Program-made: the position numbers and the translations under genes | Origin: an uncultured archaeon | Lineage (GTDB): Archaea > Iainarchaeota > Iainarchaeia > Iainarchaeales > CSSED10-239 | Assembly: GCA_964496765.1 (NCBI GenBank) | Contig: CAZCAP010000001.1 | Span: 1 to 23,188, forward strand | Direction: 5' to 3' | DNA length: 23,188 bases | Notes under the pieces: model-generated | Database searches by the model: none | Seen by the model: the letters and a program-made list of their open reading frames with translations, nothing else | What the model was told of the DNA's origin: nothing | In this document: in pieces, positions 1 through 23,188 of the stretch | Numbering within the stretch: the first letter of the stretch is position 1 | Layout: the number at the start of each line of letters is the position of its first letter

Positions 1-137
1 AAGAGTAATATATATAAACCTATTTTCCTATATATTATATATATAATAATCTATTTTTAGAACAAAATAGCATTATCTATTATTTATACTGTAAACTATA
101 AATATTTTAAATAAAAATAACTTTAGGTGAATAAACA

Positions 138-2336
138 ATGGGAAGAAAAGAACAGGTTGCAGAACTTGCACAAACATTAATGGCAAACACAAAAAATATT
201 AGAAATATTGCAATTATTGCACATATTGATCACGGTAAATCTACTTTAACTGATAATCTAGTAGCTACTGCTGGATTAATTTCAAAAGATCTTGCAGGAG
301 ATCAAGTTTTCATGGATTCATATATCCTTGAACAGGAAAGAGGTATTACAATTAATGCTTCAAACGTATCAGTACCCTATGCTTTAGGTGATGAAAAATA
401 TTTAATTAATATTATAGATACTCCTGGTCACGTTGATTTCACAGGAGATGTTATTAGAGCAATGAGAGCTGTTGATGGAGCAGTCCTAGTTATTGATTCT
501 GTTGAAGGGGTTATGCCACAAACAGAAACTGTTCTAAGACAAGCATTAAAGGAAAGAGTAAGACCTGTTCTTTTTATTAACAAAGTTGATAGATTAATTA
601 CTGAAATGCATGTAACCCCAGAGGATATGCAAAAGAAATTCGTTAAGGTTGTAATGGATGTTAATAATTTAATATCAAGATATGCAGTAGATGAATTAAA
701 ACAAAAGTGGCAGGTTTCAATTAAAGATGGTTCAGTTTGTTTTGGTTCTGGTTATCATAACTGGGCAATGTCTGTTCCAGCAATGGCTAAATACAATCTG
801 AAGTTTGCAGATATTATAGATTATTGTGAAAAGGAACAACAAAAAGAATTATCAGATAAAATACCAATCTCTGATGTATTCCTAGAAATGGTTATTAATC
901 ATTTACCAAATCCTAAGACTGCTCAAGGATACAGAATTCCTGTTATTTGGAAAGGAGATTTAGATTCACCTGAAGGAAAAGCAATGCAAAATTGTGAAAT
1001 GGGAAACGAAAATGTTGCCATGATGGTAGTAGACGTTGTTCTTGATAAGCATGCAGGAGATATTGCATCAGGTAGAATATATGCTGGTTCAATTAAGAAA
1101 GGAATGGATATAAAAATACTAGGAACAGAAAGAGAAGGTAAGGTTCAACAGGTTGGAATATATCTAGGACCTGAAAGAGTTATATTAGATGAAGTTGAAG
1201 CAGGAAATATTGTTTGTGTAATTGGAATGAAAGAAATTTACACAGGGCAAACTCTTGCAAATAGAGAAATGGAACCATTTGAAGATTTCCTATCGGATGT
1301 TGAACCGGTTATGACTGTTTCCATTGAAGCTAAAAATTCAAAGGATCTTCCAAAACTAATTGATGTTATTCATAATATTACTAAAGAGGATCCAAACATA
1401 AGAGCTGAATTAAATCAAGAAACAGGAGAGCATTTAATTTCAGGAATGGGAGAGCTTCACTTAGAGATTACGCAATACAAGGTTGAGAAAGATAATAATA
1501 TCCCAATAACTGTTTCACCTCCAATTGTTGTTTACTATGAAACAATACAAAAAGATTCACCAGTTATTGAAGGAAAAACACCAAACAAGCATAATAAATT
1601 TAAAATACAGATACAACCAATTGAAGAAGAAATGCTTGAGAAGCTAAGAAAGTTAAAGCTTAATTGTAAGATTAGACAAAATAAAGATATGGAAATAATG
1701 AAGAAGCTTCAGGAGATTGGGTTTACTGGTGATGAATCAAAGAACATCTGGGCTGTATTCAATAATTCTGTTTTAATCAATAGAACAAAGGGTATACAGA
1801 ATTTAAATGAAACCAGAGAATTAATTATTGAAGCATTCCAGGACGCATTGAGAGAAGGTCCAGTTGCTAAGGAAAGAGTTTCTGGTATTCTTGTAAGCTT
1901 AAATGATGCTGTATTACACGAGGATGCTATACATAGAGGGCCTGCTCAGGTTCTTCCTGCAATAACAAGAGCTATCTATGCTGGTGTTCTTGCTAGTGAT
2001 TATACTCTTCTAGAGCCTAAACAACATTTGACTGTATCAGTTCCACAGGATTACATGGGTTCTGTTTCAAGAGTTCTTTCTGGTAGAAGAACACAGATTG
2101 AGGATATCAAGAGTGAAGGAGATCTTTCAATCATTATTGGTAAAATACCAGTTAAGTCAATGATTGGTTTTTCACAGGAAATGAGAGGAGAAACACAGGG
2201 AAGAGCTGTTTGGACTGCTGAATATTCTGGATATGAAAAACTTCCTAAATCCATTTTGAAGGATACAATCATGGAAATTAGAAAAAGAAAAGGATTAGAT
2301 CCAGAACCAAAGACCTGGGAATTCTTCCTAGATTAG
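138..2336 (+). CDS. fusA: Archaeal translation elongation factor 2 (aEF-2)
   Basis: 732-aa ORF with GTPase motifs AHIDHGKST (G1), DTPGH (G3) and NKVD (G4). The diphthamide-site His lies in HEDAIHRGPAQ. AGGTGA SD at 125-130, 7 nt before the ATG. Confidence 0.95.
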   Translation: MGRKEQVAELAQTLMANTKNIRNIAIIAHIDHGKSTLTDNLVATAGLISKDLAGDQVFMDSYILEQERGITINASNVSVPYALGDEKYLINIIDTPGHVDFTGDVIRAMRAVDGAVLVIDSVEGVMPQTETVLRQALKERVRPVLFINKVDRLITEMHVTPEDMQKKFVKVVMDVNNLISRYAVDELKQKWQVSIKDGSVCFGSGYHNWAMSVPAMAKYNLKFADIIDYCEKEQQKELSDKIPISDVFLEMVINHLPNPKTAQGYRIPVIWKGDLDSPEGKAMQNCEMGNENVAMMVVDVVLDKHAGDIASGRIYAGSIKKGMDIKILGTEREGKVQQVGIYLGPERVILDEVEAGNIVCVIGMKEIYTGQTLANREMEPFEDFLSDVEPVMTVSIEAKNSKDLPKLIDVIHNITKEDPNIRAELNQETGEHLISGMGELHLEITQYKVEKDNNIPITVSPPIVVYYETIQKDSPVIEGKTPNKHNKFKIQIQPIEEEMLEKLRKLKLNCKIRQNKDMEIMKKLQEIGFTGDESKNIWAVFNNSVLINRTKGIQNLNETRELIIEAFQDALREGPVAKERVSGILVSLNDAVLHEDAIHRGPAQVLPAITRAIYAGVLASDYTLLEPKQHLTVSVPQDYMGSVSRVLSGRRTQIEDIKSEGDLSIIIGKIPVKSMIGFSQEMRGETQGRAVWTAEYSGYEKLPKSILKDTIMEIRKRKGLDPEPKTWEFFLD

Positions 2337-2361
2337 GGAAATACAAATTCCTAATCTTTAG

Positions 2362-2402
2362 TTTTTTTCTTAGATTAAATTATAGTCTAAGAACTCTTTT
2401 TT
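2362..2402 (+). terminator. Putative EF-2 terminator region (T-runs plus hairpin)
   Basis: T7 run at 2362-2368. Inverted repeat cttaga (2369-2374) / tctaag (2386-2391) with an 11-nt loop, followed by ctcttttttatttt. Archaeal terminators are oligo-T tracts. Confidence 0.4.
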
Positions 2403-2460
2403 ATTTTAATTTTATTTTTTTTGATAATCAATTTCTTATTTTTTTAAGTTTCATTAAATG

Positions 2461-2468
2461 TTGGACGC
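2461..2468 (+). repeat. TTGGACGC motif copy followed by a T-run
   Basis: aaatgTTGGACGCttattttttt; compare 2618-2625. Confidence 0.7.
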
Positions 2469-2617
2469 TTATTTTTTTGTGAAACGAAATAAATTTCTCT
2501 TGAATTTTTGTGTGTGATATTTTTTTTAAATTTTTGTTTTTTTAAATCAAACAAATGGGTGTTGTGTGTATCTCCTTTATTTATGGGTGTTTGCAATAAT
2601 TTACAATTCAAAAAATA

Positions 2618-2625
2618 TTGGACGC
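2618..2625 (+). repeat. TTGGACGC motif copy followed by a T-run
   Basis: aatatTGGACGCagttttttt. Same 8-mer as 2461-2468, in direct orientation, 157 bp apart. Confidence 0.7.
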
Positions 2626-2668
2626 AGTTTTTTTAATTTTTTTTAAAAAAATTAAGCGATTGAAAACA

Positions 2669-2703
2669 TTTATATAGGTTTCTAATTACATATAATTAAT
2701 AAA
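2669..2703 (+). promoter_or_regulatory. Archaeal promoter of micro-ORF 1 (BRE/TATA plus initiator-like box)
   Basis: gaaaacaTTTATATA (TATA 2669-2676). The conserved box cATATAATTAATAAa lies at 2689-2703, 22 nt from TATA start to TATAATTAATAA. Confidence 0.6.
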
Positions 2704-2715
2704 TATATTATAATT

Positions 2716-2736
2716 TTTGCAAATTCATTTTGCAAA
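2716..2736 (+). promoter_or_regulatory. 5' leader stem-loop of micro-ORF 1
   Basis: Two copies of the self-complementary octamer TTTGCAAA (2716-2723, 2729-2736) can pair as an 8-bp stem with the 5-nt loop ttcat. The stem ends 8 nt before the SD GGGGGAG (2745-2751). Confidence 0.45.
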
Positions 2737-2757
2737 GAAAAAAAGGGGGAGACTAAA

Positions 2758-2838
2758 ATGGTTAAGAAGAAAGTTGTTAAGAAAACTGTTGCTAAGAAAC
2801 CAGCTAAAAAAGTAGTTAAGAAAAAGAAGAAGAAGTAA
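2758..2838 (+). CDS. Lysine-rich micro-protein, 26 aa (MVKKKVVKKTVAKKPAKKVVKKKKKK)
   Basis: Not in the supplied ORF track (too short). ATG 2758, TAA 2836-2838. GGGGGAG SD 6 nt upstream, own TATA promoter, T-rich tracts downstream. Sequence is histone-H1-tail-like (AKKPAKK). Confidence 0.45.
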   Translation: MVKKKVVKKTVAKKPAKKVVKKKKKK

Positions 2839-2892
2839 ATCTTTCTGATTTATTTTTTTCTTAACGATGAAATAAATCTTTTTGATTTATTT
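2836..2892 (+). repeat. 20-nt direct repeat pair downstream of micro-ORF 1
   Basis: taaatctttctgatttattt (2836-2855) and taaatctttttgatttattt (2873-2892) match 19/20. Each runs into a T-tract, so these may be duplicated terminators. Confidence 0.6.
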
Positions 2893-2940
2893 CCTTTTTT
2901 TATTTTATATTTTATTCTCGTTCTTATTTTACTAAATTTC

Positions 2941-2967
2941 TTGGACAAATGCTAAATATTTTGGACA
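2941..2967 (+). repeat. Two TTGGACA cores spaced 20 nt start to start
   Basis: aaatttcTTGGACAaatgctaaatattTTGGACAatt. The second core ends 17 nt upstream of the TATA box at 2984. Confidence 0.7.
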
Positions 2968-2983
2968 ATTATAAACTATCAGA

Positions 2984-3018
2984 TTTATATATCTTTGTAT
3001 GCAATATATAATTAATAA
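2984..3018 (+). promoter_or_regulatory. Archaeal promoter of micro-ORF 2 (TATA plus initiator-like box)
   Basis: TTTATATA at 2984-2991 and TATAATTAATAA at 3007-3018, a 23-nt offset. This is the same 12-mer as at 2691 and 5259. Confidence 0.55.
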
Positions 3019-3020
3019 TT

Positions 3021-3043
3021 TTATTCTATTATTTATAGAATAA
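3021..3043 (+). promoter_or_regulatory. 5' leader stem-loop of micro-ORF 2
   Basis: ttattctat (3021-3029) and atagaataa (3035-3043) form a perfect 9-bp inverted repeat with the 5-nt loop tattt. It lies upstream of the SD GGGGGAG at 3069-3075. Confidence 0.45.
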
Positions 3044-3083
3044 TTATTCACGAATTATTCAAAGGAAAGGGGGAGAAAAAAAT

Positions 3084-3119
3084 ATGGTAAAGAAGAAAGC
3101 AAAAGCAAAGAAGAAATAA
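3084..3119 (+). CDS. Lysine-rich micro-ORF, 11 aa (MVKKKAKAKKK)
   Basis: ATG 3084, TAA 3117-3119. Same MVKKK start, GGGGGAG SD (8-nt spacer) and promoter design as 2758-2838. It is very short and could be a truncated paralogue or a regulatory uORF. Confidence 0.3.
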   Translation: MVKKKAKAKKK

Positions 3120-3240
3120 ATTTAATTAATTAAGTTTATTTCAGTTATTTATTTTTTTAATATTTTTTTTCTTTTTTTTATTTTTTTAATCTCCGTTAAT
3201 TACAATACCTTTTAAAACCTAATCTACTTTTATTATATCT

Positions 3241-4389
3241 ATGAAAAAGGATATAATTATACTTGGATCTAATTCTAGTTTGTCCATTGCTATTATTGAC
3301 TTTTTTAAAAAATATAAAAATAAATATAATATTGTAGGAATCACCTATGACTGGTCTTTGGATAATCTTGATCTTTTCCTAAAGCAAATAAAAGAAATTA
3401 ATCCAAAAATTATATATGTGGATAGGAAAGAAGATTTTGATTTGATTCAGGCAAAGGATATATCTGATAAAGTTTCTTTATTCCATGGGGAAGATTCATT
3501 TGTTAAATTTTTAAGATCAACAGAGATAGACATGGTTGTGTCCAATCTTAGAGGCAGCTCATCAATCAAGAAGATATTATCTTCAATCTATGAATATAAA
3601 GATATTACTTTACTTAATTCTTCTCCTATTCTCTATTCTGGACAAATTATTATTCAAGATGCAAAATCAAAAGGAGTTTCTTTGAATATTTGCACATATC
3701 CAATATATTCACTAACTCAATTTTTTAAATCAAGAAAAGTAGAAGATATTTATGCACTTCATTTTTTCACATCAAAACACAGTGAAGAAAACAAAATTGA
3801 AGAATTAGATCCTGATGATTACAAAACCCATTTTGAGTTTGTGAAAGAATTTAATTCAACAAATAAAATTAAAATGCTCTATGAATTTTATCTGACAAAT
3901 TATATGTATAACATACCATTAGCAAAAATTTCTTTTTATGAACAAAGCAAACCACTGATATCCATTGCTGTTCAATTTAAGGATGGAAGTAACCTACTTA
4001 ACACAACCAAGAAAGAAATAGAAAATATATTTAATTATTACTTTCTAGACTCTGATTTATTTCCCACAGTAAAGCTTCCTGTTTATGATACCCTAACCAT
4101 TTCTCTTAAAAGAATAGAGCCTAATAATTATAGCCTATTGAAAATGGGATTGGATGCAATCACAAAAGGAGGAGCAACTCCAATAATCTTCTATATAACC
4201 CTAGATAAGATTATAGAGATGATGTACAATAAGGTTTTAAAGAAAAAAACAGATATTCTTAAAATTGTTGAGGAAATAATTAATGATAATCGTCTCTATA
4301 ATAAAAAACTAGATTTAAGCCTAATTTGTGCTCTAGAAAAAAAAATAAGTGATAGATTAAATGAAAAGTATTTAATTAAAAAGAAATAA
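3241..4389 (+). CDS. DXR-family (1-deoxy-D-xylulose-5-phosphate reductoisomerase-like) protein with degenerate cofactor and catalytic motifs
   Basis: 382 aa, collinear by eye with E. coli Dxr. ILGSNSSLS aligns to ILGSTGSIG, LLNSSPIL to LANKESLV, LNICTYPIYSLTQFF to LLPVDSEHNAIFQSL, FKDGSNLL to YQDGSVLA, and YSLLKMGLDAITKGGATP to YPCLKLAMEAFEQGQAAT. A TATA-like TTTTAAAA at 3210-3217 with no SD suggests a leaderless transcript. Confidence 0.6.
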   Translation: MKKDIIILGSNSSLSIAIIDFFKKYKNKYNIVGITYDWSLDNLDLFLKQIKEINPKIIYVDRKEDFDLIQAKDISDKVSLFHGEDSFVKFLRSTEIDMVVSNLRGSSSIKKILSSIYEYKDITLLNSSPILYSGQIIIQDAKSKGVSLNICTYPIYSLTQFFKSRKVEDIYALHFFTSKHSEENKIEELDPDDYKTHFEFVKEFNSTNKIKMLYEFYLTNYMYNIPLAKISFYEQSKPLISIAVQFKDGSNLLNTTKKEIENIFNYYFLDSDLFPTVKLPVYDTLTISLKRIEPNNYSLLKMGLDAITKGGATPIIFYITLDKIIEMMYNKVLKKKTDILKIVEEIINDNRLYNKKLDLSLICALEKKISDRLNEKYLIKKK

Positions 4390-4391
4390 GT

Positions 4392-5177
4392 CTATAGTTC
4401 TTCTTCTTTAATCACAACAGATGCCCTACTCTTTTCTTTTGCTTGTTCAACTAGTTCTGGTTTTTGTTTAATGTGTTCAAGACCATAGGATGCTACAATG
4501 TGTCCAAATGAATAGGAATATTTCTCATCAAAGGTTTTTTTATTAAACTTAGTGCAATAATGGGAACCTCCTACTCCAATTGCTTCAACCCATCCCTTTT
4601 CTTTCTTAATTTCTTGCCTATTGTAATTAGAAATAACATTAAATAAACAGGTTAACATGAATCTAGCTACATCCCTATCAACCCATGCATCTTTATTTGA
4701 ACCAATCTCATAAAATATAGTTGATGTGGATAGAAAAGGACCATGATGAGTTGCTTCCTGTTTAATTTCATAGGGCTTAAGTGCTAATGGCTTATTACTT
4801 TTAAGCTCAAGTAATAGAGATCTTATTAGAATTGGATCAGTTTCTATGATTGTGTGATCAAGTCCACCAAGATCAGCTTTTCCCCAATTACCTATTGGAT
4901 GAACAGTCATACTTTTTGGTTTAATCTCCCCTAGAGTTGAATGCTTTGATAGAAAGATTATTTGATTGATAGCTAGCTCTGGTTCAATAATTTCTTCTTC
5001 CTTTGAAAAAATGTGTAAAGAAGTAATGATCTTAAGATATACTACATTTTTAGAATTTTCTTTGGTTACCTTAAATACATTAGAATTAATCTCTTCAATA
5101 TCATATTCAGTAAATAATATTTCCTTGAAGTTAAGAGAAGCAATGTCCTGATTTGAAATAATTAGTAAAAAATTCAT
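4392..5177 (-). CDS. dtdA: D-aminoacyl-tRNA deacylase, archaeal DTD2 type
   Basis: 261 aa. N-terminus LLIISNQDIASLN, EATHHGP motif and GVGGSHY motif are typical of the tRNA_deacylase (DTD2) family. AAAGGATGA SD and a TATA-like box lie upstream on the minus strand. Confidence 0.75.
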   Translation of the reverse strand: MNFLLIISNQDIASLNFKEILFTEYDIEEINSNVFKVTKENSKNVVYLKIITSLHIFSKEEEIIEPELAINQIIFLSKHSTLGEIKPKSMTVHPIGNWGKADLGGLDHTIIETDPILIRSLLLELKSNKPLALKPYEIKQEATHHGPFLSTSTIFYEIGSNKDAWVDRDVARFMLTCLFNVISNYNRQEIKKEKGWVEAIGVGGSHYCTKFNKKTFDEKYSYSFGHIVASYGLEHIKQKPELVEQAKEKSRASVVIKEEEL

Positions 5178-5227
5178 ATTTCATCCTTTTTAGTGTATTT
5201 ACCTTATAAAGATAATAGGGGAAACCA

Positions 5228-5296
5228 TTTATAAATATTTTTAGCTACATTATTAGTATATAATTAATAATATATAATCTTAATTATTAGGGGGAG
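5228..5296 (+). promoter_or_regulatory. Promoter and leader of the thymidylate operon
   Basis: gaaaccaTTTATAAA (TATA 5228-5235), TATAATTAATAA at 5259-5270, GGGGGAG SD at 5290-5296. Same design as the micro-ORF promoters. It is divergent from the dtdA promoter. Confidence 0.55.
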
Positions 5297-5302
5297 TTAA
5301 AA

Positions 5303-5656
5303 ATGATATATATAGCTAACAAAATGTTTCCATTAAGAATTGATAGAAAATCAAGAGCACCAGTGGAACTAGAAATTTCTTTAAAAAATCAAAACTCATT
5401 AAATAAGTTAATTTCCTATGAAATTGTTTTTCCAGAAGGCATATCTGTAAACACAAAGAATAAGAAAGGAAGTGAGATATTTAAGCTTGGAGAAATGGTT
5501 CCTGATGAAGTAAGGACATTCAAGTATAAATTATTGCCAACTAGCTATTTAGGAGAAGGAACAGTAGAATTGATTGTAAGAGCCTATGAGCACATTGGAT
5601 CCTATGATAATCTAGAACAAACAACAGAAAAAAGAGTTCAAATTAGGGTTGTATAA
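5303..5656 (+). CDS. Hypothetical protein (117 aa), first gene of the operon
   Basis: ORF with a strong GGGGGAG SD 6 nt upstream and non-repetitive composition. No family recognised. Confidence 0.65.
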   Translation: MIYIANKMFPLRIDRKSRAPVELEISLKNQNSLNKLISYEIVFPEGISVNTKNKKGSEIFKLGEMVPDEVRTFKYKLLPTSYLGEGTVELIVRAYEHIGSYDNLEQTTEKRVQIRVV

Positions 5657-5671
5657 ATTATAGCTTGTGAG

Positions 5672-6238
5672 ATGAAACTAATGCCACAGAGACCACTTAA
5701 GCTTCCTGAAAAGCTAGCCAAAAAAGGCAAAACCTTAGAGGATATAAGAAAAATGGTTTTTGAGAAGAAAAAAAGCACGTCCTACGTTATTAAACAAACA
5801 AAGGCAGATGCCTTTAAAGAACATGCCTATTTTCAATCACTGGTTAATAAAATAAAAAGAATCAATCAAAGATTAAAAGAAAAAACCACAAATTCATTTA
5901 CAAAAAGAATGCTAAGCTTTGAATTAATAAGAACGAAAATGGACCTTAATTTAATGGAATTTAAAGTTACTACAGAGTTTAATCTTAAAAATATTGAGAG
6001 AATGCCAAATACTAGTAGCGTTGTTTTAAAGAAGATAAGTGTATTAAAAAATATGGTGAATAAAATACTAAGAGACATAGATTTTAGTTTGGAAGCACAA
6101 ACAATATCCATTGAAAATGCAAAAAAGTTCTCAAGCAAGTTAAGTTCTGAATCCCAAAGAATAGATACAATTAATGATTTAGAAAAATTTCTTAACAAAA
6201 AGCTTATTGAGCTTCAAAACTATAAATTATTAAACTAA
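5672..6238 (+). CDS. Hypothetical Lys-rich, probably helical protein (188 aa)
   Basis: ORF 15 nt after the previous stop and 2 nt before tmk. Starts M-K-L-MPQRP. Weak resemblance to the ORF at 8180-8788 (MP.. start; KxxxSKL[ST]SE about 30 aa from the C-terminus). Confidence 0.6.
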   Translation: MKLMPQRPLKLPEKLAKKGKTLEDIRKMVFEKKKSTSYVIKQTKADAFKEHAYFQSLVNKIKRINQRLKEKTTNSFTKRMLSFELIRTKMDLNLMEFKVTTEFNLKNIERMPNTSSVVLKKISVLKNMVNKILRDIDFSLEAQTISIENAKKFSSKLSSESQRIDTINDLEKFLNKKLIELQNYKLLN

Positions 6239-6240
6239 AG

Positions 6241-6936
6241 ATGAATAAAATGATTAAAGGAAAACTAATTGTAATTGATGGAACTGATGGTTCCGGTAAG
6301 GCAACACAGGTTAAACTTCTTAAGGATAAACTAATAAATGAGGGGCATTTAGTTGAGACTATTGATTTTCCACAGTATAGTTTTAAATCTGCAGGTCCAA
6401 CTGAAGAATATCTTTCAGGGAAATATGGTGCTCCTGATGAGGTTGGAGCCTATAGAGCATCTATTTTTTATGCTGTTGATAGGTATGATGCTTCTTTTAG
6501 GATGAAAGAATGGTTAGAAGCAGGGAAGATAGTTATTTGTGATAGATATGTTTCTGCAAACATGGGACATCAGGCAGGAAAGATAGAAGATCTAAAAGAA
6601 AGAGATAAATATCTTGATTGGTTATTTGATTTAGAATTTAATATATTTAAGATTCCAAAACCAGATATAAATATATTTTTATATTTGGATCCGGTTATTG
6701 CAAGAAGACTTGCACAGGAGAACACAAGCAATAAGTTTACAAATGAAATAAAAAAGAATGATATTCATGAGAAGGATCCTGAGCACATGAAGAAGGCAAG
6801 TGAATCATTTAAGTACGTCGCTGATAAATACAAATGGATAACAATAGATTGTTCAGACAAACAAGAACAAGCAGGAATAAGGACAAGAGAAGATATATCA
6901 GAAGAAATATATAATAAGGTAAAGGGGTTAATATAG
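6241..6936 (+). CDS. tmk: Thymidylate kinase
   Basis: P-loop [13 protein letters not shown], the DRY motif (CDRYVSAN), 231 aa. Confidence 0.9.
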
Positions 6937-8162
6937 TGAACTCATCAAAGGAAATATTTGAACTTATTAAAAAAGAAGAAGAAAGACAACAAAATACCAT
7001 TGAAATGATTGCTTCGGAGAATATTACTTCAAAAGCAGTTAGAAAGGCTTGTGGTTCTGTTCTTACAAATAAATATGCTGAAGGATACCCTACAAAAAGA
7101 TATTATTCTGGTTGTGAAAACGTAGACAAGATTGAACAAATTGGAATTGATACATGCAAAAAACTATTTAAATCAAATTTTGCAAATATCCAAGCTCATT
7201 CTGGATCAAATGCAAATGAAATTGCTTATTTTTCTTGTTTAGAACCAAAAGATAAGATATTAGGTATGTCTCTAGATGCTGGTGGGCATTTAACTCATGG
7301 TTATAAGATTAATTTTTCAGGTAAAATTTACGAATCTAATTTTTATGGAGTAGGAACTGATGGTTATCTTGATTATGATGTGATTAGAAAGCAAGCTATT
7401 GAAATTAAACCCAAATTAATTATTGCAGGAGCATCAGCATATCCTAGAAAAATTGATTTTTCTGAGTTTAAAAAAATCGCTGATGAATCAGGTGCGTTAT
7501 TAATGGTTGATATGGCTCATATTGCGGGTCTTGTTGCAACAAATCTTCATCAATCTCCAATAACCCATGCAGATATTGTTACATCAACCACACATAAGAC
7601 ACTTAGAGGTCCAAGAGGTGGATTTATTCTTACAAATACAGAAGAAAGAAGTAAAAAAGTTGATAAAGCTTGTTTTCCTGGATTTCAAGGTGGACCACTG
7701 GAACACATAATTGCAGGAAAAGCAATTTGTTTTAGAGAAGCATTAAAACCAAGTTTTAAAAAATATCAAAAACAAGTTCTGTTAAATTCCAAAGTCTTAG
7801 CAGATGAACTTCTGTCCTATGGTTTTAATCTAGTGACAGGTGGAACAGATAATCATCTTCTTTTAGTTGATTTAAGACCCAAAGGAGTTACTGGTAAGGA
7901 AGCAGAAGCACTTCTTGAGAAGTGTGGAATTTCAGTAAACAAGAATGCAATTCCAAATGATCCACAACCACCAATGATTGCTTCAGGTATAAGAATAGGA
8001 ACCCCAGCAATAACAACAAGAGGAGCAAAGGAAGAAGATATAAAGATAATTGCAAAATATATTAATGATATACTTACTAATAAAGATGATGATGCGCTTC
8101 ATCAAAAGATAAAGCTAGAAATTATAGAATTATTAAAAAATTTTCCAATAAATAAAATTTAA
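6936..8162 (+). CDS. glyA: Serine hydroxymethyltransferase
   Basis: IEMIASEN and the PLP-lysine motif [14 protein letters not shown], 408 aa. The GTG start overlaps the tmk stop by 1 nt (TAGTG). Confidence 0.95.
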
Positions 8163-8179
8163 AAAAAAAGGTGGAAACT

Positions 8180-8788
8180 ATGCCTGGAAAAATAAAAAGC
8201 CCAATTTTAATAATGACCAGAAAGAAACTAGAAAGAACAAAAACAAATGCAATAAAGGAACATCAAAAAAGATTAAAGGAAATTAAAGAATCTCAAACAT
8301 ATCAAAATAAAAAAGCAAATGTGAATGAATCTAAAAAGATTGTTGATTTTACTATGTTAAGACGTGATCATAGTAAATTAAATGCATCTTTGAAGAAAGA
8401 GCCTAAAGGTTCATTACGATATTCTCAATTATTAAATAGTAAAAATATTGTAGAAAGTGCACTAAATTTATATAACCTAAATATAAAATTTAAGCATTAT
8501 AAAACAGGATATATTCAAGAATATCATTCAGAAATTGAAAATTTATGCAGTGCGAAGTTTTCCATTTTTTTATCGAATGTAACAACCTATCAAGAACGCA
8601 CGTCTTTTGCTGAGAGTAATAAATTCGTTAAAAAAACACTGCTTGAATTTAATAATTTTGAAAAAACACTTAAGTCTAAATTAACTAGTGAGGATTGGTC
8701 TGAAAATCAATTAAAAGCATTAAAATTAGTTAGTGGCTTTATAAGTGCTAAAAACCAAGAAATTTTGAGTTTAATTAAAAAAAATTAA
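8180..8788 (+). CDS. Hypothetical Lys-rich protein (202 aa from ATG 8180)
   Basis: The ORF track starts at GTG 8171. ATG 8180 is preferred because AGGTGG at 8169-8174 sits 5 nt upstream. No family recognised. Confidence 0.55.
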   Translation: MPGKIKSPILIMTRKKLERTKTNAIKEHQKRLKEIKESQTYQNKKANVNESKKIVDFTMLRRDHSKLNASLKKEPKGSLRYSQLLNSKNIVESALNLYNLNIKFKHYKTGYIQEYHSEIENLCSAKFSIFLSNVTTYQERTSFAESNKFVKKTLLEFNNFEKTLKSKLTSEDWSENQLKALKLVSGFISAKNQEILSLIKKN

Positions 8789-8802
8789 AGAAGGATGATT
8801 AT

Positions 8803-9219
8803 ATGAAAAAAATATATTTTGCAGGATCAATAACTGGTGGAAGGGATGATGCTCCAATCTATGCAAAATTAATCGAATATCTTAAAACAAAAGGTAATGT
8901 ACTAACTGAACATCTAGGAAATAGTACTCTTTTATCTACTGGAGAAAAATTAACAAATGAAGAAATTTATATAAGAGACGTCGATTGGATAAAGGAAGCA
9001 GATATAGTTATTGCTGAAGTAACAAAACCATCTCTTGGAGTTGGTTATGAACTTGGATTTGCAGAAAAATTAAATATTCCAATAATTTGTTTGTATAGAG
9101 AAGATGAAACAAACAAAGATAAGAGATTATCTGCAATGATTGATGGTAATAAATACAACACTATCATTAGATATAAGGATATTAATGATATTCTATTTAA
9201 ATTAAATAAATTATTATAA
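8803..9219 (+). CDS. 2'-deoxynucleoside 5'-phosphate N-hydrolase (DNPH1/Rcl-like, nucleoside 2-deoxyribosyltransferase superfamily)
   Basis: 138 aa. YFAGSITGGRDD aligns to YFCGSIRGGRED, VLTEH is shared, VIAEVTKPSLGVGYELG aligns to VVAEVTQPSLGVGYELG, and LSAMI is shared. This is a close motif-for-motif match to mammalian Rcl/DNPH1. Confidence 0.8.
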   Translation: MKKIYFAGSITGGRDDAPIYAKLIEYLKTKGNVLTEHLGNSTLLSTGEKLTNEEIYIRDVDWIKEADIVIAEVTKPSLGVGYELGFAEKLNIPIICLYREDETNKDKRLSAMIDGNKYNTIIRYKDINDILFKLNKLL

Positions 9220-9233
9220 AAAGGGGAAAAACA

Positions 9234-10100
9234 ATGAAAGCATATCTAGATATTATACAGCAAATTTTGGATAAAGGAGAACTTAAACACAATAGAACCG
9301 GTGTTGATACTCTTGCTATTGCAGGAGCAATGTTTGAGCATAATATGCAAGAAGGATTTCCTGTTCTTACTACTAAGAAAGTTCCCTTTAGACTTGTAGC
9401 ATCTGAATTGGAGTTTTTCATAAAAGGAATTACAGATAAAAAATGGTTACAGGAAAGAGATAATCATATTTGGGATGAATGGTGCTGTCCTGATAACGTG
9501 CCCTATGGACATGATGAAGTTACAAAACAAAAAATGCTTGAAGAAAGAGAGCTTGGTCCTATCTATGGTTGGCAATGGAGAAATTTTGGAGCAAAATATC
9601 AAGCTTTTGATAAAGCACCATTAGGAGAAGGTGTTGATCAACTAAAAAATGTAGTTAATAAACTTAAATCCGATCCAACAGACAGAAGAATGATTGTTTC
9701 AGCATGGAATCCCCATGATATTAAGCATATGGCTCTACCCGCATGCCACTATGGATTTCAAGTAACAGTTATTAATGATAAATTGAATTTATTATGGAAT
9801 CAAAGATCCGTTGATTCTGCTCTTGGTTTACCATTTAATATTGCAAGCTATGGATTATTACTCCATCTTCTTGCAAAGGAAGCTGGACTTAAGGAAGGTA
9901 AGTTAATTGGTTTTCTTGGAGATACACATGTTTATGTTAATCACATTGATGGACTTAAAGAACAACTTGCAAGAGAAACATATAAACTACCAACAATTGA
10001 AACAAGTGATTTTAAATCCATATTTGATTGGAAATATACAGACAGTAAATTAATTGATTATAAAGCACAACCAACTATTAAGTTTGAGATTGCTGTTTAA
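9234..10100 (+). CDS. thyA: Thymidylate synthase (ThyA, folate-dependent)
   Basis: Motifs NRTG, IWDEW, DRRMIVSAWNP, catalytic Cys in LPACH, QRSVD, LGLPFNIASY (Asn, so dUMP-specific) and GDTHVYVNH. The C-terminus is FEIAV. Confidence 0.95.
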   Translation: MKAYLDIIQQILDKGELKHNRTGVDTLAIAGAMFEHNMQEGFPVLTTKKVPFRLVASELEFFIKGITDKKWLQERDNHIWDEWCCPDNVPYGHDEVTKQKMLEERELGPIYGWQWRNFGAKYQAFDKAPLGEGVDQLKNVVNKLKSDPTDRRMIVSAWNPHDIKHMALPACHYGFQVTVINDKLNLLWNQRSVDSALGLPFNIASYGLLLHLLAKEAGLKEGKLIGFLGDTHVYVNHIDGLKEQLARETYKLPTIETSDFKSIFDWKYTDSKLIDYKAQPTIKFEIAV

Positions 10101-10108
10101 ACAAAGGT

Positions 10109-10585
10109 GTGATTTTGAGAGAGATAATAATTATTGTTGCAGTTGCAAAAAATAATGTAATTGGTAAGGATAATAGGATACCTTGGTACATATCTGATGA
10201 TTTTAAGCATTTTAAGGAATTAACCTTAGGTCATCCAATAGTTATGGGAAAAAATACATATCTGTCTTTACCAAAAAGACCGCTTCCAGAGAGAGAAAAT
10301 ATTGTTTTAACTTTTATAGATGATCCTTTTAATGAATCAGGAATTACAATTAAGCATTCGCTTAAGGATGCACTTGAGTACACAGAAAACAAAGATGTTT
10401 ATGTAATCGGAGGAGCAAGTGTGTACAAGCAAGCAATGGATGTTGCAACAAAGTTAGAGATAACAAGTATAGATAAGGAATATGAAGGAGATACTTTCTT
10501 TCCAGAAATAAATTTAGAAATTTGGAAACTAATAAAAGAGGATAAGAGAGAAGGATATTCATTTCAAACATATATAAAAAAATAA
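10109..10585 (+). CDS. folA: Dihydrofolate reductase
   Basis: VIGKDNRIPW, the acidic residue in SDDFKHFK, VMGKNTY, VIGGASVY and EGDTFFP. The start is ambiguous: GTG 10109 or TTG 10115, with AGGTG at 10105-10109. Confidence 0.9.
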   Translation: MILREIIIIVAVAKNNVIGKDNRIPWYISDDFKHFKELTLGHPIVMGKNTYLSLPKRPLPERENIVLTFIDDPFNESGITIKHSLKDALEYTENKDVYVIGGASVYKQAMDVATKLEITSIDKEYEGDTFFPEINLEIWKLIKEDKREGYSFQTYIKK

Positions 10586-10598
10586 ATGGTGGGGATTT

Positions 10599-11693
10599 AT
10601 GATTATTGGATTAACTAGTTTTTTATCTGCTGGAAAAGGCAGTGTTTGTGAATTTTTAAAAATTAAAGGATATCTAGTTTATTCTTGTTCTGATATAATT
10701 AGAGAAGAATGTAATAGTAGAGGTATTGAACTTACAAGAGAAAATTTACAAAATGTTGGTAACGAGCTTAGAACTAAGTTTGGTCCAAATATACTTGCAA
10801 TTAGATTATCTGAAAAAATTAATAAAGATATTACTAAAAATTATGTTGTAGATTCTATTATAACACCTGCTGAAATTGAAGAATTAAGAAAATTACCTAA
10901 TTTTGCTCTTGTGTTTCTGGATGCCGATTCTAAAATAAGATATGAAAGAGCAAAGATCAGATTAAGAGAGAAAGAAAATGTAAATAGTTTTGATGAGTTT
11001 ATGCTCTCAGAAAAAAGAGAACTTGAAAGTAAGGATCCAAATTCTCAACAATTGTTAAGATGTAAAGAACTTTCAGATTATATGTTGAATAATAATGGAA
11101 CAGTAGATGAGCTTCAAGCTCAAGTTGATGAGCTTTTAGTAAAACTTCAAGTTAAATTCAAGAAAAAAATGAATTGGGACGAATATTTTATAAATGTTGC
11201 AAAAGATATTTCTAAAAAATCAACGTGTATGTCTATGTATGTTGGTGCAGTAATAACCAAAAATAATACTATTTTAAGTACTGGGTATTCTGGAGCACCA
11301 AGAGGTACAAAAGATTGCTTTGAATGGGGTTATTGTTTTAGAAGAAAAAATAATATTAAATCAGGAACTAAGTTTGAATTGTGTGCTTCGGTTCATGCTG
11401 AACAGAATGCAATAATTAATGCTGCAAGGCAAGGAACAAGTATAGTTGATGGAGTTCTTTATCTTTATGGAGAAATTGCATATCAAGCACAAAATAAAAT
11501 GACGGATATATTTCCTTGTTTTATTTGCAAAAAAATTATTATTAATGCAGGTATTGTAAAAGTGGTTTGTTCAAAAGCAGATGGAACATTTATTACTTTT
11601 GAGGTTAAAGATTGGATTAATGATTGGAAGGAACATAACTTATTAGAAGATACGGTTGGATATGGAACAAACTATAATCAAAGCATTAAGTGA
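10599..11693 (+). CDS. Fusion protein: N-terminal P-loop-kinase-like domain plus C-terminal dCMP deaminase (ComEB-type)
   Basis: Residues 1 to about 185 resemble the small nucleotide / dephospho-CoA-kinase-like fold but carry a deviant Walker A (GLTSFLSAGKGS versus GxxxxGK[ST]). Residues from about 190 to 364 show WDEYF..STC, VGAVI, STGYSGAPRG, HAEQNAI and PCFICKKIIINAGI, the zinc deaminase motifs. Confidence 0.85.
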   Translation: MIIGLTSFLSAGKGSVCEFLKIKGYLVYSCSDIIREECNSRGIELTRENLQNVGNELRTKFGPNILAIRLSEKINKDITKNYVVDSIITPAEIEELRKLPNFALVFLDADSKIRYERAKIRLREKENVNSFDEFMLSEKRELESKDPNSQQLLRCKELSDYMLNNNGTVDELQAQVDELLVKLQVKFKKKMNWDEYFINVAKDISKKSTCMSMYVGAVITKNNTILSTGYSGAPRGTKDCFEWGYCFRRKNNIKSGTKFELCASVHAEQNAIINAARQGTSIVDGVLYLYGEIAYQAQNKMTDIFPCFICKKIIINAGIVKVVCSKADGTFITFEVKDWINDWKEHNLLEDTVGYGTNYNQSIK

Positions 11694-12375
11694 TCTTAAG
11701 CAGATTCTTTCTTCTCTTAGGAAGAAAGGAGACCCCACTCATGCAAGGAACGAAGAAAAGTATCTTAAAACAAATTTTAAATGCTATGGAGTTTATGGAA
11801 CTGAGCTCCATCTTTCTTTAAATGAGTTTTGTAAATCACATAAAGACATTTCTAAAGCGGACTTGTTATATTTGTTGGACAGTTTGTGGACCTCTAAGTA
11901 CCATACAGAAAAAACATTTGCAATTAAGCTTGTTTCCAAGTATATTTCTCTTTTTGGACCCAAAGATATACCCTATTTCAAAAAATGGTTAAAAGAATCA
12001 GATGGATGGTGTCACACAGATTATATTTGTGGTTTAGTTGTTGGTGAACTTGTATACAAGCACCCTACAATTAAAAAAACAATTAATTGCTGGAGAGATG
12101 ATAAAGTTCTGTGGGTAAGAAGAGCATCCCTAATATCCTATATAGTCTCCATAAGGCATACAGATAGGGACATTAAAGATGTATTCAACAATTCAATTTA
12201 TCTTTCTGGAGAAAAAGATTTTTTTATTAGAAAAGCAATTGGTTGGATATTACGTGAAGCATCTAAAAAATATCCAAAAGAAGTATTAGGTTTTGTTTCT
12301 AAATATGAAAATAAACTCTCAAATCTTTCAAAAAAAGAAGCAATAAGAAATATTAAATTAAAGAAAACTTTATAA
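11662..12375 (+). CDS. DNA alkylation repair protein (AlkC/AlkD-like HEAT-repeat family)
   Basis: KYLKTNFKCYGV, WVRRASLIS and FFIRKAIGWILREASKKYP are typical of the DNA_alkylation family. ATG 11662 is preferred over TTG 11656. It overlaps the deaminase gene by 32 nt in another frame. Confidence 0.7.
   Translation: MEQTIIKALSDLKQILSSLRKKGDPTHARNEEKYLKTNFKCYGVYGTELHLSLNEFCKSHKDISKADLLYLLDSLWTSKYHTEKTFAIKLVSKYISLFGPKDIPYFKKWLKESDGWCHTDYICGLVVGELVYKHPTIKKTINCWRDDKVLWVRRASLISYIVSIRHTDRDIKDVFNNSIYLSGEKDFFIRKAIGWILREASKKYPKEVLGFVSKYENKLSNLSKKEAIRNIKLKKTL
11863..11881 (+). repeat. 19-nt element TTGTTATATTTGTTGGACA, copy A (inside the AlkD-like CDS)
   Basis: Identical 19/19 to the reverse complement of 21803-21821. 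Confidence 0.8.
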
Positions 12376-12376
12376 A
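12369..12376 (+). promoter_or_regulatory. TATA box candidate for the small-ORF / K+ channel unit
   Basis: gaaaacTTTATAAA overlaps the AlkD-like stop codon. An AT-only tatatattatatatta follows. Confidence 0.35.
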
Positions 12377-12427
12377 TTATATATATTATATATTATAATG
12401 AAATATAGTTATAAATGAGGTTTTAAT

Positions 12428-12565
12428 ATGATAGATTATTTACTTCTTTTAATGTGCCTAGCTGCAGCTCTTTTTTTGGTTGTAGGTGGATATGCATTAT
12501 TAAAAAATAAGAAAAAAAAACAAGATTATAAATTGATTGATAAAATATGTCAGAAATTATTATAG
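12428..12565 (+). CDS. Small single-pass membrane protein, 45 aa (MIDYLLLLMCLAAALFLVVGGYALLKNKKKKQDYKLIDKICQKLL)
   Basis: Not in the ORF track. GAGGT SD at 12417-12421, 6 nt before the ATG. One hydrophobic helix followed by a basic tail. It overlaps the K+ channel start, which has no SD of its own, by 19 nt. Confidence 0.4.
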   Translation: MIDYLLLLMCLAAALFLVVGGYALLKNKKKKQDYKLIDKICQKLL

Positions 12566-13008
12566 ATCATAAAATTAAGCTTATCCTAGCTGTGTTGTTT
12601 GTTATACTTTTATTGGGAATAGGCACTTTATTGTTTCATAGACTTGAACAATGGGGGTATCTGGATTCTTTCTATTTTTCTGCAGTTACCTTAACAACAA
12701 TTGGCTATGGTGATTTGGTTCCCTATACAGATGTTGGTAAAATAGTTACATCTATATTTGCAATATTAGGTGTTGGAACATTCTTATTTGCTTTATCAGT
12801 AATTGCTCAAAATTCATTTGAAAATCGATTAAAGAAGTTTAATATCCATCCGTTTAAACACAAAACAATAAATCTGGTTAATGGTACTAAGAATAAGATT
12901 ACACCTGTCGCTAGAAGATCTATTCCTCATATTAAAAAGATTGGGTTTAAGAAGGATAACTTAGTAAATCAAAGAAAATCAAGAATGTTTGAAAGAAGGA
13001 AACTCTAA
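12547..13008 (+). CDS. Minimal 2-TM potassium channel (no RCK or ligand domain)
   Basis: The selectivity filter TLTTIGYGD is flanked by two hydrophobic helices. The C-terminal tail of roughly 60 aa is basic. 153 aa in total. Confidence 0.85.
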   Translation: MSEIIIDHKIKLILAVLFVILLLGIGTLLFHRLEQWGYLDSFYFSAVTLTTIGYGDLVPYTDVGKIVTSIFAILGVGTFLFALSVIAQNSFENRLKKFNIHPFKHKTINLVNGTKNKITPVARRSIPHIKKIGFKKDNLVNQRKSRMFERRKL

Positions 13009-13418
13009 ATTTTATTTCCTAGCCAAACAGAAAAGAAACCTAAGAATCCAAATAGGGCATAAACTGGATTAATGAACCAAAGAGGAATTGCGAAAACAAT
13101 TCCTGCTGGTAATGATGACATTCTTTCTTTAGTTTGAGCAAAGTAATAAATCACTGCTAGTCCAGCAAACACTAATAGGGTTGGTAGTATGTAGTGCTTA
13201 ATAAAATAAAACACAACACCAATAACTGCAATAATAAACATTATGGGACCAGACCATGAGCTTTGCATATTAAAATCAGGTATTAGGGCATATAGGAAAC
13301 AGATTACAAATAATGCAACTAAACCAGCGCTTGTGTGTCCTATTTGAAAGTTTTTAATTATAAATACTCCAATTCCAAAGAATATTGTTGACCAAAATAG
13401 TTTACTTATAAAATCCAT
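13005..13418 (-). CDS. Integral membrane protein (about 4 TM), unknown function
   Basis: 137-aa hydrophobic ORF with a GGGGT SD-like element upstream on the minus strand. It converges on the K+ channel gene with a 4-nt overlap. Confidence 0.6.
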   Translation of the reverse strand: MDFISKLFWSTIFFGIGVFIIKNFQIGHTSAGLVALFVICFLYALIPDFNMQSSWSGPIMFIIAVIGVVFYFIKHYILPTLLVFAGLAVIYYFAQTKERMSSLPAGIVFAIPLWFINPVYALFGFLGFFSVWLGNKI

Positions 13419-13566
13419 TCTTCTACAACCCCTTGTATATAATAATAGTAAGTTAATAAGTTATTTTAAAGCTTTGGATTTTATCTTCATATATAAACTT
13501 TTCTTTTTTAGGTTTATACCTAACTATAAAATAAGCTTTAAAAATAGCATTATACATATACTTTTT

Positions 13567-15972
13567 ATGAATGATGATAATTTATTTGATAGAGAGACTT
13601 TGAAAGCAGTTTCATCGGACACAAGATCAGATATTTTGAAAATCCTAAACGAAAAAAATTATACTTTATCTGATATTTCTGGAAAACTTAAACTTAGTAA
13701 TCCTACTGTTAAAGAGCACCTTGATATTCTTTCAAGAAATCAACTAATTAAAAAAGAGGATACAGATAGGAAATGGAAATATTATTCTTTAACATCTAAA
13801 GGTAAATATTTTTGTGATAAATATAAAATTAAAGACGAACAAAAAAATGTTATTACAATGGAGACGAGCTATATGAAAAGAAATATGTTAATAGGAGGTG
13901 TTGTACTTTTACTTGCAGTAGGTATAATTATCTCAATAATTGGTTTTGGAGGACCAAATAATAACGGTGTATTTAATGGTATAAACTTATACAATAATTC
14001 AAATGATATAAACTTATACAATAATTCAAATGATATGCCTGTATATACCATAAACAAATTTACTTCTGATCAAGAATTAATTAATGCATTTAAGAATGCA
14101 AATAATAATTCCGGAGGACGTTATGGTGGTTTAGTTGATGGCCTAATGATGAAAGGAGCTACAATGGAAATGGCAACTGGGGCAGCACCACAGGTAGCAA
14201 ATGATTCATCATCAGCTGGAAGCTCAGATTATTCAGAAACAAATGTTCAGGTAGCAGGAGTTGATGAAGCAGACATAATCAAAACAGATGGAAAATACAT
14301 TTATGCATTATCAGGAGATAAGTTTTTTGTAATTGAAGCATATCCTGGAGAAGATGCAAAGATATTATCTGAAACAATAATTACAGATGAAAATACACAA
14401 TTCTATCCACAGGAATTGTTCATAGATGGGGATAGAATATTAATCTTTGGACAAGGAATGTATGAAATGGATCCTATTATCTATGAAAATCAACCAGAAT
14501 TAGATATGGTAATGATGCCCTACTATCCAAGATATGCTTCTGCAACATCAATTAAATTAATTGATGTTCAAGACAAAACAAATCCAGAAGTAATTAAAAC
14601 AGTGGACTTTGAAGGAAGTTATTTAACATCAAGAAAGATAGATGAATACGTTTATTTTGTAATAAATAGCTATCCTAACTTTGATTTAGTTGATGATGGA
14701 TGTATTAATATCCTACCAACCTACAAGGAAGCAATAGGTACAAGTGATTCAGAAGTGAAACCAATTGCAGCAAGTTGTACAGATATAGGATATGTTAGAC
14801 CATTGGAAGCAAGAAACTTTATAACAATTGCTTCAATCTCTATCTTGGATGAAACCAAGGATCTTACTAAAGAAACAATTGTTGGTTCTGGTCAAGACGT
14901 TTATGCATCTTTAGATAATATATATGTTACTCAAACAACACATCCAATTTACGGAATTGTTGGAGATATAATGACAGATGCAGATAATACAGTTAAGACT
15001 ACCATCACCAAGTTTAATTTGGATAATGATGAGATTAACTTTGTTGGCTATGGTTCTGTAAACGGAACTCTGTTAAACCAATTTGCAATGGATGAATATG
15101 ATAACCATTTCAGAATTGCAACAACAATTAATAGCTATTCAAATAATAAGGATACATCTACTAACAATGTATATGTACTTGATGATCAATTGGTTGTTAC
15201 TGGAAAAGTAGAGGGAATTGCTCCTGGTGAAAGTATTTATTCAGTAAGATTCATGGGCAATAGAGGATACATGGTAACCTTTAGACATGTTGATCCATTA
15301 TATGTTATAGATCTTTCAGACCCTGCAAATCCAGAAATACTTGGACAATTAAAAATTCCAGGCTACTCTGATTACCTACACCCATACGATGAAACACATC
15401 TAATTGGTATTGGAAAAGAGGTTGATGCTTCAATAGATGCAAACCTAGTACACACAGAAGGTGCAGTATATTACACAGCAATACAGGGTGTAAAGCTTGC
15501 AATCTTTGATGTGTCTGATGTATCCAATCCAATTGAAATGTACAAAGAAGTAATTGGAGATAGAGGAACAGAGAGTCTTGCAACAAGTGATCACAAAGCA
15601 TTCCTTTTTGATAAGGAAAAGAATCTCCTAGTAATTCCTATGACCGTTGCTGAATTAGCACCTGATCAATCAAAGAGTGATCAGGGACAATATACCTTTG
15701 ATGGAGCCTATGTGTATGATGTTTCACTTGAGAATGGATTTGATCTTAGAGGAAAGGTAACTCACATGGATAGTAATGATGATAGCCTATTAAAAGCTGG
15801 TTATTACTATTATGGTGGTAACCTAAGCATTAAGAGAAGTCTGTATATAAGTGATGTACTCTATACCCTATCAAATAATAAATTAAAATTAAATAATCTT
15901 AATACACTTGAACATATTAAGACTTTAATTTTAAACGAAGGAGATGGAGATCAACCAATGTACTATAGATGA
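13567..15972 (+). CDS. ArsR-type wHTH - TM - extracellular beta-propeller (Beta_propel/COG4880-type) protein
   Basis: The N-terminus (LKAVSSDTRSDILKIL..YTLSDISGKLKLSNPTVKEHLDIL) is ArsR-like, and one TM follows (MLIGGVVLLLAVGIIISIIGF). The C-terminus contains SVRFMGNRGYMVTFRHVDPLYVIDLSDPANPEILGQLKIPGYSDYLHP, typical of the secreted beta-propeller family. ATG 13567 (M32 of the track ORF) is preferred: the upstream 93 nt are AT-rich and promoter-like (ctttaaaaat about 30 nt upstream), so the transcript is probably leaderless. Confidence 0.8.
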   Translation: MNDDNLFDRETLKAVSSDTRSDILKILNEKNYTLSDISGKLKLSNPTVKEHLDILSRNQLIKKEDTDRKWKYYSLTSKGKYFCDKYKIKDEQKNVITMETSYMKRNMLIGGVVLLLAVGIIISIIGFGGPNNNGVFNGINLYNNSNDINLYNNSNDMPVYTINKFTSDQELINAFKNANNNSGGRYGGLVDGLMMKGATMEMATGAAPQVANDSSSAGSSDYSETNVQVAGVDEADIIKTDGKYIYALSGDKFFVIEAYPGEDAKILSETIITDENTQFYPQELFIDGDRILIFGQGMYEMDPIIYENQPELDMVMMPYYPRYASATSIKLIDVQDKTNPEVIKTVDFEGSYLTSRKIDEYVYFVINSYPNFDLVDDGCINILPTYKEAIGTSDSEVKPIAASCTDIGYVRPLEARNFITIASISILDETKDLTKETIVGSGQDVYASLDNIYVTQTTHPIYGIVGDIMTDADNTVKTTITKFNLDNDEINFVGYGSVNGTLLNQFAMDEYDNHFRIATTINSYSNNKDTSTNNVYVLDDQLVVTGKVEGIAPGESIYSVRFMGNRGYMVTFRHVDPLYVIDLSDPANPEILGQLKIPGYSDYLHPYDETHLIGIGKEVDASIDANLVHTEGAVYYTAIQGVKLAIFDVSDVSNPIEMYKEVIGDRGTESLATSDHKAFLFDKEKNLLVIPMTVAELAPDQSKSDQGQYTFDGAYVYDVSLENGFDLRGKVTHMDSNDDSLLKAGYYYYGGNLSIKRSLYISDVLYTLSNNKLKLNNLNTLEHIKTLILNEGDGDQPMYYR
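13981..14034 (+). repeat. Perfect in-frame 27-bp tandem duplication (INLYNNSND x2)
   Basis: ataaacttatacaataattcaaatgat occurs at 13981-14007 and again at 14008-14034, in the juxtamembrane linker of the beta-propeller protein. Confidence 0.95.
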
Positions 15973-16000
15973 AAAGGGAAGATATTCCCTTTTCATTTTA
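15972..16000 (+). terminator. Hairpin plus T-rich terminator candidate
   Basis: aaaaggga (15972-15979) and tccctttt (15986-15993) form a perfect 8-bp stem with a 6-nt loop, starting at the stop codon, followed by cattttatctttc. Confidence 0.5.
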
Positions 16001-16032
16001 TCTTTCATTAACTTAGGGTAGGAGTGTATTAA

Positions 16033-16716
16033 ATGAATTATAGAAAATTAAACTATATGTTTGTATTTGCTTTTTTACTTATTTCATTTGTATCAATAAA
16101 TGCGTGCACATCATTAAATAAGGGATTAAGCATTATTGTTCCTAATAGTTTTGAGGTTTTAGAAAAATCAGTAACTAATTTTTGTGCAGATAAAAATTGC
16201 GATAATTCATCAGAATATATTTGTGGACCTAATGATAATGGTGGATCAGATATATGTTGGAATTTAAAAAATAAGAATAAAACATATTATTACCCTAATG
16301 ATTTAAATACAATTTATGTTTTATTTGTAAAAGAGCAGGATAGCACTGGTAAATACAAATCTAATTTAGATCATTATAGGTTTGTTCAAGTAAATTCTGT
16401 GTTTGATCTCAAATATGAAGGTAATGATAATTCTGGGCCACCAGATATAGATGAACTTAAAATTGGTTTAAATCAGCTAATAGATGTTGGTATTATAAAA
16501 AATATGAAAAAGGAAGATTTAGATGAAATGAAGGGTACAAATCTTTATAATAATTATATTTTTTATGAATCTAATTTTTGTAGGATAGTTAACATATTTA
16601 ATAGAATGGATAAAACAAGAATAGGAAACTCTAATTGGTATTATACTACTGGGGGAAGAGAAGTATCCTACAATGCACTTGGTTGTGCTAAATTAGAATC
16701 GCTACAGAAATGTTGA
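16033..16716 (+). CDS. Secreted or lipid-anchored Cys-containing protein, unknown function
   Basis: N-terminal signal-like helix ending in SINAC, a possible lipobox-like Cys. Eleven Cys, and AGGAG SD upstream. No family recognised. Confidence 0.6.
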   Translation: MNYRKLNYMFVFAFLLISFVSINACTSLNKGLSIIVPNSFEVLEKSVTNFCADKNCDNSSEYICGPNDNGGSDICWNLKNKNKTYYYPNDLNTIYVLFVKEQDSTGKYKSNLDHYRFVQVNSVFDLKYEGNDNSGPPDIDELKIGLNQLIDVGIIKNMKKEDLDEMKGTNLYNNYIFYESNFCRIVNIFNRMDKTRIGNSNWYYTTGGREVSYNALGCAKLESLQKC

Positions 16717-16757
16717 ATTTTGGTCTAAAAGAACCTTATAATAGGGTAAAACCCCTA

Positions 16758-16783
16758 TTTATATATCTTTCCTAATATAATTA
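16758..16783 (+). promoter_or_regulatory. Promoter of the CxxC-x17-CxxC gene
   Basis: aaaacccctaTTTATATA (TATA 16758-16765) and TATAATTA at 16776-16783. This implies a 5' leader of roughly 100 nt before ATG 16883. Confidence 0.45.
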
Positions 16784-16882
16784 TAGTATATGCCTTGAGA
16801 GAAACTAATTATTATTATAATAATTCAAATTCTATAGTTAGTGAACAAGATAGGTAAAAAAAAAGGATAAAAAAATAGGTGA

Positions 16883-17086
16883 ATGAATATGGGTTTCGGT
16901 AGAGATGGTGGAGACAGAGATAGAGGAAATAGATTTAATAACAGAGGCGGAGGAAGTTTCCAACCAAGACAAATGCATAAAGCAAAGTGTTCTGAATGTG
17001 GACAAGATTGTGAAGTTCCATTCAAACCAACAGAAGGAAAGCCAGTTTTTTGTAGAGAATGCTACAATAAGAGAAGAGTTGATTAA
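16883..17086 (+). CDS. RGG-rich CxxC-x17-CxxC zinc-ribbon protein
   Basis: The N-terminus is Gly/Arg/Asp-rich (GFGRDGGDRDRGNRFNNRGGG). It is followed by CSEC-x17-CREC with the conserved VPFKP..G.PV.C..C pattern. AGGTGA at 16877-16882; ATG 16889 is an alternative start. Confidence 0.75.
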   Translation: MNMGFGRDGGDRDRGNRFNNRGGGSFQPRQMHKAKCSECGQDCEVPFKPTEGKPVFCRECYNKRRVD

Positions 17087-17110
17087 ATTCTAATCTCAAA
17101 CTAAAAAAAG

Positions 17111-17140
17111 GAGCTAGATTTTTTTCTAGTTTCTTTTCCT
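17111..17140 (+). terminator. Hairpin plus T-run terminator candidate
   Basis: ctaga (17114-17118) and tctag (17125-17129) pair across a T6 loop, extendable with A-U and G-U pairs, followed by tttcttttcc. Confidence 0.45.
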
Positions 17141-17182
17141 AACATCTTAATTCTTTTTCTAATAAATTAATCTAATTTTATT

Positions 17183-17201
17183 TTGTTATATTTCTTGGAC
17201 A
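17183..17201 (+). repeat. 19-nt element, copy B (TTGTTATATTTCTTGGACA, 18/19)
   Basis: Lies in the convergent spacer between the CxxC gene and pyrI. It ends 4 nt from the pyrI stop codon at 17206-17208. Confidence 0.8.
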
Positions 17202-17205
17202 TTAT

Positions 17206-17670
17206 TTAATATTTTATTTGTGCTAAATTTTGAATTTTCTCACAATAGATACATTTGAATCTGGTGTTATTATCTATTACTTTGAATTTTGTAGAAATTG
17301 GCTCAACATTTGTAATACAGTTTGGGTTATTGCAAGTAATTATTCTTTCAATCATTTCTGGCATTTTAACTATCCATTTCTTTACAACAACATTATCTCT
17401 AATAATGTTTATAGTTGTGTGCTCAGAAATAATTGCAACCTTATTTAGCTCATCTTCAGTAAGTTCTTTGTTTTCAATCTTAATTAGGTCCTTCTTTCCT
17501 TGCTTCTTACTGTCTAAGTTTTTCGCAATCACAATCAAAGTATCTATCTTGCTTAGATTCAATGCCTTATATATTCCAATTGCCTTACCAGCATCAATGT
17601 GGTCAATAACAACTCCGTTACTAATTACTCCAATTTTTCTAGGTTCAATATCATCCATATATCTTTTCAC
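17206..17670 (-). CDS. pyrI: Aspartate carbamoyltransferase regulatory subunit
   Basis: 154 aa. VIDHI in the N-terminal allosteric domain, and a C-terminal Zn cluster CNNPNC...CIYCEK. Confidence 0.9.
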   Translation of the reverse strand: MKRYMDDIEPRKIGVISNGVVIDHIDAGKAIGIYKALNLSKIDTLIVIAKNLDSKKQGKKDLIKIENKELTEDELNKVAIISEHTTINIIRDNVVVKKWIVKMPEMIERIITCNNPNCITNVEPISTKFKVIDNNTRFKCIYCEKIQNLAQIKY

Positions 17671-18601
17671 CCACTAGCCCTAGGCAAATGCAGAGTATAG
17701 CTTGCCTTACTGGAACTCCATTCTTTGCTTGCTTGAAATAGATATTATGTGTTGTAGAATCAACATCTGTTGTTATCTCATAAACCCTTGGAAGGGGATG
17801 CATAACAAGAATATCTTTATTTCCTTCTTTTTCAAGAATCTCTTTAGTTATTGTGTACTTCTTTTTTAAAGGTTCAATATCTATTGGCTCAACAATTCTT
17901 TCAACCTGTGTTCTAGTAACATATAAGATATCCAAATCCTTAAGGTTATTAATATAGGTATCTGAAACAATATACTTTATATTCTTTTTTTCAAGCAGAT
18001 CAAGATAATCTTTGCCTATTTGAAAATGATTATCTGCAATGAATTTAATTACTTTTGGATTGTATAAAGAAATTGCTTCAACAAGAGAATGAACTGTTCT
18101 TCCATATTTAAGATCCCCAAAAAAACCAATTGATAGATTATCTAGTCTTTTCTTTTCTTTCTTAATTGTATAGAGATCCAATAGGGTCTGAGTTGGATGT
18201 TGATTTGTTCCATCTCCTGCATTAATTATTGGTTTAGTTGTTATTTCGCTAGCTAAACGTGGTGCTCCTTCAAATTTTGTTCTCATAACAATTAAATCTG
18301 AATAATCAGAAATAATTTTAATTGAGTCAGAGAACGTTTCTCCTTTTTTTAAAGATGTGTTTGAAATATCATCAAATCCAATTGTGTTCCCACCAAGCTT
18401 TTTAACTGCTGTTTCAAAGGAAAGTTTTGTTCTTGTTGATGGCTCAAAAAAAAGGTTAGCAACAACTTTCCCATTAAGTATATCTTTGTATTTAGTTGGA
18501 TATTTTTCAATATCCTCAGCAATAGAAAGAATATAATTTATTTTAGAAACAGATAAATCTTGGATAGAGATGACACTTCGTATTTGGGTTTCACTAATCA
18601 T
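17651..18601 (-). CDS. pyrB: Aspartate carbamoyltransferase catalytic subunit
   Basis: STRTKLSFE, the carbamoyl-phosphate site HPTQ, and HPLPR. 316 aa. It overlaps pyrI by 20 nt. GGTAGGTGA SD and a TTTTAAATA TATA lie upstream on the minus strand. Confidence 0.95.
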   Translation of the reverse strand: MISETQIRSVISIQDLSVSKINYILSIAEDIEKYPTKYKDILNGKVVANLFFEPSTRTKLSFETAVKKLGGNTIGFDDISNTSLKKGETFSDSIKIISDYSDLIVMRTKFEGAPRLASEITTKPIINAGDGTNQHPTQTLLDLYTIKKEKKRLDNLSIGFFGDLKYGRTVHSLVEAISLYNPKVIKFIADNHFQIGKDYLDLLEKKNIKYIVSDTYINNLKDLDILYVTRTQVERIVEPIDIEPLKKKYTITKEILEKEGNKDILVMHPLPRVYEITTDVDSTTHNIYFKQAKNGVPVRQAILCICLGLVGEKIYG

Positions 18602-18754
18602 TTATATCACCTACCCTCTTACTATTAATTCTTGAATCAAACCTATTTAAAATAAGTTGGTTGGTTATGTAGCAATAACTAATTAATAAGTTTGATTAAT
18701 TTATTTTTTTTCTTTTAATTTCTATCCAATCTAGGCTGTGTTTTGCAGAATATC

Positions 18755-18775
18755 TTGGACACTTCTTTTGTCCAA
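18755..18775. promoter_or_regulatory. Perfect palindrome TTGGACA-N7-TGTCCAA (candidate dimeric regulator site)
   Basis: ttggacacttcttttgtccaa sits in the divergent spacer between pyrB (start 18601) and micro-ORF 3 (start 18838). It ends 5 nt before a TATA-like ttttattt at 18781-18788. Confidence 0.6.
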
Positions 18776-18837
18776 TATGCTTTTATTTCCTTTGGTTAAC
18801 CTTTTAATTAAACTAATAAATTTAAGGAGAAATGATT

Positions 18838-18945
18838 ATGGTTTGTGATTGTGGATGTGTGTCTAAAAAACCTGTAGCAAAAAAGAAAGTTGTTGTTGCA
18901 AAGAAGAAAATTGTTGCAACAAAAAAGAAAGTTAAGAAAAAGTAA
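18838..18945 (+). CDS. Cys/Lys-rich micro-protein, 35 aa (MVCDCGCVSKKPVAKKKVVVAKKKIVATKKKVKKK)
   Basis: Not in the ORF track. AAGGAG SD at 18824-18829, 8 nt before ATG 18838; an in-frame ATG at 18832 is too close to the SD. TAA at 18943-18945. It has the MV start and K/V/A composition of 2758-2838. Confidence 0.4.
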   Translation: MVCDCGCVSKKPVAKKKVVVAKKKIVATKKKVKKK

Positions 18946-19208
18946 TTGAAAATTCAGAAAATCAAAAGATCTGAAAAATAGGTGCTTTTCTTTGGGTAAA
19001 TTGAGGGCAATTACTCTACCCCAATCGCCTTCGATTTTTCATGCGTTTTCTAAGTTTTCTCGCAGATCTAGATTTTTCTCGAAAATTTAGCTTTTTCTTC
19101 ATTTTTTCATTGATTTTATGCGTTTTTGGTCGGCATAACAGTTATTATCAAGAACGGAGGTTTTTAAGATGCCGATAGGGTTTTAAATGCTTTCATTAAT
19201 ATTTTAAT
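18946..19208. other. GC-richer non-coding island with internal short repeats
   Basis: About 40% G+C over 19001-19060 against very AT-rich spacers elsewhere. Repeated words tttcatgcgtttt and ttttatgcgttttt. Inverted repeats tcggcat (19130-19136) / atgccga (19169-19175) and ttgggta / taccccaa (18991-19023). No ORF of 60 aa or more. Confidence 0.5.
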
Positions 19209-19220
19209 TTGGTGATAATT

Positions 19221-19625
19221 ATGGATTATGCACAATCTAAAGAATATAAAAAAAATTGGGATCGTGAGCATGTAGAAGATATTAAAATTAGAAAAAGAAT
19301 AAGAGGTGCTTTAATCAAGAAAGAACTAATTAAATATAAAGGTGGGGCTTGTTCAAGATGTGGATACAATAAAACTTCTGTTGCATTAACTTTTCATCAT
19401 CTACATAACCAAGATCAAAAGAAAGAATATGATATTGCAACTAAGATAGGGAATAGGTGTTCTCTTGAATCTATTAAAAAGGAAGCAGATAAATGCATTC
19501 TAGTTTGTGAGAATTGCCATAGAGAGATCCACCAAGAGATGACAGACAAAATAAATAAACCAATTGAAGAGGCTTATGTAGCTACATTAAATGAAGTAAG
19601 TAAAAAATCTTTATATACACTTTAA
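19221..19625 (+). CDS. HNH endonuclease domain protein
   Basis: CSRCGY..LTFHHL....CENCHREIH matches the CxxC...HH...CxxC.H. HNH/zinc-finger pattern. GGTGA SD at 19211-19215. ATG 19221 is preferred over TTG 19209. Confidence 0.8.
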   Translation: MDYAQSKEYKKNWDREHVEDIKIRKRIRGALIKKELIKYKGGACSRCGYNKTSVALTFHHLHNQDQKKEYDIATKIGNRCSLESIKKEADKCILVCENCHREIHQEMTDKINKPIEEAYVATLNEVSKKSLYTL

Positions 19626-19641
19626 TTGTTTGTGAAAATTG

Positions 19642-19660
19642 TGTCCAACAAATATAGCAG
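19642..19660 (-). repeat. 19-nt element, copy C (CTGCTATATTTGTTGGACA on the minus strand, 17/19)
   Basis: Lies in the convergent spacer, 3 nt after the stop of the minus-strand gene 19664-20284. On the plus strand GTGTCCAACAAATATA (19641-19656) is identical to 21802-21817. Confidence 0.8.
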
Positions 19661-19663
19661 ATT

Positions 19664-20284
19664 TTATTTATATCTCTTCGGTACTTTCACATAGTTTGGC
19701 AAAATAATTATTTCTCTTTTGAATTTTTCCTTGCTTACTAAATCAAGCTTTATGTTCTTTGAAACAAGTTGCTTATGTTTAATGTCTGAGAACCTAGCTT
19801 CCGTTTCTTTCACTAACCTAGTACTTTTGAGATTTTCTTCTGTAAACTTAATAGGCAAAGGAAGAGAATGTCCTCTCAGACCCATATACCCTTGAAAACT
19901 AAAATAATTATCAAAATAACTCATTGCAAGTTCACGAAGAGACTTGTACACAGGATATCTATATCTCAACCCAAGAAACTTGCTTTGGGCAATAGCTCCA
20001 TATAATCCTTTTACCTTAAACACACAAAGAACGTGATCTTCATCTCTTACAGCAGTTAAATCTATTAGGAAGGACTTGATTTTATGTTCTTGTAAAACAA
20101 AGCACGCAAAGATAGCTGCTTCAAGACAATCTCCTTTCTTTTCTCTTAGCACATCAAAAACAGATATTCTTTTTCCTGTGTTGTATCCTATTGAATTAAC
20201 AAACTTTTGGATCTTCCAAGGGGTGTTGAGTTTGTTTATTAGCCTTTGTTCTTCTTTGTTAAAAACATCTTTCATTCTAATCAC
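19664..20284 (-). CDS. Transglutaminase-like / papain-fold cysteine peptidase superfamily protein (putative)
   Basis: 206 aa. KKGDCLEAAIFACFVL (candidate nucleophile Cys at a helix start) is followed about 35 aa later by DHVLCVF. The assignment rests on motif resemblance only. Confidence 0.45.
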   Translation of the reverse strand: MIRMKDVFNKEEQRLINKLNTPWKIQKFVNSIGYNTGKRISVFDVLREKKGDCLEAAIFACFVLQEHKIKSFLIDLTAVRDEDHVLCVFKVKGLYGAIAQSKFLGLRYRYPVYKSLRELAMSYFDNYFSFQGYMGLRGHSLPLPIKFTEENLKSTRLVKETEARFSDIKHKQLVSKNIKLDLVSKEKFKREIIILPNYVKVPKRYK

Positions 20285-20377
20285 TTTCTAAAGATAAAGC
20301 ATGCAAAGATATTTAAACCTAATATACTACATATAATTAGGGTTTTAATGAAAGAAATTAATATAAATAATTAAGAG

Positions 20378-20623
20378 ATGATTTATATGTATGGAGATGT
20401 TAGGCCATCTATGTTTGGTAACAAGGCACAGGAAAAGCAAAAGCAAGTGCAAGCTGCAACTAAAGATGTTGCGTATCTTAGAAGACCCTATAGAGGAAGA
20501 GAAGTTATTGTTTACATTGATAAGGATGATAATTTTTATACAAACTTTGATAATACTAAATGTTCACACTTTTCTGAAGCTTTACAAAAAGCCTATGAAA
20601 AGATTAATCTTGGAGAATATTAA
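20378..20623 (+). CDS. Hypothetical small protein (81 aa)
   Basis: This frame has protein-like composition, and the overlapping frame 20391-20627 was rejected. The upstream promoter has atatttaaa (20309-20317) and TATAATTA (20332-20339). Start uncertain: 20378 or 20387. Confidence 0.45.
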   Translation: MIYMYGDVRPSMFGNKAQEKQKQVQAATKDVAYLRRPYRGREVIVYIDKDDNFYTNFDNTKCSHFSEALQKAYEKINLGEY

Positions 20624-20649
20624 TTAAAACAAAATAGGAGGCATAAAAA

Positions 20650-20964
20650 ATGCAAATTTTCGCTTTATTAGGACTTACTTTAGTAATTGTAGCATGGATA
20701 TTACAACTATTATCAACTATTAAGGGAAGTAAATCAATTCAACCACAATTCGTTTTATTTTATTTAATTGGTGTAATTTTTTTAGTAATTGATGGTTTTG
20801 CAGCAGGGCTTAATGATCTTGCATTCTTAAATCTTATAAGTTTCCTTGTATCACTTGCTGTGTTTATTAGGCTTGTAAGTAGAGAACACGAACACCCTAA
20901 GCCAATAGTTAGATCAAAGCCAATAGTTAAATCAAAAGCTAAATCTAAAAGAAAGAAGAAATAA
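20650..20964 (+). CDS. Small membrane protein (about 3 TM) with a basic repeat tail
   Basis: Strong AGGAGG SD. Three hydrophobic helices. The C-terminus is PKPIVRSKPIVKSKAKSKRKKK, which contains the internal repeat KPIV[RK]SK x2. Confidence 0.6.
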   Translation: MQIFALLGLTLVIVAWILQLLSTIKGSKSIQPQFVLFYLIGVIFLVIDGFAAGLNDLAFLNLISFLVSLAVFIRLVSREHEHPKPIVRSKPIVKSKAKSKRKKK

Positions 20965-20980
20965 TTTCTTTCTTTTTTTC

Positions 20981-21430
20981 TTATTTTTTTAATAATTTTT
21001 TAAAAGTTATGGGGTTAATTACTTTTATACCTTTGATTCTTTTATGGTTCTTGTCGTTGAAGGAATAGATGGTGGTTATTTTATTGTCCAACATAGTTTG
21101 TAATAATAATGCATCATAGAAAGATATGTTTTTTTCAAAAGATAAATTTAGAGCATCAAAAACTGTAGTTTGATTGTAGTGAATTATTTCAAACATATCT
21201 TTGATGTTTGCTAAATCAAGTTCTATCTTTTTTTTATCGGATATCTTTAACTTTGTCCTTGCTATTGCTGCATATTCTTGATAATTTTGAATACCTATGC
21301 ATACTCTGTGGTCTGCATATAATTTTAAAATGAGGTTTCTTGCAATTTCTTTTTTCCCTAAATCAATATCTGTATATGCTGCAAGAAGTATATCAGTATC
21401 AATTAAACATCTATCTATCATAGTAATCAC
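20981..21430 (-). CDS. vapC: PIN-domain toxin (VapC-like ribonuclease)
   Basis: N-terminus LIDTDIL (first acidic residue), then FYDALLLQT and a C-terminal SFNDK.. pattern. 149 aa. It overlaps the upstream small gene by 20 nt. Confidence 0.75.
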   Translation of the reverse strand: MITMIDRCLIDTDILLAAYTDIDLGKKEIARNLILKLYADHRVCIGIQNYQEYAAIARTKLKISDKKKIELDLANIKDMFEIIHYNQTTVFDALNLSFEKNISFYDALLLQTMLDNKITTIYSFNDKNHKRIKGIKVINPITFKKLLKK

Positions 21431-21656
21431 CTCTTGTTTTTTGATTTTTCTTTCCTGTTCCTATTTTGGTTGATCCTTCCTTAGAGGTTAGTTTCAAAAA
21501 ATCATCAGCTAAATTTGCTTTTTCATTAGTGAGTTTTGATATTGCTTTAATTATAGTTTTTGAAAGAGCATCCTTTCTATCTCCATAGTTTGCTTTTGCT
21601 GAATCACGGAGCATTCTTTCTGAATCTTTATCCAAAGATATTGTAATTACACCCAT
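21411..21656 (-). CDS. Putative VapB-type antitoxin (ribbon-helix-helix-like)
   Basis: MGVITISLDKDSERMLRD.. reads as beta-strand then helices. An internal Met (M17 of the track ORF) is preferred as the start. The gene is coupled to the PIN gene. Confidence 0.55.
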   Translation of the reverse strand: MGVITISLDKDSERMLRDSAKANYGDRKDALSKTIIKAISKLTNEKANLADDFLKLTSKEGSTKIGTGKKNQKTRGDYYDR

Positions 21657-21802
21657 ATTTTCCCACATCCTTTCGGCTTTAATTTTATTATATGGATATA
21701 TCAAAGGATTTTTAAATGTTGTTAATTACATAAACCATTAATTAAATAGTACTTTATTTAAATAATCTATTACTTAAATCCTGTGATTTATTTTTGGTAT
21801 AG

Positions 21803-21821
21803 TGTCCAACAAATATAACAA
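21803..21821 (-). repeat. 19-nt element, copy D (TTGTTATATTTGTTGGACA on the minus strand, 19/19 with copy A)
   Basis: The plus strand reads tgtccaacaaatataacaa. It lies between the DUF333 gene (stop at 21903) and the antitoxin gene. Confidence 0.8.
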
Positions 21822-21902
21822 CTCAAAAAAGATGTCAGAAAAATAGAATAAGAATAAAAAACAATCCCCTTTGTTTTCTATCCTCAATTATAAACTATGC
21901 TA

Positions 21903-22193
21903 CTAGGGGGCAGTTGTGTACATTCCTTTATCACAGGTTCCATCCTTAAATGCCCATTCCTCACATGCGCTTTTGTCAGGGAATAAGCACATACCGTATT
22001 GTCCATCAGGTCCATCTATTATCTGCAATTCTCCTCCATGTTTAACACAATAAACAGAAGCAGGGTTTGCAAGTCCTGTTTTTTGAGATTTATTTAACAG
22101 CAATATCCCAACAACAACAACAATAATAATTAGGATAATTACTCCAAAAATTATTATTTTTTTCCCTTTTATTGGATCAATTTTTTTCTTCAT
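21903..22193 (-). CDS. N-terminally anchored DUF333 (putative hemolysin-like) domain protein
   Basis: TM helix, then ANPASVYCVKHGGEL...GQYGMCLFPDKSACEEWAFKDGTC, the DUF333 signature. GGAGGT SD. Confidence 0.7.
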   Translation of the reverse strand: MKKKIDPIKGKKIIIFGVIILIIIVVVVGILLLNKSQKTGLANPASVYCVKHGGELQIIDGPDGQYGMCLFPDKSACEEWAFKDGTCDKGMYTTAP

Positions 22194-22226
22194 TTAATTA
22201 CCTCCATATCAATGTATACATTTTAT

Positions 22227-22751
22227 TTAACATTCTCCTTCTTTTAATATCTGAACGCTACCAGCCATACATCTATTTGAATAAGTTACTCCATTTATTC
22301 CACAAATTGGTGCATATTCCATTGTACAAGCTGTTCCTTCTATTGCAGGATAGCTTCCTCCAATACTACATTCTTTTCTAAAGTATTTCCATTCTTCACA
22401 TTCAGAACCATCAGAAAACTTACAAACTCCATATTGTCCTGCTTCTATAGATCTCATTTCAAGTGTTCCACTATTATTTATACAATAAGTAGAAGCTGGA
22501 TTTGCAATCTGAGTTGGGCAAGAAGTTACTTCCCACACACAAGCTTCTTCAGCAGTTAACAAACATCTTCCAGTTGGTCCAGCGGATGTTATTCCATCAG
22601 AACATAATTGATTTGGCATACCAAGCGCAGGTCCACATTCTGACACATCACAAGTACTATCAATAGTTTTTGGTATATAGTTACCCCAGATTAACAATCC
22701 AACAATAACTACAACCAATATAACAATTCCAATAATTATTTTTTTTTCCAT
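22227..22751 (-). CDS. N-terminally anchored Cys-rich protein: novel Cys-rich segment plus DUF333 plus Kazal-like domain
   Basis: TM helix, then a 7-Cys segment. DUF333 follows (ANPASTYCINNSGTL...GQYGVCKFSDGSECEEWKYFRKEC). The C-terminus is CTMEYAPICGINGVTYSNRCMAGSVQILKEGEC, a Kazal_2-like PxCG.(D/N)G.TYSN.C pattern. GGGTGA SD. Confidence 0.7.
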   Translation of the reverse strand: MEKKIIIGIVILVVVIVGLLIWGNYIPKTIDSTCDVSECGPALGMPNQLCSDGITSAGPTGRCLLTAEEACVWEVTSCPTQIANPASTYCINNSGTLEMRSIEAGQYGVCKFSDGSECEEWKYFRKECSIGGSYPAIEGTACTMEYAPICGINGVTYSNRCMAGSVQILKEGEC

Positions 22752-22764
22752 TTAATTTCACCCT

Positions 22765-23025
22765 TTATTTAATACATGCTCCCATTGGATCAGATTCAGT
22801 TATATTTTTAGGCATCTTACAGGTATATCCCTCAGGACATCCAAATCCAGCAATTCCTCCACACATGCAAACTCCTTTACCAAATATATTTGTTCCATAG
22901 CTTGCATTCCCAGCCACACAAAATTCTCTTGTAACTGTTTCAGAATTAAACTTTTGCCAAAATATGAATCCAGAAATTAATAAGACAATTAAGATTACTA
23001 TTCCTATTACAATTAATTTTTTCAT
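22765..23025 (-). CDS. N-terminally anchored small Cys-rich protein
   Basis: TM helix, then 7 Cys in 50 aa, including CMCGGIAGFGCPEGYTC. GGGGGT SD. It lies 13 nt upstream (minus sense) of the next gene. Confidence 0.55.
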   Translation of the reverse strand: MKKLIVIGIVILIVLLISGFIFWQKFNSETVTREFCVAGNASYGTNIFGKGVCMCGGIAGFGCPEGYTCKMPKNITESDPMGACIK

Positions 23026-23070
23026 TAAACTTACCCCCTATATTTCTTTAATAAAAATTATATTTTACTT

Positions 23071-23187
23071 TTATGTGAATTTACTAGAAATTACAGCTAA
23101 ATAAGCCCCCATAGCTGCAGTGGTTAACTGAACTAATCCCATGCTTATTAGAAACAATTTTGGAAAATCAAATAAGTAAACTACAAT
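23071..23187 (-). CDS. 3' end of a partial ORF running off the window (hydrophobic C-terminus)
   Basis: The minus frame reads ...IVVYLFDFPKLFLISMGLVQLTTAAMGAYLAVISSKFT*, with the stop at 23071-23073. Only 38 codons are visible. Confidence 0.25.
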   Translation of the reverse strand: MVVYLFDFPKLFLISMGLVQLTTAAMGAYLAVISSKFT

Positions 23188-23188
23188 A

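Follow-up and report, generated by a model that had tools for sequence, protein, structure and literature searches.

Sites of a 21 bp motif in the window

The window, the whole 23,188 nt stretch of DNA from an uncultured archaeon analysed here, carries the genes for EF-2 and an AlkD-like protein, three micro-ORF units, a CxxC gene, pyrI and pyrB, HNH and transglutaminase-like genes, a DUF333 gene and vapBC. A first-pass annotation had described a family of TTGGAC-containing motifs in it, including a 19-mer, TTGTTATATTTGTTGGACA, in four near-identical copies. All four were found; those at 11863-11881 (+) and 21803-21821 (-) have no mismatches, the one at 17183-17201 (+) has one and the one at 19642-19660 (-) has two. 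Four matches were reached in 0/100 dinucleotide shuffles (mean 0.02). Also present as described are short copies at 2461, 2618, 2941 and 2961 and a palindrome, TTGGACA-N7-TGTCCAA, at 18755-18775, and the gene contexts named (EF-2, the micro-ORFs, CxxC/pyrI, pyrB/micro-ORF 3, HNH/transglutaminase-like and DUF333/vapB) are all correct. The hexamer counts needed revision. TTGGAC occurs 20 rather than 18 times on the two strands of the window, compared with 8.7 ± 2.8 in shuffles (maximum 15), and the gene map places 9 of these in 2,733 nt of non-coding DNA, as reported, and 11, not 9, in 20,455 nt of coding DNA. The non-coding enrichment is real, with 0.43 occurrences expected by composition (Poisson P ~1e-9), and the density relative to coding DNA is 6.1-fold higher, not 7-8 fold.

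The 19-mer represents the closest match to a 21 bp asymmetric DNA recognition motif whose consensus is YTGYTATATTTSTTGGACA(S)T or, in looser form, TTRYWA, an A/T-rich centre and TTGGACA. The TTRYWA box is semi-conserved, the centre is A/T-only, and the TTGGACA box is invariant and followed by S-T. Across 90 site families, the information content falls to background directly outside positions 1-21, making the motif a discrete 21 bp unit of ~25 bits and bearing out the statement that flanks beyond ~19 nt are unconserved. In 79 kb of loci picked independently of the motif, 27 sites have a position weight matrix (PWM) score of at least 12, compared with 0.6 in shuffles. The motif occurs about once per 3-9 kb. 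The TTRYWA and TTGGAC half-sites resemble one another weakly, at 3-4/6 positions. Single copies are without hairpin potential and the palindrome pair alone can fold into a hairpin (z = -4); Rfam gave no match. The motif is neither a MITE nor a REP element, nor is it a hairpin or a known RNA.

Table 1. Copies of the motif in the window
Position	Strand	Sequence	PWM score	Context
2449..2469	+	TTTCATTAAATGTTGGACGCT (weak)	13.3	112 nt past EF-2 stop, then T7 run
2606..2626	+	ends TTGGACGC (weak)	below threshold	TTGGAC at 2618; ~43 nt upstream of micro-ORF 1 TATA box
2929..2949	+	TTACTAAATTTCTTGGACAAA	23.4	first of tandem pair upstream of micro-ORF 2
2949..2969	+	ATGCTAAATATTTTGGACAAT	19.9	second of tandem pair; 17 nt upstream of micro-ORF 2 TATA box
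11863..11883	+	consensus	30.5	sense, inside AlkD-like gene; encodes LLYLLD
17183..17203	+			convergent spacer; head 2-3 nt from opposite-strand pyrI stop; 96 nt past CxxC gene
18743..18763	+	TTGCAGAATATCTTGGACACT (full)	24.4	faces micro-ORF 3; left half of palindrome
18767..18787	-	AATAAAAGCATATTGGACAAA (weaker)		head-to-head partner; right half of palindrome
19640..19660	-	CTGCTATATTTGTTGGACACA		38-nt convergent spacer; tail 3 nt past transglutaminase-like stop, head 14 nt from HNH stop
21083..21103	-	TTACAAACTATGTTGGACAAT (weak)		sense, inside vapC
21801..21821	-	consensus		between DUF333 (81 nt upstream) and vapB; 38-44 nt upstream of TATTTAAATAA operator-like repeats of vapBC

Conservation within a single clade

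Strict copies number 15 in one GTDB genome and at most one in each other genome, and the motif is absent in relatives whose PyrI is 59% identical. It is confined to one small clade of AT-rich uncultured lake archaea. Within that clade, all sites in the window recur at orthologous places among the related loci L175, L167, L169, L171/L172 and L019, in flanks that are only ~80% identical or unalignable. Orthologues of the pyrI copy lie flush with the pyrI stop in L167, L169, L171/L172 and L175 despite a different neighbouring gene, and keep TTGGACA while the TATA-like centre drifts (e.g. ACAATGTTTC). The copy at 18743..18763 is kept beside the micro-ORF 3 orthologue in L167, L169, L172 and L175, with 6, 7 or 8 nt between the TTGGACA cores of the palindrome depending on species. 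The copy in the 38-nt spacer has orthologues in L019, L167 and L169 with diverged flanks, and orthologous or paralogous copies of the one between DUF333 and vapB are found in L019, L167/L114, L169, L175, L100 and L136; homology between the window and L019 stops at the tail of this copy. In L175, the first weak copy corresponds to TTTCATTAAATGTTGGACACT within a conserved block, the second has an orthologue that scores 10.4, and the tandem pair is retained with both members and its 20-nt period. All three micro-ORF units (3/3) have a conserved upstream copy aimed at them.

Coding copies are found in at least two reading frames, and antisense ones are also kept across species, in a Trm5-like gene and ICMT. 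As these are conserved and single copies have no hairpin potential, the motif appears to be read as DNA and not as a folded strand. The identical 19-mer is present at the same AlkD codons in L175, L094 and L103. AlkD homologues at ≤57% identity read LQKILD or LLKILD at this peptide, and the DNA of the homologue in L176 is TTACAGAAAATATTGGACAGA at the motif position; the copy was created by three amino-acid replacements toward the consensus (LQKILD to LLYLLD), and selection acts on it at the DNA level. The vapC copy scores 16.6-19.1 across the window, L167, L169, L175 and L019, and here protein constraint (MLDNKI) may be enough to account for it. Judged by this pattern of retention, the motif is under functional constraint. 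The first-pass annotation had missed that the unit is 21 bp and directional, clade-specific and orthologously conserved, and that its coding copy is selected at the DNA level.

Orientation and position relative to genes

With most loci retrieved by a strict-motif search, so that their counts carry an ascertainment bias, the motif was co-oriented with both genes in tandem spacers at 29:5 (P = 4e-5) and lay sense rather than antisense inside genes at 24:10 (P = 0.02). It was ≤10 nt from a stop codon in 15/43 intergenic families, compared with 7.9 ± 1.7 under random placement in the same spacers. Among convergent spacers, which represent few independent families (two in unbiased loci, about six or seven overall), the motif was ≤3 nt from a stop in 10/11, and 8/11 of those of at least 21 nt were occupied, compared with 12/50 tandem and 6/25 divergent spacers. 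The earlier description of a non-random family concentrated at transcription-unit boundaries is correct. No enrichment was seen at promoter distance (8/38, 5.8 expected). Most spacers, including many that bear promoters, are without the motif, and it is missing from the entire 3.2-11.7 kb operon region and from 22-33 kb. Some inverted pairs are head-to-head, as in the micro-ORF 3 palindrome, and others are tail-to-tail (L040/L117 and L052). Each arrangement would be nonsensical for one promoter direction and fine for a bound protein, and the occurrence of both makes a simple promoter unlikely.

Candidate functions and known systems

Our best explanation, held tentatively and short of an even chance, is that a lineage-specific protein may bind the motif and thereby form a transcription boundary whose effect depends on orientation. 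A dedicated sequence-specific DNA-binding protein, confined to this clade, would bind it; RNA polymerase running from tail to head along the bound site would pass, and polymerase meeting it head-on, whether it had read through from a convergent gene or was transcribing upstream-antisense from the next promoter, would halt. Such a block would protect the gene lying behind the site and terminate transcripts of the gene that the site faces. We infer protein binding, action on elongating polymerase and the blocked direction from sequence, the direction being deduced solely from the sense bias inside genes. Of the roles put forward in the first-pass annotation, a boundary or terminator-associated one fits best, since the motif is strand-polar, flush with stops and present in most convergent spacers of appreciable length. 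Flush placement at stop codons could, however, be a simple by-product of genome compaction. We know of no orientation-dependent transcription roadblock in archaea, and the prior for this reading is low for that reason.

A close rival, possible though on balance unlikely, is control of initiation, in which the motif would serve a single transcription factor as operator or upstream site, or would itself form a special class of promoter that has a TATA-like centre of its own. The regulon would cover the three micro-ORF units, vapBC, tRNA-Thr, a CDC48-like ATPase and a Xer-like recombinase, and the convergent-spacer and intragenic copies would drive antisense or internal transcripts. The A/T-only centre is TATA-like, and in 4-5 gene families with the motif 13-33 nt upstream of the start it falls at the expected promoter place. 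The distances suit leaderless or short-leader transcripts (tRNA-Thr 15-28 nt, CDC48-like 13-19 nt, Xer-like 24-25 nt and a membrane protein 28-33 nt, each in 2-3 species), and in L117 tRNA-Thr is without the motif, with an ordinary TATA-like stretch in its place. These families fit a promoter better, and the boundary model must assume transcription from further upstream for them. Co-oriented genes have the motif aimed at them far more often than away, the clustering of sites (tandem pair, palindrome, inverted pairs) is operator-like, the vapBC repeats stay at a constant 38-44 nt from the motif despite varying intervening sequence, and only a subset of units has the motif, as a regulon predicts. 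Against this, distances to starts span 13 to >400 nt with no enrichment at promoter distance, and an ordinary promoter often lies between motif and gene, e.g. in L029/L064, where TTTTTAAAcctaatct precedes a leaderless ATG. Convergent spacers, in which no annotated gene calls for a promoter, have the highest occupancy; the head-to-head and tail-to-tail pairs are not both sensible as promoter pairs; the pyrI orthologues hold TTGGACA but not the TATA-like centre; and an asymmetric site near-invariant across 19 bp differs from typical degenerate, dyad-symmetric operators. The proposal of a single regulator's operator is still a serious contender: a conserved copy faces all three micro-ORF units.

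It is improbable that the motif acts at the RNA level, within a 3' untranslated region, leader or coding sequence, as a termination or processing signal or the site of an RNA-binding protein or guide RNA, even though the strand bias holds in spacers and genes, copies often begin 1-11 nt past the stop of the co-oriented gene and the sense strand is U-rich. The motif is often preceded by oligo-T terminator runs, and many copies may therefore escape transcription with the upstream gene; antisense coding copies are conserved across species, the pyrI copy is placed by the opposite-strand gene, the palindrome hairpin would sequester the motif, a co-directional terminator is incompatible with gene starts 13-19 nt downstream, and Rfam offered no match. 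Less probable still is a site-specific recombinase core marking cassette junctions (integron- or dif-module-like), or a self-recognition or uptake-type sequence spreading by biased gene conversion. Direct copies flank three lineage-specific insertions, which comprise a 263-aa gene in L171/L172, a gene for peptidase C39 in L169 and, in L167, a region of 107 aa. Gene content varies in the same part of the window where the motif is dense, and a Xer-like gene has the motif 24 nt upstream of it. GTTGGAC fits the integron core consensus, GTTRRRY, and the micro-ORF 3 palindrome resembles in layout two 11-bp arms around a 6-8 nt spacer. Near-identical copies, and an AlkD copy made by amino-acid changes as with uptake sequences, would suit drive; the strong gene-relative orientation bias is unexpected for uptake sequences. 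However, most copies stand alone and lack an inverted partner or a hairpin, orthologous sites are stable, the palindrome spacer varies in length among species, and no recombinase gene is present in the window. Other indels have no motif close by, namely a three-gene insertion of 1.9 kb in ELA007 and the differences at 202-aa/NDT, K-channel and dCMP-deaminase, and the recombination-site role suggested earlier, with some insertions flanked by direct copies and others not, is weakly supported at best. A mobile repeat (MITE, REP/REPIN) or chance similarity is very improbable and was rejected. Two inverted pairs in relatives (L040/L117 and L052) resemble small doublets and spurious repeats are plentiful in AT-rich DNA, but shuffles never matched the counts, the unit is non-palindromic and intragenic copies are kept across species. 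The lack of conserved flanks, terminal repeats or target duplications upholds the earlier view that this is neither a MITE nor a duplicated segment.

Among known systems, attC and Xer dif/pdif sites share the GTTRRRY fit, inverted arms with a 6-8 nt spacer at the micro-ORF 3 palindrome, and direct copies flanking some variable genes, whereas the motif mostly occurs as lone half-sites without a hairpin, with no integrase beside an array and with stable orthologous positions. Like the USS of Pasteurellaceae and DUS of Neisseria, it has a clade-specific core, an A/T-rich flank and near-identical copies in genes and spacers, some as inverted pairs at gene ends, and coding copies that cost amino-acid changes; USS and DUS are, however, 5-10 times denser and not gene-oriented, and we know of no competence system or DNA uptake in these archaea. 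The Pho box of PhoB is likewise asymmetric, its orientation with respect to the promoter is important, and TTRYWA and TTGGAC recall its direct-repeat half-sites about one helical turn apart with an A/T-rich spacer, but the half-sites here are only weakly similar and their positions are not tied to promoters. As in an archaeal BRE + TATA promoter, an A/T-rich 7-8-bp centre lies beside a conserved box, directionally and in some families 13-33 nt upstream of the start. Unlike BRE/TATA, the motif is far more conserved, does not occur in most of the spacers where promoters must lie, is common in genes and convergent spacers, and has no preferred start distance; the ordinary promoters of the clade also differ from it, having an A-rich box, TTTTAAA and then CCT. 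Tus-Ter and RTP-Ter sites are asymmetric, ~20 bp, coding and intergenic, and permissive one way only, as proposed for the motif, and the site order in the window (+ + - -) is similarly trap-like. A genome, though, has ~10 Ter sites, and their target is replication forks near the terminus, whereas the motif recurs about every 3-9 kb, tracks local gene orientation and also occurs in close inverted pairs.

Roadblock terminators and insulators are bound by sequence-specific factors, Reb1, Rap1 and Abf1 in yeast and TTF-I at the mammalian Sal box. This class is eukaryotic, with no archaeal counterpart described to our knowledge, and sense copies of the motif inside genes are, unlike theirs, common and conserved. 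The sites of these factors are asymmetric and roughly 18-20 bp, as is the motif, and lie just past the end of a transcription unit, ahead of the next promoter and in many cases behind a T-rich stretch. Their effect is orientation-dependent and limits readthrough and divergent or antisense transcription, and by analogy the motif may do the same.

A polar 21-bp element of a narrow archaeal clade

The window contains four copies of TTGTTATATTTGTTGGACA, with 0, 0, 1 and 2 mismatches, where the first-pass annotation had placed them, and 0 of 100 dinucleotide shuffles reach four. The shorter copies and the palindrome TTGGACA-N7-TGTCCAA were likewise found in place. On both strands of the window TTGGAC occurs 20 times, against 8.7 ± 2.8 in shuffles. 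Its enrichment in non-coding DNA, which the annotation had put at 7- to 8-fold on 18 matches, is real, as 2,733 nt hold 9 of the 20 matches where composition predicts 0.43 (P about 1e-9); the corrected figures are 20 matches and a density 6.1 times that of coding DNA, on a window gene map built from ORFs, the gene calls of identical public contigs and Pfam.

When 90 crude site families were aligned, information content was high at positions 1-21 and at background directly outside, and a repeat search found that similarity around the copies runs just a few bases further (repeat I7), which bears out the earlier view that the flanks are unconserved and the motif is not a MITE. The consensus of the 90 families is YTGYTATATTTSTTGGACA(S)T. 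Copies retrieved without the strict pattern yield a looser form, namely TTRYWA (here called the tail), an A/T-only centre, T, S and TTGGACA (the head). Positions 5-11 are nearly all A or T, with conserved boxes on both sides. In loci that were not selected for the motif, 79 kb in all, a matrix built from the sites detects 27, against 0.6 in shuffles. The density is approximately 1 per 3 kb in those unselected loci and 1 per 4-9 kb across all clade loci. Single copies fold as their shuffles do (z = +0.7 to -0.25) and form no hairpin, and a hairpin or REP-like unit is rejected for them; the palindrome was the only site flagged by a simple terminator scan. Structured RNA and tRNA are also rejected. 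The window contains no tRNA, and a Rfam covariance search returned 0 matches at E ≤ 1 in the window and only ordinary tRNAs in ten related loci.

The window (29.5% G+C) has an archaeal gene content that includes EF-2, pyrBI and ThyA/DHFR, and FtsZ is encoded in its relatives. A 56.9-kb ENA contig, k141_720007 of ERZ27248961, and a JGI lake contig each contain a stretch identical to the window, and the locus was extended to 34.5 kb via identical public contigs. When YTGYTATATTTSTTGGACA was used to scan GTDB, with one genome per species, 15 matches were returned on 12 contigs of 'archaeon isolate ELA007', assembly JBAWVI01, which shares 81-90% DNA identity with the window, and every other genome with a match had a single one at chance level. 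In JGI metagenomes the same pattern gave at least approximately 65 matches in contigs that have less than 31% G+C and belong to several species of the clade. Two scans of viral contigs returned single matches only, at chance level, and a viral origin or a host-mimicking viral promoter is rejected on that ground. The motif is absent from L173 and L174, related loci with 59% PyrI identity and equal G+C content, and is therefore limited to a narrow clade. The UvrB of L174 holds an intein with a LAGLIDADG domain.

In the literature searched TTGGACA is not linked to archaea, and no DPANN promoter motif of such a kind is described. The element is new to the searchable literature, and its kind, a protein-recognised regulatory DNA word, is already known. 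It is unusual in being polar, in lying against stop codons and in being maintained inside genes. We conclude that the motif is a real, conserved, clade-specific and strand-polar cis-element.

Conservation at orthologous sites and inside genes

Syntenic loci were retrieved through PyrI and AlkD homologues and are thus unbiased for the motif. The gene at the AlkD position in one of them, L171, is not an AlkD homologue; L175 and L176 were taken for the orthologue comparison. All window sites with orthologous DNA in relatives are kept there, including the copies after EF-2 and before micro-ORFs 1 and 2 with their 20-nt tandem pair, the palindrome adjoining micro-ORF 3 (spacer 6, 7 or 8 nt), the copy 3 nt past the transglutaminase-like stop and the one ahead of vapB. 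Four other lineages have the copy that abuts the pyrI stop despite a different gene on its other side, which is the CxxC gene, a 263-aa gene or an HTH-beta-propeller gene. L175 lacks the copy in the HNH/transglutaminase-like convergent spacer, but the HNH and transglutaminase-like genes are also missing there. The flanks of orthologous copies are diverged or unalignable. Orthologous copies do not depart from TTGGACA, and their centre changes but remains A/T.

Spacers make up approximately 12% of the sequence and hold 56 of the 90 site families; the other 34 lie inside genes, where the copies use two reading frames. The AlkD copy recurs at the orthologous position. The peptide that carries it, LLYLLD, is found only in homologues of at least 78% identity, and more distant homologues have LQKILD or LLKILD instead. 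The DNA of a homologue with 56% identity reads TTACAGAAAATATTGGACAGA at this place, and three amino-acid changes have shifted the AlkD stretch toward the motif consensus. From these replacements we infer that selection or drive acts on the DNA word in AlkD, not on the protein. That a conserved peptide gave rise to the coding copies is rejected, given the two reading frames and the clade-specific AlkD peptide. A few antisense coding copies are also conserved across species, in a Trm5-like gene and in ICMT.

Motif copies and neighbouring features in the window and in related loci (L numbers)
Feature	Locus	Position	Description
Motif copy	window	2449-2469 (+)	
Motif copy	window	2606-2626 (+)	
Motif copy	window	2929-2949 (+)	tandem pair
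Motif copy	window	2949-2969 (+)	tandem pair
Motif copy	window	11863-11883 (+)	AlkD-like gene
Motif copy	window	17183-17203 (+)	CxxC/pyrI
Motif copy	window	18743-18763 (+)	pyrB/micro-ORF 3
Motif copy	window	18767-18787 (-)	pyrB/micro-ORF 3
Motif copy	window	19640-19660 (-)	HNH/transglutaminase-like
Motif copy	window	21083-21103 (-)	
Motif copy	window	21801-21821 (-)	DUF333/vapB
Palindrome	window	18755-18775	
Micro-ORF units 1 and 2	window	2640-2838, 2970-3119	paralogous; lysine-rich peptides of 26 and 11 aa
Micro-ORF units 1 and 2	L175	2430-2900	
TAATTAC/GTAATTA	window	2685-2691, 3203-3209, 21724-21730	examples of the 7-mer
Leaderless promoter	window	3205-3240	A-rich box, TTTT(T)AAA, CCTAATCT, ~15 nt, ATG
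HTH/beta-propeller gene	window	13567-15972	800-aa conserved protein; N-terminal ArsR-type winged helix, hydrophobic segment, beta-propeller (PF09826)
Tandem duplication	window	13975-14028	27 nt, in frame, 96% identical, in the HTH_5/beta-propeller gene; doubles peptide NGINLYNNS
Micro-ORF 3/HNH block	window	18975-19165	conserved, non-coding; stretches GAGGSCAATTACYCTACCCCAATC and TTCGGCATAA..TTATC
Micro-ORF 3/HNH block	L175	~16930-17130	
Micro-ORF 3/HNH block	L167	7828-8090	
Operator-like repeats	window	21700-21780 (-)	upstream of vapB; two, TATTTAAATAA then TATTTAA(A/T)T after 7-9 nt
Leader of 406-aa gene	L040	5200-5298	100 nt, AACTTATCCTTGGCCAGGAACCCCCAAAACAATTATAAACTC, between motif and gene
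Leader of 406-aa gene	L117	7819-7900	
Leader of 406-aa gene	L141		
Cyclodipeptide synthase gene or three-gene insertion	L019	5603-7406	PF16715 for the synthase
Cyclodipeptide synthase gene	L167	15780-16478	PF16715
Cyclodipeptide synthase gene	L169	1-647	PF16715

Several other features were seen in the window and in related loci. The peptides of micro-ORFs 1 and 2 have a strong GGGGGAG Shine-Dalgarno upstream. The promoter and the approximately 60-nt leader of these units, which contains the repeat TTTTGCAAA...TTTTGCAAAGA, are almost 100% conserved between the window and L175, and substitutions and a 21-nt indel separate the two in the coding part of micro-ORF 1; the peptide may be less important than the leader or the RNA. 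The conserved block between micro-ORF 3 and HNH has no Rfam match and a weak consensus fold (-9.8 kcal/mol). In L167 its 16-nt core ATTACCCTACCCCAAT is reverse-complemented (ATTGGGGTAGGGTAAT) between unchanged flanks, which points to a small inversion in place or to a site working in either orientation. The repeats upstream of vapB are kept in five vapBC loci (window, L019, L100, L114 and L136), always 38-44 nt beyond the motif, and are probably the autoregulation site of VapB. The 800-aa HTH/beta-propeller protein, encoded next to the motif-rich region and with orthologues in L167, L169, L171 and L175, may act as a one-component regulator tethered to the membrane; the start of its gene in L167 has a weak motif copy 3 nt away. 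The leader of the 406-aa gene is near-identical between species, while the sequence just ahead of it differs, and it may function as a regulatory RNA or as another protein site; the N-terminus of the product presumably resembles a PD-(D/E)XK nuclease.

A second over-represented intergenic 7-mer, TAATTAC/GTAATTA, was found 87 times against 20 expected in all clade loci, often as TAATTACAT located 6-8 nt past a TATA-like box, and is a candidate initiator region or further operator. The ordinary leaderless promoter of the clade is also represented in L029, L064, L035 and L052, and most other clade genes have Shine-Dalgarno leaders of 25-45 nt. A 1.9-kb insertion in ELA007 contains three genes, for 214, 229 and 150 aa, where the spacer in the window genome is 54 nt; we take the 150-aa sequence to be like that of a phosphoribosyltransferase. 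Cyclodipeptide synthase genes are present in relatives.

Orientation, position and possible function

In the 90 families, drawn from loci mostly retrieved with the strict pattern and with ORF-based gene calls, the motif in tandem spacers is co-oriented with both genes in 29 cases and opposed in 5 (P = 4e-5), and inside genes it is sense in 24 and antisense in 10 (P = 0.02). Under the same caveat, a stop codon is no more than 10 nt away in 15 of 43 intergenic families, where random placement in the same spacers gives 7.9 ± 1.7, although compaction of the genome could account for part of this flush placement; in convergent spacers a stop codon lies within 3 nt of the motif in 10/11. The interval 8-35 nt upstream of starts is not enriched (8/38 against 5.8 expected), and distances to starts extend to more than 400 nt. 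Among spacers of at least 21 nt in unbiased loci, copies occupy 8/11 convergent ones (only two independent families), 12/50 tandem and 6/25 divergent. Many spacers that require a promoter have no copy, including all of those at 3.2-11.7 kb and 22-33 kb, and a general promoter or general terminator is rejected because most spacers lack the motif. GC skew across the + + - - arrangement tracks gene strand only, so a replication terminus or skew switch there is also rejected.

The reading that we favour, tentatively and at less than even probability, is that the motif is a site bound by a putative protein that would let polymerase pass from tail to head and block polymerase meeting the head. Of the models weighed, this one accommodates every observation. 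Sense copies in genes and operons would then be tolerated. With the tail against its stop codon, a gene would be shielded from antisense transcription arising downstream. With the head against it, as at pyrI, the transcript of that gene would end at once; on the pyrI strand the stretch past the stop is free of oligo-T runs over more than 100 nt. Paired copies in divergent spacers would insulate two promoters from each other. Our confidence is limited because we know of no precedent for an orientation-dependent roadblock in archaea, and because the flush placement could in part be due to genome compaction.

That the motif is instead an operator or a special promoter is only slightly less probable, and the promoter reading has genuine support. 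The centre of the motif is TATA-like, and tRNA-Thr, CDC48-like, Xer-like and membrane-protein genes, in 2-3 species each, start 13-33 nt past it; a relative with a motif-free tRNA-Thr has an ordinary A/T-rich promoter-like stretch there. Motif-to-start distances elsewhere are, however, scattered, an ordinary promoter often lies between motif and gene (for example TTTTTAAAcctaatct, with a leaderless ATG 24 nt on), and occupancy is highest where no gene starts. Copies upstream of, and aimed at, the micro-ORFs, vapBC and other genes would suit an operator, but they lie at varying places with respect to promoters. Some pairs are head-to-head (micro-ORF 3) and others tail-to-tail (L040/L117 and L052), so that with either firing direction one arrangement would have promoters firing into each other, a problem that a bound protein does not have. 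A co-directional terminator, acting as DNA or RNA, is contradicted by gene starts 13-19 nt downstream and by the excess of sense coding copies.

An element acting at the RNA level is improbable, as many copies are preceded by oligo-T runs, the pyrI copy is placed relative to the opposite-strand gene and antisense coding copies are conserved. Two candidate small RNAs were also discarded: the stretch between the two copies after EF-2 folds no differently from shuffles (z = -0.02) and is the least conserved stretch of the L175 alignment, and a C/D-box RNA after the L040 copy (ATGATGA) is unsupported, since L117 has CAGATCA at the same position. Less probable still is recombination or an uptake-type drive. 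Direct copies bracket three lineage-specific insertions, and gene content varies in that part of the window where the motif is dense. GTTGGAC agrees with the consensus of the integron core, and the palindrome is like a recombinase core site. Nevertheless, copies are mostly single, the motif is missing near other insertions and deletions, orthologous sites are stably kept and no recombinase gene is present in the window. A mobile element or duplication is rejected as there are no conserved flanks, and a mobile repeat or chance receives almost no weight. The remaining probability is reserved for explanations that we have not considered.

Almost nothing is known of how transcription is organised in uncultured small-genome archaea. 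The cross-species conservation of the motif, its strand polarity, its contact with stop codons and its intragenic upkeep at amino-acid cost provide a testable handle on lineage-specific control. Should it prove to be a polar boundary, no sequence-specific roadblock or insulator would have been described in Archaea before it, and the escape of closely packed convergent genes from transcriptional collision would be explained. As an operator or special promoter, it would define a regulon joining lysine-rich micro-proteins, a toxin-antitoxin pair, pyrBI and stress/repair genes. Under either reading the 21-mer TTGTTATATTTGTTGGACACT is a ready bait for the candidate binding protein.

Comparison with known systems

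The motif falls outside the MITE, REP, attC, uptake-sequence, oligo-T terminator and Rfam classes, because their defining features were tested and it lacks them. MITEs and IS-derived repeats have a body longer than the terminal repeat, terminal inverted repeats and a target-site duplication, none of which the motif has, and their presence varies among orthologous sites of close relatives, whereas motif sites are kept. REPs and REPINs are imperfect palindromes that form hairpins and are extragenic only, whereas motif units fold no better than shuffles and over a third of the families are intragenic (34/90). Integron attC sites are imperfect palindromes of 57-141 bp with R''/L'' and L'/R' boxes, in arrays adjoining an integrase. 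The motif core GTTGGAC fits what we take to be the attC core, GTTRRRY, but single motif copies have no partner arm, and no integrase gene was found in the window. DNA uptake sequences are very dense and equal in both orientations, while the motif occurs approximately once per 3-9 kb and is strongly oriented with genes. Archaeal oligo-T terminators have at least 5 T at the 3' end of the unit on the sense strand; the motif has TTT at most, and T-runs lie before or after it.

Like the archaeal core promoter (BRE/TATA), the motif has a TATA-like 8-mer adjoining a recognition box. That class has a fixed start distance; for the motif it is 13-33 nt in 4-5 gene families and elsewhere up to > 400 nt. 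General placement upstream of genes is not seen (6/25 divergent and 12/50 tandem spacers, yet 8/11 convergent). Motif sites are not, in general, core promoters, but a subset of them may be.

The closest functional analogues are the eukaryotic roadblock terminators and insulators of Reb1, Rap1 and TTF-I, and bacterial Tus-Ter. As in such polar protein roadblocks, the orientation of the motif is constrained (29:5 in tandem spacers, 24:10 in genes) and it is sited at unit ends (15/43 against 7.9, and 10/11 convergent), where compaction could contribute. The motif is like Reb1, Rap1, TTF-I and Tus-Ter sites in asymmetry, orientation dependence and unit-end position. Those systems are defined by a tightly bound protein at which transcripts or forks stop in one orientation, and the motif may have a partner of that kind. 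It is possible, though less likely than not, that the motif marks an archaeal orientation-dependent barrier, in which a lineage-specific protein on the 21-bp site would be one-way for RNA polymerase, and possibly for an SMC complex or the replisome. Used genome-wide, such a barrier would keep readthrough and antisense transcription away from the genes of a very compact, AT-rich genome, and Reb1/TTF-I roadblock terminators or CTCF-like polar boundaries would have an archaeal counterpart.

Follow-up and report, generated by a model that had tools for sequence, protein, structure and literature searches.

Very small polybasic peptides made from very short genes are known from ribosomes, among them eL41 (25 amino acids [aa]), Thx, bS22, and bL37. 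Single-domain H1s have a Lys/Ala/Pro-rich domain and nothing else; they are listed for kinetoplastids, Tetrahymena, and eubacteria, a list from which archaea are absent (PMC3486875). Lys-rich tails of the PAKKA type are described as modulating DNA binding via their charge in mycobacterial Ku, HupB/Hlp, and HBHA (PMC3553676; PMC10665949).

The locus described here lies in a stretch of 23,188 nucleotides (the window) from a small, AT-rich DPANN-type archaeon. A spacer of 904 nt separates EF-2 from a DXR-like gene and holds two micro-ORFs of 26 and 11 codons. A first-pass annotation had described this gap as free of any ORF of 60 aa or more, and this held: the longest ORF in the spacer has 55 aa, lies on the minus strand, and is unconserved in relatives. 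A conserved ORF was sought on both strands of the upstream half of the spacer, and none was found. The 0.9-kb spacer is annotated as empty in all assemblies examined because gene callers drop ORFs of fewer than about 30 codons, yet it is among the best-conserved non-coding-looking regions of the locus. A replication origin was rejected, as there was no orc1/cdc6, no inverted ORB-like pair, and no skew change at 2.3-3.2 kb; a C/D-box sRNA was rejected in the absence of conserved C or D boxes. A tRNA search found nothing, and no Rfam family matched the window at the gathering threshold (the best subthreshold match in 2300-3300 had an E value of 1.0).

The first-pass annotation had proposed two complete expression units in the spacer, each with a BRE/TATA element, a ATATAATTAATAA box, a leader hairpin, a GGGGGAG Shine-Dalgarno (SD) sequence, a K-rich ORF, and T-tracts. 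Every detail of this description was confirmed. The parts of unit 1 are as follows.

2662..2676, plus strand: BRE-like GAAAACA and TATA box TTTATATA (TATA at 2669-2676)
2690..2702, plus strand: ATATAATTAATAA box, the transcription start region predicted from the TATA spacing
2714..2738, plus strand: leader hairpin TTTTTGCAAA-ttcat-TTTGCAAAGA, 10-bp stem, 5-nt loop
2745..2751, plus strand: SD sequence GGGGGAG, 6 nt before the ATG
2758..2838, plus strand: micro-ORF 1 (ORF1), 26 aa, MVKKKVVKKTVAKKPAKKVVKKKKKK, net charge +15
2833..2901, plus strand: terminators, two tandem hairpin/T-tract units after ORF1, 77-90% column identity, repeat families D2, D6, and D10
2833-2855, plus strand: first of these hairpins, AAGTAAATC-tttct-GATTTATTT, including the ORF1 stop codon
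2869-2893, plus strand: second hairpin, GAAATAAATC-ttttt-GATTTATTTC, then T7

Unit 2 has a similar set of parts.

2984..2991, plus strand: TATA box TTTATATA
3006..3018, plus strand: ATATAATTAATAA box
3021..3043, plus strand: leader hairpin TTATTCTAT-tattt-ATAGAATAA, 5-nt loop
3069..3075, plus strand: SD sequence GGGGGAG, 8 nt before the ATG
3084..3119, plus strand: micro-ORF 2 (ORF2), 11 aa, MVKKKAKAKKK, net charge +7
3113-3142, plus strand: terminator hairpin GAAATAAATTTAATT/AATTAAGTTTATTTC with the ORF2 stop codon inside, inverted repeat I19, 93% complementary
3152-3187, plus strand: T7, T8, T8, and T7 tracts after the ORF2 hairpin, block 3157-3176 being 94% conserved

In both units, the ATATAATTAATAA box begins 21-22 nt downstream of the first TATA nucleotide. 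It has three exact copies (2690, 3006, and 5258), every one of them with a TATA box on its 5' side and a GGGGGAG SD sequence on its 3' side, and ATATAATTAAT also has three exact copies with an identical promoter layout at each. For GGGGGAG, 0.51 copies are expected in the window and 3 are present; the one outside the two units serves as the SD sequence of a normal 117-aa gene (5303-5656), which has the same layout of promoter, ATATAATTAATAA box, and GGGGGAG as the micro-ORF units. G-rich SD sequences precede many other genes of the window. When 313 kb (the window and related low-GC DNA, both strands) was scanned for ATG-ORFs that follow an SD sequence and have a Lys content of 40% or more, only the micro-ORFs, their orthologues, and one small ORF at 18838-18945 were recovered. 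The gene content of the window is archaeal (aEF-2 and DTD2), and bacterial sigma-70 promoters were rejected for this reason, although matches to TTTATA-N16/17-TATAAT were listed.

Conservation was assessed across lineages that are few and all of a single clade. The order of EF-2, a spacer of about 0.8-0.9 kb, and the DXR-like gene was found in 7/7 distinct close lineages (the window and 6 others; DXR-like identity, 61-78%), with both micro-ORFs intact. One or more K-rich ORFs lie directly 5' of the DXR-like gene in all 7 close and all 4 distant lineages, and EF-2 is directly 5' of the locus in 10 of these 11; in the remaining one, L016, the upstream neighbor of the spacer is a different gene. 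An ORF broken between conserved flanks had been named in the first-pass annotation as the observation that would speak against it. No such case was seen: neither a frameshift nor a premature stop was present in the micro-ORFs or long homologues of the 7 close and 4 distant lineages. A metagenome scan with a pattern built from the TATA box and ATATAATTAATAA block of unit 2 returned 6 matches in known contigs, with ORF2 intact in each, and 12 others attributable to AT-rich chance; it added no new lineage. Searching contigs for the DXR-like protein returned one contig only, of 1.6 kb, in which the spacer is missing.

Among the 7 close lineages, the promoter, leader, SD, start, and terminator blocks had a column identity of 0.75-0.95. 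Within each unit, conservation was lowest in the interior of the ORF (0.0-0.46 at 2777-2816). Four-fold degenerate sites were near saturation, with an identity of 0.41-0.60 for the DXR-like gene and 0.63-0.74 for EF-2. The TATA box TTTATATA was invariant in 14/14 close cassettes (TTTATAAA in distant lineages), and the SD sequence GGGGGAGA was identical in all 14, with a gap of 5-7 nt to the ATG. The length of ORF1 ranged from 16 to 26 aa; in the 6 lineages other than the window it was intact, had 16-19 aa, and ended in K4-K6 followed by TAA. ORF2 had 10-13 aa in the 7 close lineages (6 besides the window), with differing sequences and a net charge of +7 in every one, reached in one case with 8 K and 1 D. 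This constancy suggests selection on charge rather than on sequence.

In the 4 distant lineages, the same position is occupied by a single gene of 56-78 aa made of 11-residue K/A/P/V repeats (KKKAPVKKAVV type). These genes have been called as such; three are complete (56, 70, and 78 aa), and the fourth, in L043, is cut by the contig end (at least 58 aa). They carry a TATA box, a TTCTG..CAGAA hairpin, a GGAGGGA SD sequence, and TTGGACA boxes as in the micro-ORF units, and in L010 the long gene is followed by a T-rich block nearly identical to that after ORF2. The resemblance to H1 tails and Hc-type repeats suggested by the first-pass annotation is supported. Since the micro-ORFs are conserved in close relatives and have long homologues at the locus in distant ones, they are most likely real, tandemly duplicated, miniaturized genes for polycationic peptides of the H1 C-tail type, as judged from sequence. 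HMMER cannot judge low-complexity homology; the case for descent from the long gene is therefore built on synteny, regulatory anatomy in common, and composition. We regard it as highly improbable that the micro-ORFs are decaying, functionless remnants of an ancestral long K-rich gene. They are far shorter than the long homologues and variable in length, as remnants might be; however, TATA box, SD sequence, ATG, frame, stop, and terminators have been retained in both units across 7 lineages with near-saturated silent sites, the charge of ORF2 is invariant, and the tandem duplicate is still present.

The likeness between units 1 and 2 is not independent evidence because the two cassettes are paralogues, tandemly duplicated (repeat families D1, D2, and D4). 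The leader hairpin has been maintained on the plus strand via compensatory and G-U changes. MAFFT left the hairpin arms unaligned, and RNAalifold on cassette 1 recovered the stem, with 9 conserved pairs, one compensatory UA<->CG change, and several one-sided G-U changes. The stem of unit 2 varies by lineage and always pairs (TTCTAT/ATAGAA, TTCTGT/ACAGAA, or TTCTGA/TCAGAA). Tested singly, leader hairpins gave z-scores of +1.1 to -2.9 (unit 1, -2.9), and shuffling AT-rich sequence often yields stems just as long; for unit 2, thermodynamic support was weak sequence by sequence. The predicted whole transcripts were more structured than shuffled ones (z-scores of -3.0 and -2.1), and both ORF1 terminator hairpins appeared in the predicted fold with the z-score of -3.0. 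The A-rich 3' half of each ORF pairs with the U-tract downstream, so constraint at the RNA level could account for part of the pattern.

These structures are relevant to a reading in which the functional product would be the RNA, or the act of translating it, rather than a peptide, for example, a small regulatory or dual-function RNA serving as a ribosome or Lys-tRNA sensor or sponge. The best-conserved parts are indeed non-coding (promoter, leader hairpin, SD sequence, and terminators) while the ORF interior varies freely, the whole transcripts exceed shuffled ones in structure, and the stop codon lies within the terminator stem, which a terminating ribosome would melt. We nevertheless find this reading unlikely: no Rfam family matched at the gathering threshold or at an E value of <=10, no candidate base-pairing target was found, and in distant relatives the site is occupied by the gene for a 56-78 aa protein. 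The fixed +7 of ORF2, the AAG preference of the K runs, and the restriction of residue 2 to V, A, or P are regularities at the level of peptide or translation.

As to the codons, AAG made up 66% of the Lys codons in the micro-ORFs and 32% in the window genes (P = 8e-15). The terminal K runs contain 55 AAG against 13 AAA, and the longest A-run is at most 6. This preference is in keeping with a frame that must be read and avoids slippery poly(A). Lys accounts for 50-70% of the micro-ORF residues, with A/V/P/T as spacers; at residue 2, all ORFs seen have V, A, or P, and all close-clade ORFs end in a K run (K3 in ORF2 of the window and K4-K6 elsewhere). Start, SD spacing, frame, and stop were conserved throughout, in 14/14 cassettes of the close lineages and in the 3 distant genes that are complete, with the caveat that ORFs in purine tracts are trivially open in any frame of that strand. 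Because such tracts stay open and (AAG)n changes length in 3-nt steps whether coding or not, frame conservation is weaker evidence than it appears.

The position of ORF2 invites a comparison with attenuation, and poly-Lys stalling uORFs had been raised as an alternative in the first-pass annotation. ORF2 (with ORF1) would then be a leader ORF that attenuates the DXR-like gene through poly-Lys stalling and a terminator hairpin embedding the stop codon. The ORF2 stop does lie inside a hairpin followed by T-tracts, 121 nt 5' of the DXR-like gene, and cmscan gave a very weak match to the Trp leader (E = 2.6; 21.9 bits against a gathering threshold of 100), which is at chance level. However, the DXR-like gene has a promoter of its own.

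3210..3243, plus strand: DXR-like promoter, TTTTAAAA at 3210-3217 and ATG at 3241, 78-87% conserved, separate from the micro-gene units

The center of this TATA box precedes the ATG by about 27 nt, a distance suited to a leaderless mRNA, and 3 or 4 T7-T8 tracts stand between ORF2 and the DXR-like gene. No antiterminator pairing was evident, the folds giving terminator hairpins only, and the locus does not fit the definition of an attenuator, which would lie in one transcription unit with the gene it regulates and form mutually exclusive terminator and antiterminator structures. ORF1 has no coding target, the sole gene downstream of it being ORF2, and the distant lineages encode upstream a 56-78 aa protein whose gene has its own G+C-containing terminator. 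Because of the conserved leaderless promoter of the DXR-like gene, above all, the uORF alternative is disfavored, and we accord it very little probability.

The first-pass annotation had also stated that the ORFs match no described family, and indeed, no curated family was reached in Pfam or NCBIfam. The long homologues scored 7.9 and 11.1 bits with Pfam PF07382 HC2 (cutoff, 40), the 78-aa homologue scored 11.1 bits with NCBIfam NF038052 (histone H1-like nucleoprotein Hc2; cutoff, 135), and the 56- and 78-aa homologues scored 13.6 and 12.1 bits with NCBIfam NF038053 hist_H1_lk_Burk (cutoff, at least 80); ORF1 matched none of these three. The eukaryotic linker histone H1/H5 winged-helix domain (Pfam Linker_histone) gave no match at an E value of <=10, the peptides being too short for this domain. 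A phmmer search with the 78-aa homologue (0/8,000 candidates), a full HMMER scan with the 35-aa ORF3 (see below), and a PDB search for K-rich proteins were all empty. Searches with K-rich profiles and sequences come back empty because the sequences are short and compositionally biased. By exact look-up in the protein collection, ORF1 and the 56- and 78-aa homologues (sequences as read) were absent, and only ORF3 was present.

Another possibility is that the peptides are tiny polybasic ribosome-bound components, like eL41 or Thx, bS22, and bL37, that would fill rRNA grooves of a reduced DPANN ribosome. A length of 10-26 aa and extreme basicity are shared with those peptides, a strong SD sequence and promoter suit a highly expressed translation-related gene, and the locus directly follows EF-2 in 10 of 11 lineages. 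This possibility is quite improbable in our view, as Pfam and NCBIfam gave no ribosomal family, eL41 included, at an E value of <=10 for ORF1 or the long homologues. Moreover, length changes quickly (26 to 16 aa) with only K fixed, which sets the peptides apart from site-specific ribosomal proteins; the long homologues are built of repeats, and L016 has a gene other than EF-2 upstream of the spacer.

A TTGGAC(A) box, rigidly spaced 5' of each promoter, is a new finding; like the paralogy of the units and a third K-tailed ORF, it was absent from the first-pass annotation. The features concerned are as follows.

2461..2496, plus strand: distal TTGGACG box (2461-2467), T-run, and conserved block GAAACGAAATAAATTT (2481-2496), 82-85% column identity in 7 lineages
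2618..2624, plus strand: proximal TTGGACG box of unit 1, 49-53 nt 5' of the TATA box in 10/10 lineages examined
2932..2971, plus strand: two tandem 20-nt units of unit 2 with TTGGACA boxes at 2941-2947 and 2961-2967, repeat family D11
18755-18775, plus strand: palindrome TTGGACA-N7-TGTCCAA, adjoining the third K-tailed small ORF
18838-18945, plus strand: third ORF (ORF3), 35 aa, MVCDCGCVSKKPVAKKKVVVAKKKIVATKKKVKKK, present as a gene call in public data sets (P0022)

The distal box is 206-212 nt 5' of TATA-1 in every lineage, the distant ones included. The boxes of unit 2 are exactly 43 and 23 nt 5' of TATA-2 in 7/7 lineages, and 2 lineages have a third 20-nt TTGGACA unit at -63. In ORF3, a short Cys motif precedes the K-rich tail; no orthologue of it was retrieved from another lineage. 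The boxes with their fixed spacing offer a handle on a putative archaeal regulator.

The explanation that we favor, and hold to be reasonably probable, is that the locus carries two independently transcribed mini-genes for oligolysine peptides, miniaturized from a long gene, which would act as polycations through their charge and be regulated via TTGGAC(A). Each mini-gene would yield a short, stable mRNA of about 150-210 nt between predicted start and end points, with a 5' hairpin, an unstructured SD sequence and AUG, an ORF of 10-26 codons, a 3' hairpin over the stop codon, and U-tracts, in this order. Translation would give oligolysine-rich peptides, and predicted removal of the initiator Met would leave about 25 and 10 residues with charges of +15 and +7. 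The micro-genes are shrunken descendants of the 56-78 aa K/A/P/V repeat protein found at the locus in distant relatives, itself a stand-alone counterpart of the linker-histone C-terminal tail. What the comparison shows is the anatomy of the sequence, its conservation, the paralogy of the units, this descent, and the constancy of charge and frame. We infer that the putative peptides bind nucleic acids. They would most likely work by charge alone, as diffusible polycations neutralizing polyanions (DNA, RNA or ribosomes, and possibly polyphosphate), although the lifetime of a 10-residue peptide may be too short for it to act. A putative DNA-binding factor that reads the TTGGAC(A) boxes at their fixed distances from the TATA box probably tunes transcription.

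More speculatively, and as a tentative proposal only, these could be among the smallest conserved protein-coding genes of archaea (10-13 codons), with charge-calibrated (+7) oligolysines as polyamine-like nucleic acid counter-ions in a genome-reduced DPANN cell, derived from an H1-tail-like gene by miniaturization and duplication and controlled by a dedicated TTGGACA-box regulator shared with at least one other K-tailed micro-protein. Should these peptides be produced, they would extend the H1-tail polycation type to archaea, show how short such a protein can become yet stay under selection, and provide a candidate chromatin or charge-balance factor for DPANN archaea, in which nucleoid proteins are poorly known.

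Among known systems, bacterial leader-peptide attenuators resemble this locus in that a terminator hairpin, with a T-tract behind it, overlaps the end of a tiny ORF. The locus differs from them in having no antiterminator, no coupled downstream gene (the next one has its own promoter), archaeal transcription machinery, and no significant Rfam match. The predicted peptides are similar to eL41, Thx, bS22, and bL37 in size and charge; unlike eL41-type peptides, they are Lys-only rather than Arg/Trp-rich (the close-clade micro-ORFs contain neither R nor W), match no profile, and are unconserved in length and sequence. With the PAKKA-type tails of mycobacterial Ku, HupB/Hlp, and HBHA, they share low-complexity K/A/P repeats, but those tails are attached to folded domains, whereas the micro-ORFs encode none. 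The tail-only H1s of kinetoplastids and Tetrahymena, together with Chlamydia Hc1/Hc2, Pseudomonas AlgP, and the Burkholderia H1-like protein, are likewise stand-alone K/A/P polycations with short tandem repeats, and the matches to HC2 (8-11 bits against 40) and hist_H1_lk_Burk (12-14 against 80) are faint and compositional. Unlike these proteins, the version described here has an archaeal host and prominent valine, measures only 10-26 aa in its window form, whereas every described member is 3 to 10 times longer, and is split over two separately transcribed genes. By predicted composition, the micro-ORFs and their long homologues belong to the tail-only H1-like polycation class, a compositional class and not a homology family, with DNA condensation as a putative function.

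The two lysine-rich micro-ORFs between the EF-2 and DXR-like genes were each found within a compact expression unit. Every signal that the first-pass annotation had assigned to the tandem pair was present in both units, which confirms the observation.

Features of units 1 and 2
2669 and 2984, plus strand: TATA boxes TTTATATA of units 1 and 2
2690 and 3006, plus strand: ATATAATTAATAA boxes of units 1 and 2
2714-2738 and 3021-3043, plus strand: leader hairpins with 5-nt loops, units 1 and 2
2745 and 3069, plus strand: SD sequences GGGGGAG of units 1 and 2
2758-2838, plus strand: ORF1, 26 aa, starting MVKKK
3084-3119, plus strand: ORF2, 11 aa, starting MVKKK
3' of ORF1 and of ORF2, plus strand: hairpins and T-tracts

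The units are paralogues of each other (repeat families D1, D2 and D4), and their signals are not background noise. The window contained three copies of GGGGGAG where 0.5 were expected; the copy outside the two units serves an ordinary 117-aa gene as its SD. Exact ATATAATTAAT was also present in three copies, the third preceding the same gene in an identical TATA-box-SD arrangement.

5228-5305: promoter of the 117-aa gene, with TTTATAAA at 5228, ATATAATTAATAA at 5258 and GGGGGAG at 5290, then ATG

Since this gene shares the layout of the micro-genes, the promoter and leader type is recurrent in this genome. The gene itself (5303-5656) is conserved and hypothetical, with no Pfam match. A scan of both strands over 313 kb, taken from the present DNA and from related DNA, for ATG-ORFs that follow an SD and contain 40% Lys or more found only the micro-ORFs, their orthologues and one other ORF, at 18838-18945.

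The G+C content was about 30% for the window and 20% for the 904-nt spacer at 2337-3240, where the largest ORF (55 aa, minus strand) was not conserved in relatives. The gene content was archaeal: aEF-2 (138-2336), an archaeal-type D-aminoacyl-tRNA deacylase, Tmk, SHMT and ThyA. The nearest named relatives of the DXR-like gene were from "MAG: archaeon ELA007" and, further off, "Candidatus ainarchaeum sp.", presumably a garbled Candidatus Iainarchaeum, of the DPANN lineage Iainarchaeota in NCBI taxonomy. The sole match of the DXR-like protein (3241-4389; homologues P0001-P0017) was the N-terminal NAD(P)-binding domain of DXP reductoisomerase (PF02670, residues 5-131), and the protein is probably not a true DXR. 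Its small family is found only in these archaea, with DTD2 and thymidylate-metabolism genes as constant neighbours. Elsewhere in the window, a 65-aa zinc-finger gene (PF23477, zf_Tbcl_2) called by public annotations lies at about 16889-17086 (from 8052-8249 of contig L017), in an apparent 490-nt gap between convergent genes and under the 80-aa ORF cut-off used here.

Contigs of close relatives were reached via homologues of the DXR-like protein, giving seven distinct lineages (the window, L002, L005, L016, L007, L014 and L008). Identity to the window was 61-78% for the DXR-like protein and 92-97% for EF-2 where present. The DXR-like gene was immediately preceded by a spacer of 0.79-0.93 kb in 7/7; in L016 the gene on the far side of this spacer was not EF-2. 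ORF1 and ORF2 were intact between their conserved flanks in all seven, a result to be read knowing that purine tracts lack stop codons and that (AAG)n arrays lengthen or shorten by 3 nt whether coding or not. Their lengths, in the above order, were 26, 18, 16, 19, 19, 18 and 16 aa for ORF1 and 11, 10, 11, 11, 12, 13 and 12 aa for ORF2. The SD GGGGGAGA was unvarying, 5-7 nt from the ATG, and all the ORFs ended in a Lys run with the stop codon (TAA, once TAG) within the terminator stem. A metagenome collection was scanned with the unit-2 promoter pattern alone, by which copies with a broken ORF were also detectable; no additional lineage and no disrupted copy was found. We consider it very improbable that the units are a remnant without function.

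When the window was compared with the close lineages, identity at four-fold degenerate sites was 0.41-0.60 for the DXR-like gene and 0.63-0.74 for EF-2, and identity in the spacer was 0.75-0.95 for promoters, boxes, leaders, SDs, start codons, terminators and ORF ends, the last being A-rich and pairing with U-tracts downstream. The ORF1 interior was unalignable. This combination places the expression apparatus under purifying selection, with the peptide constrained in composition only. ORF2 had a net charge of +7 in all seven lineages though its lengths and sequences differed (in L014, from 8 K and 1 D). AAG accounted for 66% of Lys codons in the micro-ORFs versus 32% among genes of the window (p = 8e-15); the terminal Lys runs held 55 AAG versus 13 AAA, with no A-run longer than 6. 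Such a bias is expected where a frame has to be translated and slippery poly(A) is avoided in it. Residue 2 was V, A or P in all ORFs seen, and with these residues methionine aminopeptidase is predicted to remove the initiator Met. The charge of ORF2, the Lys codon choice and residue 2 all point to the peptide or its translation. The units are probably genuine mini-genes that have been conserved, encode oligolysine polycations and descend from an H1-tail-like gene; that the product is instead a ribosome-bound micro-peptide seems quite unlikely.

From archaeal TATA spacing, transcription would start in or just 3' of the ATATAATTAATAA box. In the folds of the predicted transcripts, one hairpin lay at the 5' end and others at the 3' end, with the SD and AUG left open (z-scores of -3.0 and -2.1). 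The leader hairpin was at a constant offset in 16/16 leaders examined, with differing stems (TTTGCAAA/TTTGCAAA, TTCTGT/ACAGAA, TTCTGA/TCAGAA, TTCTGC/GCAGAA and TTCTAT/ATAGAA), and its thermodynamic signal was weak when sequences were taken singly. For unit 1, RNAalifold gave 9 pairs with one UA-to-CG double change and several one-sided G-U changes. Because the latter pair on the plus strand only, an RNA hairpin is favoured over a protein-binding DNA palindrome. A function of the units at the RNA level or in translation sensing is judged unlikely.

The first-pass annotation had offered stalling uORFs as an alternative. However, a conserved TTTTAAAA belonging to the DXR-like gene itself stands at 3210-3217, some 27 nt 5' of the ATG of that gene, a spacing matching a putative leaderless-mRNA geometry, and four T7-T8 tracts precede this promoter. 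Therefore, the micro-ORFs are not uORFs of this gene, and we give very little credence to an attenuator or uORF role.

The spacer also carries TTGGAC(A) boxes.

2461-2467, 2618-2624, 2941-2947 and 2961-2967, plus strand: TTGGAC(A) boxes

They recurred in the spacers of L002, L005, L007, L008, L010, L012, L014, L016 and L041, and in extended form the motif reads roughly (t/g)CAnnAAnTnTTGGACA. The distance from box to TATA was 49-53 and 206-212 nt for unit 1 or a single long gene, and exactly 23 and 43 nt for unit 2 (additionally 63 nt in two lineages), where the boxes lie within 20-nt tandem units. These distances were near-invariant over all lineages, including those with about 40% DXR-like identity. 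TTGGACA occurred 13 times in the window versus 3.7 expected, and intergenic DNA makes up 14% of the window, yet held 10 of the 20 TTGGAC sites. Position and conservation suggest that the boxes are probably binding sites of a regulator. Directly 3' of the distal box, the block TGAAACGAAAYAAATTT (2477-2496), with GAAAC repeated within it, was 85% conserved in the close clade and was explained by no ORF or RNA family. An 18-nt motif, GYTATATTTSTTGGACA, with a TATA-like stretch and the box directly after, had four further copies, three of them intergenic, one of these some 100 nt 5' of a vapBC-like gene pair of the PIN-domain type.

11875 and 17195, plus strand: GYTATATTTSTTGGACA
19648 and 21809, minus strand: GYTATATTTSTTGGACA

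A third K-tailed ORF lies near a palindromic form of the box.

18755-18775: perfect palindrome TTGGACA-N7-TGTCCAA, between pyrB (minus strand) and ORF3
18838-18945, plus strand: ORF3, MVCDCGCVSKKPVAKKKVVVAKKKIVATKKKVKKK, 35 aa, with an N-terminal CxCxC motif

ORF3 is divergent from pyrB-pyrI, and public data sets annotate it as a gene (P0022). Should its start codon be the ATG at 18832, the ORF would be leaderless and 37 aa long. A HMMER search gave no homologues, and no orthologues were obtained. The following 260 nt or so (18946-19208) are unannotated, less AT-rich by eye than the adjacent intergenic DNA, and had no Rfam match or convincing ORF.

In four distant lineages (L010/L011, L012/L013, L041/L042 and L043-L046), with about 40% DXR-like identity to the window and 78-80% for EF-2 (L010, L012), the same position was occupied by a single longer gene, encoding 56, 78, 70 and at least 58 aa, respectively. 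The products are made of repeats 11 residues long (KKKAPVKKAVV and KKKAPARKVVV are examples), and the genes have TTTATAAA, a TTCTG..CAGAA hairpin and a GGAGGGA SD on their 5' side. On the simplest history, the window's clade inherited an H1-tail-like repeat gene that became shorter and was duplicated in tandem. The T-rich block TTTTTTTAATATTTTTTTTCTTTTTTTT 3' of ORF2 (3152-3187), 94% conserved in the close clade, recurs nearly unaltered 3' of the long gene in L010 (about 4170-4210). A second hairpin 3' of ORF1 (2866-2893) opens with ATG AAA TAA, a two-codon "ORF" whose start is ATG in the window, L002 and L016, TTG in L005, L007 and L014, and absent from L008. Its sequence, GAAATAAATC, mimics the ORF2 end (AAG AAA TAA ATT), and the hairpin appears to be a terminator left by a third copy, itself vestigial or lost.

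The earlier claim that the peptides match no described family held: ORF1 had zero matches in Pfam or NCBIfam, PDB and Rfam searches returned nothing, and no curated family contains the window's peptides. Against Hc2 and a Burkholderia H1-like protein, the long homologues scored 8-14 bits, sub-threshold and compositional matches given cut-offs of 40-135 (Pfam, NCBIfam). The proposed likeness to H1 tails and Hc-type repeats was supported; the long homologues carry 11-residue K/A/P/V repeats. Single-domain, tail-only linker histones rich in Lys, Ala and Pro have been reported in kinetoplastids, Tetrahymena and eubacteria (PMC3486875), and one account mentions PAKKA-type tails on mycobacterial DNA-binding proteins (PMC3553676). 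Judging by composition, the window's peptides might act like the tail-only H1 class, which is the nearest described kind, the PAKKA-type tails being related. Compared with tail-only linker histones, they come from another host domain, are 3-10 times shorter and are divided between two transcription units.

Follow-up and report, generated by a model that had tools for sequence, protein, structure and literature searches.

The gene at positions 3241 to 4389 on the forward strand of the window, which is the whole analyzed stretch of 23,188 nucleotides of archaeal DNA, raises the question of what a protein may do that is homologous to DXR (or IspC), the reductoisomerase for 1-deoxy-D-xylulose 5-phosphate, over its full length but lacks the active site of this enzyme. 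The gene, designated DXRL for "DXR-like," starts with ATG and encodes 382 amino acids with a pI of 8.8. Its conserved upstream neighbor throughout the family of genomes is the gene for EF-2 (138 to 2336, forward strand), and it converges on the gene for DTD2, the archaeal D-aminoacyl-tRNA deacylase (4392 to 5177, reverse strand; PF04414 in orthologous genes), leaving a gap of 2 nucleotides behind the DXRL stop codon. A TATA-box-like element, TTTTAAAA (3210 to 3217, forward strand), was read about 27 nucleotides before the ATG, and no Shine-Dalgarno sequence was seen in the upstream region, which suggests that DXRL may have a promoter of its own and be transcribed into a leaderless mRNA. The whole window, including the 0.9-kb spacer upstream of DXRL, contained no match to a tRNA or an Rfam family, and no functionally linked gene was found beside DXRL in the gene neighborhoods of the orthologs. 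PADLOC gave no match, and a link of DXRL to defense systems was dismissed.

The earlier note had described the 382-aa open reading frame (ORF) as collinear with bacterial DXR, and sequence, profiles, and predicted fold confirmed that DXRL is a full-length DXR/IspC homolog. The NCBIfam Dxr equivalogs TIGR00243 and NF009114 align with it from end to end, albeit with scores that both fail the cut-offs (71 bits versus 315.7 and 84.4 bits versus 461, respectively), and the hhalign profile-profile alignment of DXRL with DXR extended over 369 columns with a probability of 99.96 % and an E value of 5.5e-39. The best PDB sequence matches were all DXRs, with 6mh4 at the top (7.8e-11). The AF2 model of DXRL, made as proposed in the earlier note, reached a pLDDT of 89.5 and a pTM of 0.89, and the best 50 Foldseek matches of this model in the PDB were all DXRs, with TM scores between 0.78 and 0.84. 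According to the model, DXRL keeps the three domains of the DXR fold: the N-domain is Rossmann-like, an alpha/beta domain occupies the center, and a helical bundle forms the C-terminal part. Whole-length homology, fold, and a similar length are shared with canonical DXR (PDB 6mh4, 1r0l, and 3a06), as are the scaffold residues G9, D97, L113, K120, G134, F246, and G249, but the identity between both is only about 16 to 24 %.

The three Pfam domains of DXR, which were to serve as a check of this relationship, were recovered in part. The N-terminal domain PF02670 matched residues 5 to 131 of DXRL (2.1e-13; 51.6 bits versus a cut-off of 21.7) and all 23 examined members of the clade at E values of 0.01 or below, although a six-frame search with this profile also gave a match in M. 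jannaschii, a control without the MEP pathway. PF13288 (DXPR_C) matched the DXRL of the window only weakly (0.014; 16.1 bits, short of the cut-off of 27) and 13 of the 23 clade members at E values of 0.01 or below. PF08436, the central catalytic domain responsible for metal and substrate binding, had no match in the DXRL of the window or in any of the 23 clade members, whereas it matched canonical DXR of Iainarchaeota at 8.3e-39.

The active-site motifs were compared position by position in three independent alignments, a HMMER pairwise alignment, a MAFFT alignment of 135 sequences, and a profile-profile alignment, with the counts for the clade taken from 32 members. The replacements reported in the earlier note, GSNSSLS for GSTGSIG, LLNSS for LANKE, and ICTYPIYS for PxDSEHxA, were the same in all three alignments, and in none of them did catalytic residues appear at shifted positions. 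In the degenerate dinucleotide loop (residues 9 to 15; 3265 to 3285, forward strand), the first Gly was kept in 31 of the 32 members and the third in 25, being Ser in the DXRL of the window. The second, middle Gly was kept in none of them, with Asn, Thr, Ser, or Arg in its place, and the Thr of GSTGSIG had changed to Asn, Asp, or Gln. At the LANKE position (residues 124 to 128; 3610 to 3624, forward strand), Asn was kept in 22 of the 32 members, Glu in 2, and Lys in none.

The metal in DXR is bound by the triad Asp150, Glu152, and Glu231 in E. coli numbering, and the roles of the active-site residues have been described (PMC9782300). Two of these three ligands are lost in the DXRL clade. The segment ICTYPIYS (residues 150 to 157; 3688 to 3711, forward strand) occupies the place of PxDSEHxA, which contains Asp150 and Glu152. 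None of the 32 members kept Asp150, with Ser or Thr in 31 and Cys in one, or Glu152, which was replaced by Pro, Gln, or others; the Ser of this motif was Tyr in 23 members. The position of the third ligand, Glu231, stayed acidic in 25. A remnant (residues 197 to 215; 3829 to 3885, forward strand) is left of the lid loop HPxWxMG and the phosphate/metal segment DSATxxNKGxE: the Met-Gly pair of the lid loop was deleted in all 32 members, its His had become Tyr or Phe, and its Trp Phe or Tyr. In the phosphate pocket, Lys228 was kept in none, Asn227 in 2, Ser186 in 8, and Ser222 in 25 of the 32. QSKPLIS (residues 235 to 241; 3943 to 3963, forward strand) stands instead of HPQSxIH, with His257 changed to Gln in 28 members and the second His to Ser or Asn in all 32. 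The canonical residues lost in DXRL comprise the middle Gly, Lys125, Glu126, Asp150, Glu152, His209, Trp212, Met214, Asn227, Lys228, and His257, and unlike canonical DXR, DXRL has a 2-residue deletion at Met214. As judged from these replacements, DXRL should no longer be able to bind the catalytic metal or the phosphate group of DXP and would very probably be unable to bind NADPH.

These losses run through the whole clade. DXRL matches were present in 20 of the 22 genomes of one Iainarchaeota-like family, the window's own genome included, and in neither of the two family genomes without a match was the EF-2 locus assembled. All DXRL ORFs that were extracted or translated, coming from 16 family genomes, were intact, with about 370 to 385 aa and about 30 to 78 % identity. 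Apparent stops inside DXRL in two genomes (G043 and G024) turned out to be the codons at which intact ORFs naturally end. The dN/dS ratio of DXRL was 0.133 at a dS of 0.36, compared to 0.138 for DTD2 of the same pair and 0.129 for canonical DXR. The purifying selection on DXRL thus equals in strength that on real enzymes, and 49 of its positions show conservation in 28 or more of the 32 members.

Constraint was gained in two regions. The first is a clade-specific, strongly conserved block, SSVKKILSSIYEYKDITLLNxSPxLYSGxIIxxEAKSK (residues 109 to 144; 3565 to 3672, forward strand), with a conservation rank of 0.70 to 0.80 in the DXRL clade versus 0.38 to 0.71 in canonical DXR; K120, D121, P129, L131, and G134 were invariant in an alignment of 23 DXRL members. 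The second region is located in the C-terminal helical bundle (…LYxKxPDLSxIxAxE; residues 343 to 369; 4267 to 4347, forward strand), where the rank difference between the DXRL clade and canonical DXR was +0.25 to +0.37. The C-terminal domain of canonical DXR does not take part in dimer contacts (PMC9782300).

With the fold of DXR but without its NADPH-binding and catalytic residues, DXRL would be a pseudoenzyme or a repurposed scaffold and not a DXR. This had been the proposal of the earlier note, and it agrees with the clade-wide residue losses, the purifying selection, and the absence of MEP genes outlined below. With moderate confidence, DXRL can be regarded as a pseudoenzyme with the fold of DXR, the relic of a lost MEP cluster, and now most likely a non-catalytic binding or scaffold protein. 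As a folded module that is probably a dimer, it would serve for binding or as a scaffold and not for catalysis, and its functional surfaces may have left the old cleft and now lie on residues 109 to 144, a helix-strand-helix block, and on the C-terminal bundle.

Alternatively, DXRL may be a neofunctionalized enzyme, with a cleft rebuilt to work without metal or with a Rossmann domain used for another nucleotide, which would catalyze a new reaction outside isoprenoid synthesis. The purifying selection equals that of enzymes, and most members retain the first and the third Gly of the loop. Former cleft positions carry new, fairly conserved residues (Ser/Thr152, Tyr153, Ser206, Arg/Lys211, Asp/Glu215, Gln235, and Ser/Asn241), so that a remodeled ligand pocket or a new chemistry would be possible; all but Tyr153 are semi-conserved polar residues that favor this explanation. 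However, the segments lining the cleft (residues 154 to 162, 172 to 216, and 235 to 243) had conservation ranks of 0.25 to 0.54, which is average or below within the DXRL clade and far below the conservation of these segments in canonical DXR, and the strongest constraint is found outside the cleft, in residues 109 to 144 and 343 to 369. The central domain has no invariant polar residue of the catalytic type, the middle Gly of the loop is replaced in all members, and no neighboring gene is functionally linked. An enzyme with a new reaction is unlikely on this evidence, albeit far from negligible. Of the two outcomes that the earlier note had envisaged, a new function agrees with the stripped DXR fold, and a different chemistry is the possible but less supported branch.

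A special case of the non-catalytic reading is that the dead DXRL may act as an RNA- or tRNA-, DNA-, or protein-binding factor by way of newly gained basic and aromatic surfaces. The median pI of DXRL is 8.8 (net charge of +6) versus 6.3 to 6.6 in canonical DXR (net charge of −2 to −4), and Tyr plus Phe make up 13.2 % of its residues versus 5 to 6.5 %; DXRL is basic, aromatic-rich, and Gly-poor, unlike canonical DXR. An AT bias as the sole cause of this shift was rejected in part because the neighboring genes in the same AT-rich genome have a Tyr plus Phe content of 5 to 9.5 % versus 13 % in DXRL. Conserved Lys, Glu, and Asp residues in the block of residues 109 to 144, the constraint gained on the solvent-exposed C-terminal bundle, and the fixed position of DXRL between EF-2 and DTD2, two genes of the translation machinery, across the family also point to macromolecule binding. 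Nevertheless, the synteny, seen within a single family, may simply have been inherited, the shift in composition is a hint that lacks specificity, and DXRL has no known nucleic-acid-binding motif. Docking of DXRL to an RNA, tRNA, or protein partner, be it of the adjoining translation machinery or at the interface to a host, with the block of residues 109 to 144 and the C-terminal helical bundle as the basic and aromatic surfaces, is a doubtful specification of the binding role. If true, this would be the first pseudo-DXR, and genome-reduced DPANN symbionts would recycle the last gene of a discarded bacterial pathway that had been acquired horizontally. No described pseudo-DXR was found in the searchable literature.

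A functionless, slowly decaying pseudogene or an annotation artifact would agree with the disappearance of all catalytic motifs and of the pathway, but this explanation is very improbable and effectively refuted by the intact ORFs in all 16 genomes examined despite their wide range of identity, by the natural character of the flagged stops, by the dN/dS of 0.13, and by the confident fold prediction. It is hardly conceivable that DXRL is a still working DXR with unconventional residues: the full-length collinearity and the mostly acidic third metal-ligand position would fit, but DXRL lacks two of the three metal ligands, the lid loop, the middle Gly of the NADPH loop, and, apart from a single Ser, the phosphate-binding set, and the pathway around it is missing as well.

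The search for other MEP genes proposed in the earlier note gave none in the window's own genome, which has 738 kb with roughly 800 proteins, is 86 % complete, and contains neither Dxs for provision of the substrate nor IspD, IspF, IspG, and IspH for use of the product; HMGR, GGGPS, and UbiA were not found in it either. IspF, IspG, and AcnX were each absent from all 22 genomes of the family, one of which consists of a single contig and is 94 % complete. The DXRL-bearing family is without genes of the MEP or MVA pathway. Unlike those of canonical DXR, the host genomes of DXRL do not contain any other MEP gene. An annotation label as DXR would wrongly credit these archaea with a step of the MEP pathway in metabolic reconstructions of DPANN.

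DXRL has to be distinguished from DRL ("DXR-II") of Brucella and other bacteria, which reportedly was introduced by Sangari et al. in 2010 as a "DXR-like" protein in bacteria that lack canonical DXR. It actively performs the DXR reaction, but its family is a different one, with no similarity to DXR-I that could be detected. DXRL is clearly related to DXR-I and thus not a DRL; both have only the name in common, and DXRL is a DXR-I by descent without the catalytic equipment. Two hallmarks of pseudoenzymes were found in DXRL, the descent from an enzyme family with ablated catalytic residues and purifying selection across species. Unlike the usual pseudoenzymes, DXRL is not a paralog beside a live enzyme but the sole copy after loss of the whole pathway. 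A live DXR paralog beside the dead copy was considered and discarded, as no genome contained both canonical DXR and DXRL. As a family-wide dead enzyme with an enzyme-like constraint relocated from the old active site, DXRL is a good target for studies of selection on pseudoenzymes.

The preferred reading of DXRL as a non-catalytic pseudoenzyme includes its origin from a MEP cluster. An enzyme of the MEP pathway in an archaeon, which the earlier note had regarded as unexpected, is not so in this phylum: the MEP marker IspG was present in 32 of its 215 genomes, and in sister families of the same order, every locus of canonical DXR examined lies inside a MEP gene cluster, with complete clusters among these families, which would explain where DXRL came from. 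MEP clusters in DPANN have been reported for a Woesearchaeota clade (PMC8204110), and literature searches for such clusters in Iainarchaeota gave nothing specific. The canonical DXR of Iainarchaeota (loci L020 to L031), from the same order as DXRL, keeps every catalytic motif, yields values of about 1e-39 to 1e-43 with each of the three Pfam domains, is flanked by Dxs, IspD, IspE, IspF, and IspH, and has 20 to 25 % identity to DXRL. In the five genomes of the genus g10, the order is DXR(+)-p145-IspD-IspF-Dxs(+), followed by DTD2(−), so that this cluster also ends convergent on DTD2. In g11 and g8, this spot is occupied by an archaeal MVA cluster that is likewise convergent on DTD2, and in the DXRL family, DXRL(+) converges on DTD2(−). 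Because canonical DXR is part of MEP clusters in sister families and the g10 cluster adjoins DTD2, DXRL is read as a relic, and we infer that it is the last survivor of a deleted MEP cluster.

The unconstrained maximum-likelihood tree placed the long DXRL branch near the base of all DXRs and apart from those of Iainarchaeota. Due to this basal attachment, sequence phylogeny by itself does not demonstrate an origin within the phylum. A separate origin of DXRL was nevertheless not adopted from this tree because the constrained tree was at least as good: in the AU test, DXRL and the Iainarchaeota DXRs as one clade were not rejected, with a constrained tree that was 15 lnL better and a p-AU of 0.64. 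A single-gene EF-2 tree gave the DXRL family a deep branch within the order, where its neighbor was a family without the pathway and g10 was distant. This indicates that the shared adjacency to DTD2 needs either an old MEP cluster at this site or a parallel replacement in situ; chance may also account for it.

In the scenario proposed for the relic, the ancestor of the DXRL family would have possessed a bacterial-type MEP cluster at an "isoprenoid-precursor locus" adjoining DTD2. As this lineage turned into a symbiont that scavenges lipids, IspD, IspF, and Dxs may have been deleted here, and the remaining MEP genes may have disappeared from other parts of the genome. DXR itself would have survived, with a burst of change along the stem branch, about 1.75 substitutions per site in length, and subsequent fixation under purifying selection. 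Within one archaeal order, the "isoprenoid island" at DTD2 occurs in three states, as an MVA cluster of archaeal type, as a bacterial MEP cluster, or as a lone dead DXR, and this series is a natural set for the displacement of a pathway by horizontal transfer and its subsequent reductive loss in symbionts. A seemingly second relic in another genome (G157), a 193-aa match to the N-terminal part of DXR, was a canonical DXR cut by the end of the contig.

The open reading frame at positions 3241 to 4389 on the plus strand encodes the 382-aa protein as quoted in the earlier note. It is termed DXRL here, together with its orthologues, and lies in an AT-rich stretch (about 29% G+C) that contains the archaeal-type genes for elongation factor EF-2 (138..2336, plus strand), the D-aminoacyl-tRNA deacylase DTD2 (4392..5177, minus strand), and a thymidylate-cycle operon. 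[quoted passage not shown] Among the three Pfam domains of DXR proposed there for a search, the N-terminal domain PF02670 was found (2.1e-13, residues 5 to 131), the C-terminal domain PF13288 matched weakly (0.014), and the model for the central catalytic domain, PF08436, had no match in DXRL. The NCBIfam Dxr equivalogs aligned from residues 1-3 to residues 363-372, with 84 and 71 bits compared to cut-offs of 461 and 316, and the significant matches in a sequence search of the PDB were DXRs without exception. A profile of 23 clade members aligned with one of 25 canonical DXRs over 369 columns (probability 99.96%, E 5.5e-39). The AlphaFold2 model, with 19 homologues as input, was confident (pLDDT 89.5, pTM 0.89), and its best 50 structural matches in the PDB were all DXRs (TM 0.78 to 0.84 over about 390 columns). 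A PF02670 match alone is not proof of DXR ancestry because Methanocaldococcus jannaschii in the control panel, a genome without the bacterial isoprenoid (MEP) pathway, also scored above the gathering cut-off somewhere in its sequence; that match is either a Rossmann-clan cross-hit or an overlooked DXR-N-like domain.

The profile-profile comparison paired the motifs exactly as the note had done, GSTGSIG with GSNSSLS, LANKE with LLNSS, and PIDSEHSA with ICTYPIYS, so that catalytic residues retained at shifted positions are excluded. When 1.84 billion representative proteins were searched exhaustively, 10 were returned at E ≤ 1e-30, and the clade had about 13 representatives, including fragments. 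The next-best matches were ordinary DXRs with 18 to 26% identity, and the two groups were discrete. An alignment of 32 clade members with 103 canonical DXRs (E. coli numbering; residue roles as in PMC9782300) contained no clade member with the middle glycine of the NADPH loop. Lys125, the metal ligands Asp150 and Glu152, and Lys228 were likewise kept in 0/32, Glu126 and Asn227 in 2/32 each, and Ser186 in 8/32, while Ser222 was kept in 25/32 and the position of Glu231 was still acidic in 25/32. His257 was replaced by Gln in 28/32, and the lid loop HPxWxMG was shorter by two residues and without its His, Trp, and Met in all 32. PF02670 matched 23 of 23 clade members and PF08436 none of them. In these alignments, the losses are clade-wide and specific for the active site, and DXR chemistry seems effectively excluded for DXRL.

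A six-frame search covered 215 species genomes of the phylum, which is called Iainarchaeota-like because one DXRL orthologue was deposited under "Candidatus Iainarchaeum sp." Of the 21 genomes that share family f1 (genera g1 to g5) with the window, 19 had the degenerate type (30 to 78% identity), and none outside f1 did, so that the distribution check recommended in the note confined the clade to this family. It was missing from two f1 genomes because the locus was not assembled there, as indicated by a partial or missing EF-2 match. All DXRL reading frames extracted or translated from 16 family genomes were intact, and 49 positions were conserved in at least 28 of the 32 clade members. For a single species pair unsaturated at synonymous sites (dS 0.36), dN/dS was 0.133 for DXRL, 0.138 for the adjacent DTD2, 0.083 for the unnamed protein p117, and 0.049 for the EF-2 C-terminus; a canonical DXR pair from another genus gave 0.129. 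DXRL is a maintained gene rather than debris. The protein is almost certainly something other than a DXR and retained for a function.

The window's genome comprises 738 kb in 26 contigs and is 86% complete. A search of this genome for other MEP genes, also suggested in the note, did not find Dxs, IspD, IspG, or IspH, and HMG-CoA reductase, GGGP synthase, and UbiA prenyltransferase were absent from it as well. Its sole prenyl-type match was polyprenyl-synthase-like, with 18 bits. A 310-aa reading frame on contig G000:C5 (L007 1405-2337, minus strand) with the DDxxD-like motif MIDDYIDLEDD and a polyprenyl-synthase match of 18 bits may, in a genome without a route to IPP, encode a divergent terpenoid-synthase-fold protein. 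IspF, IspG, and AcnX, the last used as marker of the archaeal mevalonate (MVA) route, were each found in 0 of the 22 f1 genomes, one of which is a one-contig genome with 94% completeness. The f1 organisms apparently do not synthesize isoprenoid precursors, in line with expectation for lipid-scavenging DPANN symbionts, and DXRL is a pathway orphan. The order's other families gave weak matches (E 1e-7 to 1e-20), which were canonical DXRs with all motifs intact (8 of 8 loci opened). These reside in MEP clusters with Pfam-verified Dxs, IspD, IspE-type kinase, IspF, and IspH, and their genomes also carry IspF or IspG, most of them both. Across the 215 genomes, MEP (by IspG) occurred in 32 and MVA (above the AcnX cut-off) in 79, largely in a mutually exclusive manner. 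Both alternate between sister genera in families f4, f14, and f30, and the EF-2 tree placed MEP in at least five separate lineages with MVA sisters. Within DPANN, MEP clusters are on record for a clade of Woesearchaeota (PMC8204110).

The key evidence on the putative origin of DXRL is the comparison of gene order at DTD2. Five genomes of g10, a genus outside f1 (L022, L028-L031), have the order PPDK(-), DXR(+) p145 IspD IspF Dxs(+), DTD2(-) p158(-), with p145 and p158 being unnamed proteins. An archaeal MVA cluster is convergent on DTD2 in g11, from the same family as g10 (L041), and in g8 from another family (L042); it encodes an IDI2-type FMN enzyme, IP kinase, the large and small AcnX subunits, UbiD, UbiX, a GHMP kinase (MVK), and DUF35/thiolase. 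The order in f1 is EF-2(+), a spacer of up to about 0.9 kb, DXRL(+), DTD2(-) p117(+), with 2 nt between DXRL and DTD2 in the window. Subtraction of p145-IspD-IspF-Dxs from the g10 order leaves exactly the f1 order, the PPDK gene is located at most 5 kb upstream in both arrangements, and a live DXR and DXRL occur together in no genome. The alternation of MEP and MVA clusters at this site gives the impression that one isoprenoid pathway displaced the other in situ. A g10-like MEP cluster at the DTD2 site may have lost p145, IspD, IspF, and Dxs, leaving the DXR gene behind as DXRL. DXRL is probably such a relic of a lost MEP cluster, and its origin is largely explained. In the DXR tree, the DXRL clade was monophyletic (support 100), and its stem was very long (0.97 + 0.78 substitutions per site). 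In the free search, its point of attachment was close to the DXR base, where long branches tend to end up; forcing DXRL and the Iainarchaeota DXRs into one clade was better by 15 log-likelihood units and not rejected (p-AU 0.64). In the single-gene EF-2 tree, f1 branched deeply within the order, next to the pathway-less family f2 and away from g10. A relic therefore requires that the f1 stem had an MEP cluster at the DTD2 site early on or that replacement in situ occurred in parallel.

When conservation was rank-normalized and compared to that of canonical DXRs, the clade had lost constraint at residues 10-18 (Gly loop), 154-162 (DSEH segment), 172-216 (SGG/lid/NKG.E segment), and 235-243 (HPQS strand). 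Constraint was gained at residues 109-144, a helix-strand-helix closing the N-domain with K120, D121, P129, L131, and G134 invariant, at residues 307-315, and at residues 343-369 in the C-terminal bundle, a domain without subunit contacts in DXR (PMC9782300). The clade has a median pI of 8.8 compared to 6.3 to 6.6 for canonical DXRs, 13.2% Tyr plus Phe compared to 5 to 6.5%, and 2.9% Gly compared to 6 to 7%, and this shift exceeds that of neighboring genes in the same genome. The DXR dimer interface consists of one central-sheet strand and the linker region. A DXRL dimer is plausible because this interface-bearing central sheet, with four strands, was predicted with high confidence. A TATA-like box about 27 nt upstream of the DXRL ATG and the lack of a Shine-Dalgarno sequence suggest that DXRL has a leaderless transcript of its own, and no operon partner hints at its function.

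A DXR fold without active site and with a role other than that of DXR, as read in the earlier note, is supported by the residue losses, the maintenance of the gene, and the missing pathway. The present function can be narrowed to a non-DXR role, most probably a non-catalytic one in binding or as a scaffold. The main rival, in which the remodeled, metal-free cleft would have a new activity as an enzyme or in ligand binding, is unlikely. The full statement that DXRL is a non-catalytic binding or scaffold protein of relic origin is more likely than not, if slightly less so than the relic origin taken by itself, and the special case of a factor that binds macromolecules (RNA, DNA, or protein) has quite a small probability. 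DXRL belongs to the DXR-I family by descent and not by function, since six of the defining DXR features tested are lacking. It is not a Brucella-type DRL, which is reportedly an active enzyme from an unrelated family, and no description of a pseudo-DXR was found in the searchable literature. New here are the census across the family, the comparison of dN/dS values, the relocated constraint, and the DTD2-anchored series of MVA, MEP, and relic. Source annotations naming DXRL proteins "DXR" are unfit for pathway inference.

Other features were observed around these loci. The 145-aa p145 (L022 5516-5953; equivalents in L028-L031), conserved between DXR and IspD of the g10 cluster, had no family match. 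The product p117 (window 5303-5656; orthologues in L039-L043), 117 to 119 aa long and without a Pfam match, is encoded close to DTD2 in f1 to f4 and adjoins it divergently in f1 and f2, being present with and without an isoprenoid cluster. Two Lys-rich micro-ORFs (window 2758-2838, 26 codons; 3084-3119, 11 codons), both with a GGGGGAG Shine-Dalgarno sequence, are located in the 0.9-kb spacer that separates EF-2 from DXRL. At the same spot, genus g4 encodes an AKKAPAKK-repeat, histone-H1-tail-like protein of about 78 aa (L011/L012 ~264-501), the DNA of which is nearly identical in the two g4 species compared. EF-2 of f1 is the plain 732-aa form. For numerous genomes of the phylum (e.g., G017:C23, G015:C4, G166:C4), the EF-2 match begins at about residue 30 to 36 within open frames of about 913 to 1316 aa, so that many lineages may carry an intein or some other large insert close to the N-terminal GTPase motifs. 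The same-strand thymidylate-cycle run at window 5303-12375 (last ORF 11656-12375) is syntenic across the family and encodes Tmk, SHMT, a nucleoside 2-deoxyribosyltransferase/DNPH1-like protein, ThyA, DHFR, and a kinase-dCMP deaminase fusion.
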